From Candidatus Nanohaloarchaea archaeon (GTDB lineage Archaea; Nanohalarchaeota; Nanosalinia; Nanosalinales; Nanosalinaceae), in contig JBDGRK010000003.1 of assembly GCA_042218075.1 (NCBI GenBank), forward strand, positions 50,754-114,753: a stretch of DNA of 64,000 bases, in the 5' to 3' direction. The notes under the pieces were generated by a model. That model made no database searches and had not been told where the DNA came from. It worked only from the letters and a program-made list of their open reading frames with translations. Every line of letters starts with the position of its first letter. Within the stretch, counting starts at the first letter, position 1. The position numbers and the translations under genes are program-made. Positions 1 to 64,000 of the stretch are shown here, piece after piece.

Positions 1-1
1 T

Positions 2-1150
2 TATTATCGTTTAATTCCAATCTGGTTAAGATATTCAGATCAGGATTATGGTGAAAAACATCCTGGATGGGACGAACTGAAGTTCATCTGGGATACTATT
101 GTAGGAAATAATGAAGACTATGAAAGCTATTTTGAATCAAGAGAGAAGTTCAGGGAAGCCCTTTCAGAAGACAAAGATTTTAGATCCGATATTACTGCAG
201 CTGTAGGTTCTGCGTACTTGTGGGGTCATTTTACCCAGAGAGAAACGGATTTTGAATCCGACAAGCCTCGTGGTCCAGAGGAATGGGAGGGAGATGTAGA
301 TGAGTGGACTTCTTCTCATGATAAGTGGACTTGGGTGGAGTATATGAACCAGTACGGATTGACAGTTAATATAGAATCAATGTATGGAGATCCAAGCAGT
401 ATTCTTAGATTGTGGAGGCCAAAAGATATTGCTGTAGCCTGTAGAGCAGTGAATAGAACTGCACAAAAACAATTTGAGGGATGGGAGCAGGATGAATATA
501 GAGGACCATTTACCAAATTTACGATCGACCTCGAACACACAGCTTCATTCGGTGTTGATCCAGAGCGGGAAATAGAAATCTTCTTCGATCAGGAAAGGGA
601 ACTTGCAGAGTCAGGTGAGATTGATGTTGAACCTGAGAAAGCTGTTTCTGATATACTGAAAACTTACCACCTGACAAAGCCCGGATTTGAACAGACAGGA
701 GGTGTAGGTCACAGACATGGCCCTTTCAGCAGAGGTGATACAGTGCTCTATAGATATCTCTACAATCTCGTGGAGGCAGGTTTCTGCCGGAATCAGGATG
801 ATCCTGGAATAGTGATGTTTGAAATTGGAGGAGATTATCAGGAGGAGATTTACATGATAAGAATAGCCATGAACATGATAGAACTTGGGATAGAGCCTGA
901 AGAGGTGAAGGCCGAGAATGTGGATCCTTCAAAGGATCGCTACGAGGATGAAAGGGAGGCTTTACTCGCAAGATTCTTCGGGCTCGATAAGCCCAACGTT
1001 GACAGGGAGTGGGCCAAGATCGAGGAGCACGCCTTTGACCCGCTTGACGGATTGCTGGAGGCGGAAGGCTTCGACAATACCTATTCCGGCGGAGCGGCGC
1101 TGGAAAACGAGAACCGTCCCCAGGAATGGAAACAGGAAGAGTTCAAGTAA
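2..1150 (+). CDS. Hypothetical acidic protein, 5'-truncated by window edge
   Basis: Frame of ORF 218..1150 has no stop back to position 2; no recognisable motif. Confidence 0.7.
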   Translation, partial: YYRLIPIWLRYSDQDYGEKHPGWDELKFIWDTIVGNNEDYESYFESREKFREALSEDKDFRSDITAAVGSAYLWGHFTQRETDFESDKPRGPEEWEGDVDEWTSSHDKWTWVEYMNQYGLTVNIESMYGDPSSILRLWRPKDIAVACRAVNRTAQKQFEGWEQDEYRGPFTKFTIDLEHTASFGVDPEREIEIFFDQERELAESGEIDVEPEKAVSDILKTYHLTKPGFEQTGGVGHRHGPFSRGDTVLYRYLYNLVEAGFCRNQDDPGIVMFEIGGDYQEEIYMIRIAMNMIELGIEPEEVKAENVDPSKDRYEDEREALLARFFGLDKPNVDREWAKIEEHAFDPLDGLLEAEGFDNTYSGGAALENENRPQEWKQEEFK

Positions 1151-1221
1151 ATTATTTACTCAAGAGTAACAATAATTCAGTAAAGTTTTTAAGGGTGAGG
1201 GTTCAACCTTTAGACGTGACC

Positions 1222-2478
1222 ATGAGTTCTAAAGAAAAAATGAAGGAGATGCGCGAAAAGTCCAAGGAGAGAAGAATGGAGGCTGCTGAAGAATTTTCAG
1301 ATAAACTGGAGGAAAAACTGGGCGATAAACTGAAGGTAGTAGCTGTCTGGGGCAGTGTTCCTCAGGGTGAGCACGGATACGACTCTGATATTGATACACT
1401 TGTAATTCTGGACGATACCAAGCTGAAGAAAGATGTTCCGAAAGATGCACGGAAGAAGATAAGAAAGAAGGTAAACGACGCGGCCAAAGAGACTGATGAA
1501 CGGATCACACTCCAGTACTTCCCATTTCTTACAGAGTTCTGGGACTCTCTCAGGAAGGGAGAACCGCTAGCGATTGAGGCGGTCAGGAACGGTGAACCCG
1601 TGTACGATACAGGTATATTCATGCCCGCGAAGCGTCTCCTGGAGAGGGGAAAGATCAAGGCCACTCGAGAGACTGTAAAGAAGAGGTTGAAGATGGCCGC
1701 GGCGGGATACAAGAAAGCGGAGAAAGACTTCAAGCAGTCGATCCCCCACAAGCTGGAGCAGGTTATGGCTAACGCCGGACAGGCACCCATAATGCTAGTT
1801 GGCAAAAATCCGCCAGCAAAGGAGAAAGTTCCGGATACCCTTGAAGAGATGTTTGTGGAGAAGGATATGCTTGAGCCTGAATACGTGGACATGGCCCAGG
1901 ACCTGTACGACTTCGGCAACAAGGGAGAGAAGGAATCCGATAAAGTCAAGGGAGAAGAAGTGGAGGAGCACCTTGAGAAAGCTGACGACTTCGTTAGGAG
2001 GATGCACAAGCTTGTATCCCAGCTTGGAGCCAAGAAGAAGGTCAAGAATATAGTGGACGATTACAAGAGGTTCCTGAAGGCTAACGTTGCGATGCTGAAA
2101 TCCCAGGGGATTGAACCTCCCGAAGACAGAGATGATCTGCCTGAGGTTGTCAGGGAAGAACTTGAAGTCGATGAAGACCACATGGAGATGTTCGAGAAGT
2201 GGGAGCAGATCATCGAGAAGGTCAAAGACAAGGATATGGAGGAAGTCAACGACAAGGAGCTCTACGAGCTGAAGCAGGATACAAAGGAGTTCGTCTCGAA
2301 GGTCGGAAAGGACCTCAAGGAAGCCAAGGAGGAAGAGAAGGAGGCCGAACAGATGACTCCGGAGATGGATACTTCTTCAATCGCCCAGGCAGCAGATACT
2401 GAGGATATGGTGCCCAACCTGGAGGAGAAGGCGGAGCAGGAAGTAGAGTCAGATGAAGAAGAGGAGAAAGAGGAATAG
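1222..2478 (+). CDS. Minimal nucleotidyltransferase (Pol-beta fold) fused to HEPN-like helical domains
   Basis: WGSVPQG...SDIDTLV NTase motif, then helical HEPN-like region and acidic tail; ATG at 1222 follows a TTTTTAAG TATA-like box. Confidence 0.75.
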   Translation: MSSKEKMKEMREKSKERRMEAAEEFSDKLEEKLGDKLKVVAVWGSVPQGEHGYDSDIDTLVILDDTKLKKDVPKDARKKIRKKVNDAAKETDERITLQYFPFLTEFWDSLRKGEPLAIEAVRNGEPVYDTGIFMPAKRLLERGKIKATRETVKKRLKMAAAGYKKAEKDFKQSIPHKLEQVMANAGQAPIMLVGKNPPAKEKVPDTLEEMFVEKDMLEPEYVDMAQDLYDFGNKGEKESDKVKGEEVEEHLEKADDFVRRMHKLVSQLGAKKKVKNIVDDYKRFLKANVAMLKSQGIEPPEDRDDLPEVVREELEVDEDHMEMFEKWEQIIEKVKDKDMEEVNDKELYELKQDTKEFVSKVGKDLKEAKEEEKEAEQMTPEMDTSSIAQAADTEDMVPNLEEKAEQEVESDEEEEKEE

Positions 2479-2544
2479 AATTCTTCCGGGTTCTTTTCTT
2501 CTATTTCAGTTGTCAAAGATTATATCTTCTCCGGTCGAGCCTTT

Positions 2545-2758
2545 GTTCAGGTAGTGGACTTTTGGACGGTATATGATATCGATACAACTAAAGTTTCTTC
2601 ACCAGTTATCCTTTCGTATTCCTCCAGAACTCTTACCAGGTCTTCATATACTTCAAGGGATCCTAGGGCAACTAGCGCGTCAAAGCTGCTTTTTCATTGA
2701 AGGAACGTACCTGTCGTTTGCTGTATTTCTGGCTCTCCAGCATCCTCGATAGAGACAT
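2545..2758 (-). pseudogene. Degraded class I SAM-methyltransferase fragment
   Basis: Frames read MSLSRMLES... then, after a shift or stop, SFDALVALGSLEVYEDLVRVLEEYERI, resembling methyltransferase post-motif II/III. Confidence 0.4.
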
Positions 2759-2827
2759 GTTCTCACTTCAATATAACAACTTTAAATAATCGCCTAGCTC
2801 GATATTCATAGACTACAGCTAAAGTTA

Positions 2828-2950
2828 TCAATCAGTTGAAACTGTTTCACCGCATTTGATGCATTCCTTTAATCCGGTTTCATCTTCCACGAACTCGTGG
2901 CCTCTTGCCCTGTAACATTTTCCGACTTCACGTGCAAATCCTCCGCTCAT
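2828..2950 (-). CDS. 40-aa zinc-finger microprotein (C-x5-H-x11-C-x2-C), copy 1
   Basis: MSGGFAREVGKCYRARGHEFVEDETGLKECIKCGETVSTD; paralog at 34140..34253. Confidence 0.75.
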   Translation of the reverse strand: MSGGFAREVGKCYRARGHEFVEDETGLKECIKCGETVSTD

Positions 2951-3092
2951 TAGATTATCAAATTTGGATGAATTCAGTTTATAATGAAGCGGGAAAGATG
3001 CCGGAAGTTCCGCCAAACCTGAAGGTTTTTGAAGATGGAAGTTTTCTGTCTTCCCACAATCAATTATACGTCCGAAAGGCATGTATTTAGTG

Positions 3093-3488
3093 ATGGCTAT
3101 TGAAAGAGTACTCTACATCTGTACCGGGAACAGTTTCAGGAGTCCTGCGGCCGAAGCCCTGACAAGGAAGTATTATCCTGATCTGGAGCTTGAATCGGCT
3201 GGTACTGAAGCTACCGATCACATCGCCAAGAACATGAAGAGACTGCTGACTGAAGAAGGTGCGATTCAGTACGTTAAACCTCAACCGGACCAGGTTTCTG
3301 AAAGAGCAGTTAATCAGGCGGACAGGATCGTCTGCATGATGCCTGAGCACAGGGAATTTCTAATGGAAAACTTCGATGTAGAGGAAGAGAAGATCCAAGT
3401 CTGGAACATAGAAGATCCGATCAGGCCGCATGTGAGTGTTAGTGAAGCTTTTGAACAGATTGAAAATGAGGTAAAGAATTTATTTTGA
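3093..3488 (+). CDS. Low-molecular-weight phosphatase / ArsC family protein
   Basis: CTGNSFRS P-loop, SAGT, W-x-I-x-DP motifs. Confidence 0.9.
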   Translation: MAIERVLYICTGNSFRSPAAEALTRKYYPDLELESAGTEATDHIAKNMKRLLTEEGAIQYVKPQPDQVSERAVNQADRIVCMMPEHREFLMENFDVEEEKIQVWNIEDPIRPHVSVSEAFEQIENEVKNLF

Positions 3489-3510
3489 AACTATCAACTA
3501 TTAAACGAAT

Positions 3511-4215
3511 TCACTGTCTTATGTCACCCGCCCATTTTTCTATAAGTTCTTCGTGCTCATTTTCATCGTCAATATTTTCCCTTATTTCTTCTGCTGTGAC
3601 TTCAGGTTCTCTCGTCTCTATTTTATCTTCTCCACGTATGATATCATCAAAATTGTAGACTATCCTATCTGCGTAAATCATTATTTCTCTCAACGACTGC
3701 ATTTTTGAAAAATCATCCTTGAAGCGGGAATTCACGAGTCTCAGGTCATCGTATATAGTATCGGTTCCCATCCTATATTCCCTATTTCTTACAGTTCCTC
3801 TATTATTGTTTTCTGCTATTTTCCTTAACCTTGTCTTTCTGGATTCTATTTCCGTTACCATTTCCTCTATCGTTCTCTCCTCCCAAAAATTCTCCTCTAC
3901 TTTTTCTACTTCAAAAGTTAGGGTTTCTTCAATCTCGTGTCTCAACTTATTCATTTTTGGCACATATTTCCTAATTACTTGAGATATTTCCCTACCTTCT
4001 TCATATTCTCGACCTGCATCTACCATCAAGTGGTCTATAGCTTTGGTATAATTGTTTAAATCCTCGAAAATTTCCGGGCTCGCATCAGCCACAATTTCAG
4101 TATAGGATTGCACCAATCCCTTGAAGTCTCTCAGATACCTTATCATTTCATCCCTGCTTCTTCTATCCGCATTCCTTTCATTCGGTCTTCTTCTGTCATC
4201 CCGGTCATCGAGCAT
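3511..4215 (-). CDS. Hypothetical helical orphan protein
   Basis: 234-aa acidic ORF, AT-richer than core genes. Confidence 0.65.
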   Translation of the reverse strand: MLDDRDDRRRPNERNADRRSRDEMIRYLRDFKGLVQSYTEIVADASPEIFEDLNNYTKAIDHLMVDAGREYEEGREISQVIRKYVPKMNKLRHEIEETLTFEVEKVEENFWEERTIEEMVTEIESRKTRLRKIAENNNRGTVRNREYRMGTDTIYDDLRLVNSRFKDDFSKMQSLREIMIYADRIVYNFDDIIRGEDKIETREPEVTAEEIRENIDDENEHEELIEKWAGDIRQ

Positions 4216-4309
4216 GAGCCTGGTTTAGTTATTAAGGTATAATAACTTGACTGAATAAGTCTTGAGAAATTATTTTCAAGATTTCTAAACCTCTCCTACA
4301 ATTAGTAAA

Positions 4310-4939
4310 TTACTCCTCTTCCTGCATCTCCTTGATCTTTTTCATCCGGAAAGTTTCCTCTCTCGCGGATTCTTCGAGTGACTGGGAGACCATGTCCAGT
4401 GCATCCTTGAACTCCGGTATGACCTTGTGCTCCAGCGCGTTGACTCTCCTCTTGGTCTTCTCTATCTCTTCCAGCAGCTTCAGTATCTTTGTCTGGGTTT
4501 CCGCCGCTTCTACAACCTTCTCCAGCAGTTCTTCATACTTCTCAGCGACTGAATCCACTCTTGAAGTCGCGGAAGTCATACCATACTCTCTCTCCATGAT
4601 GGTCCTAGAGATTCCCTCCGACTCAATCTCCGGTACGACAACTCCCATGATATTCCTTGTATCTGAATTAATCGTGGGTTCAGAATTTACTGGGAAGGCG
4701 TTTGACTTGACGATGTCCTCACCGTCGTAAACTTTCGCCAGAAGCATTTTCAGCCTGGCTTCGGAGTAGAGGCTGGCTAGCTCTTCGTTCACCTCCCTCG
4801 CCTCCCCGGCGATTTCCATGAATTCGTGGATCAAGCCATCACGCTTCTTCTCCAGTATCTCGTGGCCGTTCTCCGCGAGTTCAATCCTCTCCTTCAGCCG
4901 TAATTCTTCCGAACGCGTTGGTTTAACATCCTGGCTCAT
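4310..4939 (-). CDS. atpD: A-type ATP synthase subunit D
   Basis: KPTRSE, LEKKRDGL, KTKRRVNALEH motifs. Confidence 0.97.
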   Translation of the reverse strand: MSQDVKPTRSEELRLKERIELAENGHEILEKKRDGLIHEFMEIAGEAREVNEELASLYSEARLKMLLAKVYDGEDIVKSNAFPVNSEPTINSDTRNIMGVVVPEIESEGISRTIMEREYGMTSATSRVDSVAEKYEELLEKVVEAAETQTKILKLLEEIEKTKRRVNALEHKVIPEFKDALDMVSQSLEESAREETFRMKKIKEMQEEE

Positions 4940-5211
4940 ATAGTTTCACCTATTTCCGAAATTCTATCCAGGGTATATCCTTCAGGTAACTGGATATTTT
5001 CTACCACTGTTGTTTTTTCCTTTTTCCTGAACACACCATGCATCTCTTCTGTCATTTTCATTCTATAGGCTCCGTTTTTTCCTACTCTGAGCTCTATTTC
5101 ATCGGCTGATTTTACTTCACTTACATCCTCTCCGTCTTCTGAAGCCCTGTAAAAATCTTGGGCGTAGCGAACCGGAATTTCATACCTTGATGTATCCGAG
5201 AGCTTGATCAT
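4936..5211 (-). CDS. Orphan protein inserted between atpB and atpD
   Basis: Probable ATG at 5211 just after atpB stop; its stop overlaps the atpD ATG (ATGA); AT-richer. Confidence 0.65.
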   Translation of the reverse strand: MIKLSDTSRYEIPVRYAQDFYRASEDGEDVSEVKSADEIELRVGKNGAYRMKMTEEMHGVFRKKEKTTVVENIQLPEGYTLDRISEIGETI

Positions 5212-5215
5212 CTTC

Positions 5216-6604
5216 CTATTCGAAGCTAGGACCCCGGTTTTCAAGGTATTTTTCCCTGGTTTCAGGATCGATTCTCGTCAGCTCTGATTCCGGTAGTAGT
5301 GAAAGCAGGTCCCAGGAAAGCGATAGCGAATCGTTGATGTCGCGGTTCTCCCTGTATCCTTGCCCGACAAAGTGCTCCTCGAACTTTTCCGCGAAGTTCA
5401 GGATTTTCTCGTCTTTCTCCGATAGAGCGTCCTCCCCGACGATCGCCACTAGATCTCTGAGTGATTCTCCCTCGGCGTACATCGCGTAGAGCTGGTCGGA
5501 GACATCCGGATGGTCCGCTCTCGTGTAGCCCTTTCCGACTCCGTTGTCCATCAACCTTGATAGCGAAGGTAAGACGTTGATCGGTGGCTGATGTCCCTTG
5601 TTCTGCAGGTCACGATCCACGACAATCTGTCCCTCCGTAATGTAACCTGTGAGGTCAGGGATGGGATGCGTTATATCGTCGTTGGGCATTGTCAGTATCG
5701 GGATCTGGGTAACTGATCCCTCCTCGCCCTTGATCAAACCCGCTCTCTCGTAGAGCTGCGCGAGATTGGTATACATGTATCCCGGGTATCCTCTCCTTCC
5801 CGGAACTTCCTCTCTCGCAGCTGAAACTTCTCTGAGGGCGTTGCAGTAGTTGGTCATGTCGGTAAGGATTACCAGCACCTCGTATCCCTTCTCGAATGCA
5901 AGGTACTCTGCGGTCGTGAGTGCCATCCTTGGCGTGATGATCCTCTCCGGAGCGGGATCCGAGGCCTTGTTCAGGAACACCACGGATCTCTCTAGGGCTC
6001 CTGTCTCCCGGAACTCCTCGATGAAGTCTTGGGATTCTTCCTCGGTGATTCCCATGCCCGCGAATACTACAGCAAACTCCTCATCCTCTCCCTGAACATC
6101 CGCCTGTCTCGCAATCTGCATCGCAAGTTCGTTGTGCGGTAATCCGGAACCCGAGAATATAGGCAGTTTCTGGCCCCTGACCAGAGTGTTCATGACGTCG
6201 ATACTTGAAATTCCCGTCTGGATGAAGTCCTCAGGGAGTTCTCTGGAGTAGGGATTGATCGCCTCTCCGATAATGTCTCTTTCCTCATCCGGGATCACTT
6301 CCGGACCGTCATCAATCGGGTTGCCTGTACCGTCTAGGATCCTTCCCAGGAGATCTTCAGTTACCGGCATCTTCACGTTCTCGTTAAGGAATCGGACTGA
6401 TGCGTCCCGTCCGATTCCCCTTGTCTCCTCGTAGACCTGTACGACTACTACATCCTTCGAGGTCTCAAGGACTTCTCCCTTCTTGACCTGCCCATCAGGG
6501 GTCTCAACTTCCACAATATCTCCATATGCTATATCGTCGGTTTTCTCGACATATACCAGAGGTCCTTTGACCTCGTTGATCGTCTTGTACTCTTGTTGTG
6601 TCAT
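5216..6604 (-). CDS. atpB: A-type ATP synthase subunit B
   Basis: [39 protein letters not shown]. Confidence 0.98.
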
Positions 6605-6620
6605 AGTATCTGTTTCACCC

Positions 6621-7034
6621 TCAGTTTTCAGTAAAATCTCCTATTATTTCTGCAGAAATTTCTAATTTGGTTTCGACTTGATCGTATTTATCTTCCAATT
6701 TCTTATCCAATTTTCTGGCCAATTCTTTTGCTTCCATGTAATTACCTTCCCTTAGATATCTTTTGAGATTTCCCGCTTCTTCAACATCTGTACGCTCAAC
6801 AAGATCCTCGAGAGGCGACTCTAATAGTTGTTCAGCTACTTTGCTTGATACTTCTTCAGAACTTAATATTCTTGCTATCTGGCCGTCTGCATAGGTGGCT
6901 GGATATTCAGGATCAAAACCCGCATATAGTTCCACTATTTCTTCATGCGGGCCTATAAGTTCTTTGGAAGGTGTCCTCAACTTTCCATCACCCTTGAACT
7001 CCTTCTTGAATGTCATATTCGTTTTCATCATCAA
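6621..7034 (-). CDS. Orphan protein between atpA and atpB (real start possibly TTG at 6980)
   Basis: Acidic helical ORF, AT-richer; GGGTGATGG SD-like sequence precedes TTG. Confidence 0.6.
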
Positions 7035-7305
7035 GCTTTTCTTCTCTCACTGAATCCATATCTCCCTGGCTTGTGGAAGTAGTTGACCTGTCCAGAGGAA
7101 GTAGGTCTATATGGTATTGATCTTCTAGAGTTTCTACAACCGCAGCTACAGACTCCCAGTCCCGGTCATCAATCTGTCTTTCAAGTGTTTCCACCATCCC
7201 AAGACATAGATCTTCTACTTGACTCACTAACTCATCTGTATAAGTTTCATCCCTGCTGTATCTCTCCGAAAGATGTCTGGCATAGGGTACAGTTTCCACG
7301 CTCAT
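6988..7305 (-). CDS. Orphan protein directly downstream of atpA
   Basis: ATG overlaps atpA TGA, preceded by GAGGTGG SD. Confidence 0.65.
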
Positions 7306-9065
7306 TCCTCAACCACCTCTCTGAATTCTTTCTCCATCTCTTCTCTAATCTCGTCCCTTAATTCCTGGTAGTTTTCCTCGAACTTGAGCTCGGAAATCCT
7401 GTTGGAGGCATCCAGGGAGATTATATCCTCTACAAGAGCACCCTGTTCAAGTGCTTCATAGGCCTGGTCCGCCCACTCTAAAATCAGCTCCAGTATCTCG
7501 AAGGTTTTCTCCGGGTCCGAGTACTGGTCTACTTCGTGGAACGCATTCTGCTGCAGGTAGAACTGCTTTATCATGGTTCCTATCTCAAGAGTCAGTCTCT
7601 CCCTGTCCGGAAGCGCGTCTTTACCCACTAGCTGGACAGTCTCCTGCAGCTCTCCATCCTTCTGGAGGATATCTTTCATCCTCTGGATATTGTCCGACCA
7701 TTCAGAGTTAACTTCTCTCTCAAAGTAATTGGATAGCATCTCCGAGTAACCCGAGTATGAGTCATCCCAGTTGATCGCGGGGAAGTGCCTCTTCTCTGCA
7801 AGATCTGAATCAAGAGCCCAGAAGTTTTTAACCACTCTCAAAGTGTTCTGGGTTACCGGTTCTGAAAAGTCTCCGCCCGGCGGTGAAACAGCGCCGATAA
7901 TCGACACCGATCCGGGTTCCTCAGGTCCCAGCGGTTCAACCCTTCCAGCCCTCTCGTAGAACTCCGCGAGCTTTGAAGCCAGGTAGGCGGGAAAACCTCT
8001 CTCGCCGGGCATCTCTTCAAGCCTGGATGAGATTTCTCGCATCGCCTCCGCCCACCTTGAAGTGGAGTCCGCCATCAGCGCAACATCGAGACCCTGGTCG
8101 CGGAAGTACTCGGCGATAGTTATCCCGGTATAAATCGAGGCCTCTCTCGCCGCAACAGGCATGTTGGAAGTGTTCGCAATCAGTACCGTACGGTTGATTA
8201 TCTTGTCGCCGGTCTGCGGATCTTCCAGCTCCGGGAACTCTTCCAGCACTTCTGTCATCTCGTTTCCTCTCTCCCCGCATCCGATGTAGACGATTATATC
8301 GGCGTCCGCAAACTTCGCGAGCGACTGCTGTGTCACCGTCTTGCCTGATCCGAAAGGTCCCGGGATTGCTGCTGTACCTCCCTTCGCAAGAGGGAAAAGT
8401 CCGTCCAGAACTCTCTGTCCGGTTATCAGCGGAATTTCAGGTTTCAGGTCGTCTTTAACCTCTCTTGACTCCCTGATCGGCCATTCCTGCCTCATCGAGA
8501 CTTCCTCGCCATCAACGACAGCAACTGTATCTTCAACAGTAAATTCTCCCTGCTTTATCTCTTCAACTTCTCCCTCAATACCGGGAGGAAGCATTACCTT
8601 GTGTTCGCCGTACTCCACCTCGGTCAAGCCGAGAACATCTCCGCCTTTCACGTACTTGCCTTCCTCCGTCTCTGGCTCGAACTCGTATTTTTTTTCCGGG
8701 TCGATTCCCGGTGCGTCTTCTCCCCTTGAGATGAATGCTCCGGTCTTCTCCTCCAGATCCGGTAGAGGTCTCTGTAGTCCATCGTAGATCGATCCAAGCA
8801 GTCCGGGTCCTAGCTCAACTGAAAGAGGTTGCCCGGTGTTTTTAACCGGTTCTCCCGGCCTTATGCCCGTAGTTTCCTCGTATACCTGTATGTACGTTTT
8901 ATCTCCCTCTATCTGGATGACCTCGCCCATCAGTCCTTCCTCTCCTACCTGGACGACGTCGTTCATCTGCGGGTTCATATCTTTTGCTATAACCACCGGT
9001 CCCGCCACCTTGTAGATTTCGCCTTCAGATTCTGATTGTTCGATCTGCTTCTGAGATTGTGCCAT
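7302..9065 (-). CDS. atpA: A-type ATP synthase catalytic subunit A
   Basis: GPFGSGKTV Walker [18 protein letters not shown]; no intein. Confidence 0.98.
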
Positions 9066-9115
9066 TTTAACTTACACCCTAGTATTCTTTACGAAAACAC
9101 TTTCCATGCATTTTT

Positions 9116-9424
9116 TCATGAAATATCTACCCCGATTACTTTCTGGATTTTGTGCTGTAGCTGTGCATCCTCCGCAGTCTCTGAGAGCGTGACAACGACC
9201 GGATCCACCGATTCGTTAACCCTTCTTCTCAACCTGTCTGGAAGCTTTTTCACATCCGATTCCTCCGCCACCAGGATTCCCACATCATCTCTTTCTATAA
9301 GCTCTTCAATTTTCTGTTCATAGTTTTCAGTTCCGAAGACTTTCTGGATTCCCGCCAGCTGGAAGCCCAGAGTGAACTCCTCTTCGCCTATAACTGCTAT
9401 AGATTTCCTGTCATCCTTATCCAT
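9116..9424 (-). CDS. atpF: A-type ATP synthase subunit F
   Basis: IAVIGEEEFTLGFQLAGI, KVIGVDI. Confidence 0.93.
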   Translation of the reverse strand: MDKDDRKSIAVIGEEEFTLGFQLAGIQKVFGTENYEQKIEELIERDDVGILVAEESDVKKLPDRLRRRVNESVDPVVVTLSETAEDAQLQHKIQKVIGVDIS

Positions 9425-9436
9425 CTATGATCAACC

Positions 9437-10432
9437 TCAAGCTGTCACCAGGTTAGATCTTATCGTATCAAGGTTTTGGATTTCAGTTTCCTTTGCACGG
9501 ATCAACATCCTCAGGTTTTTCACTTCGATCATCTTCGCAACTATAAATCCGAAAATCGAGGTTACTCCGAGAGGTTCCGTGTGAAGTGATCTCAGGGCTG
9601 TCCTCAACCTCTCTACCTCCAGTCTGTGCTCCACTTCTTCCAGGTTACCTGGCTTTTCAAAGCTTATATCCTCGCATTCTTCCACCGCCTCTACAGCAGC
9701 TTCAAGACTCTCTGATTCTATAACTTTTTCAACACACGTCGATACCTCAGGAGATACAAGCCACTCCCTGATCTCTTGCTTCATTCCATCCTTCTTCAGC
9801 CTGAGTGCTATCTTCAGGTTCTCGTACTCCATTTCCTTTCTCACGAACCGGCTGAACCAGATGCTTTCTGTTCCCTCCGCCATCATCGACATCTCCTTGA
9901 AGTATGCCCTGTCAAGGTCTCTTTCCACTTTCTTGACTTCCGAATAATCCTCTATTTCTTTCTGGTAGTCAACTTCCGATCCTGGAAACTCTATTGAAGA
10001 ACATATTTCCTCTACAGACTTCTCCGAGAGGTCCATCAATCCCTCCACCGAATAGTAACCGACCGGAACAAGAAGATCCTCGATGTTTCCCCTCTCACCT
10101 CCCTTTTTCCATCTCAACAACCTCTTTATACTGAGTATATCGTACCTTCTCAGGAAGGAGTTGATCAGAGGTTCCAGGGAGTCAGGTGATATTTCTATAA
10201 GCTCGCCCATCATCCTCGAAATATTCCTCATCAGCGCCAATTCCACCAGTTCCATTCCATCATGGTCCGACCCAAGTTCATCAATATCTTCCTTGTACTC
10301 TCCCTCTTCGAGATTCCTTGCTATCTCGCTAGGACCCATCTTTACCAGTCTATCGTAATCCTCCTTCTCCAGGAGTTTGGCTCTCTTCGCGCTAATTCTG
10401 GCATACATGTAGGGATAATCAGTCTTCAGCAT
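9437..10432 (-). CDS. atpC: A-type ATP synthase subunit C
   Basis: DYPYMYARISA N-terminus, EVKNLRMLIRAKE C-terminus; ATG at 10432. Confidence 0.92.
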   Translation of the reverse strand: MLKTDYPYMYARISAKRAKLLEKEDYDRLVKMGPSEIARNLEEGEYKEDIDELGSDHDGMELVELALMRNISRMMGELIEISPDSLEPLINSFLRRYDILSIKRLLRWKKGGERGNIEDLLVPVGYYSVEGLMDLSEKSVEEICSSIEFPGSEVDYQKEIEDYSEVKKVERDLDRAYFKEMSMMAEGTESIWFSRFVRKEMEYENLKIALRLKKDGMKQEIREWLVSPEVSTCVEKVIESESLEAAVEAVEECEDISFEKPGNLEEVEHRLEVERLRTALRSLHTEPLGVTSIFGFIVAKMIEVKNLRMLIRAKETEIQNLDTIRSNLVTA

Positions 10433-10433
10433 T

Positions 10434-10970
10434 TCACTCACCAAAAAGCGTTTCAGCCACCTCTCTGCGGTATTTCTGCCTGAATTCTTCCAGTATTTTG
10501 TCGAAAGTGAAGCTCTGTCGTCTCTCTCCGTCTTCCGAGACAACTACTATTCCTTCAACATCTGTTTCTCTGAATTCTTCATCCACAGCTTCCTCGAAAC
10601 CCGGAGATCCTTCAATTCTTCCCACTTCGAACTCGACCTTCTCCATGCATCTCTCTACAAATTTCTGCCTGTCGCCTCTTGAAAGGTTTTCCAGGTATTC
10701 CCTGAAGTTTTCGAACACTTCGTCAATCTTCTGCTGTTTTGCCTCCATTTTTGCCTCTTTTGCCTTCATCCTGGCACTTGAAAGGGTCTTCTTCCTCATC
10801 GATTCCTTTTCCTGCTCCAGTTTCTCTTCCTCATGCTCTCTTATCTCCTGGGCTTCTTCCTCTGCTTTTTCGATAATTTCGTCTCTCTCGTTTTCTGCTT
10901 CCTTTCTGATTTTTTCGGCCTTCTTCTCGGCTTCTTCCAAGATTTCCGATTTGATCTCCTGTAGTCCCAT
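10434..10970 (-). CDS. atpE: A-type ATP synthase subunit E
   Basis: MGLQEIKSEILEEAE coiled coil; operon position. Confidence 0.9.
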   Translation of the reverse strand: MGLQEIKSEILEEAEKKAEKIRKEAENERDEIIEKAEEEAQEIREHEEEKLEQEKESMRKKTLSSARMKAKEAKMEAKQQKIDEVFENFREYLENLSRGDRQKFVERCMEKVEFEVGRIEGSPGFEEAVDEEFRETDVEGIVVVSEDGERRQSFTFDKILEEFRQKYRREVAETLFGE

Positions 10971-11017
10971 AGTATCACGTTAAATAAAGTGGTTGAAGGG
11001 GCGTTTGCCCCCTTGAT

Positions 11018-11236
11018 TTAGATGAATCCCGCTGCGACCAGCGCGACCACGAACCCGAAGATAACCATGGTCTCCGGGATGACTGTAAGCACCAGCACCT
11101 GTCCGAACAGACTGTCGTCTTCAGCGATTGCTCCAACACCGGAGCTTCCGATCTTAGCCTGTGCCCATCCTGTTCCGATAGCTGCCAGTCCCACAGCGAT
11201 TCCTGCACCGATCATTGCGAGTGGTTCTCCTGCCAT
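11018..11236 (-). CDS. atpK: A-type ATP synthase proteolipid subunit K (c)
   Basis: Two TM helices, AQAKIG and IPET ion-binding glutamate. Confidence 0.95.
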   Translation of the reverse strand: MAGEPLAMIGAGIAVGLAAIGTGWAQAKIGSSGVGAIAEDDSLFGQVLVLTVIPETMVIFGFVVALVAAGFI

Positions 11237-11272
11237 TCAAATTTCACCTCTCTTCTTTTGTTTTGATTTCAT
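11237..11272 (-). CDS. Putative 11-aa uORF (MKSKQKKRGEI) abutting atpK
   Basis: Own GGTGA SD at 11282-11286; TGA immediately followed by atpK ATG. Confidence 0.35.
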   Translation of the reverse strand: MKSKQKKRGEI

Positions 11273-11321
11273 GTTGATTTTCACCTAGAGTATTCTTTTA
11301 TGGTCATCGTGAAAGATTTCA

Positions 11322-13148
11322 TCAGATTTCCCTCGCACCGAAAGGAGAGTACTTCTTTCCTCCTCCCTCGTAAAATTTTGAGAACATCTCCACGTAGTGG
11401 AGGCGGATTCCCTGAAGGAATCCTTCCATGATTTTGATGAAAGTGTTGAAGCTGTGGCCCACCATCAGCATTAGAACCCCTGCAGCAATCCCCAGAAGAC
11501 TGCCTGTGGCGAACAACGGATGAGCGAAGGCATTCACAACTTTTGCCAGTGAAAAAGCCGCCACCGAGACCCCAAAAAGCCTCAGGTAGGAAAGCACGTT
11601 CGAAAGCAGCGAAGGTATCTCGATTACTCCTGCTATTCCCTCTCCCAGGTAAAGCAGTATCACCGCGACAGCGAACACTGGTGCTCCAGCCTTCAATCCC
11701 AGGAAGAACGCCAGAGCGACAGCGATCTCCAGCAGCAACCAGCTTCCCTTTTCCAGGAAAGCTTCTCTGAAGCCGTGCTTCACATGTTCATTATAAAATC
11801 CGAGGAGATATCCGGCGTTTATGTGGATTATTCCTATAAGTGCCGACAGCTGGAAGACCTGCGACCAGTGGGCGGAACGATGGAATAGAATAGGGATTTT
11901 CTCGAACAGGTGGATGCCCGTGGCCTTTGCCAGTTCCGAGTGATGTCCAAATATGATGTAACCAAAAGCGTCGCCGTATATCAACCCGAATATTATCGTG
12001 GCGACGGAAGCGTACATTAGAGACCTGAAAATCTTCTCCGCCTCTGGAAAGAACCTGTAGCCCGCGTAGAAAACCGCCAGAGATGAAAGACCGTAGCCCG
12101 CATCCCCTATCATGAAGCCGAAGAACAGCGGGAAGGTAAGGAAGATTATAAACGATGGGTCCAGCTCATTATATCTTGGAACAGACATAAGGTCGGTGAG
12201 AGATTCAAAGGATCTTACAGGGCCGGGATTTTGGTGCTTAACCGGGGGATTTTCTCCCTCAATCTTCTCCACGTGGATTTTTCCTTCAGTCTCACCTGCA
12301 AGCTCCTCCTCCATCTCACTGAACCTCTCCGCAGGTATCCATCCCTCTGCCACGAACGTTTCTTCAGTAGTACCGAACTCCAGCGGTGCTTCAGCCTTCT
12401 CAACCTTCTCCGCCAGGAATTCTTCGGCCTCTTCAAGCTCGGGCCTCCACTTCCCAGCCAGGTTCTCCAGACTCTTCCTTTTTTCCCTCTTCTCCTTTTC
12501 GAAAGATTCAATCTCTACCTGAATCTTCTCAATTATTTCCGAAGGGCGACCATCAAACTCCGAATCTACAACACCAAATTCCTCGATTGATGCATCTCTT
12601 ACAGCTTTCTCCCTGTTCTCTCCTTCCTGGAAGAAAACAACCTCTGCTTCTTCTCCCTCCAAAACTTCGTATCTTTCATCCGGCATTTTTTTACTGAGTG
12701 TCTCCAGGTCGATCCTTCCCACGAAGCAGTCAAGCTCCCTGGTTCCTTCAAGGTCACGGTACTCGATGCCAGCTCCCTCCAGCTTCTCGAAGTATTCTCT
12801 CTGCTCCTCCAGCTTTGCAATACTGTTATCGATAGCAGAAATCTGCTCCTCTAGATCATTTACCTCCTGGTTTAGCTCCGGGATATTTTCCTGTATCTCG
12901 GCTATTGTTCTTCCGCTACCTGATTCTCCCTCTACCTGGGGAAGCTTTGAAATCGTCGAACGGAGATCAACAATAAGCTGGGATACTTGCTCCGCTTCCT
13001 CAAGACTTTCTCCTTTTTCAAGATCGCCATCGTAGTTTTCAATATCCAGTAGCTGCATGGAGTGAAGCCTCTCCACTACCGGCCTGAGATTCTCTTTCAG
13101 TCCAACTATTGAAACCTTCTCCATCTCTGCAGGTCTGATAAATTTCAC
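11322..13148 (-). CDS. atpI: A-type ATP synthase subunit I (a)
   Basis: PRYNELDPS, FFGFMIGDAGYG, LSYLRL, IRLHYVEMFSKFY. Confidence 0.96.
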   Translation of the reverse strand: MKFIRPAEMEKVSIVGLKENLRPVVERLHSMQLLDIENYDGDLEKGESLEEAEQVSQLIVDLRSTISKLPQVEGESGSGRTIAEIQENIPELNQEVNDLEEQISAIDNSIAKLEEQREYFEKLEGAGIEYRDLEGTRELDCFVGRIDLETLSKKMPDERYEVLEGEEAEVVFFQEGENREKAVRDASIEEFGVVDSEFDGRPSEIIEKIQVEIESFEKEKREKRKSLENLAGKWRPELEEAEEFLAEKVEKAEAPLEFGTTEETFVAEGWIPAERFSEMEEELAGETEGKIHVEKIEGENPPVKHQNPGPVRSFESLTDLMSVPRYNELDPSFIIFLTFPLFFGFMIGDAGYGLSSLAVFYAGYRFFPEAEKIFRSLMYASVATIIFGLIYGDAFGYIIFGHHSELAKATGIHLFEKIPILFHRSAHWSQVFQLSALIGIIHINAGYLLGFYNEHVKHGFREAFLEKGSWLLLEIAVALAFFLGLKAGAPVFAVAVILLYLGEGIAGVIEIPSLLSNVLSYLRLFGVSVAAFSLAKVVNAFAHPLFATGSLLGIAAGVLMLMVGHSFNTFIKIMEGFLQGIRLHYVEMFSKFYEGGGKKYSPFGAREI

Positions 13149-13469
13149 CTACTGGAACTCATCTTCAAACTTTTGCCACAAGAAATCTTCCGCTTCATCA
13201 ACTTGTGAGGACCCGGTCTGTCTCAGTTTTTCTGCTTCTCCTCTTCCTTCCTCAATCATCCTTTCTTTTTCCTGTTCCATTTCCTCCCTGAAGTTTTCCA
13301 TCCTCTTCATCCGATCTTTTTCTGCTTCATTCCTGGCTTCTTCCACTATGCTTTCCGCTCTTTCCCTCGCATCACTGACAATTTGCTCTTTCTCCTCTCT
13401 CGCATCTTCAACTATAGAACTGGCGTCTTTCTCAGCTTTACGTACTTCCTTAACAACTGTTTCAGCCAT
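13149..13469 (-). CDS. atpH: A-type ATP synthase subunit H
   Basis: Charged coiled coil, first gene of operon. Confidence 0.85.
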   Translation of the reverse strand: MAETVVKEVRKAEKDASSIVEDAREEKEQIVSDARERAESIVEEARNEAEKDRMKRMENFREEMEQEKERMIEEGRGEAEKLRQTGSSQVDEAEDFLWQKFEDEFQ

Positions 13470-13601
13470 TATGTCACCATTAAATCGTGCGAACGCAGAA
13501 GTTTATAAAGGCTATCTTGGCGCTCACAGCGGCTTCCTTTATAAAAATTTTCCAAATTTTTCCAGCTCTTGATTATAAAGATTCCAGAATATAAATTTAG
13601 T

Positions 13602-14699
13602 ATGAAGGAGCGGGGTTACAGAATATTTGCTCCAGAAGAGGAAGAACCTGACAAGGATTCAGAAGTTTTCTACAACAGAGAGATGCTGACAAACAGGGAC
13701 CTCTCTGAGATAGCGGGAGAAGTTTTCGGCGAAAAGATCGATCCGGAAGAGTTCAGGTGCTGCGATGCCTTAACAGGTACCGGCATCCGTGGTTTAAGAT
13801 ACTCCTCTTTCTCCGACAGCACCTTCCTGAACGATGCTAACCCTGAAGCTGTAGAAGCCGCAGAAAAAGCAGTTGAGGCAAACAATATGGAGGCAGAGAT
13901 TTCCAATCTTGATGCAAATGTCTTCTTATCCGGGAACAGGAACTACTTTCACCTCATAGATATCGATCCCTTTGGACCCTTCACTCCCTACCTGGATTCG
14001 GCTGCAAGAGCCTCAAACCACCAGTCACTTGCTGGTTTTACCGCTACCGACAACGCTGTTGCATCAGGAAGCTACCGGAAGACCTGTATAAGGAGATACG
14101 GTTCGAAGCCTATCAAAAATAGTTTCATGCACGAGACCGGCCTGAGAATCTATATCAAAGAGATTTTCGAAAACTACGCCCGGCACGACAAGTGCTTCGA
14201 TCCAAAAGTGTGCTGGCATGAGAGGCATTACTCCAGGGTGATCGGCAGAGTTACCGAATCGAAGAAGAGGACGAACCGAAGTCTTGAAAATATCGGATAC
14301 CTTTCATTCTGCCCGGAATGCCGCTGGAGGAAGCTTGAGAGAAAGGAGAAGTGCGGTGGCTGCGGAAACACCGGTCTGGAATATGCTGGACCTATCTGGA
14401 CTGGGAAGTTTGCGGACCAGCGCTTTACAGCTAAAATGCTGGAAGAGATGAATGAAGATTGGGAGGAAAGCATGGAGTTGCTCCAGAGGATTGATGGGGA
14501 GGCAGAAATCTTGACACCTTTCTATGATCTCCACGAGCTCTGCTCGAGCATCGGAATCCACGTACCGAAGAGAGACAAGGTTATTGAGGAAATCAGGCAG
14601 AAAGGCTATCCGGTTTCGAGGACTCACTTCTCCGCCACCGGTTTCAGGACTGACGCACCTATTGGAGACGTGAAAGAAATTATCAAGAGTTCTGATTAA
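13602..14699 (+). CDS. trm1: tRNA (guanine-26-N2)-dimethyltransferase
   Basis: VFYN..M..NRD, TGIRGLRY, IDIDPFG, CxxC zinc site, GPIWTG. Confidence 0.94.
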   Translation: MKERGYRIFAPEEEEPDKDSEVFYNREMLTNRDLSEIAGEVFGEKIDPEEFRCCDALTGTGIRGLRYSSFSDSTFLNDANPEAVEAAEKAVEANNMEAEISNLDANVFLSGNRNYFHLIDIDPFGPFTPYLDSAARASNHQSLAGFTATDNAVASGSYRKTCIRRYGSKPIKNSFMHETGLRIYIKEIFENYARHDKCFDPKVCWHERHYSRVIGRVTESKKRTNRSLENIGYLSFCPECRWRKLERKEKCGGCGNTGLEYAGPIWTGKFADQRFTAKMLEEMNEDWEESMELLQRIDGEAEILTPFYDLHELCSSIGIHVPKRDKVIEEIRQKGYPVSRTHFSATGFRTDAPIGDVKEIIKSSD

Positions 14700-14707
14700 C
14701 TTAGATC

Positions 14708-15676
14708 ATGGATATTAACCAAACAGATGTGGTAAAAGCAGTTTCTCATGTTAGAGATGAAAATGTTTCGAACATCAAAGACGTTTCCAGCAGCGCCAAG
14801 AAAACTTTCAGGGTAGAATTCAAAAAATCCATAAACCTGATCGTCTGCTTCAGTAGCAAAGAACTGAAGAAAAGGTTCAGGAAAGAAGAAAAAGTGGTGG
14901 AACTGGTGAACAGGAGAACAAACATCCCTACCCAGAGAATAGTCTACTCCAGTCTGGACTCAGACCCAATGTTTTACATAGCTGAGGAGATGGAGGGAAC
15001 TGAATGTCTGGAATTATATGAAGCACTCTCCTTCACCGAAAAGAAGAAAATAGTAAAACAGATCGGGAAAATACTGGCGGTGCTTCACAGCCAGACCGAA
15101 TTCGAATCACATGGAGACTTGATTCTCTCAAGTGGAAAACTAAGAGTTCAAGATGAACCTTCATGGAAAGAATACCTTCAAAAATTTATACTGGGAGAAA
15201 TAGAAAAACTGGAAGGTACAAGATTTGAAGATTTACAGCAGAACTACCGGAAATATCTCAAGCAGAACCTAGACCTGCTGGGAACAGAGAAACCAGTACT
15301 TGTCCACTTCGATGTCTCTCCCGATAACATCTTCCTGGAAGACACTGATGTATCCGGAATAATCGACTGGGAGCGATCATTTTCCGGGCACTCGGAATGG
15401 GATCTCGCCTACACTGAGACACAGATGATTCACAGATTTATCGAAAACGATGAAGAGATCAAGAAACTTAAGGAGGCATTCTACAGCAGCTATAGAGAAA
15501 ATTACAGGCTGGAAGACGGATGGAAGGAAAGAATTGAGTTCTACAAGACACTGAAAGCTATCTATGCAATGAGATATTTCGAGAGCTGGACGGAAAAAGA
15601 AGGACTAACAGCTAAGGAGAGGAAGGAAGAGGAGGAAATCCTGAGAAATATACTGAAGCAAAACTGTAGCAAATAG
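14708..15676 (+). CDS. APH/choline-kinase family phosphotransferase
   Basis: LVHFDVSPDNI and IIDWE motifs. Confidence 0.88.
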   Translation: MDINQTDVVKAVSHVRDENVSNIKDVSSSAKKTFRVEFKKSINLIVCFSSKELKKRFRKEEKVVELVNRRTNIPTQRIVYSSLDSDPMFYIAEEMEGTECLELYEALSFTEKKKIVKQIGKILAVLHSQTEFESHGDLILSSGKLRVQDEPSWKEYLQKFILGEIEKLEGTRFEDLQQNYRKYLKQNLDLLGTEKPVLVHFDVSPDNIFLEDTDVSGIIDWERSFSGHSEWDLAYTETQMIHRFIENDEEIKKLKEAFYSSYRENYRLEDGWKERIEFYKTLKAIYAMRYFESWTEKEGLTAKERKEEEEILRNILKQNCSK

Positions 15677-15699
15677 TCTCTGGACAGAAAACAACTTAA

Positions 15700-15717
15700 G
15701 TGTACAAAATGTATACA
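15700..15717. promoter_or_regulatory. Probable VapB operator (imperfect inverted repeat GTGTACA-AAA-TGTATAC)
   Basis: Inverted repeat just upstream of the RHH antitoxin gene. Confidence 0.4.
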
Positions 15718-15728
15718 TTGATGTGAAG

Positions 15729-15992
15729 ATGGGAACTGTCAGCATCAGGATGCCGGATGAAGAGATCGAGAAGCTGGAGAGACTGGCTGAAAGAGAGGGA
15801 AAGAGTCGTTCCGCTTTTTTGAGAGAGATAGCGGAGGAAAAGATAGAGAAAGATTCGACTTCGAGTCTCTGGGATCTCGCAGGTATTTTATCCGATGAAG
15901 AAGCAGAAGAAATGAGGGAAGTAATAAAGGAAAAAAGAAAGAAAACTACAGAAGATTTAAAGAAGAGGGCAAAAGAGGCGTTTGAAGATTGA
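15729..15992 (+). CDS. vapB: RHH/CopG antitoxin
   Basis: TVSIRMPDE..LERLA..EGKSRSAFLR; overlaps PIN gene. Confidence 0.85.
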   Translation: MGTVSIRMPDEEIEKLERLAEREGKSRSAFLREIAEEKIEKDSTSSLWDLAGILSDEEAEEMREVIKEKRKKTTEDLKKRAKEAFED

Positions 15993-16387
15993 TTGTAGAC
16001 ACATCTTTCATAATCGATCTTATGGACGACAAAGAGGAGGCGATAAAAAAACTCACTGAAATCGAGAAAAGAGATGTCACAATTTCCGTTACACCCGTAA
16101 CTGCATTTGAACTACGTTATGGTGCACTCCAATACCACGACACGGAGTCTGAGAAGACGAAGATAAATCAGACACTTGACGAACTATCTACCAGAAGATT
16201 GCCGCTTGGATGGAGCCAGGGAAACCAGGCAGCGGAAATAATGCATAAACTAGAAAAACAAGGCGACAAGATCGAGTTCGAAGACGTCACCATCGCCTCC
16301 CTAGCCAAAGACACAGACCAGAAAATCCTCACCGGAAACCCGGAACACTTCCAGAAAATCAACGGAGTAGAAGTCGAGAGCTACTGA
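15989..16387 (+). CDS. vapC: PIN-domain toxin
   Basis: IVDTSFIID, ELRYG, EDVTIA, LTGNPEHF. Confidence 0.92.
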   Translation: MIVDTSFIIDLMDDKEEAIKKLTEIEKRDVTISVTPVTAFELRYGALQYHDTESEKTKINQTLDELSTRRLPLGWSQGNQAAEIMHKLEKQGDKIEFEDVTIASLAKDTDQKILTGNPEHFQKINGVEVESY

Positions 16388-16445
16388 AGCTCCAGAAACT
16401 CTGGGAAAGCTACATCTACAACGAAGAACAAGACCGGCCTCATGG

Positions 16446-17021
16446 TTAGACCTTTTCTAATTCACCATATTCAACTCTGTACGAACTGAGTTGACTCCAA
16501 GGATCGCTATTATCGTACCACTCAGGATTACGAGAAACCAGACTCTGGAAATGAATTACAGCAGCTTTGTCCCTATCCTGGAGAGCCTCTATTTCCTCCA
16601 TGTCCGAAGGATGTCCTGGAGGATCTATCATCTTGAAACCCTCCTGATCCGAATAAATTATGTTCTTATAAAGGTCGCCATGAGCTAGCCCTTTTTCATG
16701 CATCTTCTCAACTAAGTCAAAAAGCCGTATAACTCTTTCCACTCCGGTAGTTAAACCGAAATCAGGCATATTGAAATAGCTATCAATTCTTCTCCCGGAA
16801 ACCTTATTCATCGAATAACCAGTTAACTCGCCTTCTAAGAACATTGGATTTAACGGCTCTACTACATGATCTGGCATTTCTTCATGAAGGACATTTAACC
16901 ACTCCCACTCTGCCTCAAAGCTCTTATTCTCAATCGGGACCAAGTTAGGGTAAGTTCTATCCAACTCCCACTTAAAGTGGCGGTTATCCAAAATATCCAG
17001 ATCAGGTTTTGAAACAGACAT
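16446..17021 (-). CDS. Minimal protein-kinase-fold (RIO/Bud32-like) orphan
   Basis: MHEKGLAHGDLYKNII...FKMIDP catalytic loop and metal-binding Asp. Confidence 0.65.
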   Translation of the reverse strand: MSVSKPDLDILDNRHFKWELDRTYPNLVPIENKSFEAEWEWLNVLHEEMPDHVVEPLNPMFLEGELTGYSMNKVSGRRIDSYFNMPDFGLTTGVERVIRLFDLVEKMHEKGLAHGDLYKNIIYSDQEGFKMIDPPGHPSDMEEIEALQDRDKAAVIHFQSLVSRNPEWYDNSDPWSQLSSYRVEYGELEKV

Positions 17022-17068
17022 TAGAACCCTCTGAACTGATGAAGAAACAAGAGAAAAATGAAAGATAT

Positions 17069-18157
17069 TTAGTTGGACTTCTCTTCCAGTTCTTCCTCGA
17101 GGCCGAGTTTCTCCGCAAGTTCCTTGTAGCGGTTCCTGATAGTGACTTCGGTAACTCCCACTACATCCGCAACTTCTCTCTGGGTTCTCTTCTCTCCTTC
17201 AAGCACCGCTGCGATGTAGAGCGCTGCTGCGGCAAGACCTGTAGGTCCTTTGCCGGAAAGAAGATCTTTCTCCCTAGCCTCTTTCAGGATGTTCCTGGCT
17301 CTGGCCTGTACTTCTCCGGATAGCTGTAGCTTTCCAGCGAAGCGTGGAACATAGTCCTGAGGCTTCGCGGGAAGAATCCTGAGTCCGAGTTCCCTTGCCA
17401 CATACCTGTAGGCTCGTCCTATCTCTCTTTTTTCAATACCGGATGCTTCGGAAATCTCGTCGAGTGTCCTCGGTGTCCCCTGCTTCCTCGCAACTATGTA
17501 GAGGAGTGCGGAGATGATCGATTCCATCGACCTTCCCCTGACAAGTCCCTGGTCGACAGCTTTTTCATAGAGTCGTGCGACCTCTTCGTGGACTGATTCC
17601 GGAAGGTTCAGGTTGGAAACCATCGAGTTGAGCTCGGAGAGCGCAAATCCTAGATTCCTGTCCTTTGACTTGGTAAGCCTCTTGTGCCACTTCCTCAGCC
17701 TGTAGTACTGGGCTCTCTTGTTACCTGAAACCTTGTAGAGCTCTCCGGATCCCTGGCCTATCTCGGTTGAGATACCCATGTCGTGCTTGGTGTAGGTCAG
17801 TGGCTGTCCGGCTCTCGCTTTCTTCTCCCTTTCCTGCTCGTTGAACGCTCTCCATTCAGCAGTCTCATCGATCCGGTCTTCCTCTATTACTAGACCACAT
17901 TCCACACAGGTGAGCTCTCCCTGTGCAGAGTTTTCCTCGAAGCGCTGTGCTTCGCATTCGGGACAGGTAAGTACGGTATCGCCTTCGTCGGCTTCCTCTC
18001 TTCTAACCTCGTAGCCTTTTCCGGCCTCAACTTCTTTGTCTTCAGTCTCCTGTTCTTCTTCAAGGTTTTCGTCTTCTTCCTCTTCTTCGTCCCATTCCTC
18101 AGGGACCTGGTACTCGTCAAATTCTCGACGTGGAACGTTGTGTGCTTGGTCTGACAT
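17069..18157 (-). CDS. tfb: Transcription initiation factor IIB
   Basis: CPEC..CVECG zinc ribbon, EWRAF, two cyclin repeats, RTQREVA..VGVTEVTIRNRY. Confidence 0.98.
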   Translation of the reverse strand: MSDQAHNVPRREFDEYQVPEEWDEEEEEDENLEEEQETEDKEVEAGKGYEVRREEADEGDTVLTCPECEAQRFEENSAQGELTCVECGLVIEEDRIDETAEWRAFNEQEREKKARAGQPLTYTKHDMGISTEIGQGSGELYKVSGNKRAQYYRLRKWHKRLTKSKDRNLGFALSELNSMVSNLNLPESVHEEVARLYEKAVDQGLVRGRSMESIISALLYIVARKQGTPRTLDEISEASGIEKREIGRAYRYVARELGLRILPAKPQDYVPRFAGKLQLSGEVQARARNILKEAREKDLLSGKGPTGLAAAALYIAAVLEGEKRTQREVADVVGVTEVTIRNRYKELAEKLGLEEELEEKSN

Positions 18158-18353
18158 AGTATTTTTAGCCTCTTTGACAGGGAAGCATCTGGTCTGGAGT
18201 TAGTAACCGATCTGCTAGAAATCCTTGACCCTCCCCTACGAATATTAAAGGGCGGCCCAAACTTTTAAATATCTTTTCCATAGTTGTTTATTGCTTTGTG
18301 ACAACATTTATCAGGGACAGCTAATATAATCCGTTAAAAACAATAATGTAACG

Positions 18354-19388
18354 ATGGAAGATCAGGAAAGATTCAAGAGAGAGGTGCTGGGAGTATCCAT
18401 CATTCTAGTTCTGGGGACAATATTAATAATATATCCGTTTCTGGATGCGATCGTGCTGGCCGTCGCGACATCTTACCTGTTGAGGCATGCCCACAGAAGG
18501 CTGAACGACAGGCTGGCTAACGAATTCCTGTCCTCGGTGGTGATAACTACCTCGATAGTAGGAATAATTACACTGGGAGTATTCATGTTCATAAGCAATT
18601 TTGACTATGTACTGGGGATGCTGAAATTCTTTGCATTTGATCTCCAGCAGAATATACAGGGTATAGTGGAAACATTGAACCTGCCGGATACCTACAATAA
18701 ATCCGCGGAGCAGTATATCGGGGCGGCCGTCCAGAACGTAAAGGCATGGCTCGAATCGAGTATTGCATCGGTTCCGGTGGTTGTGATTAACGTTGGTATA
18801 TACCTTGTTACTGCTATTTACCTCTACAGGGATGGGGAGAGAATAAAGCAGAGACTTTTTGACTTCGCGGAGAGTCTCTCCGAGAACGAGGAGAAAATAG
18901 TAAAAAGCCTGATAAGGTCGACGGATTCTATATTCAGGGGAGTCTTCATAACACAGTTGATGGTTGCGACGATACTGGCAGTTGTGGCGGGTATTGGCTT
19001 CTACATTATAGGGCTGATAACTTCGCCTATACCTTTTGCCGTATTCTGGTCATTACTGATAGGTATTGCGGCGCTACTGCCACTGGTCGCTGCTTTCATG
19101 TTCTACGGTCCGATAGGAGCATTCTACATATTTACAGGAGCTCCCCTGAAGGGTTTTCTCATCCTTGGTTTCGGGGCGGTATTCCTGAATATCCTGCCAG
19201 AAATGTTCCTAAGGCCTTTTGTGGGATCAAGACAGATGGACGAGCATCCACTGATAATATTCCTGGGATTCCTTGCCGGACCACTCACACTTGGACTGAA
19301 GGGAATAGTCCTGGGACCAGTAATACTGATCCTGTCGAAGGAGTTCTTCCTTAACTACAGCGAACTTGTTTCAGAACCCGAGAGCTAG
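18354..19388 (+). CDS. AI-2E family transporter
   Basis: Multi-TM; LRPFV..HPLIIFLGFLAG...GIVLGPVIL. Confidence 0.9.
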   Translation: MEDQERFKREVLGVSIILVLGTILIIYPFLDAIVLAVATSYLLRHAHRRLNDRLANEFLSSVVITTSIVGIITLGVFMFISNFDYVLGMLKFFAFDLQQNIQGIVETLNLPDTYNKSAEQYIGAAVQNVKAWLESSIASVPVVVINVGIYLVTAIYLYRDGERIKQRLFDFAESLSENEEKIVKSLIRSTDSIFRGVFITQLMVATILAVVAGIGFYIIGLITSPIPFAVFWSLLIGIAALLPLVAAFMFYGPIGAFYIFTGAPLKGFLILGFGAVFLNILPEMFLRPFVGSRQMDEHPLIIFLGFLAGPLTLGLKGIVLGPVILILSKEFFLNYSELVSEPES

Positions 19389-19806
19389 ATCCGCAGCCCG
19401 AGCAACTGGATTTAGAGAATTTTTTTCCGCAGTTTTTACACTCAGGCTTCCATTCGATCTTTTCCCTTACAGAATTTTCCAGAAAACCTCTGACATCTAC
19501 TCCGAGATGGAGACCCAGGTTCTGTACTGCCTTATCATCGGATACCAAGGTGTAATCTTTTTCCAGCGCAAGAGCCACAAGATTCTCATCTTCTGGGGAT
19601 GTGGGTGAGTTTATCTCTTTCGCCATATCTTCAACTCTCTCAATCGATTCCTGGCCCGGCTCCTCAATCCTGTAGCCAGTGCTTTCAAGCACGTTCCTTG
19701 AATTTTCCGACCTCAACTCCTCTATAACATCAGGTACAGTAAAAACCTTGAAGTCGAAGTTGCCCCGCCCGTGTATAAATACGTTTGCGTCCACCGCGGC
19801 TTTCAT
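19351..19806 (-). CDS. nob1: NOB1-family endonuclease
   Basis: VDANVFI PIN start, SDDKAVQN, C-terminal CxxC..CxxCG. Confidence 0.88.
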   Translation of the reverse strand: MKAAVDANVFIHGRGNFDFKVFTVPDVIEELRSENSRNVLESTGYRIEEPGQESIERVEDMAKEINSPTSPEDENLVALALEKDYTLVSDDKAVQNLGLHLGVDVRGFLENSVREKIEWKPECKNCGKKFSKSSCSGCGSSSRVLKQVRCS

Positions 19807-19896
19807 GACTGAGAGTTGACTTGAAACCATAAAAGTTTCAGCAGACCCGGGTAGTTATTAAAAACCTGAGACCGAGAATTTAACTGTGATAAGACA

Positions 19897-20094
19897 ATGA
19901 GCCTACCTAACGCACCAGTTGAAAGAATAATCCGGAACGCCGGAGCGGACAGAGTTTCAAAAGACGCTGTAGAAGAGCTGAGAGATGCAGTCGAGGATGT
20001 TGGAGAGGAAATTGCCAGGGAAGCAGTCGAGATGGCAGAGCACGCGGAAAGGAAAACCGTCAAGGCGTCGGATGTAACGATGGCGACCAAGTGA
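19897..20094 (+). CDS. Archaeal histone
   Basis: [29 protein letters not shown]. Confidence 0.96.
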
Positions 20095-20128
20095 GTCCCA
20101 GGTTTTGTTGATTCCAGAGGTGTGAAAA

Positions 20129-20512
20129 GTGCCGCAGCAGATAGAGGCAGGTAAGGTCAGGAACGGAAGCTATGTGATGATAGATGGTGAGCCCTGCGAG
20201 GTCAGGAGCGTATCCAAGTCCTCTCCCGGCAAGCACGGCAGCGCCAAAGCCAAGATCAAGGCCAAGGAAGTTTTCGGGGGTAAAAACAGGCACATTACGA
20301 AGCCTGTAGACTCCATGATGATGTCTCCTGATGTAGAGAAAAAGGTGGGACAGGTTGTCTCAAAGGATGGAAACATCGCACAGGTCATGGATATGGAAAC
20401 CTACGAGACAGAGGAAATGCAGCTGCCTGACGACATAGAAGTTTCAGAGGGACAGGAGATAGAGTACCAGGTTATCGACGACAGGAAGCTTTTCGAAGGC
20501 GTGAGGGATTAA
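20129..20512 (+). CDS. eif5a: Translation factor aIF-5A
   Basis: SSPGKHGSAK hypusine motif. Confidence 0.96.
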   Translation: MPQQIEAGKVRNGSYVMIDGEPCEVRSVSKSSPGKHGSAKAKIKAKEVFGGKNRHITKPVDSMMMSPDVEKKVGQVVSKDGNIAQVMDMETYETEEMQLPDDIEVSEGQEIEYQVIDDRKLFEGVRD

Positions 20513-20865
20513 ATTCCAGTCATCTCGTATATCTCGATCAGGTTTCCGGAAGGATCTTTCACAAAGAATCCCCTGTGATCGTTCAGTTCGTATCCTGACT
20601 CCACATCCGCGATCCTTCCTATTCTTTCCCTTTCTGATTCCAGGTCTTTAACTTCGAAGGCGGGAATAGAATTATTACCGTAGACAACTTCTCTATTGTT
20701 TGATCCATCAGCTTCAGGATTGTAGAGACTGAACTGCATCTCTCCGTACCTGAATTTGACCAGTCTTTCGCTGGAGTGAACCGGTTCCTTTCCAAGAAGC
20801 TCGATGTAAAAGTTTTTAGCTTTTTCCAGGTTTTCTACCGTCAGCGACACGAAATTGAATTTCAC
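20509..20865 (-). CDS. VOC/glyoxalase family protein
   Basis: LEKAKNFY..LLG and FFVKDPSGNLIEI. Confidence 0.88.
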   Translation of the reverse strand: MKFNFVSLTVENLEKAKNFYIELLGKEPVHSSERLVKFRYGEMQFSLYNPEADGSNNREVVYGNNSIPAFEVKDLESERERIGRIADVESGYELNDHRGFFVKDPSGNLIEIYEMTGI

Positions 20866-20918
20866 GTAGAGGTCTTTGCCGACAACTGATTAAAACCTGA
20901 TTCTGTAATTTCTAAATT

Positions 20919-22280
20919 ATGAAGTTTGAAAGATTAAGGCAGAAAGTGCTTGAAGAGAATTATCCTTCAGAGCAAGAGCTAGAGGAAATAGAGCAAAAAT
21001 ACCGGGAAATCTCGGCATTCATAGAAAAAGAGTTCGATCAAAGCACGCATTTTGCAGGATCCGCGGGTAGAGCCACATGCATGAAGGACGACCGGGATAT
21101 AGATATATTCGTTTTATTCCCGGAATCCGTCGATCCCGAAGAGCTTGAGCAGAGAGCTCTTGAGATAGGAAAGAAGACCTTCAAAGAGTTTGACGGCAAA
21201 CACCACGTCGAGTACGCGGAGCACCCATACGTTAAGGGCAGGATTGATGGTTTCAAAGTTGAGATAGTGCCCTGCTACGATACCGGGCCTGAAAGCATAA
21301 AGAGCAGCGTTGACAGGACGCCGCACCACACTCGGTGGACGGAAGAAAATCTCTCAGACAGGCAGAGAAAGGATGTAGTCGTACTCAAAAAGTTCCTGGA
21401 TGCTGGAGGACTCTACGGCTCATCTCTGAAAGTTAGAGGCTTCTCGGGGTATCTGTGCGAAATCCTGGTATCCGAATCCGGGAGTTTCAGGCAACTAGTT
21501 GAAGAAGCAGCTTCCTGGAGTGAGGATGAAGTACTGTATCCGGCCGGATACTATGAAGAGAAGCTGCCCTCTGAGCTAGAGGAGAAGTTCAGTAGAGATG
21601 AGCTGGTTGTGATTGATCCTGTTGATCCGGAGAGAAACGTCGCGTCTGTTCTATCCACGGAAAACTACTCGAAGTTTATCTACAGGTGCTGGAGGTTCCA
21701 GAGCAATCCAGGAATGAACTACTTCAGGAGCGATGAAACTGAGTACTCGGAATTCGAGGTGAAGCAGGAGTTGAAGAGGAGATCCGACTTTATGCTTGTA
21801 GAATTCGAGAATATAGATGATGTGGACGATATTGTCTATCCCCAGTTGAGAAAAGCTCTCAGGAGGTTGAAGTCAGAGCTGGAGGAGAAGAGTTTCAGGA
21901 TCTACGAATCCGGCTTTTATGTAGGGCAGACTACTAAAATATTCTTCGAGATGGATCGAAAACTGCCGGAAGTACAGGAAAAAGATGGACCGAAAGTTTT
22001 CCACGGAAGGGATCATCTTGAACAGTTCAGCTCCAAGTACTCGAACATCTATGTGGAAGAGGATAGAATTAAGGCGAAAACTGAGAGAGAGTTCACGGAT
22101 GCGAGGGAGTTTCTGCAGCATTTCCTGAAGGAGGGAGATCTTGAGAAGAAAGGTGTGCCGGATCGAGTGGCGGAGAAGCTTGAAGACTTCAGTTTTGCAT
22201 CTCCGCTGGAGGGGGACAGCGAATGGTTTAATTACCTGGGGGAGAAGTTGAAAATACAGCACGGTGAAAATGATGGGTGA
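20919..22280 (+). CDS. cca: Class I CCA-adding enzyme
   Basis: GSAGRAT..DIDIF, YAEHPYV, VDRTPHH, GFSGYLCEIL, DPVDPERNVAS. Confidence 0.97.
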   Translation: MKFERLRQKVLEENYPSEQELEEIEQKYREISAFIEKEFDQSTHFAGSAGRATCMKDDRDIDIFVLFPESVDPEELEQRALEIGKKTFKEFDGKHHVEYAEHPYVKGRIDGFKVEIVPCYDTGPESIKSSVDRTPHHTRWTEENLSDRQRKDVVVLKKFLDAGGLYGSSLKVRGFSGYLCEILVSESGSFRQLVEEAASWSEDEVLYPAGYYEEKLPSELEEKFSRDELVVIDPVDPERNVASVLSTENYSKFIYRCWRFQSNPGMNYFRSDETEYSEFEVKQELKRRSDFMLVEFENIDDVDDIVYPQLRKALRRLKSELEEKSFRIYESGFYVGQTTKIFFEMDRKLPEVQEKDGPKVFHGRDHLEQFSSKYSNIYVEEDRIKAKTEREFTDAREFLQHFLKEGDLEKKGVPDRVAEKLEDFSFASPLEGDSEWFNYLGEKLKIQHGENDG

Positions 22281-22842
22281 GGTAAACATTGTTGTCGGTC
22301 TATCAGGAGTTGGAAAAGGTACGGTTATGGAGGAGGCTATGCTACTCTCCGAAACTGATTACAAGCTTATAAACTACGGCGACAGGATGCTCGAAATCGC
22401 CAGGGAGCAGAACCTGGTGAAGGATCGGGACGAGATGAAGAATATAGAGGTTGAAACCTACAGGCAGGTCCAGATGGACGCTGCAGAGTCGATAGTGGAG
22501 GAATCTGAAGACAGCGATGTGATAGTCGAAACGCACGCAACCATAGAAACACCGTATGGATATATTCCCGGGCTTCCAAGGTGGACGGTGGAAAACCTGG
22601 AACCGTCAAAGATAATCATGATAACCGCAGATCCCAGGGAAATCTACAGGAGAAGTGCTGACGACGATGACAGGGATAGAGAGCATGAAGATGTGGAGGG
22701 AGTCAGAGAGTACCAGAGAGTTGCGAGAGAAATGGCTTCCGCCGGAGCCGTTTTGACAGGAGCATACCTCAAGACTATTGAGAACGAGAATGGAAGAGCT
22801 GAGAAGGCAGCGGAGCAACTAGTTGAGACTCTCAGGGGCTGA
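22270..22842 (+). CDS. adkA: Archaeal adenylate kinase
   Basis: GLSGVGKGT P-loop, NYGD.M, DRDEM, TP.GYIPGLP. Confidence 0.93.
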   Translation: MMGEVNIVVGLSGVGKGTVMEEAMLLSETDYKLINYGDRMLEIAREQNLVKDRDEMKNIEVETYRQVQMDAAESIVEESEDSDVIVETHATIETPYGYIPGLPRWTVENLEPSKIIMITADPREIYRRSADDDDRDREHEDVEGVREYQRVAREMASAGAVLTGAYLKTIENENGRAEKAAEQLVETLRG

Positions 22843-23553
22843 ATAGTAGATTTTTGGAGACATCACGAATACATATGTGTTGACAACCGTGGATGACATT
22901 CTACCCAGTAAGAATCCTGCGTAACCAAGTTTCTCCAGAATTCCGGAGGAAAGAAAGGCTGCTCCCAGCATTATGATAGAAAGAAACACAAGAGAGGTGA
23001 CCAAACCGCTATTATCTCTGGAGACCGAGTAAGAGTCCTTTACACTTTTCGTCAGCGTTGAATGTTCTAGAAGAGTGGCGGGCAGGAAGTAGGAGGCAAA
23101 ACTGATCGCTATCACTGCCAAAAGAATCAACAACCCTGCTAATACCAGGTAAAATGTGCTTCCGCCACCTAAATAGTAGAAGTATAACAGGCTCATAGGT
23201 ACAGAGATTGTTACTGCCAGTGCAGCCAATAGCAGGGTTGTCTTTACCGCCTGCCTGATTCTTTCTACAACCTCGGTAATACTTTTCCTGACAATTCTGG
23301 GATCGTCAAAATGTTTGACCATGGCCGCCACCAGCATTGAAGCTAAAACTCCAATTAGAGTCATTATTAGTGGAAGGATCAGCGCGACAGCGAGCAGTTT
23401 ATAGGAGGAAAGCGACTTTAGGAACTGGAAGTTTGAGACAATCAGGACCAGAAGTACAGAACTCATTCCCGTGGACACTAGCTTTGGTAGGAAGATTACG
23501 GGGTTCTCCCACAGCATTTCCAGGCTTTCTTTGAGGATTTTCAGCGCTTCCAT
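22819..23553 (-). CDS. Multi-pass membrane protein
   Basis: About six hydrophobic segments. Confidence 0.75.
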   Translation of the reverse strand: MEALKILKESLEMLWENPVIFLPKLVSTGMSSVLLVLIVSNFQFLKSLSSYKLLAVALILPLIMTLIGVLASMLVAAMVKHFDDPRIVRKSITEVVERIRQAVKTTLLLAALAVTISVPMSLLYFYYLGGGSTFYLVLAGLLILLAVIAISFASYFLPATLLEHSTLTKSVKDSYSVSRDNSGLVTSLVFLSIIMLGAAFLSSGILEKLGYAGFLLGRMSSTVVNTYVFVMSPKIYYSAPESLN

Positions 23554-23700
23554 GCAAAGCTTTTAGATTCGAACGAATAAAATATGAAAAATATCTAAAA
23601 GATTTTATTACTGTGAGAAAACAAAAACGTTCTTTAAGCGGGTTTCAGCGCACGAAACCGGCGTAATGATTAAAAGAGTTACCAGTTGATGATTAGATAT

Positions 23701-23982
23701 ATGGCGAGCCTCTGGGACATTGGAAAAAGCACGGAGGAAAAGCTCGCCGATGAGTTGAAGAGTAACGGAGAATTTCAGGAGATGGTAGATCAGCACAGGG
23801 AAAAGTTCGAGCCAAGATTTGAGGATAACATGAAAGAAGAAGTTCCCACCCATCCCTACAAGATTTACAGGAACATAGTCGAACAGAACGAGCTTAGCGA
23901 CGAGGAGAAGGTAGCACTTGAGAAGATGAAAGACGAGTTCTCCGAGAAATGGCAGACACTCAAGAACTCCCAGTCAAACTAG
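23701..23982 (+). CDS. Hypothetical protein
   Basis: Acidic ORF with core-like codon usage. Confidence 0.7.
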   Translation: MASLWDIGKSTEEKLADELKSNGEFQEMVDQHREKFEPRFEDNMKEEVPTHPYKIYRNIVEQNELSDEEKVALEKMKDEFSEKWQTLKNSQSN

Positions 23983-23992
23983 ACTGGATCAT

Positions 23993-24040
23993 CGGTGAGT
24001 CTTTCCCAAGGGGAGGGGAGACCACCACCTATTTTTCTTT
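23993..24040 (+). terminator. GC hairpin followed by T-run
   Basis: GGTGAGTCTTTCCC...GGGGAGACCACC then TATTTTTCTTT just after a stop codon. Confidence 0.4.
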
Positions 24041-24043
24041 AAC

Positions 24044-24091
24044 AATTTCCGGGCGAAATTGGGACGCCGAGAGCATTCGCAGGGCGAATGC
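24044..24091. repeat. Pair of short hairpins (REP-like)
   Basis: AATTTC-CGGGC-GAAATT and GCATTCGC-AGG-GCGAATGC. Confidence 0.5.
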
Positions 24092-24133
24092 ACTTTGGAA
24101 GGAGTTTAAAATTCTAGATTACAATTATGATTT

Positions 24134-25306
24134 ATGAATGCAGATTCCAAAATCGACGATTTCCTGGAATCGAGTAAATTTGATGCATTTCTAATTTTTG
24201 ATGATTCGGCATCGAATGAAAATCTTTTCTACCTGACAAGTTTTAAGGCGTCTGATTCTTTTCTCTATTTCTTTGCGAAAGGTGAAAGCACTGTAGTAGT
24301 CCCACAGCTCGAGTATTCGAGGGCTGAAGAAGAGGCAGAAGTAGACAATATCTACAGCAGTTCGAAATATGTTAGCGGCGAATCGAGAGATAATGAAAGT
24401 AAGAGAATAGAAACCATAAGAAAAGCGCTAGAGGATAAAGGAATTAATAGAGTAGCAGTTCCAGGTGAATTTCCACTGAAGCTAGCCGATGATCTGGAAA
24501 GTGAGGGAATAGAAGTTGAGCCAGCAGAACAAAATCCTGTAATGGAAGCCAGGAAGAGGAAAGACAGTGGGGAACTTGAAAAATTGAGAGAAGTGCAGGA
24601 GTTGACGGAGGAAGCCATGAAAAGAACGAGAGAAATTATAGGAAATGCAGAGGTCAGGGATGGAGTTCTTTACAGAGATGGAGAGATACTTACATCTGAA
24701 AGGGTGAAGAAGAAAATCAAGCTCTTCATGTTGGAAAACAACTGTGAGGTACCTGAAAATACAATAGTGGCCTCTGGAGCTGAATCTGCGAAACCTCATT
24801 CGAGAGGTTCAGGGCCTATAGAAGCGGGAGAACCGATCATCGTTGACATCTTTCCAAGACATGATAATAATTATTTCGGCGACATGACCCGGACGTTTGT
24901 CAAGGGAGAAGTACCTTCAGAAGTCCAGGAGATGAAGCAATCAGTTGATGAGGCCCTAGAAGCTGCTTTTGAGGTACTTGAGAGAGGAGCAGGTGTCAAG
25001 GCAAAAGAAGTTCATGCGAGGGTCTGCGATGTCCTGGAGAAGCATGGATATGAAACTTTGAGAAATAATGAAGAGGCGGAAAGCGGGTTTTTACATTCTA
25101 CAGGTCATGCGGTGGGACTTGAACTGCATGAGAGTCCGCGTGTAGCTGGCAACAAAGATGAACTTGAAGAGGGAATGGTGCTTACGATAGAACCTGGCCT
25201 ATACATTCCAGAAATCGGAGGCCTGAGACTGGAAGACATGATAGTTGTTGAGGAAGATGGATTTGAGAACTTCAATTCTATGAGCAGGGAAATAAAGCTT
25301 GATTAA
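24134..25306 (+). CDS. Xaa-Pro peptidase (M24)
   Basis: GDMTRT, HSTGHAVGLELHE, TIEPGLY, RLED. Confidence 0.94.
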   Translation: MNADSKIDDFLESSKFDAFLIFDDSASNENLFYLTSFKASDSFLYFFAKGESTVVVPQLEYSRAEEEAEVDNIYSSSKYVSGESRDNESKRIETIRKALEDKGINRVAVPGEFPLKLADDLESEGIEVEPAEQNPVMEARKRKDSGELEKLREVQELTEEAMKRTREIIGNAEVRDGVLYRDGEILTSERVKKKIKLFMLENNCEVPENTIVASGAESAKPHSRGSGPIEAGEPIIVDIFPRHDNNYFGDMTRTFVKGEVPSEVQEMKQSVDEALEAAFEVLERGAGVKAKEVHARVCDVLEKHGYETLRNNEEAESGFLHSTGHAVGLELHESPRVAGNKDELEEGMVLTIEPGLYIPEIGGLRLEDMIVVEEDGFENFNSMSREIKLD

Positions 25307-26883
25307 TCCAGTTCCTTGACCATGTAAGGCCCTTCCTTCTCGTAACCTAACTTCCGGTAGTACTCCCGTGTTCCAACCGCGGAGATTACCACGACCTTCT
25401 CTCTTCCGATCTCTCGGGCTTTTTCCTCAGCTCGCTCCATCAACCTTCTTCCAAAACCCTGGTGCTGGGCCTCTCCCTCCTCCCCGAGCTCTGTCGCTGT
25501 TCCAAGGACCTTCAGCTGCCTGACTATAAGTGAATCATCATCGATCTCCGGCCTGAAGGATTCCGGGGGAGCTCTCAGTCTCGTGAAACCGAGGATTATA
25601 TCCTTTCCAGTATCCTCGTAGCTCAGGAAGTACTCTTTGCCGCCTGAGGCATCGTAGATTCTCTCCACTGCTTCTACATCCTCAGGGGTCTCACCATGCT
25701 TCTGCCTGACGTGTCCGACTTCCCTGCAGCGGATGCACCTGCATCTATCTCCCTCTTCCTCCATCTCCTGGAGGGCCATCTGGCGCATATTTGTGAGCTG
25801 TGGTCCCGCATCTACTTCAGTCGAGGGAATGTCACGCATCACCCTCTTCACCCTGACATGGGGAGGAATTTGGCTTACGAGTATCTCTTTCAGCCTTTCT
25901 TTTGCCTCCTCGTCGTCTATCGGATCGAACTCGCCCTCCTCGTACCTCCTGTAGAGCTCGGTTCCCTGGATGACTTCGCAGGGATAGATCTTTACCTCGT
26001 CGGGCTGGAGGTCCGGGTCGGAAAAGGTCTTCCTGAATTTCTGTATATCTTCTTCGTATCCCTCGCCGGGAAGACCGAGCATCAGGTGGTAGGCGACCTT
26101 GAAACCCGCGTTTTTCAACCGCTTAGTTGCCTCGATTACAGGCTCCATGCCGTGGCCTCTGTTCGTTATTTCATGGGTTTCATCGAACACAGTCTGTACA
26201 CCCATCTCGACCCTGGTTCCCCCCATTTCAAGGATGCGGTCGATATGCTCGGTCTCGCAGATGTCAGGCCTTGTCTCGAAGGTCACTCCAACATTCCTGA
26301 CCTCCGCTTTCTCATTCTTCAGCTGTGCCTCTTCAAGTTTGTCAGCTTCTTCAAGCCCTGAATTGTCCGGGTAGGTGTTGAACCCATCGAAAGCTCTCTT
26401 CAAAAATTCTCGCTGGTAATCCGGGTCCTGGAAGGGGAAGGTTCCTCCCATCACTATCAGCTTTGACTTGTCTATGGAGTGCCCGTTCTTCTCGTACTGA
26501 TTCAGTCTATCGTGGACCTGGTCGAAAGGATCGTAGTCGTTCCTGATAGCTCTCCTCGTTGCCGGTTCTTTACCTGTATAGCTCTGGGGAGCATCTTTTC
26601 CCTTCGGACAGTAGATGCAGCCCCCGCCGCATGGAGCAGGTCTCGCCATTATCGCTATGTTTGCGATTCCGGATATCGTCCTCATGGGCTTGGTTTTCAG
26701 AAGTTTCCTTGCGTCTTCCTCTCCTTCTTCCGCAAATTCCAGTATGTCTGAGTTCTTCGGCATCCCCTCGAAATCGCTCTCCCCGCAGAGCTGCTTTTTC
26801 CTCGCCTCTATCTCTTGCTTGGATTCTATCTCGCCATCCTGAATCTCTTCTATTATATTGCGTGAAATCTTTTCGAGGCTCAT
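25303..26883 (-). CDS. elp3: tRNA U34 modification radical SAM/GNAT enzyme Elp3
   Basis: C-GGG-CIYCP, PQSYTG.EP, ETRPD, CRCIRCRE, QHQGFG, REYYRKLGY; ATG 26883. Confidence 0.96.
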   Translation of the reverse strand: MSLEKISRNIIEEIQDGEIESKQEIEARKKQLCGESDFEGMPKNSDILEFAEEGEEDARKLLKTKPMRTISGIANIAIMARPAPCGGGCIYCPKGKDAPQSYTGKEPATRRAIRNDYDPFDQVHDRLNQYEKNGHSIDKSKLIVMGGTFPFQDPDYQREFLKRAFDGFNTYPDNSGLEEADKLEEAQLKNEKAEVRNVGVTFETRPDICETEHIDRILEMGGTRVEMGVQTVFDETHEITNRGHGMEPVIEATKRLKNAGFKVAYHLMLGLPGEGYEEDIQKFRKTFSDPDLQPDEVKIYPCEVIQGTELYRRYEEGEFDPIDDEEAKERLKEILVSQIPPHVRVKRVMRDIPSTEVDAGPQLTNMRQMALQEMEEEGDRCRCIRCREVGHVRQKHGETPEDVEAVERIYDASGGKEYFLSYEDTGKDIILGFTRLRAPPESFRPEIDDDSLIVRQLKVLGTATELGEEGEAQHQGFGRRLMERAEEKAREIGREKVVVISAVGTREYYRKLGYEKEGPYMVKELD

Positions 26884-26935
26884 GGTGTCCAGAGCTGTAT
26901 GAAGAATTAAAAAGAAACAGTTAATTGATTGATTT

Positions 26936-27811
26936 ATGGAAAAACGAACGAGGAATCTCCTGGCGGGCGGAATTGGTCTAATATTGATTTTTTCGCTTAT
27001 TGGGTTCTTTGCCTCTGGAAAGGCATCTGAACTTGATCTGAGGAAGGGAGATGTCGCGGTGGTCTCGCTGGACGGATCGATAACTTCTTCGTCCTCGGGC
27101 TTTGGCTCTTCCTCCATCACACCCTCGAAGGTTAGAGACCTGAATGAGAGAGCTTTGAACTCGGGAGCGGACGCGATTATCTACGAGATAAACTCAGGAG
27201 GTGGAGCAGTAGTTGCCTCGAAAGATGTAAAGCGTGAGATTGAATCGGTTGGAGTCCCCACAGTTTGCAGGTTGAGGGATGTGGCTGCATCCGGAGGCTA
27301 CCTGATCTCACTGGGATGTAACAGAACAGTTGCCGATTCCGCATCTATTACCGGCAGTATAGGTGTCAGGAGCTCTTTCCTTGAATTCTCTGGACTCCTG
27401 AACAGGCTCGGGGTTGAATACGTCAATATTACCTCTGGTAAGCTGAAGGGCGTGGGTTCACCTTACAGGAATATTACCCCTGAGGAGAGGAGACTCCTGA
27501 AGCAGAAGTCCGAGATGATACACAGGGAGTTCATCAATCTAGTTGAAAAGGAGAGGAATCTGAGTCAATCGGAGGTGGAGAAGATTAGCACGGGTGAGAT
27601 TTTCCTTGGTAGCGAAGCGAAGAAGCTGGAACTTGTCGACAAGCTAGGAGGCCGGCAGCAGGCAGTTGAGGAGGCAGAAAACCTTACGGGCCATGATCTC
27701 AAGGTTAAACAGGTCGACGAGGGGCCGGATTTCAGTTTCCTGGATTTGATGGGAATAGAATCTTTTCTTTCCTCGGGAGCAAATCCTCCCCTGAGGGCTG
27801 AGATTGGATAG
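26936..27811 (+). CDS. sppA: Signal peptide peptidase (S49)
   Basis: INSGGG, AASGGY, TGSIGV; N-terminal TM. Confidence 0.93.
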   Translation: MEKRTRNLLAGGIGLILIFSLIGFFASGKASELDLRKGDVAVVSLDGSITSSSSGFGSSSITPSKVRDLNERALNSGADAIIYEINSGGGAVVASKDVKREIESVGVPTVCRLRDVAASGGYLISLGCNRTVADSASITGSIGVRSSFLEFSGLLNRLGVEYVNITSGKLKGVGSPYRNITPEERRLLKQKSEMIHREFINLVEKERNLSQSEVEKISTGEIFLGSEAKKLELVDKLGGRQQAVEEAENLTGHDLKVKQVDEGPDFSFLDLMGIESFLSSGANPPLRAEIG

Positions 27812-27840
27812 ATAGCTCACAGGTATTATAGGAAAAAGTG

Positions 27841-28683
27841 TTATCTATCAGGTCCTTCAGGTGACCCTGGCTCGTCCGAATGATGCCAGAGCATGTCGAA
27901 CACTGGTTCCATGGTTTCCTCCGCCATGTGGTCGCTCTTGGTCCAGAATGCTGTATCCTGGGTGTCGTGTACCTGGTCATGTGTCATCGACATCGTCAGA
28001 GCATTATTGTCGATTATCGCGAACCTTCCCTCCGGAACGTCAAATTCGTCTCTTCCCTCCAGATGCCTGACTTCCACAGCATCCTTTATTGATTCGAAAG
28101 CTTCCCTGTTACTGTCTGTTACCGGAGCCAGTACCTGAACTTTCACACCGTTCTCCCTTGCTTCCTGTAGCAGATCGGCATGATTACTGTAAAGCTGGTT
28201 AAGTCCGTCCTCCGAGGTCACGATCTTTATGCTTTCCTCGGCGTCCTGGAACATTGTTCCCATGTGCTGGTTGATCTGGTGGGAACCCTGCAGGGAGCCT
28301 GACATTTCCTCTGGATCAACCAGTTCAAGTCCCTGATCGTAGAGGCTCTCAAGCTCATCTACGGCTTCTGAATCCTTGAAGGAATCAAGCTTGTCTAGTT
28401 TGTCCTCCAGCTCCTGCCTGTGCTGTTCTTTTATGTTTTCAATCGCCTGCTGCGGAGGGATAGCCACGTATTCCATAGGCTGATTCGACTTGATGACCGC
28501 GCATCCTTTCTCCGCAAGAGACTCCAGGACATCATAGGTACGCGAGCGTGGAACATTGGTCATTTCCGAGAGTTCTCCTGCTGTTGAGACACCTCTGCTG
28601 ATCAGGGCAGAGTAAATTTTCCTCTCGTACATGTTTAGACCGATATCTTCAAGCTTGTCCAGAGTCTCCTGACTTGCAACCAT
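27841..28683 (-). CDS. TrmB-family transcriptional regulator
   Basis: GLNMYE..IY..L, VPRSRTYDVLESL HTH plus C-terminal effector domain. Confidence 0.93.
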   Translation of the reverse strand: MVASQETLDKLEDIGLNMYERKIYSALISRGVSTAGELSEMTNVPRSRTYDVLESLAEKGCAVIKSNQPMEYVAIPPQQAIENIKEQHRQELEDKLDKLDSFKDSEAVDELESLYDQGLELVDPEEMSGSLQGSHQINQHMGTMFQDAEESIKIVTSEDGLNQLYSNHADLLQEARENGVKVQVLAPVTDSNREAFESIKDAVEVRHLEGRDEFDVPEGRFAIIDNNALTMSMTHDQVHDTQDTAFWTKSDHMAEETMEPVFDMLWHHSDEPGSPEGPDR

Positions 28684-28806
28684 TTTTGAATGACACCTTA
28701 GCTATGTTACCATTCTGTGCGGGTAGTTATAAACCTTATCCGGGGCTTTCCCCTGTCGGTAGTAAGATTTTATGATCACCGAGTAATAATTAATTAAGCT
28801 TAAAGT

Positions 28807-29451
28807 TTATAAATACTTGGCAATAGCTGATTCAATTTTTGTCCGAAGGCTGCCTAGCTTTCTACCGTACATCTCCTTCTCCTCCCTGATTCCGTCCCAT
28901 TCCACGTTGTCAAAGTCGCTATCGATCTTGTTGTCGTAGATATCGTAGTGGGCGATCTGGTTGAGCCCGAACTTTGAACCTCTCTGAACCCTGTCATCAG
29001 AGTAACCAAGAATTACAATCGCCAGCGGCTGCTTTCCAGATGGTATCTCGAGTTGCTCGGCGACAGCGTCCTCATCGAATCCTCCTATCCAGCAGGATGC
29101 CAGGCCTTCCTCCTCCGCTACAAGCCTCATATTCTGGACTGCACACGCGATCTCGGAGTTACAGGCCTCTCTGCACTTTTTCTCACCTACCTTTCTCGCC
29201 ATCCTGTCCATGTCTCCCAGAAGAACTATAGTTGTCGGAGCCCCCTCAATCCTTTCATCCCCCGCAGCCCTGGCCATGAATTGCTTCCTCTCCTCATCCT
29301 CCACCACGATAAACTCAATTGAGTGGACATTGCCTGGAGAGGGAGACTGTCTGCCCGCTTCAAGAATCTTGCCAATCTTTTTCCTTGGAATGACCTTCTC
29401 CTCGCAATCCCTGAAAGACGAAAGCTGCTTAACCGCTTCAAAGACACTCAT
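28807..29451 (-). CDS. Nitroreductase family protein
   Basis: SPSPGN, QNMRLVAEEEGLASCWIGGFD. Confidence 0.88.
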   Translation of the reverse strand: MSVFEAVKQLSSFRDCEEKVIPRKKIGKILEAGRQSPSPGNVHSIEFIVVEDEERKQFMARAAGDERIEGAPTTIVLLGDMDRMARKVGEKKCREACNSEIACAVQNMRLVAEEEGLASCWIGGFDEDAVAEQLEIPSGKQPLAIVILGYSDDRVQRGSKFGLNQIAHYDIYDNKIDSDFDNVEWDGIREEKEMYGRKLGSLRTKIESAIAKYL

Positions 29452-29502
29452 GAAACTTATTTTGCACTAACCGTTTAAACAATTGGCGAAGAATCATGTC
29501 CC

Positions 29503-31176
29503 ATGAAGTTATCAAAGCTCGTGGATGTTTACAGGAATCTCGAGGAAACTCAATCCAACCTAGAAATGACCTCCATACTCGCCGAGTTCTACTCAGAAAA
29601 CGCTGAGGAGCTGGAAGAGGTGGTTCTACTCTCCATGGGTCGCTCGTTTCCCTACTGGAAGGACCTGGACCTTGGAATCTCAAGCAAGACTATGGTTGAT
29701 GTGATCCAGGAAGCCACGGGAAGGACTGAAAAGGATATAGAGGGGGCATGGAGGGAGGAAGGAGATCTGGGTAGCGCTGCCGAAGTCCTGATGGAAGGCG
29801 AAGGCGGGCAGAGAAGCTTGATGGACCAGGAACTGACCGTGGAGCGGGTAAACGAGAAGCTGGAGAAAATCGCCAGGATGGAGCAGGAATCACTGGAGAG
29901 TGTCTCGATGGACAAGAAGAAGAGAAACGTCGCATCGCTCCTGAATGACGCGGACCCGGAGCAGGGAAAGTACATAGTCAGGATTTTCCTGGAGAACCTG
30001 AGACTTGGAGTGGGAGAGGGAACTGTTAGGGACGCTCTCGCAGAGGCCTTCTTTAAAGGTGAAAACGCGGAGGAGATACAGAGAGCCTACGACATGACCA
30101 ACGACTTCAGAGAGGTCGCTGTTGCGTGTAGAGACGGTGGCTTGGAAGCCCTGGAGGAGCTTGACATGGAGCTTTTCCGGCCGATCAACTCGATGCTTGC
30201 GAAGAAGGTGGAGACTATCGAAGAGGGCTTTGAAGAAGTAGGGAAACCTGCGGCTATAGATTACAAGTACGATGGGATGAGAGCCAAGATACATTCGAAG
30301 GGTGATGAGGTGAAGGTCTTCACGAGAAGGCTGGAGGACGTTACTCAGCAGTTCCCGGATGTGGTGGAGGCTGTGAAAAAGCATGTTGATGCGGAAAATG
30401 TGATAATCGATGCGGAGATAGTAGGATTTGATCCTGAAGACGGTTCTTCAATAGAGTTCCAGCAGCTCTCGAAGAGGATCAAGCGGAAGTACGATATAGA
30501 GAAGCTGAAACAGGAGATACCTGTCGAAGTCAGGCCTTTCGACCTGATCTTCCTTGATGGATCGATGCTGGATGAAGCATACTCTGACAGGTGGGAAAAG
30601 CTGGGTGAGATCGTAAGTGAGGAGGAGAAACAGCTGAGGCTCGTTGATCATGAAGAGACTGATGAGGAGCAAAAGGTGCAGGAGATGCAGCAGAGGAGCC
30701 TGGCGGAAGGACACGAGGGCATCATGATGAAGTCGATGGAGGCTAAGTACAAGCCCGGAAAGAGAGTGGGCTACATGGTGAAACTGAAGCCGGTGATGGA
30801 GACCCTGGACCTCGCGATAATCGGGGCGAAGTGGAGCGAGGGGAGAAGGTCTGGATGGCTGGGAAGGCTGAAGCTCGGGTGCTGGGATGGAGAAGAGCAG
30901 GAGTACAGGATGGTGGGTCGAATGGCGACCGGACTGACGGATGAACAGCTGGAGGAGATTACGCAGAAGCTGGAGCCCCTGATCCTGGAGGAGAAGGGCA
31001 GGGATGTAGAGGTCAGGCCGGAAGTCATAGTTGAGGTCGAGTACGAGGAAATTCAGCAGTCGCCAAACTACAATTCAGGTTTTGCCCTGCGTTTCCCGAG
31101 GCTGAAGCAGTTCCGCGACGACAAGGAGGAGGCGGATTCGATGGAGAAGATTGAGAAACTGTACCTGGATCAATAA
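29503..31176 (+). CDS. lig: ATP-dependent DNA ligase
   Basis: YKYDG, EGIMMK, YKPGKR, KLKP, LRFPR. Confidence 0.97.
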   Translation: MKLSKLVDVYRNLEETQSNLEMTSILAEFYSENAEELEEVVLLSMGRSFPYWKDLDLGISSKTMVDVIQEATGRTEKDIEGAWREEGDLGSAAEVLMEGEGGQRSLMDQELTVERVNEKLEKIARMEQESLESVSMDKKKRNVASLLNDADPEQGKYIVRIFLENLRLGVGEGTVRDALAEAFFKGENAEEIQRAYDMTNDFREVAVACRDGGLEALEELDMELFRPINSMLAKKVETIEEGFEEVGKPAAIDYKYDGMRAKIHSKGDEVKVFTRRLEDVTQQFPDVVEAVKKHVDAENVIIDAEIVGFDPEDGSSIEFQQLSKRIKRKYDIEKLKQEIPVEVRPFDLIFLDGSMLDEAYSDRWEKLGEIVSEEEKQLRLVDHEETDEEQKVQEMQQRSLAEGHEGIMMKSMEAKYKPGKRVGYMVKLKPVMETLDLAIIGAKWSEGRRSGWLGRLKLGCWDGEEQEYRMVGRMATGLTDEQLEEITQKLEPLILEEKGRDVEVRPEVIVEVEYEEIQQSPNYNSGFALRFPRLKQFRDDKEEADSMEKIEKLYLDQ

Positions 31177-31244
31177 TAGAATTCATAGAATAAAAATGGA
31201 GAAAATCATTCTTATTGCTTCAAGGCTCTACATCTAAACTGTTT

Positions 31245-31571
31245 CTACTCGTGCTTCTGAGCCTGGTGGATGTGCATTCCTCTCTCTGTATCGAACTTCT
31301 TCCCGCACTCGGGGCATTCATGCCTGTCGTCTTCAACAGTTTCTTCGGTTTCTGCAACCTCTGAAAACTGCTGCTGGACTTCTCTTGACTCCTCTCTCCT
31401 CATCTTGAGCTCGTCACTTTCAAGCCAGACAATAAATGCACCAACAAGCGCCAGAATCGGGCCTATACCCGCCCTCGCAACGTAAACCAGTTTGTCGAAG
31501 TTCAGTATCGTCGAGAATACACCTGCCACGATCAGTAGCGCACCAATCAGTATCTTCAGAGCTGGATGCAT
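31245..31571 (-). CDS. Two-TM protein with C-terminal C2H2 zinc finger
   Basis: CPECGKKFDTERGMHIHQAQKH. Confidence 0.8.
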   Translation of the reverse strand: MHPALKILIGALLIVAGVFSTILNFDKLVYVARAGIGPILALVGAFIVWLESDELKMRREESREVQQQFSEVAETEETVEDDRHECPECGKKFDTERGMHIHQAQKHE

Positions 31572-31673
31572 GGTATCACACAACTGTAATAACACCGAGA
31601 AGTTTTATGTATTAGGGTGTTCAAGACCTGTCTCCCTACTGCTTTTATAATATTTTCACCGCCTATTGAATCC

Positions 31674-32249
31674 ATGAGCTACTACAAATACGCCAGAGAA
31701 CAGTACGAGCAGCCGAAAGAGAACCTTGAAGAATTGTGGCAGGAAAGACTGGTGGAGTGGAGACAGCAGGAAACTGTTGTGAAGGTGGATAATCCTACCA
31801 GGATACCAAAGGCAAGGCAGAAAGGCTACAGGTCGAAGAACGGCTTCTCAATAGTTAGATCAAGGGTCAGCAAGGGAGGATCGAAACGTAAAAGACCTTC
31901 AGGCGGTAGAAGGCCCAAGAGAGCCGGACAGAACCGTTTCTCACCCTCCAAGTCGAAACAGGTGATTGCGGAGGAGCGCGCATCAAGCAAATACAAGAAC
32001 CTTGAAGTGCTAGACTCTTACTGGGTCGCAGAGGATGGAAACAGGAAGTGGTTCGAGATCATCATGGTGGATCCCGAACATCCGGAGATAGAGAGTGACG
32101 AAGAACTAAACTGGATCTGCAACGATAGAGATAGAGCGGAGAGAGGAGTTACCCCTGCCTCCAGAGAATCGAGAGGCCTCGAGAATAGAGGAAAGGGTGC
32201 GGAGAAGCTCAGGCCTTCACTCAATGCAAATGAGAACCGTGGCAAGTGA
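31674..32249 (+). CDS. rpl15e: 50S ribosomal protein L15e
   Basis: PTRIPKAR.KGY, GRRPKRAG, IAEERA, SYWVAEDG.RKWFE. Confidence 0.97.
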   Translation: MSYYKYAREQYEQPKENLEELWQERLVEWRQQETVVKVDNPTRIPKARQKGYRSKNGFSIVRSRVSKGGSKRKRPSGGRRPKRAGQNRFSPSKSKQVIAEERASSKYKNLEVLDSYWVAEDGNRKWFEIIMVDPEHPEIESDEELNWICNDRDRAERGVTPASRESRGLENRGKGAEKLRPSLNANENRGK

Positions 32250-32254
32250 ATATA

Positions 32255-32842
32255 TTAATCTGAGAGTATAATTTTGGAACCATTCTTGGTAATTTTTTCA
32301 GAATTTCTTATCCTATTATCAACGCTCTGAGGTTCCAGTAAAGGAGGAACAGATTCCTCAAATTCATATATTAAATTGTTAAATTCTGTTGTTAGCGATT
32401 TCCTAGTGTAGGATTCTCCCTCTTTTTCTCTAACAATGTTCTCCATTATCCTCATTTCATGTACAAATGTAGGCATACTCTCCATCTCGCGAAGCTCACG
32501 CGAAATCTCGAGTAGATACTCGCAAATCCTTTCATAGGTCATTTTTTCTCCTTCCTCCAGCGGAGCCTTCTTGCCTTTAAGAGCGTATGTATTATTATTT
32601 TTACTCAAAGCATCAACCACATCTGATAGCTCGCTTAATGCTCTACCAACGTTATAGGTTCTCAATCCATATTTTTCGGCTATATCATCGGCTTCCATCT
32701 TTATAGATGTGAATTCCTGTCCGTTCTCCATCCTTCTCTCCACTTCATCTTTTATGTAGTGACCGATCTGCGTCGAATAACGCTCCTTGAAGTAACGTTC
32801 GCCATCACCTTTCCCAACCTTTGCCTCTGGTTCTATGCTCAC
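32255..32842 (-). CDS. Orphan with probable winged-HTH
   Basis: EADDIAEKYGLRTYNVGRALSEL...NNNTY. Confidence 0.55.
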   Translation of the reverse strand: MSIEPEAKVGKGDGERYFKERYSTQIGHYIKDEVERRMENGQEFTSIKMEADDIAEKYGLRTYNVGRALSELSDVVDALSKNNNTYALKGKKAPLEEGEKMTYERICEYLLEISRELREMESMPTFVHEMRIMENIVREKEGESYTRKSLTTEFNNLIYEFEESVPPLLEPQSVDNRIRNSEKITKNGSKIILSD

Positions 32843-32970
32843 AGCCTCTGATCTATTCAGGAAAATTTATATCTATAGATTACGGATTCCCGAGTACTAT
32901 TTTATTTTCTAGTTTACAACTTTTCCGAACATTTAGATATTTTCACAAATATAAGATTCGAACTTTAGTC

Positions 32971-33981
32971 ATGCCTATGGCTGGATTAGGTGAAGATACC
33001 TATTTACAGATCGGAGAAGAAGCATACAAAGGATTAAGGAGGTCTATAGGTTCTGGAAATCTCAACAAGATTCCGGAAGATTACCTGCCACTTGCTTTCC
33101 ATCCTTCTGTCTATCCACGTGAGGCTGCAGGGGCTGCTCTGGCAGTTTACGAAACTCAGCAGAATTTCAGATCAATTGAAAGTGTAGCCGAAGAATTCGG
33201 TGTCTCAGGAATTAACTTAGAAGAAATTATCGAAGAAATTGAGTCAGAATCTGATATAGAGGGAATGACTCTAGATGAATATATTTCACATATTTCTGAA
33301 GAAGAGGTTCCGGAAGGATATTTAACGGATATCTCACTTATAGCTATGGCTGAAAAATTAGAGGAAACATGGTTAGAAATGCGTACGGGAGGAATTGACA
33401 TAGAAGATAGAGATCAACTGGAAGAAAGTGACGAACTTTTGGCTTTCTGGTTTCAGAATGATGGTAGCTGGATTGATATAGGTTATTATGATAACGGTAA
33501 TGTAGTGTTCGATGCAAGTAGGTCCATAAGGTACTTTCCTGTGCCAGAAAATGGATTGGGGCCAAACTTTTCCTACGGGGGAGTTTCTCCAGAAATTGAC
33601 GATGTAAGAGTTGATTTTGAAGGGGCAGTAGAAATTGGAGAATATGATGATATAATCTGGTCGGCATACAGTGAGACAGACCGCCTCCAGGGACTTTTCC
33701 TGAAGGATCGGGTTCAGGATAGGATCAATTCAAATATTGAATCAAATTTTGAATTTGAACCAAATGAAAATGAATTAAGGGAGAGAATACTCTACCTCTT
33801 TGCCCAGGATTTCTCACAGCGCGATATAGCCGAACATTTAGATATTGGTAAAAATAAGGTTCAAGATATTGCAGGATCGTTAAAAGAAGATGAGCTAATT
33901 GATACAAGGCGCGGGCCTGGCGGAGGCACGTTTCTTACAGATGCTGGAAGATTGGAATTAAACAGGAAGAAGACTTCATGA
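32971..33981 (+). CDS. Orphan with TFB-cyclin-like N-terminus and C-terminal winged-HTH
   Basis: PREAAGAAL...RSIESVAEEFGVS; SQRDIAEHLDIGKNKVQ...DTRRGPGGGTFLT. Confidence 0.6.
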   Translation: MPMAGLGEDTYLQIGEEAYKGLRRSIGSGNLNKIPEDYLPLAFHPSVYPREAAGAALAVYETQQNFRSIESVAEEFGVSGINLEEIIEEIESESDIEGMTLDEYISHISEEEVPEGYLTDISLIAMAEKLEETWLEMRTGGIDIEDRDQLEESDELLAFWFQNDGSWIDIGYYDNGNVVFDASRSIRYFPVPENGLGPNFSYGGVSPEIDDVRVDFEGAVEIGEYDDIIWSAYSETDRLQGLFLKDRVQDRINSNIESNFEFEPNENELRERILYLFAQDFSQRDIAEHLDIGKNKVQDIAGSLKEDELIDTRRGPGGGTFLTDAGRLELNRKKTS

Positions 33982-34139
33982 TGAATTTGCTGGAAATCAA
34001 CTACCTCTCAAATCTTTACCACTGAGACTTCGGTAGGTCTCGCCAGTTTTGATCCAACCTGATAGCTTTTTCAAGTAACGGAATCTCCGGCAAGCTCTCC
34101 ACTTCAATTTAAACCAGATTTATCCAATCCCTTTAACCG

Positions 34140-34253
34140 ATGAGCGGAGGATTTGCACGTGAAGTCGGTTCCTGTTACAGAACTCAGGGTCACGAAATCG
34201 TGGAGGATGAACAAGGAGTTGTGATATGCATCCACTGCGGGGAAAGACTATGA
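34140..34253 (+). CDS. 37-aa zinc-finger microprotein, copy 2 (absent from ORF track)
   Basis: MSGGFAREVGSCYRTQGHEIVEDEQGVVICIHCGERL; 26/37 identical to copy 1; stop overlaps next ATG. Confidence 0.8.
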   Translation: MSGGFAREVGSCYRTQGHEIVEDEQGVVICIHCGERL

Positions 34254-35080
34254 ATCTTCCGCTGGAAAAGGTAGAGAAGCTTGAGAAAAGGGAATTAGCC
34301 AAACAGATGGATCTTTCGGAGGAAAGGCTTGACGAAAAACTGAGGGATCTCGGATTCACTTCACTTGCAGATTTCACAGATAACCAGTCCCGAACAGAGA
34401 AAAAGAAGATTAACTACAGCTTATCGGAAATGGAGAAAAGAAAGCTTCAGGGATTGCTTGGGGAGAAAGTCACAAGATTCATCGAAGGCAAAATCAGGCG
34501 TTTCATCAGATCAGGCTTCAACAATGAATGGATAATCAAATCCTACCTGGACCTGAGAACTCTGGATGAATGCCGACAGCTTCACTTCGGGGAAAGACAG
34601 AGCTTCCAGGGTAACAGCCTGTCGATAAGCGGTGGAAACGTCACACACTACGGGGTGGAGGAAGAAGTTATAAGGGAAAAAATAAGGCAGAAGCATTACG
34701 CATGCAGCGCCTATCTTTTCGAAAAATTCACGGAATACCAGGTTCCATCTATAGATCATGTGCTTTACGCGCTTAGAAAGACGGGGGAAACAGAAAGTTT
34801 TGAATATAGAGTGAAAGATCACTCTGAAGAATCCGGAAGTTTCACTGGTGAAAAACTGGAAGTGGATCTGGAGAAGATCCGGGATTTCAAGGTGATCGGG
34901 CTGGAGGTGAAGACGAGTGAAAGCTCCGATGCTGAAAATCTCTTTTCCAGTCTCCAGAGAGAAGTACGTGATACCGCGAAAGAATCAGCATTCCTCGACC
35001 TCTATAAAGCTCACGTCAATTACAGCATTTCGACCCAGAAGATTCCGGAAGAAGTGCCAGTGGAGATTGAGAAGGTTTAA
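34250..35080 (+). CDS. PD-(D/E)xK nuclease-like protein
   Basis: PSID...IGLEVKTS...FSSLQ motif pattern. Confidence 0.55.
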   Translation: MNLPLEKVEKLEKRELAKQMDLSEERLDEKLRDLGFTSLADFTDNQSRTEKKKINYSLSEMEKRKLQGLLGEKVTRFIEGKIRRFIRSGFNNEWIIKSYLDLRTLDECRQLHFGERQSFQGNSLSISGGNVTHYGVEEEVIREKIRQKHYACSAYLFEKFTEYQVPSIDHVLYALRKTGETESFEYRVKDHSEESGSFTGEKLEVDLEKIRDFKVIGLEVKTSESSDAENLFSSLQREVRDTAKESAFLDLYKAHVNYSISTQKIPEEVPVEIEKV

Positions 35081-35334
35081 GAAAATAAATTTGTGAAGAA
35101 AGTTCATTTCTAAGCCGATGAGGAAGTTTCCAAAGCCTATGTTTAAGTTAAGCCTGAGGGGTTTTAATGTACTCCTAGACAGAGAATTTTATCAATATAA
35201 CATCTTCTGTTCTCTCAGCTTCTGAGAAGTAAGTTATATTTGACATTCATTCAATTCGATTTGAATCGAACATTAAACCATGGTATAAAAAGTAAAAGTT
35301 AGACAGTCGTTTTTCAGAAGGTATTTAATCAAGA

Positions 35335-35514
35335 ATGGTATTAGATTTAATAGGTCTAGGTTTAGGAGGCGGAATAGCAGCTACCGCAGTTCTCAGCTTT
35401 GTATTACTGCTCTATGTAATATTCGATGTAATAGTGTCGGAGGAAATGCTTTTACTGGAGAAACTGACCTTTTCGACTTTAAACAGGAAACGAGCAAGTC
35501 ATTCAAGGATTTGA
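35335..35514 (+). pseudogene. Truncated small membrane protein (PLDc N-terminal-like) fused to integrase remnant
   Basis: MVLDLIGLGLGGG...LLYVIFDVIVSEEMLLLEKL, then an abrupt non-hydrophobic tail. Confidence 0.4.
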
Positions 35515-35765
35515 CGGTGGAACGGTGGCGTCTGTGGGAAGACCTTCGTTCTCTGGCAGTAGATGCAGGACTTAATGAGGCAGAAAAGCTATCAAGTCAC
35601 GATTTTCGAACCAGCCAAATACGTAAAGTCTACAACACAGTCAGAGACCTCAAGAAAACTGCTCTCGTTGCACGGCATAATTCTTCCGAGACGACTGAAG
35701 ATTATTATCTCGCAGGCGACGAAGAAGAAACTCTGAATACCTACACAGAGACCTTTGAAGATTGA
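35463..35765 (+). pseudogene. Tyrosine integrase C-terminal remnant
   Basis: SSHDFR (HxxR), ARH, TTEDYY catalytic Tyr; N-terminus missing. Confidence 0.8.
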
Positions 35766-35767
35766 TT

Positions 35768-36211
35768 TCAGATGCTTTCATCGGTTCGATACCCTACATA
35801 GCATTCTATTTTTTCTGAATCGTTGGCTAAGATTTTGGCGATTGTTCGGTGGTTTCCGTCGTTTATCATTCCCCAGGTATCTGCTATATCCCAGTCCTTC
35901 TTTCCGTGAACTCTGTTTAATCTATCTCGTTTGCTCTCTCTGTTTCCAGGAGTTACGACCCAAGGATAAAATTCATTCAAGACCTCAGGGACTTCCTTCA
36001 AACGCATTATATACTTTACATTCTTGTATTTGTCTGGGTCAGCCTGTTCTACGAACTCTATAATGGCGTCAGCGTCCGACTGATAGATGTCGTGTTCTGT
36101 AAGAAGTTCTCGGGTTTTGCGTTCGACTTCAGGCGATACAACGTCTGAGTCGATGTTGATTTGAACTTTGTCTGGTGTTTCGTCTTCGTTGTCGTGTTGT
36201 GGTGTTGTCAT
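35768..36211 (-). CDS. ParB/Srx-like protein, probably from a mobile element
   Basis: INDGNHR motif; next to integrase remnant. Confidence 0.6.
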   Translation of the reverse strand: MTTPQHDNEDETPDKVQINIDSDVVSPEVERKTRELLTEHDIYQSDADAIIEFVEQADPDKYKNVKYIMRLKEVPEVLNEFYPWVVTPGNRESKRDRLNRVHGKKDWDIADTWGMINDGNHRTIAKILANDSEKIECYVGYRTDESI

Positions 36212-36429
36212 CTTCAGGAGTCACCTTTGTTGTTTGGGTGACCCCTCGGGGTCAGAAACGGTGTTCTGACGCTGTTGGAAGGATTGCTCCCTCTTTACTT
36301 TCACCATCCATCCTGCTCTTCCCCACTTAGAGAAGGAGGATGTCCCCACGTATCGTCCGAAGGATACGTCGTGAAAACTGCCTCAATCAATTCCCACGAG
36401 CTGTGGGCTTACGAAGCAAGTTTTCACAA

Positions 36430-36571
36430 AGCCCCCTCCGAGATTTGAACCCGGGACCTCGTCCTATCCAGATTGTTTCGAAGATCAGAGATCTTCTCAA
36501 GCCACCATCTCTCACATAGTTCGAGAAAGTGGCATTACCAAGGACGCGCTCTACCGCTGAGCCAAGGGGGC
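36430..36571 (-). tRNA. tRNA-Thr(GGT) with 70-nt insertion at position 37/38 (36466..36535)
   Basis: GCCCCCT acceptor, GCTCAGCGGTAGAGC D-arm, CGTCC-TTGGTA^A-GGACG, GGTTCAAATC T-loop. Confidence 0.88.
36478..36533. repeat. Double-hairpin element within tRNA-Thr intron
   Basis: TCGAAGATC-AGA-GATCTTC-TCAA followed by GCCAC...GTGGC. Confidence 0.75.
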
Positions 36572-36627
36572 TTTAATGTGAAGAGTTCCTGTTATTTTCT
36601 TAATAGTTAACTAAGAGTTTTCCGATA

Positions 36628-37149
36628 GTGACAGGTAAAAAAGAATTTGTAGAGGAATTTCTGGAGCGAAACCAAGAAGCTAAATCAATAGGTGACGGCT
36701 ATCTTCACGAAGGAGAAGATATAGTCATCAAAGTTGTGGAACCTGAACGCGTTACAGAGGTTGAGGAAAACTTTTCTGTTTTCAGTAATTTCTGGGACCA
36801 GACCGCCATTTATTCAGTGTGGGAATTTGACGAAGAAGTCTCCGGATATTCTCCTGAAAACTACTTTGTACCGCAGGAAAGGGCGGACAGGGTACTTTCA
36901 ACTTCTGATTTCAATGATCCGGAGATCAGGAAGATGTTGATAGATACAGTAGAAAGTTTTTGCGAAAACAGGCTTGTACTCGATAACTGGATTGACAATT
37001 TTGGAGTTTTCAGGTACAATGGTGATAGAACAGTAAAGTATCTTGATGTTCAGGATATGCAATCAGTTAGACCGTTAAAGGCTACAGGTTATGAAGATCC
37101 CTTTGAACCATTTACCGCCAGGTACTTGAATCAGCCCGCTGACTGCTGA
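36628..37149 (+). CDS. Orphan with possible minimal kinase fold
   Basis: IVIKVV, LDNWIDNFG, KYLD. Confidence 0.5.
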   Translation: MTGKKEFVEEFLERNQEAKSIGDGYLHEGEDIVIKVVEPERVTEVEENFSVFSNFWDQTAIYSVWEFDEEVSGYSPENYFVPQERADRVLSTSDFNDPEIRKMLIDTVESFCENRLVLDNWIDNFGVFRYNGDRTVKYLDVQDMQSVRPLKATGYEDPFEPFTARYLNQPADC

Positions 37150-37157
37150 ATTAAAAT

Positions 37158-37319
37158 TCAACCCGCGAACTCTTCATTCTTCTTCCTGAGGTGTGAGTAA
37201 CCGCATTTCCTGCATGAAGCGTTTTCCGGGTTCTGGGTCCTGTTCCTGGCGTTGCATTTTCTGCACACGTATACATCGCCAAAGATTCTTTCCTTCGCCT
37301 CATCAAAACGCTGTGCCAT
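37158..37319 (-). CDS. rpl40e: 50S ribosomal protein L40e (absent from ORF track)
   Basis: MAQRFDEAKERIFGDVYVCRKCNARN...CRKCGYSHLRKK. Confidence 0.93.
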   Translation of the reverse strand: MAQRFDEAKERIFGDVYVCRKCNARNRTQNPENASCRKCGYSHLRKKNEEFAG

Positions 37320-37384
37320 TTACAATACCTAGGAATAGAAAAGGGCTGTAATTTTAAATAAGCTGGAAGCCGGAGAAACATGTA

Positions 37385-38188
37385 ATGAGTCTGGCCCAGG
37401 CCGTGATTCTCGGAGTTCTGCAGGGAGTTTTCGAGTGGCTTCCGGTTTCCAGTGAGGCAGTGATATCGATAGTTATGACGCAGGTGTTTGGTGCTGGAGT
37501 CACTGAGTCACTGAACTCCGCGATCTGGCTCCACACCGGCACGATGCTAGCGGCTCTTATCTACTTCAGGAAGGACTTCAGTGAGATGCTTGACTTCTCC
37601 TTTGAAAGACTGAAGAACCGGAACTTTGAAATTGAAGAAACGGAGACCGGGAAAGTCTTTGCCTTCCTGCTCGTGGCAACGGTATTTACATCGGCAGTCG
37701 GTGGCGCAATCTATCTTGGAGTCCTGCAGTTTTTGAACTCCCGTCCTGATCTCTTCGCAGGGCTTACAGGGGCGGCTCTGCTCGCGACCGGGCTACTCAG
37801 GTTCTACCAGGGAGGCGATGAACGCAACCCTAAGAACCTCGACCTGATTGACTCTTCCTTAGTCGGAGTTCTGCAGGGAATGGCGGTGATTCCGGGAGTC
37901 TCCAGGTCAGGCTCCACAGTCTTCGGTCTGCTATACAGGAATTTCTCCGGTAGAGAGGCTTTCAGACTTTCCTTCCTGCTGAGCGTTCCTGCGATACTCA
38001 TCGCCAACATCGGGATCAACATCCTGTCCGGATTTACAGCCGGTACCGAGATGATAGTTGCGGCGGGTGTGGCATTTGTAGTAGGCTACCTATCCATTGA
38101 TATAGTTCTGAAAATCGCGGAAAAAACAGCAGTGGCCTACCTGTGCTTTATATTGGCCATGTTCAGTTTTGTTCCAGTTTTTCTCTAG
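37385..38188 (+). CDS. uppP: Undecaprenyl-diphosphate phosphatase (BacA family)
   Basis: QGVFEWLPVSS, LHTGT, PGVSRSGST, SFLLSVP. Confidence 0.93.
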   Translation: MSLAQAVILGVLQGVFEWLPVSSEAVISIVMTQVFGAGVTESLNSAIWLHTGTMLAALIYFRKDFSEMLDFSFERLKNRNFEIEETETGKVFAFLLVATVFTSAVGGAIYLGVLQFLNSRPDLFAGLTGAALLATGLLRFYQGGDERNPKNLDLIDSSLVGVLQGMAVIPGVSRSGSTVFGLLYRNFSGREAFRLSFLLSVPAILIANIGINILSGFTAGTEMIVAAGVAFVVGYLSIDIVLKIAEKTAVAYLCFILAMFSFVPVFL

Positions 38189-38654
38189 GAACTGAATCTA
38201 ATAATCTTCCTATCATCCAGTAATCTTCTACCTTACCTGTCATTCTTCTTCTAGAGGAATCACTGAACCTGTTTTGAGCTAGGTCAATATCTTCCAGGTA
38301 ACCCATTACAGCTCCGTAGGCACTGTTACTTACGGAAAACTGACTATTGCTGACCGCTCTATTTGCAGGAGTTAATTTTGAGCATGCTGTTCTGCATACC
38401 TCCTGATAGTAATTTTCTATCATCGAGACATGGATCTCATCTACCTTCTCATCGGAGTTGACCAGTTCTTCATACTTTTCAAAGGCTTTTCTGATAATTT
38501 CAAGACCTTCTCTACCCCGGTATCGGATATAATCAGTTTCTTCACTGACAAAATTATCTAGACTGTCATGCTCGCTTAAATCGAAGTCAGAAGCTTCGCT
38601 CAGCATGTAAATTAACTCAAGGTCTTTCTCACTTTCTACTTGAACTGAACTCAT
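38163..38654 (-). CDS. Orphan, possible C-terminal winged helix
   Basis: AT-richer acidic ORF convergently overlapping uppP. Confidence 0.55.
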   Translation of the reverse strand: MSSVQVESEKDLELIYMLSEASDFDLSEHDSLDNFVSEETDYIRYRGREGLEIIRKAFEKYEELVNSDEKVDEIHVSMIENYYQEVCRTACSKLTPANRAVSNSQFSVSNSAYGAVMGYLEDIDLAQNRFSDSSRRRMTGKVEDYWMIGRLLDSVPREKLEQN

Positions 38655-38705
38655 ACCGCAGTTTTTAGACCCAAAATTAATAGTATGTTTATCCAAACTC
38701 AAATT

Positions 38706-39266
38706 ATGAGAAAAGTTATTGTCATAGGCGGAGGAGTTTCCGGTCTACAAGCAGGTGTTTTCACGGCAAAAGCCGGCGAAGACACTCTAGTTCTCGATAC
38801 TGACGAGTCACTTGTATTCAACACTTCAAACATCCAGAACCTAATAGGCCACGAGTCAGTATCAGGGCAGGAGCTGATCAGGTCGGGCAGGAACAAGCTG
38901 GAAGAGTTCGATGGAGAATTAAAGGAGGAAAAAGTCGAGAAAGTTGAGAGAACTGATGACGGCTTCAGGATCGAGACCGAAAACGGGGAGCACGAATCCG
39001 AGTACATCATCGTTGCTTCCGCCGGGGAACTGGATTTCCTCGATCCTCTAGAGCTTGAATTCGAGGATGGCGTGGAAGGACCCTACATGATGGAGGAGCA
39101 TATCAGGACCGACGACTCAAATAAAGCAGGAGAGGGAATCTACGCCGCAGGACTCGCCAACTCCTGGGAGTACCAGACCTCCACTGCTATAGGAGACGGG
39201 GCGAAAGCCGCTTTAAACCTGATCTCTGAGATTAATGGAGAACCATATACAGATCACGATACCTGA
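38706..39266 (+). CDS. Short FAD-dependent oxidoreductase (TrxB-like)
   Basis: IGGGVSG, IVASAG, GIYAAG, TAIGDG. Confidence 0.88.
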   Translation: MRKVIVIGGGVSGLQAGVFTAKAGEDTLVLDTDESLVFNTSNIQNLIGHESVSGQELIRSGRNKLEEFDGELKEEKVEKVERTDDGFRIETENGEHESEYIIVASAGELDFLDPLELEFEDGVEGPYMMEEHIRTDDSNKAGEGIYAAGLANSWEYQTSTAIGDGAKAALNLISEINGEPYTDHDT

Positions 39267-39314
39267 GAACTCTACTGTAACAATAAGGTTAATAAGCAAA
39301 TGCGCAGTTAGCCT

Positions 39315-39662
39315 ATAGCCCTACTAGGTTCCATCATAGTGTTCCTGGTCAGCCTGGTTATAGGCTACCTGGGAATCTATACAGGCAGTATGATAGTTGC
39401 TGGAGGCAGTTTCGGGAGAGCTTTTGGAACAGCCTTAATAGGAGCTATTGCCTGGGCTCTTTTGTCATGGATACCTCTGATCGGTTCGGCTCTGGCATTG
39501 ATTGCCTGGGTTACAGTGATCAACATGCGGTACGAGGGAGGATGGATTAATGCGATCCCTATCGAGGCGGTATCCTGGATCGCTACTCTCTTCATACTGT
39601 ACCTTCTGGTGCAGTTTGGAATAGGAGATTTCAATCCGGTAAGTGTGCCGGGCACAACTTGA
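39315..39662 (+). CDS. Small membrane protein (start ATA at 39315 or GTG at 39339)
   Basis: Four TM segments, RYEGGWINA. Confidence 0.65.
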   Translation: MALLGSIIVFLVSLVIGYLGIYTGSMIVAGGSFGRAFGTALIGAIAWALLSWIPLIGSALALIAWVTVINMRYEGGWINAIPIEAVSWIATLFILYLLVQFGIGDFNPVSVPGTT

Positions 39663-39678
39663 ATTACATTATTGTTTC

Positions 39679-40407
39679 TCAGTCGATGTAACTGCTAACA
39701 GTCTTTGCTCCTTCTACCAGCCTGGGCCCCGGACGGTTCAGTAGAGCGTCATCGATCACATGAACATTTTCCTCTTGTACCGCTGTAATTTCACTCCAGT
39801 CATCCCTCTTGAGAACTTCTTCAGGACTCAGGTTGTCTCCGGCACCGCAGACGTTCAGAAAAATGTATTCCGGATCAAACCCCTTCAGCTCTTGGAGATC
39901 AAATTCTCGGCTTCTTCCACCATCGATAAAGTATTCTCCTCCAATATACCTGACAAGATCTGGAATCCAGTTGCCGGAAACCATCGGCGGATCCATCCAC
40001 TCCTCGCAGTAGATCCTGGGACTATCCTTAAGCTCAAACCCTTCCAATTCAGCTTGCATCTCACTTACAACGGCTTCAGCCTCGCTTTCCATACCGATTC
40101 GCTCCCCTATCGAGACAATTGACTTGAAAACCTCCTCAAGACTGTGAGGCTTTACCTGGAACACATCAAAGCCCGTGTCCTCGAGCTTCTCCACCGCTCT
40201 ATCCTGCAGGTCATCCGAGGCCATGATTAAATCAGGTTCAAATTTTTGAATTCGATCGATCTCAGGATTGGTCCAGCCGCCAACCGAGGGCTTTTGCCTC
40301 GCCTCGGTAGGGTGATCACATAGCGAGGTTGTCGCAACGATCCTGTTTGCTGCTCCTATGCTGTACAGAATTTCAGTGTTGGAAGGTGCCAGTGAAACTA
40401 TTCTCAT
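39679..40407 (-). CDS. Cobalamin-binding BtuF-like protein without signal peptide
   Basis: RIVSLAPSNTEIL, CDHP, LNRPGPRLVEG. Confidence 0.85.
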   Translation of the reverse strand: MRIVSLAPSNTEILYSIGAANRIVATTSLCDHPTEARQKPSVGGWTNPEIDRIQKFEPDLIMASDDLQDRAVEKLEDTGFDVFQVKPHSLEEVFKSIVSIGERIGMESEAEAVVSEMQAELEGFELKDSPRIYCEEWMDPPMVSGNWIPDLVRYIGGEYFIDGGRSREFDLQELKGFDPEYIFLNVCGAGDNLSPEEVLKRDDWSEITAVQEENVHVIDDALLNRPGPRLVEGAKTVSSYID

Positions 40408-40413
40408 CTTATA

Positions 40414-40689
40414 TCACCTCTCTAGAGCGGCAATAATTTGCTCTCCATTATTTATTTCGTCCTCAAAGAAAATAAATTCGGCTTCTTTCTCCCCTGGATC
40501 GTATACAAGTCGGCCCATTTTACTCTGTTCAAAGTAAACCTGGATCATGTAGTCCTGGCCCTCAAAAATCTCCCATTCGTCAGCAACTTCTCCAATACTT
40601 TTTCCAGTAGCTTTCGGTGTTGCACCTCCAGTATCGGTTTCCTTGGGAACAATCTCATAGTAGTCGATCTCAAGTGAAGTCGATCCCAT
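40414..40689 (-). CDS. Hypothetical protein
   Basis: Acidic ORF upstream of the BtuF-like gene. Confidence 0.55.
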   Translation of the reverse strand: MGSTSLEIDYYEIVPKETDTGGATPKATGKSIGEVADEWEIFEGQDYMIQVYFEQSKMGRLVYDPGEKEAEFIFFEDEINNGEQIIAALER

Positions 40690-40807
40690 TGATTCCCTGC
40701 ATTTAGTGAGGTAGTCCTCAATATTGTAGATGTAACTAGAAGTCATGAATCCGATTCTCTAAATATTGTGCCGGAAACGTTTTGAATCTGGTGATCACTT
40801 CTAACAC

Positions 40808-41650
40808 ATGACTTTCAGAGTAGGTGCACACGTTTCGATCTCGGGCGGTGTGGAAAAAGCTGTAGATAGACAAAAAGGAGAGAATGGAAACTGTGGACAG
40901 ATATTCGCGGGAAGTCCAAGAACCTGGAGCGTTTCGGAATACACTCAAGAGGATGGAGAAACGTTCCAGGAAGCGAGGCAAAGGGAAGATCAGCACCCAT
41001 ACGTCATACATTCCACCTACCTTGTGAACCTAGCAACTCCAAAGGATGATCTCTTCCAGAAATCGCTGAAATGTCTACAGGCAGAGCTTGAGGCTGCTCG
41101 CAACCTGGGAATAGAGTATGTTGTTTTCCATCCAGGCGCACACACCGGATCGGGCCGGAAGAACGGAATCACGAGGATAGCTGAAGGAATTGATGAACTG
41201 GAAATCCCCGAAGAAGTGACGCTGCTGCTCGAAAATACAGCGGGAAAGGGCACAACCCTTGGAAAGACAATGGGGGAGCTCAGGCAGATGATGGATAAAG
41301 CGGACACAGATGGTGAAAAGCTTGGAGTCTGCATCGATACCTGTCACGCCCACGCAGCGGGTTATGAACTGAGGAAGGAAGAAGGTTTCTCGGATTTCAT
41401 CCAGGAAATGGAGAAAGATCTGGGCATTGATAGAGTAAAAGTAATCCACCTGAACGATTCGAAGGATGAGAAAGGCAGCGAGAAAGACAACCACGAGGAC
41501 ATAGGCCAAGGAAACATAGGTGAAGACGGTTTCAGGAACTTGGTCAATTCATCGGAACTTGAGCAGAAGCCCATGATACTTGAGACCCCACAGGACCACA
41601 GGGAAAGCTACAGGCAGAACGTGGAGAAGATCAGGCAACTGAGAGAATAG
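40808..41650 (+). CDS. nfo: Endonuclease IV
   Basis: GAHVS, FHPG, LENTAG, CIDTCH, HLNDS, ILETP. Confidence 0.97.
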   Translation: MTFRVGAHVSISGGVEKAVDRQKGENGNCGQIFAGSPRTWSVSEYTQEDGETFQEARQREDQHPYVIHSTYLVNLATPKDDLFQKSLKCLQAELEAARNLGIEYVVFHPGAHTGSGRKNGITRIAEGIDELEIPEEVTLLLENTAGKGTTLGKTMGELRQMMDKADTDGEKLGVCIDTCHAHAAGYELRKEEGFSDFIQEMEKDLGIDRVKVIHLNDSKDEKGSEKDNHEDIGQGNIGEDGFRNLVNSSELEQKPMILETPQDHRESYRQNVEKIRQLRE

Positions 41651-41928
41651 TATCTTGATTAACAAGAATCACAGTTTAATTTAAGCGATTTTAAGTCTAA
41701 AAATATTTTAGAAACCGTTATATTTGTTTTAGTGGTTATATTTTTTATACATAGATTTCAATCTGGAGATATGAATCTGATCTACCTGATATCAGTGACT
41801 GCAAAAATTGCAACTATCCTTGGTTTTCTACTAACAGTGGCTCAATTGCAGCGGGCAGTAAATGCCATAAAGAACCAAGACCGAATTAAAGATAGCGAGC
41901 ACTTTACTGTAATAAACAGGTGATTTAG

Positions 41929-42305
41929 GTGGAAGAGCTTGACGTAGCAGAGGGAGGCATCAGAATCTGGCAGCCTATTTCCGAATTATAGGTGATAAGG
42001 AGATATTCAGCAGAACCCTGGAGGAAGGCGCCATAAGTGTTTACGCGGACCACGGAGAGATCATCTTCTCCTACATACACGATCGGTTAGGTAAGAAAGT
42101 CGTGAAAGCGGATTTAAACGAATACGTGGAAGATGAAAAAGGAAGCGTCAGTATGAAAATGAATTGGAGTGTAGAAGAGAACAGTCTGAGAATAGATATA
42201 GACGGTAAAGAGGTGTTTGAAGGCTGCATCTCAGGAGAAAATACCGGAGTAAATGAGAGGCAAAGGGAATCCCGAGCAGAAAAATTCAGTTTTTTCAGTC
42301 TTTGA
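41929..42305 (+). pseudogene. Frameshifted hypothetical gene
   Basis: MEELDVAEGGIRIW (frame A) continues as YFRIIGDKEIFSRTLEEG... in the frame of ORF 42102..42305. Confidence 0.4.
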
Positions 42306-42351
42306 ATATTTGACCGTTCATCTTATTAACAAATGTTACTCAGCATAAGAC

Positions 42352-43281
42352 ATGCCGCTTCACGGGCTGAAGGCCGACCTGGAGCTAATCGTACTTGTTT
42401 TATCAGCCGGAATCGTTTCATTTTTCGTTTCGGGAGCAGTATTCTCGAATGTCATGTTTACCGTATTGCTTGTCGCTCTGTTCTTCCTTATGGGCCTTCA
42501 TGCCGACCTGAGGTTTTTCCAGGCCTTGAGAACTAGGAGGAAGGAGATCATGTTGTCGCTGGAAGGTATTTTCATTTTGGCACCGGTCATAGCTTTCGTT
42601 TTTTCCTACATTCCCGGGCCTATCGGAAAGGCTGTTCTCGTGGTCGGGGTATCGGCTTCGGCGTTTGGATCTCCAAAGATATGGTCTAACATTTCTAACT
42701 CGGATGGAGAGCTTGTATCCTTCGCGGCGACCTTCAGTCTGCTGGGATCTGTAGCAATTCTACCCCTGATAATGCAGGTGTATCCGCTCGAAATAGAAAT
42801 GGATCTTTTACTCGGGAACTTACCCTTTGTTGTGGTACCCTTCCTTGTGGGCGTGGTTTCACAGAGCTATGAAACAGGGATTTTGGAGGATATAAGGCTT
42901 CACTTCTCAAAGCTCAGTTTCTGGCTTATAGTGGCTATAACCCTGGTACAGGCCCGGCTTCTCTACGTGAACGAGGGATTGTTACAGCTATCAGTTCTGG
43001 CTCTCAGCTCCCTTGTTTTCATTCTTTTCATAATCATGAGTTTTGGATACTCACACCTTCTCTCAAGGATGTCGGGATTCTACGAGAAGGAAGCCAGGAG
43101 CATCGGCTACATAACTTCAAGCAAGAATATTGGCGTGGCGCTTTTCATCGCGGCCCAGGTTTCAGGGGAGGTAATACTTCTGGTTTGCCTCTACTACTTC
43201 GTAAGACAGCTCACAGGTCTAGCCATCACAGATCTGTACCGACATGGAGAAACCAGGCTGAAGGATAGAGTAGCCTTTTAA
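42352..43281 (+). CDS. Bile acid:sodium symporter family transporter
   Basis: Multi-TM; FFLMGL, SSKNIGVALFIA. Confidence 0.75.
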   Translation: MPLHGLKADLELIVLVLSAGIVSFFVSGAVFSNVMFTVLLVALFFLMGLHADLRFFQALRTRRKEIMLSLEGIFILAPVIAFVFSYIPGPIGKAVLVVGVSASAFGSPKIWSNISNSDGELVSFAATFSLLGSVAILPLIMQVYPLEIEMDLLLGNLPFVVVPFLVGVVSQSYETGILEDIRLHFSKLSFWLIVAITLVQARLLYVNEGLLQLSVLALSSLVFILFIIMSFGYSHLLSRMSGFYEKEARSIGYITSSKNIGVALFIAAQVSGEVILLVCLYYFVRQLTGLAITDLYRHGETRLKDRVAF

Positions 43282-43352
43282 AACTGATACCCGAATTTCG
43301 ATATATAAAGTCGATACATATTGATATCGATTTCTAATTTGAAGTGAAATTT

Positions 43353-43856
43353 ATGAGCGAAATACATCGAGACCAAAGAGTGGGCGTCTACGTGGACGTC
43401 CAGAACATGTACTACAGCGCAAAAAACCTTTACGATTCAAAAGTTGATTTCGAGAAACTGCTTGACAGGGCGGTGATGAACCGTGCACTGGTAAGGGCGA
43501 AGGCCTACGTTATACAGGCAGACACGCCTGACGAATCAAACTTTTTCGAGGCCCTCCGCCAGATAGGATACGAAGTGAAGCAGAAAGAGCTGAAGGAATT
43601 CTACGGAGGACAGAAAAAGGGAGACTGGGACATAGGAATAACCATCGACATGGTGCAGGAGGCAAAGAAGCTCGATTCAGTGATTCTTGTGACCGGAGAC
43701 GGAGACTTCGCACCTGTGGTAAACCACCTGCAATCAATGGGATGCAGGGTTGAGGTAATGAGCTTCGGAAGTTCCTCTGCAAAAGAGATTAGACAGGCAG
43801 CGACCAAGTTCCTTGACATGGATGAAAACCCGGAGAAATACCTGGTAGATGACTGA
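43353..43856 (+). CDS. NYN (LabA/DUF88) domain nuclease
   Basis: YVDVQNMY, KGDWDIG, TGDGDF. Confidence 0.92.
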   Translation: MSEIHRDQRVGVYVDVQNMYYSAKNLYDSKVDFEKLLDRAVMNRALVRAKAYVIQADTPDESNFFEALRQIGYEVKQKELKEFYGGQKKGDWDIGITIDMVQEAKKLDSVILVTGDGDFAPVVNHLQSMGCRVEVMSFGSSSAKEIRQAATKFLDMDENPEKYLVDD

Positions 43857-43859
43857 ATA

Positions 43860-45029
43860 ATGACGTCAGTAGAGAAGGTTGCCGCCCTGGAAGTGATGGA
43901 GGAGGATCCGGTTACAGTCCAGAGGCACAGAAACCTGGGATCCGTAAAGAACCTGATGGAGGAGGAAGAGCTGAGAGCAATCACCGTGGTCGACTCTGAG
44001 GATAGACTTGAGGGAGCGGTCAGCTACAGGGAGCTTATCAGGCATATTAAGTTCAATCCGGGCGAGTCGAATATTGGAAAGGTGATGCACCAGCCACCCA
44101 AGTTTGATCAGAAGGATTCCCTGGTGGAATTGTGCGACCTCAGGATCAACTCGGGTAGAAAGCTTCTGGTTGCCCTGGATAGTGGGAAGCTCGCGGGTGT
44201 AATCGGCGATGAACAGTTCAGGCAGGCATTCAGTGGTATAGAAGAGCTTCAGGATGTCACTACAGGAAATCTGGCATCAAGAAATGTTGAAACAGTCGAA
44301 GAATCGGAAAGCCTGGAGAAGGCCAGGCACAGCATGCTTGACAACAATATATCCAGGCTGCCTGTCGTTGACTCAAGTGAAAATCTCACCGGTATAGTAA
44401 GAAGTACAGATCTGCTGAGGATGATCGTTCCGATGGAATCCCAGGACGCAGGAGGAACATCAGGAGGAAGAAAAAATGCCAGGGATATCAATATTGCGGG
44501 AGGATCAGAGAAGCAGAAAATGTCGGATATCCCTGTCAGGGAATTGATGAAAAAGAATGTGGATTCAAGTGAACACCACATCGAAGCCAGCTCAGCCGCG
44601 GAAAAGTTTGAAAGCCAGGGGCTGAAAGAGATGATTTTTACCGATCAGGGCCATCCGGATTCAATTCTGAGCCTGAAGGATTTCGTGGATTATCTTGCGG
44701 AGTTTGCACCCGGTAGAACGATAATGGTTAATCTGATAGGACTTGAGATGCCAGAGGAAAAGGCTGCTGTCCACGACAAGATAAGCAACCAGCTGAGAGG
44801 TTCCCTTGGCCGTAAACTTGAGAGACCGGAGGAACTGACTGTCAGGTTCAAGAAGGCCGAGAAAGACGGTAAAAAGCACAGGTGGGAGATAGAGATGAAG
44901 CTTTACTCCGAGTACGGCATGCTGAACGTGGAGGAAGAGGCCTGGGACATGCTGGAGGCTGTCGATGAAGCCCTGGGAGAGCTTGACTCCATTGTCAGGA
45001 AAAGAAAGGAGAGGCGAAAGGAACACTGA
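43860..45029 (+). CDS. Tandem-CBS protein with C-terminal HPF/RaiA-like domain
   Basis: Four CBS repeats (ISRLPVV); C-terminus ...VEEEAWDMLEAVDEALGELDSIVRKRKE. Confidence 0.75.
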   Translation: MTSVEKVAALEVMEEDPVTVQRHRNLGSVKNLMEEEELRAITVVDSEDRLEGAVSYRELIRHIKFNPGESNIGKVMHQPPKFDQKDSLVELCDLRINSGRKLLVALDSGKLAGVIGDEQFRQAFSGIEELQDVTTGNLASRNVETVEESESLEKARHSMLDNNISRLPVVDSSENLTGIVRSTDLLRMIVPMESQDAGGTSGGRKNARDINIAGGSEKQKMSDIPVRELMKKNVDSSEHHIEASSAAEKFESQGLKEMIFTDQGHPDSILSLKDFVDYLAEFAPGRTIMVNLIGLEMPEEKAAVHDKISNQLRGSLGRKLERPEELTVRFKKAEKDGKKHRWEIEMKLYSEYGMLNVEEEAWDMLEAVDEALGELDSIVRKRKERRKEH

Positions 45030-45386
45030 TCAGCCAAGCTCTTCTTTCTCCATCTTCTCAAGCTTGCTTTGCTGCGAGATTCCATATTTCTCGGCGATTT
45101 TTTCGAACCCCATCGCCGCATAGATCAGGTAGATGAAAACCGCCACAAGCGTGAAGTAGAGCGGGTACTTGGCAGCTAATGATCCCGAGAAAAAAGTGTT
45201 GTAAAGCTGGTAGTACGAAACGTATAGAAGCAGTACCGCGATAGCCATCAGGAATCTCTTGGAGAACTCTTGGATTACCTCGTCTTCCATCCCCTTGAAA
45301 GTGGTGTAGACTATGAAGAATGTTATACTGCCTATCGCAAGTGTTCCGGCAGTATTCAACGAGAGGATCAGCTGATCTAATGTCAC
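45030..45386 (-). CDS. Small membrane protein
   Basis: Three TM segments. Confidence 0.7.
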   Translation of the reverse strand: MTLDQLILSLNTAGTLAIGSITFFIVYTTFKGMEDEVIQEFSKRFLMAIAVLLLYVSYYQLYNTFFSGSLAAKYPLYFTLVAVFIYLIYAAMGFEKIAEKYGISQQSKLEKMEKEELG

Positions 45387-45460
45387 GTAATGTGTTTCCA
45401 GGCCTTTTTTAAATAACTAGGCTGCTGGTACCGGATCAGCCTGTTATCCCAAGCTATTTT

Positions 45461-47245
45461 TCAGATTCTCACTTCAAGATTGTTTGCTTCGTGGCTGGAA
45501 AGTACCTGTCCGGCAAGTTCAGAGTCTTTTGTGAGAGATACCTCTCCGTTCTTTCCCACGGTTGCAGTGAAAAGAAACTCTTCTCCATCGTAGACGTCGA
45601 TATCCTCGCCCGATTTATCCGTCCCGACATTGATAACCAGCGAGTTACCTCTCTCTTCAACCTGGAACTGGATACCTGACTTCAGCGTATTCTTCCTGGG
45701 CTCTACAGTAATATCGAGTCCGAGTTCCTCCTCAAGTTCATCTATGTTCTCTCCACCGTGACCTATTACATGAGGTATCTCGTCCTCCTCTACCAGCAGC
45801 CTGATGTGATTACTGGACACGAACTCAATCTCCGGATCCTTAGCCATTCCGCTGAGCTCGTGCTCAAGCTGTTTCCTCGCATATTTTTCGGCTCCTGATT
45901 CTTCTTTCTCTCCGACGGGAATAACCACTGTTTCCTCTCCATAAGTGTAAATCTCATACTCCGGCTTCTCATCCTCGAGTCTCCTGACTTCCACGACAGG
46001 TCTGGCCAGATCTTCTTCCGTCATTCCCTCCGGCACCTTCACGGTAAGCTTCAGCTTGTATACTTTCTCGACCTCTGCGTTCTCTATATGGACAACTGTA
46101 TCAACCACCTGGGGAATCATTCCTAGCTCAACACGCCCAATCAGCCTCTGAACAGCGTCTACAGCCTCCGAGGCGTGCACAACTCCAACCATCCCGACCC
46201 CCGCCATCCTCATATCGGAGTAGACTTCGAAGTCATCAGTCTTTCTGACTTCATCGTAGATCGTGTAGTCCGGTCTCACCAGTAGAAGGAAGTCACCCGT
46301 GTTCTCCATCGATTCCTCGAGCTCTGCATACTGCGTGATCTCCGACCCAACATCCAGGTCGCGGGGCTTCTCCATCGTCTTCAGAATCTCCCCTCTCTCC
46401 TCGTAGAGTCCGGCCAGGGCCTGTGCAAAGGTGGATTTACCATGACCCGGGGCTCCCGCGATAAGTATTCCTTCGGCCTCTTTCTCCAGCCTTTCCATCA
46501 GTTTCTCCGAAAGCTCGTAATCCTCCAGCTCAACCTTCGATACCGGTCTCACTGCGGTGATTTCCGGTGCCTCGGAGAAAGGCGGCCGTGATATAGCTAT
46601 CCTGTATCTTCCAATCTGTACCACTGTTGCCCCTTCCTTCTCCAATTCGACCAGACCCTCGTCCGACATCTCCGCCTTCTCAATCGTCTCCTGTATCAGG
46701 CTGTTCATCTCCTGCTCTGAAAGCTCTTCATTCCTGATCTTTTCCAGCTCAAACTCTCCAGGCATGCCTTTCTTGGCCTTGGGAGCGGAGTTCTGCTTCA
46801 GGTGGACGCTCATCGTCTCCCCGTCAAAGTACTCTTTAATCCTGAATGATTCAATCCTCTCCATCTCGAAGAACCTGTGATCTATTCCCTTCGCGTCAGC
46901 AATCTTTGCCTGCACGCGGTCCGCGGTGTAGAGCCTGGCTTCCATTTCCTCGGCTACGTCCCTTATGAGTGCATCGATTCTTCCCGAGGAAGCCAGATCT
47001 ATCTCCTCCTGAGTCGGTTTTCTACCTGAGAAAGAGACATCGAATCCTTCATTCTCTCCTACCTCTCTCAGCTCTTTGATTTCCTCGATCCCCGTATAAC
47101 CTATCTCGAGTCCACTGTTAGCCTGGTTCTCAAGCTCGTCTACAACAAACTCTGGTATAATTACCTCTCCCTCTATCTCTCCCGTCTCTGCCAGTTCCGA
47201 CATTTTTCCGTCTACAAGAATCGAGGTATCAGGGACTATTTTCAT
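45461..47245 (-). CDS. PINc/VirB11-like ATPase with KH domain (PINA type)
   Basis: VPDTS PIN, GAPGHGKST, RPDYTIYDEVR, VIGHGGENI KH. Confidence 0.93.
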   Translation of the reverse strand: MKIVPDTSILVDGKMSELAETGEIEGEVIIPEFVVDELENQANSGLEIGYTGIEEIKELREVGENEGFDVSFSGRKPTQEEIDLASSGRIDALIRDVAEEMEARLYTADRVQAKIADAKGIDHRFFEMERIESFRIKEYFDGETMSVHLKQNSAPKAKKGMPGEFELEKIRNEELSEQEMNSLIQETIEKAEMSDEGLVELEKEGATVVQIGRYRIAISRPPFSEAPEITAVRPVSKVELEDYELSEKLMERLEKEAEGILIAGAPGHGKSTFAQALAGLYEERGEILKTMEKPRDLDVGSEITQYAELEESMENTGDFLLLVRPDYTIYDEVRKTDDFEVYSDMRMAGVGMVGVVHASEAVDAVQRLIGRVELGMIPQVVDTVVHIENAEVEKVYKLKLTVKVPEGMTEEDLARPVVEVRRLEDEKPEYEIYTYGEETVVIPVGEKEESGAEKYARKQLEHELSGMAKDPEIEFVSSNHIRLLVEEDEIPHVIGHGGENIDELEEELGLDITVEPRKNTLKSGIQFQVEERGNSLVINVGTDKSGEDIDVYDGEEFLFTATVGKNGEVSLTKDSELAGQVLSSHEANNLEVRI

Positions 47246-47249
47246 TATA

Positions 47250-47606
47250 TTATCCTGATCTGGTCCAAGTTTCAAAAGTCTCGTGCAGGTTCGTATAGTC
47301 GGATATCAACGCCATGTAAATAGTAATTCCCTCAATATTGAGTTCTCCATCTGAAATAATGCCCCTGGTACCTGCGTTTTCCATCTCTGCCGGATAAAAT
47401 TCAGCCTGATCCTCTGCCAGTTGATGAAGCACTTCCAGATTTTGGGCGGAGTTTGGATCGTCAGGATTGTATAGAAGTCTGACTATATCATAGAATTCCG
47501 AAGTTGCATCGTGCCTGTGGGCCCATTCTGAAATAAGTGAATCCTTCTCTTCAGGATATCTCTCGGGATTGGATTCAATATTGAAACTTCTAAGAAAATC
47601 GGGCAT
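47250..47606 (-). CDS. Hypothetical orphan
   Basis: Acidic ORF ending 5 nt before the ATPase start. Confidence 0.55.
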   Translation of the reverse strand: MPDFLRSFNIESNPERYPEEKDSLISEWAHRHDATSEFYDIVRLLYNPDDPNSAQNLEVLHQLAEDQAEFYPAEMENAGTRGIISDGELNIEGITIYMALISDYTNLHETFETWTRSG

Positions 47607-47633
47607 TCTTTTTTCTCCTAGCCAGTCTTCTAT

Positions 47634-48032
47634 CTATTCGTACCTTCGTCTGGAGCCAAGGAAAGCCTCTATAGCTTCCCATTTCTGGTAAATACTTGTT
47701 CCCAAGTCGTCTTCAAGACCATGATACTCCATAAGTTCCCCGGTCTCAGTTTCGTCAAGCTCTCCCATCTCTCCTGGATCAAACTTCAGTTTGATGTCTC
47801 CATCTTTCCGCCTCCTGAGGATCTCGAAAACTCCTTCATGAAAAAGCAAGTGGTAACTACTCGACATTTTCCTGAGTGTGCCAGGGTCTTCCATAACTCC
47901 GGCGGTACCTTGCTCTTTGTCAGATTCGATTTCTTCCCTATGATCCGGATCAATTTCGTGTTCTATATCTCCACCGTACTGGACTCTTTTCGCGAGTGTA
48001 TCAAAAACTTGATTTTGGTCTTCATCAACCAT
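47634..48032 (-). CDS. Hypothetical orphan
   Basis: Acidic 132-aa ORF. Confidence 0.6.
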   Translation of the reverse strand: MVDEDQNQVFDTLAKRVQYGGDIEHEIDPDHREEIESDKEQGTAGVMEDPGTLRKMSSSYHLLFHEGVFEILRRRKDGDIKLKFDPGEMGELDETETGELMEYHGLEDDLGTSIYQKWEAIEAFLGSRRRYE

Positions 48033-48154
48033 GTTAGATTGATGGACTCCAGGTTATTTGAATACATCCTTTTTTTGTCACTCTTTACTCAATATTCAAT
48101 CTTCTCCAACACGGAAGGGTTTATAAGACAGGACTGAATATTTTAGGATGAAAA

Positions 48155-48204
48155 GCACGACATGTTGTGGGGGAGGGGCATAGATTCTCCACAACATCTA
48201 GTAT
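48155..48204 (+). promoter_or_regulatory. Tandem NrdR boxes
   Basis: GCACGACATGTTGTGG (48155-48170) and CCACAACATCTAGTAT (48189-48204) downstream of TTTATAA box near 48120. Confidence 0.75.
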
Positions 48205-48229
48205 GCTGTAAAGCTTTCAAAGGGGAAAA

Positions 48230-48667
48230 ATGAACTGTCCGTACTGCGGGAGCGACTCTAGCAGGGTAATAGACACGAGGGAGACCTCGAAGAATGTAAG
48301 GAGAAGGAGAGAGTGTCCTGAATGCGAGAGACGCTTCACAACCTACGAGGAAATCGAGAAACTCGACATAAAAGTCAGGAAGAGCGATGGAACAGAGGAG
48401 CAGTTCGACGAGAACAAGATAATCCAGGGTGTCGAGAAAGCGGCAGAAAAGACCTCAATCTCCGATTCGGAAGTTGAAGAGATAGTCGACGAAGTCAAGA
48501 GAAGTTTCAGGGGAGAGAAACAGGTAGAATCCCGGAAGATTGGAGAAGCGGTCAAGAAGGAACTCAAGAAGAGGGACGAGGTCGCCTACATGAGGTTCGC
48601 ATCCGTCTACGACTCCTACGACGACGCGGAGCAGTTCATGGAGGAAGCCGAGCAGCTTGCCAAATAG
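48230..48667 (+). CDS. nrdR: Transcriptional repressor NrdR
   Basis: CPYCG..SRVIDTR..RRRRECPEC..RFTTYE, ATP cone, VAYMRFASVY. Confidence 0.97.
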   Translation: MNCPYCGSDSSRVIDTRETSKNVRRRRECPECERRFTTYEEIEKLDIKVRKSDGTEEQFDENKIIQGVEKAAEKTSISDSEVEEIVDEVKRSFRGEKQVESRKIGEAVKKELKKRDEVAYMRFASVYDSYDDAEQFMEEAEQLAK

Positions 48668-48718
48668 CATCATACTCACTCAATCACTTAACATCATGCT
48701 CAAAGGTGTTTCAACTAG

Positions 48719-51700
48719 ATGACTAATGTTCAACAGAAGACCAGTTTTAAACTACCCGTCAAGCGGGTGACAGGCGAAACCGTGGAAGAAAGACTTACCG
48801 AAAACGCTCACGACAGGATTCTTCCTGCCCGGTATCTACTGAAGGACGAGGAAGGAAATACTGTAGAGACTCCCAAGGAGATGTTCGAGCGCGTCGCGAA
48901 GAACGTAGCGCAGCCAGACAAAGAGTACGATGATATTGATTACGAGGATTCGTGGCAGGAGTTCTACGGGATGATGTCGAACCTGGAGTTCATGCCGAAC
49001 TCCCCGACACTTATGAACGCGGGGGCAGAACTCCAGCAACTGAGTGCGTGCTTCGTGGTTCATCCTGAGGACGACATGGACTCCATATTCAACAAGGTCC
49101 ACGACGCGGCGAAGATATTCCAGTCAGGAGGAGGCATGGGCTATCCCTTCCACCTGATGAGGCCCAAGGGCGATATTGTGAAGTCGACAGGAGGAATCGC
49201 GTCAGGACCCCTGAGCTTTCAACAGGTTTTCGACACCATGTGCGGGACTATCAAGCAGGGAGGAAAGAGAAGAGGAGCCCAGATGGGAATCATGCGTGTA
49301 GATCACCCGGACATCCTGAGGTTTATAGTTTCAAAGAGAAAGGAGGGCAACCTCTCCAACTTCAACATTTCCGTGGGACTGACGGAAGACTTCATGGAGG
49401 CGGTCAAGAACGACGAGGAATTCGAACTGATCAATCCTCGCACCGAAGAATCATTTGAAGTTTCAAGGAAGACGGCACAGTTCTACAACTCTGACGAGGA
49501 GTGGTATCCCGAGGCAGCAGGATCTGATCAGGGAAAGGATGACAACTTCTGGAGGGACTTTTCCGCAACGTTCTCCGACGAGGTCAACGAGTACGATATA
49601 GATCTTGAAGTAGGGGAGAAGATGACCTTACCCGCAAGGTTCATCTGGGAGTGTCTAGTGGATGGAGCCTGGAGAAACGGTGAGCCAGGACTCTTCATGT
49701 ACGACGAGACCAACGATCAACACTCCATAGACGTGGAGGAGCACCCGGAGCACAGAATCGAAGCAACAAATCCCTGTGTTACAGGAGACTCACTGATATC
49801 AACTGAGCAGGGTATATTCACGGCAGAGGAGCTTTACGAGCAGAGGATAGCCACTGATATAGTAGTGGACTCAAGGCTAAGTGATGAGAAGATCAAGGAA
49901 GCCAGCAGCGTGTACAAGACCGGTACCAAGGATGTCTACAGGCTCGAGACTGAAGAAGGTTTCGAGCTTAGACTCACCGAGGATCACAGGGTCATGACCG
50001 AGAAAGGATGGAAGGAAGCCCGTGAACTGGAAGAAGATGACGAAGTACATATTTTGGATCGTGAAGGTTCATTCGGTAGAGGAGGAACCCTTGAGGAAGG
50101 AAGAGTACTCGGCTGGCTTGTAGGCGATGGACAGATGAAGGAATCGGAGGAGAGAGCAGTGCTTCATTTCTACGACGAAGACTCTGAGATAACCTCAGAG
50201 TTTGCCAGTGATGTCAACAAAATTGTCAGGTCGCCGGAAGGAAATGCCGATTACGAGATCGGCGTCCAGGAGATCAGCAGGAGAGAGGGTCATAGGCAGA
50301 AATTGGAGGCAAAAGAGCAGAGAGTCAGATCCAAGAGACTCTGCGAACTGGCTGAAGAATACGGTCTTGCCGAGGAGAAGCTACAGGTGCCTGAAAAGGT
50401 GTTCCGGTCAGGTGAGCAGCTCGCAAGAGGATTCCTCCAGGGCCTTTTCACAGCTGACGGCTCCGTCCAGGGAACTACTGAGAAAGGAGTGCAGGTCAGG
50501 CTATCCAGTTCTGATGAAGAACTCCTGAAGGAAACACAGCAGCTACTCCTTAACTTTGGAATCTACAGCAAGATATACACTGAAAGGAGGGAAGAAGGAA
50601 GCAAAGAGATGCCCGATGGAAAAGGAGGAATCAGGGAGTACGACATCAAGGCACAGCACGATCTCGCGATTTCCAAAGAAAACCTGGAAAAGTTCAGGCA
50701 GAAGATCGGTTTCCTCAGAGAGGACAAGAACCAGGAACTAGAGCAAAAACTTTCGAACTACACCAGGGGGCCTTACCAGGAGAAGAGGACCGCGACTGTC
50801 GAGTATGTGGAAAAGGACGGTCACGAGGATGTCTACGACCTCACCGAACCTGAAACCCACTCATTTGTGGCTAACGGCATCGTGGTTCACAACTGCGGTG
50901 AGCAGCCATTGGAGAACTACGAGGCGTGCAACCTGGGACACATCAACCTCTCCCTGCTTGTAGAGGACCAGGGTGACGGCATGGGCCTCGACTGGAGGCA
51001 GTGGACCTCTGAAAATGCTGGAGAGTACGACTTCTCCTCACAGGAAGGACTTGAAGAAGCAATGAGCGACTACCTGCAGGAAGCCCTGAGGATGGACAAG
51101 TTCGAGGAGATAGCTAAGAAGGGAACGAGATTCCTGGACAACGTTGTAACGATGAGCGACTTCCCTCTCGAGGAGATCGAGGAAAAGGTCAGTTCGATGA
51201 GGAAGATCGGTCTCGGGCTGATGGGATTCGCACAGATGCTGATCCAGCTGGGCATCGAGTACGGAAGCGATGAGTCGATTGTAGCTGCCAAAGAAATCCA
51301 GAGGATGATAACACACTTCTCCGTCGAGGAATCTCATCGACTCGCGAAGGTTAGGGGAGAGTTCGACCACTACGAGAAGTCGAAGTGGGCGAATCCGACC
51401 GAGTACTCTGAATGGTTCCGGAAGTATTCAGGCGGGATGGATCCCGAGGAATATGAGGGAGGACTCAAGGTAAGAAACCACAACATGGTCACCATCGCTC
51501 CCACGGGAACGACTTCGATGATAGGCAACACATCCGGAGGATGCGAGCCGATCTACCAGGTCGCGTACTTCAAGAACGTCGCGAAGGACATCCAGGGAGA
51601 GGACATGCTTGTGGAGTTCGACGACTACTTCATCCGCGCTCTTGAGGCCAACGACATCGATATTGAGGAAGTCAAGCAAGAGGTAGAGAACCTGATGAGA

Positions 51701-52783
51701 AACAACGAGTGGCAGGGAGTCCAGTCCCTTGATGACGAGGTTCTTCCACCAGCAATAAAGGAAATCTTCAAGACCTCTGATCAAGTTACTCCAGAGGAGC
51801 ACGTCCGGATCCAGGCTGCGTTCCAGCAGCACAACCACTCGGGTATCTCCAAGACATGCAACTTCCCTAATGAGGCAACGAGAGAGGATGTTAGAGAAGC
51901 GTACATGCTTGCCTACGACCTGGGAATCAAGGGCATGACAGTCTACCGCGATGGAACAAGAGATGTTCAGGTCATGCAGCAGAACCAGGAGAACACCGTC
52001 ACCGACATGGACACAGTGGATGCGATCGCCGAACTCGTGGAAGAGCAGGGAGGAGTTCAGGAATTCCTGAGCTCGGAAGAGTTTGTTGAAGCGACAGGAA
52101 TCGAGGAAGAAGCAGGCCTCCAGATTATCGAGAAGGAATCCCAGGCTGATGGCGCCGAAGCAGATCTTAATGAAGACGTCACGCAGGAGAACGTGGAGGC
52201 AGAACCCGCCCAGGCAGAGCCTTCGGGAACTGTCAAACACACCAAGATGGGCAACGGAGCCCGGGAAAGACCAAAGATGATCTCCGGCACCACTCAGGAG
52301 ATAGAGACCGCCTACGGAGACCTGTTCGTGACAGTGAACGAGGATGATGAAGGCGTCTTTGAAGTTTTCGCCAATCTTGGCAAGTCGGGAGGTTACACCG
52401 AGAGCTTCACGCAGGCACTTGGAAGATCGATCAGCCTCGCACTGAGAACCGGTGCATCAGCTGAAGACGTGGTAAACCAGCTGGACGACATCCGGTCACC
52501 GCAGATAGCATGGGACCAGGGAACGCAGATCCACTCCGTGCCTGACGCGATAGCCGAGGCGATGAAGCGTCACCTGAGAGGGGGAAGCACTCCACAGCAG
52601 ACAGTGGACAACTTCTCTGAATCGCCGGGAAAGACCCAGGCAAAGACAGAGCAGGAGCAGAAAGCCGACTCGGCCAAGATCATTGCCAACGGCGGAAACC
52701 CTGAATGCCCCGAGTGCGGAGGCATGCTAATCCTGGAAGAAGGATGCAACAAGTGCCCCGACTGCGGCTTCTCCAAGTGCTGA
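48719..52783 (+). CDS. nrdJ: Class II (AdoCbl) ribonucleotide reductase with intein, TSCPD domain and zinc ribbon
   Basis: [20 protein letters not shown]|CGEQPL, TIAPTGT, SKTCN. Confidence 0.96.
49775..50893 (+). mobile_element. 373-aa intein with LAGLIDADG homing endonuclease
   Basis: Starts CVTGD, ends VVHN|C; LGWLVGDG and [10 protein letters not shown] motifs. Confidence 0.95.
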
Positions 52784-52828
52784 ACCTTCTGAAAGGTTCA
52801 CCATCATAAGCCATGCAAGGCATGGCTT
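52781..52828. repeat. Double hairpin after nrdJ
   Basis: TGAACCTT-CTGA-AAGGTTCA and AAGCCATGC-AAG-GCATGGCTT. Confidence 0.6.
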
Positions 52829-52877
52829 CCAAAATTTTCTCTCTTCTTATTTCTAACTACTATCGAAGAACCTAAAT

Positions 52878-52912
52878 TCCGGTTCAAATCCGGGTCCTGC
52901 CAATTGCATATA
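52878..52912 (+). repeat. tRNA 3'-end-like repeat R1
   Basis: TCCGGTTCAAATCCGGGTCCTGCCA-ATTGCATATA; no tRNA 5' half upstream. Confidence 0.8.
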
Positions 52913-52987
52913 CCTTGATTTTATAGGGTTCCCGAAACTGCCAAGAGATTCCAAAGATATCTAAGTATTTTATATAATAACTATTCT

Positions 52988-53509
52988 ATGCCTGAGAATG
53001 AAATTGAAGCAAAGGTTCTGGACATAGATAGAGAGGAAATTTCTGAAAAAATTGAGGATATAGGTGCAAAAAAGAAATTTGATGCTCAAATGAAGTCCAA
53101 GTTCTTCGACTTTCCAGATGGCTCTATAGAGAATAACGGCATATTAAGATTGAGAGATACGGGTGAAAGAACTTTCATTACTCGCAAGAAAGAGGTGAAA
53201 TTTGACGAAGCGAAGGAAATGGAGGAAATAGAATTTGATGTAAGTTCGAAAGAAGAAGCTGTAAAATTTCTTGAGTCTATTGGACTTGAAATAGTAGCAG
53301 AGAGTCAAAAAAGGAGAACAAAATGGGTTAAAGGAGAAGTTGAATTTGTTATCGACAAACTGCCTGAAATACCGCCATTACTTGAAATAGAGGCCCCAAA
53401 CCGAGAGAAGATGAAAAAGAATTTTGAAAAGCTTGACTTCGAAATGGAAGATACTGTAAACTGGGGAGCAAAGAAAACATTGGACTACTATGGAAAGCTT
53501 GAAGATTAA
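52988..53509 (+). CDS. CYTH-domain (class IV adenylate cyclase-like) protein
   Basis: EIEAK, LRLR, EEIEF, LEIE. Confidence 0.88.
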   Translation: MPENEIEAKVLDIDREEISEKIEDIGAKKKFDAQMKSKFFDFPDGSIENNGILRLRDTGERTFITRKKEVKFDEAKEMEEIEFDVSSKEEAVKFLESIGLEIVAESQKRRTKWVKGEVEFVIDKLPEIPPLLEIEAPNREKMKKNFEKLDFEMEDTVNWGAKKTLDYYGKLED

Positions 53510-53525
53510 TCAGTCTTTCAGTTCT

Positions 53526-53555
53526 TCCGGGTCCTGCCAATTGCATATCTCCACA
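53526..53555 (+). repeat. tRNA 3'-end-like repeat R2
   Basis: TCCGGGTCCTGCCAATTGCATATCTCCACA. Confidence 0.8.
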
Positions 53556-53596
53556 TTTGAAAGGGATACGGGAACTGCTAATTATTGCATCAAAAT

Positions 53597-54076
53597 TCAA
53601 AGCAAACTCGCTAGTTCGGATTGGAAATCTTCATAGGCTTCTTCCAAGTCTTCTCCAGTTCCTTTGTGTTCTGCTTGGCGCCCTATCTGTAGAATATATT
53701 CTCCCTCATTATACTCGGCTAATATGCCTCCAGTAATACGGTCAAAGTATATATCGGTAAGTCCGTCTGCACTATAAACCTTATCTGCAGGTTTTTCTAT
53801 TCCTAAATAATCCGCTCCTGCTCTACCTATTGCTGTGGGGATGCTTGGAGGACCTTCTATTTCATCAGACATCATTCCATGTCTCTTCATCTCTTCATTC
53901 TCTTGCATTGAGTTGCCTTCCGCAACCTTCTCTCCTACCTCAGGATTCTCTCTTCCTATAATATCGCCCTTGTAAAGAGCTATGACAACACCTGGAGGAT
54001 TATTTCTACCTGAAACAAGTGTTAAATCATCCTCCTTCAACGCCTTTTCCACACCTTTCCAACCTTGAGTATTCAT
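53597..54076 (-). CDS. Hypothetical orphan
   Basis: 159-aa ORF between R2 and R3. Confidence 0.65.
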   Translation of the reverse strand: MNTQGWKGVEKALKEDDLTLVSGRNNPPGVVIALYKGDIIGRENPEVGEKVAEGNSMQENEEMKRHGMMSDEIEGPPSIPTAIGRAGADYLGIEKPADKVYSADGLTDIYFDRITGGILAEYNEGEYILQIGRQAEHKGTGEDLEEAYEDFQSELASLL

Positions 54077-54171
54077 AAAAATTCATTCAAAAATTAATTT
54101 TTTATGAGTTTACCATAGTAAAATTATTCCGAATCAATTCCGGAAACTTCCGATTGCATATGACCGAATAT

Positions 54172-54261
54172 CGGTTCAAATCCAGGTCTTCGAAAATCCC
54201 TAGGATTTTCTGTTGTCAAGAAAATCTTTGATTTTCGGACTGCCAATTGCATATCTCCACA
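54172..54261 (+). repeat. tRNA 3'-end-like repeat R3 split by a double-hairpin insertion (54190..54237)
   Basis: CGGTTCAAATCCAGGTC[..]CTGCCAATTGCATATCTCCACA. Confidence 0.75.
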
Positions 54262-54277
54262 ATTGTTAATTTCTCAT

Positions 54278-54781
54278 TTATCGATAAATATTCGGTCCAG
54301 TAAGACATATTGACTTATCATCCGGCGTGGAGGGTAGGAAACAAATATCAAACTGAGTTTTCTCAATTACGAATATATATCGAGTTTGAGGATAGTGTGA
54401 AACATCTCTCGAAGTCCTAAGTATTGTTTCCTCAAAAACCATGTCTTCATTTCCTTCGTACTCCTCCAAAGCTATGAATTCATATTCATTATTATCCTCC
54501 GAATTTAGATCCCTCAGCATGGAATCTATAACTTCTTCCTCAGAATCAAGTTCAACTTCTCCTTTTTTGGTTTCTATAGCCGGATGATCCGGAGTTGCCT
54601 TCCTTTTAACAACCAAGTCTATATCAGAAGGGTTTTCACCTGAAACACTACTTCCTGTAATAAAAATAGGTCCTTGGCCGTATTTTTCGGTATAATTTCT
54701 CTCCAGGTAATTAGTTACATCTTGAAGTAAATCAAATTCGTCTTTTGACAAGGAGAAGTCGTCCTGACAAAAGTCTCTCAT
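54278..54781 (-). CDS. Minimal nucleotidyltransferase-fold protein
   Basis: FITGSSV...SDIDLVV, C-terminal FDICF. Confidence 0.65.
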   Translation of the reverse strand: MRDFCQDDFSLSKDEFDLLQDVTNYLERNYTEKYGQGPIFITGSSVSGENPSDIDLVVKRKATPDHPAIETKKGEVELDSEEEVIDSMLRDLNSEDNNEYEFIALEEYEGNEDMVFEETILRTSRDVSHYPQTRYIFVIEKTQFDICFLPSTPDDKSICLTGPNIYR

Positions 54782-54873
54782 AAATCTTCATACAAACAAA
54801 AAATTGTTTATACATTGTTACTTTACAATAGCTTCTAAGATTGAGTAATCCTCTGATTGAAATACAAAAATTT

Positions 54874-54915
54874 CCCAATTACATATCTATTGATTCCGGT
54901 CCAAATCCAGATCCT
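54874..54915 (+). repeat. Degenerate tRNA 3'-end-like repeat R4
   Basis: CCCAATTACATATCT followed by TTCCGGTCCAAATCCAGATCCT. Confidence 0.55.
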
Positions 54916-54936
54916 TAGATGATTCTTGGAAATTTT

Positions 54937-55257
54937 CTAAATTTCTATATCAGCTACAACCATCAGGTGATCGGAAAGGTTGGACTGGACGAGTTCGGTT
55001 GAGTTGCATTCGATCTCTTCCTGAAGTTTTTTAGCCACCTCATCAAGCGGCTCACCGGAAGAAGATCCAATGTCAAGAACTGTAAACTCTCCACTTTTGT
55101 TTTCCAGCAAATCCCTGAGACCTGTGTAGATCAGGTGATCAACGCTTTCTGGATTCACATACTGATCTCTAGAAGTGGTCATATGAGGATAGATTCCATT
55201 CTCCATTGATTTCCTGAATTCCTCACGATCCATTACTAGATAGTTCTCTGTTGCCAC
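54937..55257 (-). pseudogene. Truncated SAM-methyltransferase-like fragment
   Basis: TVLDIGSSSGE motif I; ORF ends shortly afterwards. Confidence 0.5.
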
Positions 55258-55279
55258 AGATACCTGTTAAACTAAAGAA

Positions 55280-56215
55280 TTAAATTTTCGAAAAAACATC
55301 CATTATCTCTTCACCGTATAACTCTTTCTCTCGCTCATCCATTCCTTTTAGTTCTATTATACCAGCCACCAGTCTCACTAATGTATCGAAGCGGTATAGA
55401 GATTCGTTTTTCTCAAAAGAAGCATCCAGTTCCCTGACCTCGCTGTATCCATTGTAAAGTGCCTCTCTGATGTCCCAGTTCGCGCCGATATCATGCATCC
55501 AGAAACCGTTTGCCGCTTTTACCAGATCTCTCTGGGCGTGACCTGAGTAGACATAATCCCAGTCCAGCACCGCCGTCAGTTCTCCATTTTTGAAGAGAAG
55601 ATTGTCAGGAGTGTAATCGTTGTGCAGCAGAACCGGTGTAAATTCTCTTGGTAAATCATCTCCTCTCTTCTCCACGAACTTTTCAATTGCATCAACAACC
55701 GAATCCATTCTTTCCCGTCGGTAGATTTCCTTCTTCTCCCTCAGCTTCTTCAGAATCCTCTCGCTCAAATCTTCGGAATCCGGAAAACCGTATTCCTTGA
55801 TTCCTTCGTTTTCAAATCCTATCCAGCCGGACGTCTCAAAACTTTTTGAGTTGTGAATTTTAGCAAGATACTTTCCCGCAGTTCTAACGTTTTCCGGTGA
55901 AAGATCGTTCTTCAGGCTTTCACCTTTTATTTCTCTAACTATAATGTAGCTGAAGTCTCCATAATCCTTTATTTCTTCAGTAAATACCTCAGGAACTGGA
56001 ATATCTGAATTCTGGAAATACCTGTAGCAGTTGAGGCAGTGAGAGAGGTCGCTGTTTTCCTCTTCCTCACCGAGAGGCGAAAGCTGGATAATGTAAGAAC
56101 TATCAGCGATGTCAATCCTGAAACTTTTGTGGATCAGACCAGTGCTTATCTCTTCTATACTCTCAGCATGTTCTACTAAGTCTTCATCTAAAATTTCTTT
56201 TATCCTATCTTTCAT
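55280..56215 (-). CDS. APH-family phosphotransferase (paralog of 14708)
   Basis: LLHNDYTPDNLL, VLDWD. Confidence 0.88.
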   Translation of the reverse strand: MKDRIKEILDEDLVEHAESIEEISTGLIHKSFRIDIADSSYIIQLSPLGEEEENSDLSHCLNCYRYFQNSDIPVPEVFTEEIKDYGDFSYIIVREIKGESLKNDLSPENVRTAGKYLAKIHNSKSFETSGWIGFENEGIKEYGFPDSEDLSERILKKLREKKEIYRRERMDSVVDAIEKFVEKRGDDLPREFTPVLLHNDYTPDNLLFKNGELTAVLDWDYVYSGHAQRDLVKAANGFWMHDIGANWDIREALYNGYSEVRELDASFEKNESLYRFDTLVRLVAGIIELKGMDEREKELYGEEIMDVFSKI

Positions 56216-56245
56216 CTGTATAATTTACCTAGAGAATCAATAATT

Positions 56246-56772
56246 TCAAACCCATCTTTCCAGGTCTATAAGTGCCATTGTCATTGCATCATTTATCACC
56301 GTATCTCCACCTTCATCGGTTAGATCTGTTATTTCAGGCAAAACATCTGCGATTACCTCTGCGGAATCAGCTTCATACCTGAAATCTTCCTCATTGCTGA
56401 AAACGCTCACCGTGTAGGATTTATCCGGGAATCTAGGGCTTGAATAATTCCTCCACAGAGCTCCGTAGCTGTCTCCAATATACTTGAGAACATTCAACTC
56501 TGATTCATCGACTTCAGCATTCAGCGGAAGATAATTCTCTCCATCTGGAGAGTAATAGATTGATCCTCTCTCCGGGTAGTGCAGATTGAAAAGTTCTATT
56601 ACTTCCAATCCTGCGGTATCCGTACCGGTGAAAATATTGAAACCTCCGGGTTCAGTGTCTTCTCCCCATTATCCGAGAAATCAGCCACTACGTAGCTTCC
56701 ACGATCGTCATAAAGCCTCTCACATTCATCCAGGTATGTGAATCGATTCTCAATTAATCTTTCAGTACTCAC
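56246..56772 (-). pseudogene. Frameshifted hypothetical gene
   Basis: GTG at 56772 gives MSTERLIENRF...; a frame change near the GGGG run at about 56665 joins the frame of ORF 56246..56608. Confidence 0.5.
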
Positions 56773-56871
56773 ATATACAGATTAGATATAAAATTTATCA
56801 TGCTAGAGCTGCTGGGGATCCTCAAGAATGCAGTTACAATTTTTTATTACTTTAGTCATATAACAATAATT

Positions 56872-57498
56872 ATGGACGGAAAGCCTTTCCCAGATCCTAT
56901 TGTAAAGCAAAATTCTGAACTTCAAAGAACGGAATATGATGAAGAGAAAGGAGTTTACAGGCTCGTTTATCAAGTATCAAAAGACTTAGATCTTGATGAG
57001 AGTGACTTTGATCGTACGGAATCTCTATTTATACCGGACTCTAATCAAATTTTTGTAGAGTTCTCTGATGGCAACCAGGCTGTAAAATATCACTTTCAGG
57101 AGTTCGGGGAAACAAAAACTTGGAATGATCCTGATACAAGAGAAATAGACCTTTTGATCGGATCCTTACATGATATAGCCAGAAGGAGGATGGCTAATGA
57201 TTCTGAAGAGTTCTTCAGTCATAGTGTTGGAGGGCTTGAAGACAGGGAAACAAATGAGAGATATGATCTTATCGAATTGGCAAATTGTACAAATCCAGAG
57301 AATGCAGAAATTATGGATGCAGTTCTTGAAGATGTAATGGAAAGATATGCTGAGAGACTTTCAAAAGAGGTAATAGCCAGAAATTATTCTCCTGAAGATT
57401 CAGGGATTGAAATTAGTGGAGAAAGCGGTAGAGAGTACCATGATTTTTCTTTAGATCCATTTGATGTACCAGATGTTGAAGATAAATGGATTGAATAA
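56872..57498 (+). CDS. Hypothetical orphan
   Basis: Acidic AT-rich ORF. Confidence 0.65.
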   Translation: MDGKPFPDPIVKQNSELQRTEYDEEKGVYRLVYQVSKDLDLDESDFDRTESLFIPDSNQIFVEFSDGNQAVKYHFQEFGETKTWNDPDTREIDLLIGSLHDIARRRMANDSEEFFSHSVGGLEDRETNERYDLIELANCTNPENAEIMDAVLEDVMERYAERLSKEVIARNYSPEDSGIEISGESGREYHDFSLDPFDVPDVEDKWIE

Positions 57499-57651
57499 AT
57501 CCCGATCTTAAAGTATGCTCGAACAGATCTCGCAAGATTGGGAATGCAGTTACAATAAAGCGGATTATTGCCGGATTTTTTTCTCTGATCAATGGATTTG
57601 GGATCATGAAAGACTGACAAAAACTTAAGATTTTATCGGTAAGTAACAATT

Positions 57652-58494
57652 ATGTCTGTCACGGTTGAGTCTTTCAGGGATGAGTTTGAGAAAGTCAAGC
57701 CGGTGCTGATGCAGCTTTTCGATGTTGAATCTGGGAATCTAATATATGAAGAACCTGATATTGAGACACTTGAAGAATTTGATGAGAATCGAGATCCTGA
57801 AGAAGAGAGTGTCGTATTCTATGATGGGAATTCAAACAAATTTGTAGTAAATGAACGGTACGATGAAACTGATTGCTTTATAGAAATAAATGAATCGAAT
57901 ATTAGCTGTGTAGCCGGAGAGGAATGTGTCCACTGGCTGAGACAATCACTTGGAGCAGCTATCAATAAATTCATGGATATTCCCAAACCGAGCAGGATGG
58001 AGATAGTGGAGGGTAAGAATTTATCTGAAGAAAGCATTGAATTGGCGAATAGAATCTATCCGGATAAAAAAGTCTTAACCTATAGTGAATACAAGAGAAC
58101 TATATCTCAGGCCAATACAGAGATTTATATGAAGGGATGTACCGTAGATGAATTCGTTGGCAGGCTTGGTGGAATTGTTGCAGCAGAAGCTTTCGCTGGT
58201 GAAGTTGTGCCGCCGGATTTAGAATCCTGGGATTTAGAAGAATCATCATTTATTAAGTCCCGATCCTGTTCCGAGGTTAGAAGGAAAATGTGGAATGAGA
58301 ACCTTGAAAGATTTCTGGATGAGTTAGACCACTTTTGGGACGAAATTGCCCATTTGGCAGGTTATCGGGCTGCGGATGAAAATTATGAAGACGCAATCGA
58401 TCACAACGGTATTCTCGCTAAATCACCTGTGGATCTCTGGAATGAATACAATCTGTCAAGATACGAGGAAGAAGCAATAAGGGAGTTAAGATAA
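57652..58494 (+). CDS. Orphan with zincin-like EExxH motif
   Basis: VAGEECVHWL followed by VDEFVG. Confidence 0.6.
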   Translation: MSVTVESFRDEFEKVKPVLMQLFDVESGNLIYEEPDIETLEEFDENRDPEEESVVFYDGNSNKFVVNERYDETDCFIEINESNISCVAGEECVHWLRQSLGAAINKFMDIPKPSRMEIVEGKNLSEESIELANRIYPDKKVLTYSEYKRTISQANTEIYMKGCTVDEFVGRLGGIVAAEAFAGEVVPPDLESWDLEESSFIKSRSCSEVRRKMWNENLERFLDELDHFWDEIAHLAGYRAADENYEDAIDHNGILAKSPVDLWNEYNLSRYEEEAIRELR

Positions 58495-58499
58495 ATCAA

Positions 58500-58823
58500 C
58501 TAATAGAGATTGCCTCCAACTGGAACCTCTTGATCAGGCGAAACAAGCACAGGATTTCCGTCCTCGTCAGGAACTCCAAGCGTCAGTACTTCTGACTTGA
58601 AACCCGCGATCCTCACCTCTCCAAGATCCGTTACACAAAGAACTTGTTGCCCCTCAACTTCCTCAACTGTATGATTGTATCCAAGCTGGGCTGCACTCTG
58701 CACCTCTCTATTTCCAAGATCCAGCCATAACTTGAACATCTCCGGTTTTCTTGCCTCCTCGAACTTTGCAGCTCTTTCCACTTTTCCAACCTTTATCTCG
58801 TTTTCAAGTGCCGAATCTGTCAT
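58500..58823 (-). CDS. csaA: CsaA/Trbp111 tRNA-binding protein
   Basis: IKVGKV, SAAQL, IAGFKSEVLTLG. Confidence 0.9.
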   Translation of the reverse strand: MTDSALENEIKVGKVERAAKFEEARKPEMFKLWLDLGNREVQSAAQLGYNHTVEEVEGQQVLCVTDLGEVRIAGFKSEVLTLGVPDEDGNPVLVSPDQEVPVGGNLY

Positions 58824-58874
58824 GAATACTTGAGTGAACCAAAATTTTTTCTATTTAAATCTTAAATATAACTT

Positions 58875-59273
58875 ATGAGCGAAGTAGAGACCGAAAAACG
58901 AATTGAGAACAGTAATTCAATTACTCTGGAGGATTGCGGCAGGTTTCTGGATTACTACAGATTCTATGATCGACTCTCGAGGATATTCGACACAGAGGAA
59001 AAGGAAAGATGCAGCCCGGACTCCCGGAACTACAATGTAAGTCCAGAATATGTTCAAGAATTGCGGAAAAATACCATTGGCAATGATCAAGAACTTGAGG
59101 AACTGATTCCGAAGAATGAGTGCTTTGACATAAACGATTTTAGGAGGGTAAGGAGTTACTGCTGGGAACAGATAGATATAGATTTTAAGAAAGAGAAAGA
59201 ACTCTACAGGAAAATCTCGGGAATTACAGGTTTCTATCGCCACCCCAAGAAAGATGGGGGAACTGGGATTTGA
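58875..59273 (+). CDS. Hypothetical orphan ending inside a tRNA-Trp 3' duplicate
   Basis: Last codons GGTGI* come from the repeat. Confidence 0.55.
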   Translation: MSEVETEKRIENSNSITLEDCGRFLDYYRFYDRLSRIFDTEEKERCSPDSRNYNVSPEYVQELRKNTIGNDQELEELIPKNECFDINDFRRVRSYCWEQIDIDFKKEKELYRKISGITGFYRHPKKDGGTGI

Positions 59274-59277
59274 ACCC
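59255..59277 (-). repeat. 23-bp exact duplicate of tRNA-Trp 3' end
   Basis: TGGGGGAACTGGGATTTGAACCC identical to 59333..59355. Confidence 0.9.
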
Positions 59278-59332
59278 GTCGAAAACTCCCGGAGTTTTCT
59301 CGAGGCTATCAAATCCCGAATAGAGAGAAATT

Positions 59333-59575
59333 TGGGGGAACTGGGATTTGAACCCAGATCGTCGGATATCTCCGATACAGCCAATAAAAGGCCCATATCC
59401 GTGTTCTAATCATCAGGTCGAAGATCAAAGATCTTCTCAAACTGTCACGCTAAGCGAGACAGTATCCTTCATAACTCCAGTACCAAGATCGGTTGCTCTG
59501 CAACCGTTCCGGATCGCGGACTGATCCCTGGCAGTCCCTGGAGTCCGATATGATACCAGGTTACACCATTCCCCC
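59333..59575 (-). tRNA. tRNA-Trp(CCA) with 170-nt intron (59368..59537)
   Basis: GGGGGAA acceptor, TCGGA-CTCCAG^A-TCCGA, BHB with CTCC/GGAG helix, GGTTCAAATCC. Confidence 0.93.
59368..59537 (-). ncRNA. Intron-encoded box C/D guide RNA
   Basis: Guide CTGGAGTT+ATGA targets C34 by the N+5 rule; CTGATGA box; second antisense CGGATAT to U39 region. Confidence 0.65.
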
Positions 59576-59624
59576 GAATATTCTGGATTGACCCGTACAT
59601 ACTTTTAACTCTTCAATCTTCAGG

Positions 59625-59918
59625 TCAGGCGAAGGAGAGAACGGTCGCAAGGTAGGATCCTGCCAGTATCGCGCTCATAAGAGTGACCATGGCTATTATC
59701 TCCATGAAGTTGCTCCAGTCATCCTCAAGCATCTCTCCAATACCGGAAGCTATCAGGGTTATGGCGGCCAGCATGGCAACACCCAGCAGTGTTCCGGCGT
59801 AGGATGGAAATTTTAGCAGGCTGACAGCAGAAAGAACCACGAAGCCATAGAAAAGCGGCTTGGACATCTCAATCATTCTGTCCTTGTCAACCTCGATTCT
59901 GGTTTCCATCTCTTTCAC
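59625..59918 (-). CDS. Small membrane protein
   Basis: Three TM segments. Confidence 0.7.
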   Translation of the reverse strand: MKEMETRIEVDKDRMIEMSKPLFYGFVVLSAVSLLKFPSYAGTLLGVAMLAAITLIASGIGEMLEDDWSNFMEIIAMVTLMSAILAGSYLATVLSFA

Positions 59919-59957
59919 AAAGTTAAATTAATTTCTTCCTGTATTAAAACTACCGGA

Positions 59958-60914
59958 ATGATAAAGAGCAGCAACGGGATAAGAATAGAGAGAAGTGGCG
60001 GAGTTGTTGCGGATGGACCAAGGAATCAGGAGGAACATCTCGTGGTTTCACACGCCCACGCAGATCACGCGGTGAAAAATGACGAAGTAATCGCCTGCTC
60101 GGAACTGACAGGTAGCATACTGGAGGAAAGGTTCGGTATAGAGGCGGAGCGAAACGTTCCGGAAAGTATTGAGCTTATCGATGCAGGTCATATACTCGGA
60201 TCGTCAGCTGTACTTGTGGAGGATGAAATTCTGTACACAGGCGATATTTCAACAAGTGAAAGGCTATACCTGGAGGGATTTAAGCCTGTAAGTGCGGAAA
60301 AACTGGTGATAGAATCGACCTACGGCATACCTAACTACACATTCCCAGAACAGGAGAAAGTGGTTGAAAGGATCAGGGAATGGATCAGGGAAAACGATAG
60401 TAGACCGCTTTTCCTGTTCGGTTACTCTCTCGGAAAGGCCCAGAAGATCCAGAAAATAGCGCAGGAGGCAACAGCCAGAGAGATAATCGCTCATGGAGCG
60501 GTCAGGAGAATGAACGAGGTCGTGGAGGCAAACACCGGACTCGAGTTCAGGGCAAAAAAGTATGGGGAGAACAAGGATCTGCTCGATAAGAATGCTATAT
60601 TTATCGGCCCATCCAGGGCCTCGAAGTCTGATTACATAGAGAAACTGGTGGAGAAACATGACGGTGTAAAGGCAGGTTTTTCCGGCTGGGCCGTGGATGA
60701 ATCATTCAGGTACCGGGGAGGTTACGACAAGACATTTCCGCTTTCGGATCACTGTGACTTCAAGGATCTAGTCGAGGTTGTGAAAAAGGTTGACCCGGAG
60801 AAGGTCTACACACACCATGGCTTCGACGAGGCATTCGCCTCCTTCCTGAAGAGAGAACTGGGATTCAACGCCCGCGCCCTGAAAAACAACCAGAGCTCTC
60901 TTGGAGATTTTTGA
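59958..60914 (+). CDS. MBL-fold beta-CASP nuclease
   Basis: SHAHADH, AGHILGS, YTGD, ESTYG, YSLGKAQ, LSDHCDF. Confidence 0.92.
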   Translation: MIKSSNGIRIERSGGVVADGPRNQEEHLVVSHAHADHAVKNDEVIACSELTGSILEERFGIEAERNVPESIELIDAGHILGSSAVLVEDEILYTGDISTSERLYLEGFKPVSAEKLVIESTYGIPNYTFPEQEKVVERIREWIRENDSRPLFLFGYSLGKAQKIQKIAQEATAREIIAHGAVRRMNEVVEANTGLEFRAKKYGENKDLLDKNAIFIGPSRASKSDYIEKLVEKHDGVKAGFSGWAVDESFRYRGGYDKTFPLSDHCDFKDLVEVVKKVDPEKVYTHHGFDEAFASFLKRELGFNARALKNNQSSLGDF

Positions 60915-60921
60915 ATTAAAA

Positions 60922-61710
60922 TTAATCTTCTCTCCTTCTCATCGCAGCGTTGAAAATAAGTACTGGATCAACATCTAATTCTATTTCTCTCTTGTCTGAT
61001 ATTTTGAGTACTCGCCTTCTCACAACACCCTCTTCAGCCGGCTGATTTCCTATTAACTGATGTTGAATGTATTCTCCATCTCCATCGACATTTAGATCAC
61101 TATCTTCTGAAATAATGCTTCTTAATGCTTCTTCATCGATTTCTTTAGCAACATCTTCAACTATTTCAGGATGGTACTTTTCAGCTTTCCATCCATCTCT
61201 GCGAATAATTTCTTCCATAACTGCTGTTGTATAAGAGAGAAATCTTTCGACTTCTTCAAAAGGCTCGTACTTTACAGTAATCTGGGGATCACTTCCCTGA
61301 ATTATCTGATTGTAAATTCCCAGTACATTTTCGAGCTTCTCAACTGCCTCATCTTCTAATCCATCAACGCTACCGAAATAGCTTTCGATAGACGTTCCAT
61401 CTGGTTTAGGGTCATCTGTTGGAAATTTAATAAGACCTTCTTCCTCATCTATTTCCGGATAGGGATATCCTTTATCTCTGCAAATTCTGGCAAGATACTC
61501 TGTATCCAGCACATCAGAAAAACCGAAAACAGGATTTTCCTCAAAGGAAAAATCTAATACATACTCTTTATTTTCATTAAACCAGTCGACACATTCAACA
61601 TTCCAGATTCCTGATACAAGATAATTTTCTCCATCATAAGGCAGAACTGTTTCGTGTTCGTGACTTATCTCCAAAGTAGAGGTAGTCGAATCCCTCACGA
61701 ATCCAGACAT
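60922..61710 (-). CDS. Hypothetical acidic orphan
   Basis: 262-aa AT-rich ORF. Confidence 0.65.
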   Translation of the reverse strand: MSGFVRDSTTSTLEISHEHETVLPYDGENYLVSGIWNVECVDWFNENKEYVLDFSFEENPVFGFSDVLDTEYLARICRDKGYPYPEIDEEEGLIKFPTDDPKPDGTSIESYFGSVDGLEDEAVEKLENVLGIYNQIIQGSDPQITVKYEPFEEVERFLSYTTAVMEEIIRRDGWKAEKYHPEIVEDVAKEIDEEALRSIISEDSDLNVDGDGEYIQHQLIGNQPAEEGVVRRRVLKISDKREIELDVDPVLIFNAAMRRRED

Positions 61711-61740
61711 GTAATTTATTTGTTACTTTAGAATTAAATA

Positions 61741-62175
61741 CTATTCCTGAAAGAAAAGAGTGTCCATCGCAGCGTCCACGAACTTTTGTCTCTTTGACCT
61801 GAAAAGAGGCTTGATCTCTTCAATAGTCCTCCGTCCATTAGAGGTTAGCTGTCTGCCGAACTCCCTCCTCGAAGAAGATATCACATCAACTCTGTCCTGG
61901 AGAACCTGGGAAATCTTCTTGCTCTGCTGCTTGCCGTGTTCATCGAAATCGGTCATGACTCCCACTCTTTCCGCACCTCTCTCCACATCCTCTGCAAGCA
62001 TCTCCAGCTTTCTCTCCGCTGAAAGAAACACCTTGCCGGTGAATCCAAGCATCTTCATCACCTTTTTGTCGCCGATTCCCTCAACAATTATGGCGTCCAG
62101 ATCCCTGTCAAGCCTGTCCACAATCGACTCAAGCTTCTTCCGCTCCCTGTATCTCTCTTCATGTCTGAAATCCAT
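61741..62175 (-). CDS. Small TOPRIM-domain protein
   Basis: IIVEG..D and MTDFDEHG. Confidence 0.85.
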   Translation of the reverse strand: MDFRHEERYRERKKLESIVDRLDRDLDAIIVEGIGDKKVMKMLGFTGKVFLSAERKLEMLAEDVERGAERVGVMTDFDEHGKQQSKKISQVLQDRVDVISSSRREFGRQLTSNGRRTIEEIKPLFRSKRQKFVDAAMDTLFFQE

Positions 62176-62209
62176 AAAATAGATTTAACTCAGGCAGAAA
62201 ATTAAATAC

Positions 62210-62812
62210 ATGACTGCTTCAAACCGGGAAATGGTCGAAAGCCTGAAGAGGCAGGGTTATATCGAGTCTGAAAACGTGGAACAAGCCTTCAGAAATGTGG
62301 ACAGGAGCAGATACGTTCCGGAAAAGCACAGTGAAGCAGCTTACGAAGATAGACCGATAAAAATCGGTAAGGGACAGACGATTTCCGCGCCGCATATGGT
62401 CGCGATTAACACTGAAATCCTTGAGCCTGAGAACTCCAGCAGGATACTTGAGGTAGGCTCGGGATCAGGCTACCAGGCAGCGATACTGTCGGAGATCGCA
62501 GAGAAGGTATTGGGCGTGGAAATAGAGGAAGAACTGGCTGAAAGATCCAGGCAAACTTTCGGAGGGAGTGGACGAGAAAACGTAGAGATTATACGAGGGG
62601 TTGGACTGGGACCGGTGAAGAGCGAGTTTGACCGCATCCTCTACTCCTGCGCGATAGATCAAGAAGAGTTTGATAGAGCCAAAAGCCACATGGAGGATGA
62701 TGGAAAACTCCTCGCTCCAGTGCATGAAAGAGGTCACCAGGTCATGAAGAGCTACCAGTCGGGAGAGACCGAGAATCACTTGAGAGTGAGGTTCGTTGAT
62801 TACAGGAGCTGA
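62210..62812 (+). CDS. pcm: Protein-L-isoaspartate O-methyltransferase
   Basis: GQTISAPHMV, ILEVGSGSGYQAA. Confidence 0.93.
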   Translation: MTASNREMVESLKRQGYIESENVEQAFRNVDRSRYVPEKHSEAAYEDRPIKIGKGQTISAPHMVAINTEILEPENSSRILEVGSGSGYQAAILSEIAEKVLGVEIEEELAERSRQTFGGSGRENVEIIRGVGLGPVKSEFDRILYSCAIDQEEFDRAKSHMEDDGKLLAPVHERGHQVMKSYQSGETENHLRVRFVDYRS

Positions 62813-64000
62813 TCAATGCCCCGACGAAACTTTCCTGCCCAGAACAGGATTAACAGAGGAGTGGTAGATGCCGTTTGCCTTGTCACGAAAGTCCTGGAAA
62901 GTCATCTTTCCCGGAATCCTGACTTCTAGATTCTCGGTTACCTCTATATCGAGCCGGAACCTTCCCGCTTTAACCTCACCAAACTCGATCCTTGAATTAA
63001 TTATACTGTTTTTCAGGGGCTCAAGCGCCTCCTCAGGTAGGTTTACCTCTATGCTGTGCCTGACATCTCCCTCTGATCTAACCACCATACCGAATTCGGA
63101 GGAGGGTGAATCCACCACTATCTTTCCATCAAAAAATTCCTTCTGCGTCCTTACCTTGGGATCGAATAGTTTTGCAATCTCTCCCGGGGAAATCACACCT
63201 GCCTTCTCAGTTATCTTATCCTCGACTTTCTCAGGTCTGATGGCATAATCTGAATCCGTCTGCTCAAAGGTATTAATGGCGGCATAATATACCTCAGGTT
63301 CTTCATCAACCAGCTTCCTTATTTCACCGGCTTTATCGTCCACGCCTCTAACAGCGCTCCAGGAATAGGGAATATCGAAGAGGAAGCAGACGTCCCGCTC
63401 CTGGTGACGCAGGATTACATCTACTGGCAGTTCGTTTTCCAGGGAATCAAACGGCGCCTCCTCCAGCTCGAATCCAATATATTTTCCACAGATTTCCTCC
63501 AGGAGTTTTTTCCCCTCCGAATAGCTTCTCTCGTAGGGCCTGAGTGAGCGGAACAGCAACCTGGCCTGGCTCTGCGAAAGCTCCTGACGCTGCATCATCT
63601 TGGATATATCTCTGACAACTCTTTCGGTCTCGGTGTAAACCAGCTCTTTCTGCAGAAACTGGTGGAGTGAACTGAAACCTACAGATTCAAATTTTTCAAT
63701 CCTTGCCTCTTTAGAAGTTATGAATATGCCCCTGAAACAGTACTCGGAGATCTCGGAAATATTCAGGCCGGCGTCGATAGGGTTTGACTTCAGCATGTCA
63801 ATATATCTTTCCATCCTTTCTTGATCTTTATCGCCTATCTCAGCTTTCTTCTTTGCATCCATCACCCATATCTCTTTCTTCCCATCCCTTGAAATCCTCG
63901 CGAAACAGTCGGGTCTGGAGTCATCGCTGAGGCTTCCGATCCTCTCAAAGTAATCGAAGTAACCTTCATACTGCTTCAGAACATCGAGTACATCCCTCTG
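62813..64000 (-). CDS. PD-(D/E)xK nuclease-fold protein, 5'-truncated by window edge
   Basis: Frame is open to 64000; upstream part reads SRPDCFARI...IWVMDAKK. Confidence 0.65.
   Translation of the reverse strand, partial: QRDVLDVLKQYEGYFDYFERIGSLSDDSRPDCFARISRDGKKEIWVMDAKKKAEIGDKDQERMERYIDMLKSNPIDAGLNISEISEYCFRGIFITSKEARIEKFESVGFSSLHQFLQKELVYTETERVVRDISKMMQRQELSQSQARLLFRSLRPYERSYSEGKKLLEEICGKYIGFELEEAPFDSLENELPVDVILRHQERDVCFLFDIPYSWSAVRGVDDKAGEIRKLVDEEPEVYYAAINTFEQTDSDYAIRPEKVEDKITEKAGVISPGEIAKLFDPKVRTQKEFFDGKIVVDSPSSEFGMVVRSEGDVRHSIEVNLPEEALEPLKNSIINSRIEFGEVKAGRFRLDIEVTENLEVRIPGKMTFQDFRDKANGIYHSSVNPVLGRKVSSGH

Follow-up and report, generated by a model that had tools for sequence, protein, structure and literature searches.

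Two tRNA genes of a Candidatus Nanohaloarchaea archaeon (G000; 1.1 Mb, 92% complete) carry almost the same 23-nt hairpin within their introns, which raises the question of whether this sequence is a mobile DNA element or a functional part of the RNA. The window analysed here, 64,000 nucleotides of this genome, contains both copies, TCGAAGATCAGAGATCTTCTCAA and TCGAAGATCAAAGATCTTCTCAA (Table 1). They lie on the same strand and are identical at 22 of 23 bases, and a degenerate pattern of the hairpin matched twice in the window where 100 shuffles gave an expectation of 0.00. The original prediction described a REP/MITE-like micro-element that targets tRNA sequences and may give rise to new introns. 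Every sequence it quoted was found in place, including a second hairpin after each copy on the plus strand (GCCAC..GTGGC in tRNA-Thr), the double hairpin at 54192-54236 and the hairpin behind tRNA-Trp. Both hosts are genuine minus-strand genes by our tRNA calls (Rfam RF00005, and aragorn with introns allowed), tRNA-Thr(GGU) being called by both programs and tRNA-Trp(CCA) by aragorn. As an interpretation, the prediction is partly supported: the family, its enrichment at tRNA genes and the turnover of its introns were borne out, while the proposed mechanism fits poorly.

Table 1. Features of the hairpin family and its tRNA hosts in the window
Feature	Position	Strand	Basis
tRNA-Thr(GGU), interrupted after position 37	36430..36571	-	RF00005 49.2 bits, E 1.6e-7, 72-nt insert; aragorn 70-nt intron
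tRNA-Thr intron, ~70 nt: 2-3 nt, hairpin 1, UU, GA-hairpin 2-GA, 12-nt tail	36466..36535	-	aragorn boundaries
Thr hairpin 2 with flanks (GA-GAAGAUC-UCU-GAUCUUC-GA), proposed NC helix, putative tandem G.A	36478..36498	-	R1 39.3 bits
Hairpin copy TCGAAGATCAGAGATCTTCTCAA, in tRNA-Thr insertion	36478-36500		
Thr hairpin 1 (GCCAC...GUGGC, extended), proposed C helix	36501..36533	-	sequence, fold, family covariation
tRNA-Pro 3'-end remnant, then CCAATTG; likely recombination (att) site	52878..52905	+	T-arm census
tRNA-Pro-type 3'-end remnant (CGGTTCAAATCCAGGTC ... CTGCCAATTG), split by two GAAAAUC-type hairpins (54192-54210, 54220-54236)	54172..54249	+	
23-nt duplicate of tRNA-Trp 3' end (GGGUUCAAAUCCCAGUUCCCCCA)	59255..59277	-	sequence comparison
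Hairpin GA-GAAAACUC-CGG-GAGUUUUC-GA, in unit behind tRNA-Trp	59279..59301	-	R1 30.6 bits, E 2.6e-5
Spacer GGGAUUUGAUAGCCUC, start is reverse complement of T loop and stem	59302..59317	-	sequence
tRNA-Trp(CCA), 170-nt intron (about 59368-59537)	59333..59575	-	aragorn
C'-like box UGAUGA, 2 nt past module	59410..59415	-	read from sequence
Trp hairpin 2 with flanks (GA-GAAGAUC-UUU-GAUCUUC-GA)	59418..59438	-	R1 39.2 bits
Hairpin copy TCGAAGATCAAAGATCTTCTCAA, in tRNA-Trp intron	59418-59440		
Trp hairpin 1 (ACUGUCUCGC-UUA-GCGUGACAGU)	59441..59463	-	sequence, fold
Guide CUGGAGU, then U, D'-like box AUGA	59469..59480	-	read from sequence; complementary to anticodon region ACUCCAG

Distribution of the hairpin family

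Genome-wide searches with a covariance model, R1, place the hairpins in one family, which is far larger than the copies first noted in the window. R1 was built from G000 copies and is rich in sequence information, so its matches, and alignment A2, lean towards the modelled structure. Perfect GAARA..UYUUC hairpins number 40 in G000, compared with 2-9 in each of 10 genomes simulated under a first-order Markov model. The 17 strong copies found by R1 in G000 comprise eight in tRNA introns, two flanking the 16S rRNA (one each in leader and trailer), five beside tRNA ends and two elsewhere. Enrichment at tRNA loci is therefore strong, as had been predicted, but targeting is not confined to tRNAs, since copies also lie in 16S and 23S spacers, RNase P RNA and mRNA leaders. 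All eight intron copies are at position 37/38 and in sense orientation; with 24 from relatives, 32 of 32 intron copies inside aragorn-predicted tRNAs are sense. Matches are present in 55 of the 70 genomes of a phylum set (labelled G0xx), with 0 to 17 copies per genome, or 1 to 14 among single-contig genomes.

The 16S leader copy occupies the same place in G008 and G017. A 23S trailer copy is found in G043, and in G038 one is assigned by likeness to the G043 copy rather than by an Rfam check. Euryarchaeal RNase P RNA carries a kink-turn, KT1, at P16/P17 and a double K-turn in P12. Copies of the hairpin occur in the RNase P RNA of G004, G051, G038 and G008 (RF00373, 39.4, 58.8, 43.2 and 28.1 bits, respectively, all under the 84-bit gathering score; those of G004 and G051 align over the full length). 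In two of these genomes, G038 and G051, the conserved ACAGAAUCGGGCUUAC block directly adjoins the copy on its 3' side. By our reading of the alignments, this would be the P16/P17 region where KT1 of Pyrococcus furiosus binds L7Ae (PMC5499556 and PMC4245976, in excerpt).

A two-hairpin module and its likely protein partner

On the RNA (minus) strand the hairpin has the sequence YNGA-GAARAUC-UYU-GAUYUUC-GA. It forms the second arm of a two-hairpin RNA module, laid out as a variable hairpin 1, 2-3 nt (usually UUY), GA, hairpin 2 and GA; in the minimum free energy fold of the tRNA-Thr intron, the two form neighbouring hairpins within the anticodon stem. The GA flanks are near-invariant among 53 distinct copies (5' G 50/53, 5' A 53/53, 3' G 51/53, 3' A 53/53), CA or AA replacing the 5' GA in three of the 53 rows, in tRNA-Arg(UCG) and in many intergenic double hairpins. 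Hairpin 2 opens with the pairs G-C, A-U and A-U, and these first three pairs are constant across the same copies. The compensatory changes noticed in the window proved genuine: four of seven stem pairs vary on both sides and none on one side, with pairs 4, 6 and 7 switching by double changes (A-U/G-C 28/24; U-A/C-G/G-C 38/13/2). In all, 47 cells are double-sided and none one-sided, and the observed score was reached in none of 500 shuffles. Stem length (6-10 bp) and loop length (3-11 nt) differ among copies, with compensatory change, whereas the GA flanks are fixed. Covarying stems between near-invariant GA flanks are the signature of a selected RNA structure. Hairpin 1 covaries as well: among 14 family members, double-sided changes affect nine of ten pairs, and pairing holds in 79.7% of cells, a share that sliding the partner lowers to 53.8% or less. 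Of 48 copies, 23 have a helix of 5 bp or more that ends 2-3 nt before the GA; shuffling the upstream sequence gives an expectation of about 12.

On balance, we propose from these sequence patterns that the module is probably an RNA-level protein site of the kink-turn or k-junction type, with L7Ae as its likeliest partner. In a standard kink-turn, G.A and A.G pairs come after a 3-nt bulge (PMC5061560, in excerpt); in a k-junction, the non-bulged strand bears an additional helix (PMC10573300, in excerpt). The two GA dinucleotides would form tandem sheared G.A/A.G pairs, with hairpin 1 as the C helix and hairpin 2 as the NC helix of the kink. The RNA chain would enter and leave on the non-bulged strand, as in a k-junction (PMC10573300, same excerpt), with the central helix of the bulge-helix-bulge splicing motif, or whatever helix hosts the module, as third helix. 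Like L7Ae-bound kink-turns and k-junctions, the module has a short linker, GA, a stacked helix and GA on the return strand, and as in kink-turns the helix adjoining the GA pairs is loop-capped. The module is carried by RNAs that the tRNA-splicing endonuclease cuts (tRNA introns and 16S/23S spacers) and by RNase P RNA, and any benefit might lie in helping excised or precursor RNA to fold or assemble, or in protecting it. The RNase P RNA copy in the KT1 region, a likeness to Pyrococcus (PMC5499556, in excerpt), suggests a link between the module and L7Ae. Single genes for L7Ae and for EndA (204-aa frame, alpha4-size) are present in G000.

The module is not a simple kink-turn, since its non-bulged strand is discontinuous. 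Also against the kink-turn reading, closing the last A-U/G.U pair of hairpin 1, which forms in 13 of 13 sequences, leaves a linker of 2 nt before the 5' GA, where the standard bulge has 3 nt. The Watson-Crick G-C pair adjoining the G.A pairs, the 5' CA/AA variants and the RNase P matches under the gathering score also count against the kink-turn reading. The kink-turn of U4 snRNA likewise has a Watson-Crick G-C next to its G.A pairs. The putative kink-turn differs from known ones in that its linker is 2-3 nt rather than strictly 3, its C helix is itself a hairpin, its first NC pairs are invariant as well as Watson-Crick, and it is repeated as a cassette in many introns and spacers.

The intron of euryarchaeal pre-tRNA-Trp holds a box C/D guide RNA. 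The tRNA-Trp intron of G000 keeps a guide of this kind, with D'-like AUGA and C'-like UGAUGA boxes, named as in the euryarchaeal tRNA-Trp intron, and a further guide-like stretch with complementarity to the 3' anticodon stem. The UGGAGU..UGA stretch and the GAUGA of the C'-like box are conserved in five of five aligned introns, and the exons in five relatives. The euryarchaeal box C/D guide thus provides a precedent for L7Ae binding to a tRNA intron. Unlike in the euryarchaeal guide, the D'-C' linker in G000, G006 and G016 is not short and holds the whole two-hairpin module, which also fills introns of tRNAs without box C/D features.

Copies beside duplicated tRNA ends

A protein site alone explains neither the copies at duplicated tRNA ends nor the duplications of 10-26 nt found around some copies. 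In a census of tRNA 3' tags, the 13-nt 3' tag of tRNA-Trp (T-stem 3' strand to discriminator) recurs 65 nt after its first copy, and units of hairpin plus duplicated tRNA end are conserved. Together, the spacer GGGAUUUGAUAGCCUC and the duplicated T arm fold into a long hairpin (-27 kcal/mol), and this spacer is also found behind tRNA-Ala(CGC) in G000 and behind tRNAs in G025, G011, G013 and G014.

For these remnant copies only, it is possible, though we judge it rather unlikely, that they are attachment-site arms of tyrosine-recombinase integrative elements targeting tRNA 3' ends, their link to tRNA fragments being a by-product of integration. Four tyrosine-recombinase matches were found in G000, three of which pass the Pfam cut-off. 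One of the four follows tRNA-Asn at a distance of about 500 nt, and another, on contig C37, is preceded by tRNA-Pro(UGG), a Pro remnant and a hairpin. Apart from the two Pro genes, four further places carry the tRNA-Pro 3' end followed by CCAATTG. In contigs of runs X1 and X2, which come from two studies, 54161 is joined back to 52878 and 52904-53540 is skipped, suggesting that the 1.3-kb segment lying between two Pro remnants exists in circular or tandem form. The split remnant of this pair matches R1 weakly (19.4 bits), its flanks read CA..GA on the strand opposite the tRNA remnant, and it has a homologue at G000:C26:3740-3900. Where copies lie upstream of a tRNA 5' end they are antisense and once more adjoin acceptor sequence, as expected if DNA sequence were recognised, and the model of Sugahara et al. 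2012 ties integration to tRNA fragments and intron gain (PMC3293823, in excerpt). Against such arms, the gap between tRNA and duplicate is only 40-65 nt and so holds no element. It is 63-65 nt in four of six cases, and the spacer is 82-91% identical across tRNAs and families, neither of which random decay of elements would give; further, each duplicate bears the acceptor sequence of its own tRNA.

In Caldiarchaeum, tRNA-Thr(GGU) genes are disrupted by integrating elements (PMC3293823, in excerpt). Intron heterogeneity in this tRNA, and tRNA fragments and recombinase genes near tRNA genes, are shared with our genomes, but the fragments here are 3'-terminal 23-mers 63-65 nt behind an intact gene, separated from it by a conserved hairpin spacer with no element in between.

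Intron turnover and possible mobility

Introns holding the module come and go quickly between close relatives, in agreement with the predicted turnover. tRNA-Thr(GGU) occurs with a module intron, with other introns or without one, four states being found within one genus; empty alleles are present in five of 12 genomes, among them a congener. The module alone is present or absent within otherwise orthologous introns of tRNA-Trp (present in three of six genomes: G000, G006 and G016) and tRNA-Met (present in G014, G008 and G042, absent in G000). Hairpins of the Trp hairpin 1 type occupy the same place in the tRNA-Met introns of G014 and G008. Highly similar introns also occur in non-cognate tRNAs, one type starting AACCUCAAG in Pro, Arg, Glu, Gln, Lys and Gly and a second starting ACACCGGCUUCUC in Thr, Met, Ala, Arg and Ser. 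However, several host introns are common to families of the order and can be aligned at about 75% identity; descent is the simplest explanation. Many copies are then old rather than recent insertions, and the module introns are an old family, often lost, replaced or regained.

These states, and the variable copy number, would suit a selfish or semi-selfish two-hairpin cassette that copies into structured RNAs or their genes, founding a new tRNA intron where the site can form a splicing motif and entering existing introns, rRNA spacers, RNase P RNA, mRNA leaders and tRNA-end remnants. Direct duplications flank some copies (one of 10 nt brackets the D-loop intron of tRNA-Leu(CAA), G038 and G008 show lengths of 11-12 nt and 26 nt, and those at tRNA 3' ends measure 23 nt), and non-functional tRNA-end remnants are split by hairpins at several positions. 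Such mobility seems to us unlikely. The full cassette is never identical between two G000 copies, hairpin 1 differing in every one; the shared introns point to descent; a PF01797 search found no Y1 transposase in G000; the duplication lengths match no single known transposition chemistry; and alike intron heads could reflect splicing-motif constraint. Mobility is compatible with the kink-turn reading, as the kink-turn could be the cassette's own maintenance device.

A review names tRNA intron transposition in Thermoproteales (PMC4090602, in excerpt). The likeness is that closely similar introns occur in non-cognate tRNAs and that related genomes differ strongly in intron content. As differences, the introns here are long (57-226 nt, credible predictions), mostly at the canonical 37/38 position and built around a structured module that also occurs outside tRNA genes, in a DPANN phylum with an alpha4-size EndA.

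It is improbable that the module is another RNA-level signal, such as a processing or decay determinant or a site for a protein other than L7Ae that marks endonuclease-released spacer and intron RNA. The contexts are the same (introns, rRNA spacers and tRNA trailers), the UCU/UUU loop is conserved and UUCGA recurs on both sides although a kink-turn alone requires neither, and the linker is 2 nt, not 3; but the GA/GA signature suits kink-turns best, and presence in mature RNase P RNA at the Pyrococcus kink-turn site argues against a decay mark (PMC5499556, in excerpt). Very improbable is the originally proposed DNA hairpin of REP/RAYT or IS200/IS605 type, moved as single-stranded DNA by a Y1 HUH transposase: short, imperfect near-palindromes with conserved flanking bases, about 35 copies above chance and intergenic copies, some paired, recall such ends, but the Y1_Tnp search with no match in G000 (92% complete) was positive in six of 14 control genomes, intron copies invariably follow transcription, the stems covary as RNA, and copies sit within functional RNAs, those in RNase P RNA and rRNA spacers being at conserved positions.

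Genus g28 gave no R1 matches in its three genomes. In the two whose 16S leader was read, a hairpin is kept at that place with both G.A pairs changed to Watson-Crick pairs (UGGAAAG..CUUUCCA).

Two tRNA introns and the module they share

The tRNA-Thr(GGU) and tRNA-Trp(CCA) genes of the window are otherwise complete and are interrupted at 37/38, as is characteristic of archaeal introns. On the RNA strand the two introns share the element UUGA-GAAGAUC-UYU-GAUCUUC-GA. All sequences quoted in the original prediction were found in place, and the 23-nt hairpin pattern occurs twice in the window against 0.00 occurrences expected. The second hairpin described as following the shared element is present, but on the RNA strand it precedes it. 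Among the data sets listed as containing this DNA, the best is a salt-lake metagenome and none is RNA. Contigs from sequencing run X2 span 58539-59739 with three differing letters and no gaps, a result that concerns the DNA and says nothing on expression.

The consensus of 53 distinct aligned copies is (C/G)GG-UUY-GA-GAARAUC-UCU-GAUYUUC-GA-C. Its GA dinucleotides, which flank the second hairpin of the RNA strand (hairpin 2), are near-invariant (5' G 50/53, 5' A 53/53, 3' G 51/53, 3' A 53/53). The first three pairs of the hairpin 2 stem are invariant among the 53 rows, and the outer pairs show double changes only (47 cells double-sided, 0 one-sided), with a covariation score reached by none of 500 shuffles; since the rows were fitted to R1, a covariance model of the hairpin family, the alignment leans towards the structure. 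A further helix is always present upstream, and this hairpin 1 covaries at nine of ten pairs in a MAFFT alignment of 14 copies, in a register that was set by hand and then tested, an automatic column-pair search having given a poor hairpin 1. RNAalifold, run on 14 module-bearing sequences, predicted hairpin 2 only and missed hairpin 1. The best helix upstream of the GA ends 2 nt before it in 16 of 48 copies and 3 nt before it in seven; the linker is 2 nt if a terminal A-U/G.U pair forms (13/13 sequences) and 3 nt if that pair is open. Because hairpin 1 covaries and ends 2-3 nt before the GA, we define the module as a pair of neighbouring hairpins, with UUY-GA linking them and a GA that closes the unit, which is just how the Thr and Trp introns fold.

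In simple introns the module nearly fills the intron, with 2-3 nt before hairpin 1 and a 7-8-nt tail after the 3' GA. By eye, this tail is pairable with the anticodon loop, for example as GAAG/CUUC in Arg and Gly introns, and such pairing can give the putative central helix of the splicing motif. In a bulge-helix-bulge motif, two 3-nt bulges stand on either side of a 4-bp helix. The tRNA-Thr splice site, also read by eye, allows only a weak central helix, UUGG/CUGG, made of three G.U pairs and one G-C, which does not appear in the minimum-free-energy fold; introns of relatives have clearer 4-bp central helices by the same reading. The junction in intron-less tRNA-Thr(GGU) orthologues lies exactly at 37/38. 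A single EndA splicing endonuclease gene is encoded in G000, the genome of the window (PF01974, 94.6 bits).

Distribution and turnover of module-bearing introns

The G000 assembly comprises 1.10 Mb in 40 contigs and is 92% complete; the window covers 50754-114753 of its contig C23. R1, built from a seed of 12 copies and used with a cut-off of E <= 1e-3, gave 17 matches in G000, five of them outside the seed. Eight lie in 37/38 tRNA introns, all in sense orientation. One copy is found ~60 nt before the 5' end of 16S rRNA and another ~85 nt after its 3' end, five adjoin tRNA ends (see table) and two lie elsewhere. Since introns total only a few kb of the 2.2-Mb search space (both strands), the family is enriched at tRNA introns several hundred-fold in G000, in line with the tRNA association first predicted. 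Perfect GAARA..UYUUC hairpins number 40 in G000 against 2-9 in simulated genomes. Besides Thr and Trp, the genes whose introns visibly contain the hairpin are tRNA-Leu(GAG), Asn, Pro(UGG), Ala(GGC), Ala(CGC) and one Ser gene missed by ARAGORN, and weaker forms occur in introns of Arg(UCG), Ser(GGA), Glu and Ser(CGA).

Recognition of these genes depends on the search mode. At its default settings ARAGORN reported no tRNA for the window, and intron mode was needed; with introns allowed it called 37 tRNAs in G000, 27 with introns. Several calls are spurious or mislabelled (a 2339-nt 'intron'; a Pro-cgg within coding sequence), for which reason the isotypes were verified by inspection. Intron mode missed tRNA-Leu(CAA) and two Ser genes. 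Since several genes are overlooked or misnamed by standard finders, the number of tRNAs counted in such small genomes cannot be relied on. The tRNA-Leu(CAA) gene has an extra D-loop intron flanked by a 10-nt repeat (GUGGCCAAAG/GUGGUCAAAG), and the two missed Ser-type genes have identical 3' halves and a ~90-nt insertion after the D arm. The 16S gene contains a group I intron near its 3' end (RF00028, 57.9 bits); its last exon ends in ..GGATCACCTCC, ~85 nt before the trailer hairpin.

Coordinates and contexts of features in the window, elsewhere in G000 and in relatives (C, contig; L, locus)
Feature	Location	Strand	Remarks
tRNA-Thr(GGU)	window 36430-36571	minus	~70-nt intron after position 37; Rfam 49.2 bits; ARAGORN
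tRNA-Trp(CCA)	window 59333-59575	minus	170-nt intron; ARAGORN
tRNA-end copy	window 59279-59301	minus	behind tRNA-Trp
tRNA-end copy			behind tRNA-Leu(CAA)
tRNA-end copy			in remnant array behind a Ser gene
tRNA-end copy			adjoining Pro remnant and recombinase gene
tRNA-end copy		antisense	just upstream of the Ser gene
Segment between tRNA-Pro-type remnants	window 52878-54249		CYTH-domain gene at 52988-53509
tRNA genes missed by ARAGORN	G000:C19 ~2380-2606; G000:C10 ~87783-88009; G000:C20 to ~12867	+
Group I intron in 16S	G000:C28 ~10301-11087 (L068:602-1388)	minus
GGUUACGCUC intron family	G000:C15:64976-65299; G000:C36:129140-129402
L7Ae gene	G000:C15 61936-62211	+
Hairpin in L7Ae leader	G000:C15 ~61855-61890
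tRNA-Gly-type 3' remnants	G000:C3:2500-2650 and 3680-3820
GAAAAYC hairpin pairs	G000:C33:1-60; C21:1-60; C26:2000-2050; C20:3700-3730; C11:18995-19050
Module in mRNA leader (L091)	G038:C1:236223-236755
Module between direct repeats (L097)	G008:C15:19108-19640

R1 matched 48 of the 61 order members sampled and 55 of the 70 genomes in the whole phylum set, at 0 to 17 copies per genome, G000 being the richest. Contexts in relatives were assigned for the best match in each of 29 other genomes. Nineteen of these lie inside tRNA introns (18 within a same-strand ARAGORN tRNA, one by eye), with Thr, Met, Ser, Ala, Leu, Arg, Gly, Gln and Cys as hosts; two lie in RNase P RNA, one behind 23S rRNA, three antisense just upstream of a tRNA, one in a tRNA-remnant array and three in contexts not assigned. 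A second set of twenty further loci from five genomes contained eight intron copies (six in ARAGORN tRNAs with a same-strand hairpin, one by model match only, one by eye), two copies in RNase P RNA, two in 16S leaders that match the G000 leader copy in position, one in a 23S trailer assigned only by likeness to the trailer of relative G043, two in mRNA leaders, three in other contexts (loci L095, L096 and L097) and further copies in tRNA leaders and trailers; a pattern search of locus L109 found no hairpin. The full module at L091 stands ~20 nt before a start codon, and the first 79 residues of the gene that follows resemble, by eye, ribosomal protein L18e. At L097 a module copy lies between 26-nt direct repeats (TGATTAAGAAGACGGATGAGCGATAG) with box C/D-like words.

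Genus g17 has no copies, and genus g28 gave no R1 match in its three genomes, an absence that, as in all R1-negative genomes, holds only at the sensitivity of this sequence-rich model. The two g28 16S leaders that were read retain a hairpin at the same place, with both G.A pairs now Watson-Crick. No GA..GA was found in the 16S leaders of the R1-negative genomes G046, G053, G020, G023 and G022. A related-locus search with a window protein returned one unrelated bacterial contig only.

The tRNA-Thr(GGU) gene was compared in 12 genomes. Empty alleles exist: the gene is intron-less in five genomes, carries a module intron in four (G000, G011, G014 and, from another family, G030) and an unrelated intron in three, and four states occur among four members of one genus. 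The tRNA-Trp intron has the module in three of six genomes, at the same site; a search for tRNA-Trp loci of the same genus gave no match at E 1e-5. In tRNA-Met the module is present in G014, G008 and G042 and absent in G000, and the module-bearing intron of tRNA-Gln(UUG) in G002, G008 and G017 is missing from G000. Similar introns were also found in non-cognate tRNAs. Because states differ among the Thr, Trp, Met and Gln orthologues and across non-cognate tRNAs, introns and module are often gained, lost or replaced, and these comparisons bear out the idea of intron turnover raised in the original prediction. Several host introns are common to different families, which suggests that they are old. 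The same tRNA gene with a module intron, another intron or none among congeners affords a rare view of turnover, and intron families recognisable by sequence provide a handle on the gain, loss and replacement of archaeal tRNA introns. A second intron family, marked by GGUUACGCUC, comprises long introns in tRNA-Ala(CGC) and tRNA-Thr(CGU) of G000 and occurs also in tRNA-Thr(GGU) of G001 (L005) and G010 (L012).

The accessible text of one preprint still describes the manner of arrival of archaeal tRNA introns as open (bioRxiv 10.64898/2026.10.13.758758). For nanohaloarchaea, one paper counts 15 intron-bearing genes among the 39 tRNA genes of one genome and four among the 38 of a second (PMC10266531, accessible sections). 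This count was the only remark on nanohaloarchaeal tRNA introns found in the literature on nanohaloarchaeal/DPANN tRNA introns and archaeal K-turn/L7Ae introns, and no description of the module was found there.

A kink-turn-like reading and its alternatives

On balance, we lean towards reading the module as a conserved kink-turn or k-junction-like RNA element, probably one that binds L7Ae. L7Ae is known to bind kink-turns of ribosomes, of box C/D and H/ACA RNAs, of RNase P RNA and of a single tRNA intron, that of tRNA-Trp. The signature of a kink-turn combines a short linker and tandem GA/GA with a helix that stacks on the latter (PMC5061560, in the part available), and the module matches it, with hairpin 1 as the proposed C helix and hairpin 2 as the proposed NC helix; the tandem G.A/A.G is present at the level of sequence only, in the GA/GA flanks of the 53 rows. 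The non-bulged strand is discontinuous, since after the 3' GA it runs into the intron tail or host RNA and the C-helix partner strand is located 5' of hairpin 1, for which reason we do not class the module as a simple k-turn. With chain entry and exit both on the non-bulged strand, its topology fits that of a k-junction (as defined in the available part of PMC10573300); the putative third helix, between tail and anticodon loop, is read by eye. Against a kink-turn stand the linker, which may be 2 nt and not the standard 3 nt, a Watson-Crick pair next to the G.A pairs, and family members with CA or AA at the 5' side.

In euryarchaea the box C/D RNA of the tRNA-Trp intron already binds L7Ae. In the tRNA-Trp intron of G000 the D' guide, D' box and C' box were read directly and are conserved in five of five aligned introns, and the guide of the D'-like box is complementary to the anticodon. 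The module is located between the D'-like and C'-like boxes; no terminal C and D boxes were identified in the direct reading and the five aligned introns.

The strongest link of the module to L7Ae, an indirect one, would be its position in RNase P RNA. R1 matches lie inside RNase P RNA in G004 (of the same genus as G000), G051, G038 and G008, which score 39.4, 58.8, 43.2 and 28.1 bits against RF00373, all below the 84-bit gathering score; conserved regions aligned in all four and the full length in two. In G038 and G051 the module match lies directly 5' of the ACAGAAUCGGGCUUAC block, the neighbourhood of which we take to be the P16/P17 region. In Pyrococcus furiosus RNase P RNA, KT1 at P16/P17 binds L7Ae (accessible portions of PMC5499556 and PMC4245976). 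Neither RF00373 nor blastn with a congener's gene found an RNase P RNA in the G000 assembly, so the argument rests on the relatives. If the phylum builds most long tRNA introns and rRNA spacers around one kink-turn-like cassette, this would be a new use of the motif, pointing to L7Ae, or another binder, in the handling of RNAs that the splicing endonuclease cuts. A single L7Ae gene is present in G000, and its leader contains a small hairpin, CCUUGAUGAUCAAGG, the loop of which is of the UGAUGA type; the hairpin is not of R1 type and may be a kink-loop for autoregulation.

A bolder and rather doubtful proposal is that the module is a mobile 'kink-turn cassette', founding new tRNA introns wherever a splicing motif can form, colonising other RNAs and kept via L7Ae binding. 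Its hosts would be existing introns, rRNA spacers, RNase P RNA, mRNA leaders and att-like tRNA-end fragments, and the proposal is kept alive by the 10-26-nt duplications that flank some copies outside the tRNA-end units. Were it true, the phylum would show intron gain in progress, and the question of how archaeal tRNA introns arrive would become directly testable.

The mechanism originally put forward, a REP/RAYT or IS200/IS605 hairpin element, is very unlikely. The Y1 HUH transposase that it implies gave no PF01797 match in G000, 92% complete, with a control search positive for six of the 14 known genomes used; each of the 32 intron copies that lie in a predicted tRNA is sense; copies occupy conserved positions in functional RNAs, within RNase P RNA and rRNA spacers; and stem and loop lengths vary with compensatory change. 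Of the first interpretation, intron turnover is thus supported and the REP/MITE mechanism unlikely. A palindromic DNA operator bound by a transcription factor was rejected because the half-site distance varies (stems 6-10 bp, loops 3-11 nt), with compensation.

tRNA-end units and neighbouring elements

Behind six G000 tRNA genes the 3' end of the respective gene is repeated, at a distance of 63-65 nt in four cases. The unit consists of a T/C-rich stretch, GGAUUUGAUAGCC, a GA-type hairpin and the last ~23 nt of the host tRNA, and the start of GGAUUUGAUAGCC is the reverse complement of the T loop. Units also lie behind tRNAs in G005, G008, G011, G013, G014, G025 and G029, sometimes in tandem, and the spacer-hairpin stretches in G011, G013, G014 and G025 are 82-91% identical to the G000 tRNA-Trp unit. 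The latter folds as a single long irregular hairpin, and no bulge-helix-bulge that would splice out one unit behind tRNA-Trp could be drawn by eye. Elsewhere, tRNA-Pro, Gly and Ser 3' remnants are split by hairpins within the T loop or acceptor strand. The motif cgttacgctgagttgg, the same as the marker of the second intron family, recurs in remnant arrays behind tRNAs.

An attachment-site origin of the tRNA-end units is plausible. Tyrosine-recombinase genes lie near two or three tRNAs, adjoining tRNA-Asn and a hairpin-bearing tRNA-Pro remnant. However, the interval from repeat to repeat is only 40-65 nt at tRNA-Trp, Ala and Ser, and such an origin leaves these uniform, conserved spacers unexplained. 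A MITE with terminal inverted repeats GGGATTTGA/TCAAATCCC was rejected, as the 10-23-nt duplications are not directly adjacent to these repeats. Within the window, contigs of sequencing runs X1 and X2, which belong to two studies, lead from 54161 back to 52878 and leave out 52904-53540. Circular, tandem or deleted forms of the segment between the two tRNA-Pro-type remnants (see table) thus appear to exist.

Two tRNA-Gly-type 3' remnants, each with a two-hairpin insertion inside the T loop, lie on G000:C3, a 5-kb contig of low GC (0.40) that may be a mobile-element contig. Finally, GAAAAYC-type hairpin pairs that are not flanked by GA..GA directly adjoin start codons, on the opposite strand as read. 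Two of them sit at contig ends, so these pairs may break the assembly.

Follow-up and report, generated by a model that had tools for sequence, protein, structure and literature searches.

What places short, unrelated genes of an archaeal genome between copies of a tRNA 3' end, at a site where no tRNA gene stands, and could such an arrangement be a route by which genes are gained? Nanohaloarchaea are host-dependent, with genomes that measure about 1 Mb, and the gain and loss of their accessory genes have scarcely been described. The locus considered here lies in a window of 64,000 nt (the whole stretch of DNA analysed) on contig JBDGRK010000003.1 of a salt-lake Candidatus Nanohaloarchaea archaeon, GCA_042218075.1, hereafter G000. 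Positions 52879-54914 are divided by three strong and one worn copies of a repeat (R1-R4) into three single-gene cassettes of ~0.6-0.7 kb each. All copies are direct, on the + strand and tight against single ORFs. Each is made up of an attachment core, O, which corresponds to the 3'-terminal 24 nt of tRNA-Pro and comprises T arm, 3' acceptor strand and discriminator A, followed by a right arm or trailer of ~45 nt, P', which together give an O-P' unit of ~68 nt; at some junctions, not all, a left arm, P, is present in addition. The arms of the P-O-P' unit read ACTKCCAATTGCATAT, and the features are as follows, from left to right.

48719-52783, + strand: nrdJ, class II ribonucleotide reductase with LAGLIDADG intein (Pfam Ribonuc_red_lgC E 5.9e-124, Intein_splicing, LAGLIDADG_3); conserved left anchor, 3' flank abutting R1
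52879-52946, + strand: repeat 1, O at 52879-52902 and P' at 52903-52946; attL-like, without preceding tRNA 5' part
52988-53509, + strand: cassette 1 gene, CYTH-domain protein of 173 aa (Pfam CYTH E 2.3e-11)
53519-53583, + strand: repeat 2, worn T arm, intact TCCGGGTCCTGCCA at 53526-53539, P' at 53540-53581
53597-54076, - strand: cassette 2 gene, 159 aa, without known family
54126-54171, + strand: left arm P, worn 3' part of O at 54126-54152, then ATTGCATAT plus 10 nt at 54153-54171
54172-54268, + strand: repeat 3, T arm of O at 54172-54188, insert at 54189-54239, CTGCCA at 54240-54245, short P' at 54246-54265
54278-54781, - strand: cassette 3 gene, 167 aa, weakly nucleotidyltransferase-like (Pfam NTP_transf_2 E 0.087)
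54871-54914, + strand: repeat 4, probable degenerate P-O junction, attR-like; right end of the array
54937-58499: remaining low-GC variable interval with a 106-aa ORF, an APH-family kinase and three ORFs without Pfam family match
58500-58823, - strand: csaA-like gene with tRNA-binding domain (Pfam tRNA_bind E 4.5e-12); conserved right anchor

The repeats that the earlier note had seen, and their restriction to the + strand, were borne out by two approaches. A repeat search of the window returned family D1 with five copies (52876, 53513, 54126, 54168 and 54893) and family D2 with four, all direct. A profile built from 21 O-P' units of G000 and related genomes was run over the whole window and matched R1 (52879-52946, E 8.5e-23, itself one of the seeds), R2 (53526-53581, E 6.6e-16, not a seed) and two parts of repeat 3 (54240-54268, E 5.7e-5; 54172-54188, E 0.012). 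Some details had to be changed: R1 starts at 52879 rather than 52878, what had been taken for separate traces at 52930 and 53568 belongs to the ~68-nt units of R1 and R2 as their 3' ends, and the weak copy at 54140 is the left arm P preceding repeat 3. The proposed degenerate fourth copy is probable: 54871-54914 differs at six positions from a 38-nt P-O composite known elsewhere, while its two profile pieces (E 3.5 and 7.2) are not significant alone. Since the fourth gene (54937-55257) lies outside this last repeat, the cassettes number three and not four, as had been counted before.

P and repeat 3 together form an attP-like P-O-P' junction, so that the array reads O-P', O-P', P-O-P', P-O, the order that tandem integrations would predict. 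Like P-O composites were found on contig C37 of G000 and in G002, G004, G046, G047, G050 and G056. Repeat 3 carries a 51-nt insert of two hairpins between the T arm and CTGCCA, and its junction is 80-87% conserved in G050, G054, G058, G049, G056 and G047.

Each cassette holds an accessory gene. The CYTH assignment of the earlier note holds, a nucleotidyltransferase is only hinted at by NTP_transf_2 and an MTPAP-like palm match (E 0.033), both under the curated cut-off, and the label 'methyltransferase fragment' found no Pfam match; nor did the cassette 2 protein match any Pfam family, even at E <= 5. The interval 54937-58499 has a GC content of 0.35-0.42, encodes the kinase at 55280-56215 (Pfam APH E 3.7e-26), gave no significant repeat match in the profile search and has no homologues in the syntenic interval of G001, where the csaA-like gene is syntenic with nrdJ.

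A parent tRNA-Pro, the existence of which had been anticipated, is present in the genome: positions 52876-52902 agree in 27 of 27 nt with the terminal part of tRNA-Pro(CGG), C40:11219-11292, the 5' strand of the parent reading GGCGGGA/G with a G-U pair and not the predicted GGCAGGA. The absence of a tRNA between nrdJ and R1, also claimed before, was confirmed by ARAGORN, run with or without introns, and by Rfam (no tRNA at E <= 1, nor another credible family, in 52000-60000). No orphan tRNA-Pro 5' half was found in the genome, all three tRNA-Pro 5' halves lying within complete genes, and the units were on this ground rejected as 3' halves of a split tRNA.

The tRNA-like character of O also bears on the wider proposal that the units act in expression or at the RNA level, as promoters, terminators, tRNA-like processing signals or split tRNA halves. 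A conserved TATA-like ATTTnATAG in P' and the start of same-strand genes ~40-80 nt past P' agree with it. However, 26 of 38 cassette ORFs in the arrays surveyed are on the strand opposite to the repeat (12 on the same), a processing minihelix would require a 5' acceptor strand, which O lacks, and O-P' folded as DNA, on either strand, is no more stable than its shuffles (z +0.44 to +0.52); together with the missing 5' half, these data make a role in expression very improbable. A conserved RNA structure in P' was likewise rejected, as no consistent covariation was seen by eye in 21 units and folding equalled that of shuffles. The optional 51-nt insert is the only well-folding piece (z -3.8).

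Repeats are also places where assemblies may go wrong, and unrelated pieces could have been joined through them into a chimeric array. Four sequencing runs were compared as Logan contigs only; those of the probable source run stop at R1 and R2, so that for the order nrdJ-CYTH-orf159 across these repeats the MAG assembly is the sole source. The CYTH piece has, furthermore, a depth of 15.1, its neighbours having 10.2 and 11.6. On the other hand, one 8322-nt contig of run X1 spans cassettes 2 and 3 together with the right flank, the nrdJ-O join is on one 716-nt contig, a cassette behind nrdJ and O is found also in G046 and G047, and equivalent arrays occur in the single-contig genomes G002, G020 and G023, all of which renders an artefact highly unlikely. 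In run X4, a CYTH variant ~95% identical is found on a 631-nt contig of depth 114 that ends at both repeats, and nrdJ and the next cassette have a depth of 0-3; missing cover in X3 and X4 is no proof of general absence. The run contigs, which break at the repeats, hold no recombination product. Contig joints such as 52903>53541 and 52896>54232 have sides of merely 20-39 nt and may stem from other repeat copies, hence they speak neither for nor against excision.

The search for further copies that the earlier note had proposed revealed them at four other loci of G000. At least nine related genomes have the units behind tRNA-Pro(UGG), and the unit including P' was present in at least 13 of 24 genomes of the same family and in none of the 16 listed genomes from other families. 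At nine of the eleven tRNA-Pro(UGG) loci read, a second O copy follows within 2.5 kb downstream. A spacing survey covered 59 sites and 28 intervals, at loci picked by repeat match and therefore a biased sample, and gave a median spacing of 820 nt (range 151-2494) with exactly one ORF of >= 60 aa in 19 of the 28 intervals. Overall, cassettes are ~0.5-1.7 kb in size, mostly have one gene and carry no integrase, and P' is 75-93% conserved across genera. Scanning with a 16-mer from the att unit gave five matches in IMG/VR, none with a tRNA-like left flank, and a viral source of the unit was for this reason rejected, the five being chance matches. The same 16-mer had at least 119 matches in genome contigs, almost all by chance, with the full unit in only four (L078, L095, L152 and L160), one of them from a Candidatus Nanohalobium sp.; a scan of metagenome contigs for the P-O junction returned one match, on a 7.8-kb contig, and no small circle.

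In the comparison that the earlier note had suggested, the interval behind nrdJ differs among relatives. G000, G046 and G047 have the nrdJ flank with O, with other cassettes behind it in each (the C-terminal part of NrdJ is 64% identical to that of G000 in G046 and 72% in G047), and O is absent at this place from G001, G002, G008 and G014, so that it is kept in three of the seven genomes examined. One relative of the same genus has an unrelated interval without repeats behind nrdJ. An empty site was sought too; in G000, no clear orthologue was seen of the array-flanking genes of G004, G046 and G047.

Breakpoints were expected at the repeats, and two cassettes of G000 do recur in other genera with homology stopping there. 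Cassette 2 as a whole (53516-54213) is 76% identical in nucleotides to G046:C27:6804-7515, and its protein is 80% identical to one encoded in the tRNA-Pro(UGG) array of that genome; the counterpart is the third cassette behind the tRNA, and similarity is gone to the left of O. The second case is G000:C23:1911-2984, which is 79-88% identical, repeat to repeat, to a segment of G047:C5 (L060:4734-5646). A search of the window proteins against the loci of the first seven relatives gave no matches.

These recurrences weigh on the possibility that the repeats are passive scars, that is, leftover attL and attR sites of a larger and mostly deleted provirus or plasmid at a tRNA-Pro-like site, with the surviving genes immobile. 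Repeats 2 and 4 are worn, and the closed genome G002 has a degenerate array of worn units with its single tyrosine recombinase ~500 kb away. Moreover, tandem integration with decay is known in the tycheposon islands of Prochlorococcus, where partial tRNAs and remnants are scattered in a streamlined genome (Hackl et al., bioRxiv 10.1101/2020.12.28.424599). Random decay would, however, leave remnants of widely varying sizes, in contrast to the median of 820 nt and the single ORF in 19 of 28 intervals; no integrase fragments remain in the array; one-gene units recur in other genera beside different neighbours, their homology stopping at the repeats; and the CYTH unit occurs without its neighbours in run X4. 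We thus regard passive scars as unlikely.

If the cassettes are mobile, a recombinase has to be sought elsewhere than in the array. A genome-wide PF00589 search revealed neither matches nor integrase fragments in or beside 52879-54914, and the nearest match is weak (E 0.001) and ~17 kb off, in accordance with the earlier statement that no integrase is adjacent. On contig C37 of G000, tRNA-Pro(UGG) is followed by O-P', one cassette with a 144-aa ORF, P-O and a tyrosine integrase. A run of N between the parts of this array is probably an unmerged overlap, because the same 55 nt flank both its sides. In the integrase element, the sequence right of O reads TTTTACCC...GGGTTCAATGG, versus ATTGCATAT... 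in the cassettes, and given this different arm the integrase may not be the cognate enzyme, if arm sites matter. Its nearest relative, in G044, is 66% identical and is located beside a tRNA other than tRNA-Pro, called by ARAGORN as Phe with an intron, with the anticodon CAT when read by eye. An integrase directly follows tRNA-Pro(UGG) in G024:C39, with an N-terminal stretch (query residues 6-45) 70% identical to the C37 enzyme, and G047:C26 has the order 405-aa integrase, O-P', two genes, O-P', two genes, O-P'. Integrase homologues were detected in 16 of 49 genomes of the family.

General homologous recombination or gene conversion could in principle use the ~68-nt O-P' units as portable stretches of identity, with no dedicated integrase. 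Arrays in genomes where a matching integrase was not found, among them G046 with only a sub-threshold PF00589 match, would be in line with it, as would the conservation of P' between genera. It is nevertheless an improbable explanation: the core coincides exactly with the T arm and 3' end of a tRNA, a classic integrase target; an integrase lies directly next to O in G000:C37, G024:C39 and G047:C26; and partial O copies exist whose first bases belong to the 3' half of the T stem, in agreement with a crossover at the T loop.

We consider it probable, on the strength of the sequence comparisons, that the array consists of tandem, non-autonomous, mini-integrative single-gene elements moved in trans by an integrase specific for tRNA-Pro. 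Each cassette is bounded by O copies with the arms on the cassette side, P' right of one O and P left of the other, so that a free circle would bear an attP of the form P-O-P'. Such circles would be inserted at any copy of O by a tyrosine integrase that targets tRNA-Pro, with the crossover likely in or beside the 7-nt T loop and with a gain of one cassette and one further O per insertion. Docking in this archaeal family would ordinarily take place at tRNA-Pro(UGG), and the O behind nrdJ would be a secondary, tRNA-less docking site kept in several genera. None of the cassettes carries a recombinase, and the candidate helper in G000 is the C37 integrase described above. The proposal of the earlier note, serial capture of single genes at a tRNA-derived site on an integron-like platform with a recombinase in trans, is in this way partly supported: the layout corresponds to it, whereas the strict features of integrons are absent.

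Several known systems share parts of this anatomy. The CIMEs of Streptococcus ICEs, which accrete at att sites, are att-flanked, integrase-less and stacked with an element that could mobilise them; they are of greater size, have arisen by decay of conjugative elements and are moved by conjugation. Here, too, integrase-less DNA in tandem has att sites on both sides and no recombinase of its own, with an integrase element in the same genome, but no transfer machinery is in view. In archaea, foreign genes were reportedly found by She et al. in 2001 between tRNA-derived direct repeats, the SSV-type integrase being split on integration with its halves left at the borders. The present cassettes differ in having no flanking integrase pieces.

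Islander lists attP sites in the T-stem region and requires an integrase per island and >= 2 kb (PMC4383910), on account of which standard island finders would discard such units. As in the tDNA islands of Islander, a displaced 3' tDNA fragment is in direct orientation with the core in the T-stem region, and the intact tDNA is present at G000:C37 and at nine of the eleven tRNA-Pro(UGG) loci read; unlike there, the cassettes are under 2 kb and without integrase, and the array of the window has no intact tDNA at its head. Tycheposons integrate at a few tRNA genes, tRNA-Pro(UGG) included, and several may lie side by side, parted by a partial tRNA copy, with newcomers displacing older ones outward (bioRxiv 10.1101/2020.12.28.424599). 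The elements described here are in tandem in a like manner. However, tycheposons are bacterial and carry their own integrase, whereas the archaeal units each have, for the most part, one accessory ORF and no integrase, possess a conserved 45-nt arm past the tRNA end and occur also at a tRNA-less site.

Archaeal integrons and CALINs are tandem short ORFs with recombination sites and diverse cassettes, often with no integrase nearby (bioRxiv 10.1101/2022.02.06.479319). Short ORFs between recombination sites are found here as well, but these sites derive from a tRNA 3' end, gene orientation is mixed and not single, and O-P' has no attC-like fold. Of the two integrases scanned for an IntI type, that of G047:C26 scored 40.7 bits against TIGR02249 (cut-off 265), matching only model positions 3-168, and that of C37 had no match. 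Full-text searches on nanohaloarchaea and on archaea at large, covering main texts, gave no account of such arrays in nanohaloarchaea.

We also put forward, tentatively and with more doubt than belief, a broader reading: the Nanohaloarchaeota may have a family-wide gene-capture system that parallels integrons, with an independent origin in a tRNA gene. A minimal, one-gene integrase cassette would be autonomous and serve a large, fast-turning pool of integrase-less one-gene cassettes with the P-O-P' attP, which would dock in tandem on tRNA-Pro and at fixed tRNA-less O sites, as behind nrdJ, and be the main route by which these small-genome symbionts swap accessory genes between genera. If active, the arrays would constitute a compact capture platform with one gene per ~0.8-kb unit. 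Integron-like layouts would then be able to arise from ordinary tRNA-targeting integrases, and a tRNA-derived core would be able to persist as a docking site once the tRNA gene has been lost.

The window spans C23:50754-114753 of a genome (G000; 1.10 Mb in 40 contigs, estimated completeness 92%) that we interpret as nanohaloarchaeal; it possesses long introns in its tRNA genes and encodes proteins that look, by eye, very acidic; the runs holding the window DNA carry the label salt lake metagenome. Downstream of nrdJ the GC content drops from 0.52 to 0.35-0.42, up to about 58.5 kb. Direct repeats (R1-R4) occur within 52879-54914, every copy on the + strand, as the earlier note had claimed. That note also placed a repeat to the left of each of four genes; three are indeed bounded by repeats, whereas the fourth, a 106-aa ORF without a match in the Pfam search, lies to the right of R4 and outside the array.

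48719-52783: nrdJ, with intein
Cassette gene 1: CYTH
Cassette gene 2 (cassette 53516-54213): 159-aa ORF belonging to no family
Cassette gene 3: 167-aa ORF, weak hint of a nucleotidyltransferase
54189-54239: 51-nt two-hairpin insert splitting R3
54871-54914: R4, worn junction of left arm (P) and tRNA-Pro 3'-end core (O)

The nrdJ intein has a LAGLIDADG homing-endonuclease domain, and the C-terminal tail of nrdJ is zinc-ribbon-like (CxxC...CxxC). The remaining low-GC interval, 54937-58499, encodes an APH-family kinase plus four ORFs unassigned to any family; it holds no recognisable repeats, and its genes were not found in the syntenic interval of the congeneric G001.

The full repeat unit is about 68 nt long. 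Its 24-nt O comprises a 5-bp T stem, a TTCAAAT loop, the 3' acceptor strand and an A, and is followed by the trailer P', in which ATTGCATAT, a TATA-like ATTTnATAG and ...GAAACTGCCA succeed one another; that such repeats are RNA or expression signals we regard as very improbable. P, consisting of a worn 3' part of O and the first 19 nt of P', precedes R3. When a profile made from 21 units was run over the window, R1, itself among the seeds, gave E 8.5e-23, R2 6.6e-16 and the two R3 halves 0.012 and 5.7e-5. The pieces of R4 were singly without significance in this search, and R4 shows six mismatches to a 38-nt P-O composite known from other genomes. Several genera have a two-hairpin module of about 50 nt (AAAATCC..GGATTTT; GAAAAYY..RRTTTTC), positioned between O and a repeated CTGCCA (window 54189-54239; G000:C26:~3780-3830; DNA stretches L040, L054, L055 and L056). 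Its second hairpin recurs in canonical introns of the G000 tRNA-Pro(UGG) and tRNA-Arg, and the module could be intron-derived or a small mobile element.

Both the parent tRNA and the further copies anticipated in the earlier note were found in G000. ARAGORN, allowing introns, called tRNA-Pro genes with anticodons UGG (C37), GGG (C19) and CGG (C40), a fourth call on C10 looking spurious. A 27-nt stretch at R1 matches the tRNA-Pro(CGG) end exactly. Orphan O copies as split-tRNA halves were ruled out, since all three tRNA-Pro 5' halves sit in complete genes. Other repeat units are located as follows.

C23:1870-2987
C26:2961-3849
C34:5384-5449
C37:2353-2970

The order on C37 is tRNA-Pro(UGG), O-P', a 144-aa ORF, P-O, a leader and a tyrosine integrase. 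A 100-N scaffold gap within this integrase gene (G000:C37:~3170-3330) has the same 55 nt on either side and therefore probably reflects an overlap left unmerged rather than missing sequence.

As a separate observation, ARAGORN with introns called only 23 tRNA genes in G000, and a TTCAAATCC scan returned at least 12 extra tRNA-like T arm and acceptor ends outside called genes (e.g., C7:2129, C10:96534, C11:13892, C13:2840, C34:1835, C39:235); probably, many of this genome's tRNA genes are unusual in their introns or layout. The window tRNA-Trp(CCA) (59255-59575, - strand) was given a 170-nt “intron”; a second 22-nt copy from T loop to 3' end lies about 78 nt downstream, with a hairpin GAGAAAAC...GTTTTCGA between the two. 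This layout also follows tRNA-Ala on C15 (64915/64991) and occurs at C10:87990/88068 and C20:12848/12926.

At least 13 of 24 genomes from the same family carried the unit including P', and, among the matches listed, none of 16 from other families did; it also occurs in a record titled Candidatus Nanohalobium sp. That the array is an assembly chimera is hardly credible. Of the eleven tRNA-Pro(UGG) loci examined (G000, G003, G004, G008, G014, G020, G023, G024, G046, G047, G055), nine contained another O copy no more than 2.5 kb away; tRNA-Pro(UGG) is directly followed by O-P' alone in G003 and by an integrase element in G024. All array loci together, a biased sample because they were fetched for matching repeats, comprised 59 sites and 28 intervals (median 820 nt), 19 of them with one ORF; 12 cassette ORFs shared the strand of the repeats and 26 ran opposite to it. 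Cargo was diverse: besides secreted acidic proteins it included an aminoacyl-tRNA editing domain, HD, histidine phosphatase, methyltransferase and DUF429. Two closed genomes have a single cassette after tRNA-Pro(UGG) that by eye resembles a toxin-antitoxin-type pair, nucleotidyltransferase/HEPN-like in G020 (L037, 8753-9626) and small and ribbon-helix-helix-like in G023 (L042, 6918-7829); the displaced tRNA copy in G020 extends back to the anticodon arm.

Cassette 2 matched the third cassette behind the G046 tRNA-Pro(UGG) with 76% nucleotide and 80% amino acid identity; the alignment begins at O, with similarity lost leftward of it, and the two cassettes have different neighbours. G000:C23:1911-2984 matched G047 (L060:4734-5646) from repeat to repeat at 79-88% nucleotide identity, and a third pair shared 51% amino acid identity. 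For scale, the C-terminal part of NrdJ is 64% (G046) and 72% (G047) identical. Homologous exchange guided by the repeats is an improbable reading of the array. A 631-nt contig of depth 114 from sequencing run X4 carried a variant of the CYTH cassette (about 95% identical) and ended at both repeats, with nrdJ and cassette 2 at depth 0-3 in that run.

Of 49 other genomes in the family, 16 have homologues of the C37 enzyme. Among eight integrase loci read, the gene adjoins tRNA-Pro at two (G000:C37, G024:C39) and other tRNAs at three (G044, G047:C30, G008:C6), is directly followed by an O-P' array at one (G047:C26), and is cut by contig ends at two. The enzymes are ordinary tyrosine recombinases, neither IntI nor XerA; that of G047:C26, the one complete integrase scanned, has a zinc ribbon. 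The integrase, together with its leader, appears to form a one-gene cassette of its own, bounded by O copies. We consider it likely that the array consists of tandem non-autonomous mini-integrative elements on which a tRNA-Pro integrase would act in trans. Two observations urge caution: the arm beside O at the C37 integrase is unlike the cassettes' ATTGCATAT arm, and the closed genome G002 has a worn array and a single distant recombinase. That the repeats are passive scars appears unlikely.

The general mechanism is already known, archaeal gene capture and CIMEs being among its relatives. It also covers tRNA-targeted islands (PMC4383910) and tycheposon islands, where partial tRNAs separate tandem elements and tRNA-Pro(UGG) is among the sites (bioRxiv 10.1101/2020.12.28.424599). 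Distinctive here are the one-gene scale, units devoid of integrases, conserved arms, a docking site lacking a tRNA, and the host lineage. Integron membership of the array fails. We found no description of such arrays in literature on nanohaloarchaea or archaea.

The earlier note had proposed comparing the nrdJ-csaA interval across relatives; the DNA after nrdJ does vary in gene content among them. G001 keeps synteny with G000 at nrdJ, at csaA and past it, and the 4.2-kb interval between the two has no ORF in common with G000 and no repeats. Behind the nrdJ 3' flank, G046 has O-P', one ORF and O-P', and G047 has O, with the T arm inverted and the cassette on the other strand. On G047:C31 (L189) the inverted T arm (~6895-6913) directly abuts the conserved flank and the remaining O-P' (5957-6013) lies about 900 nt off on the opposite strand, an arrangement resembling a cassette insertion or flip via the near-palindromic T stem. 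No O follows the flank in G001, G002, G008 or G014. O thus stands behind nrdJ in three of seven genomes, G000 included, with differing content, and is therefore a retained docking site with changing cargo.
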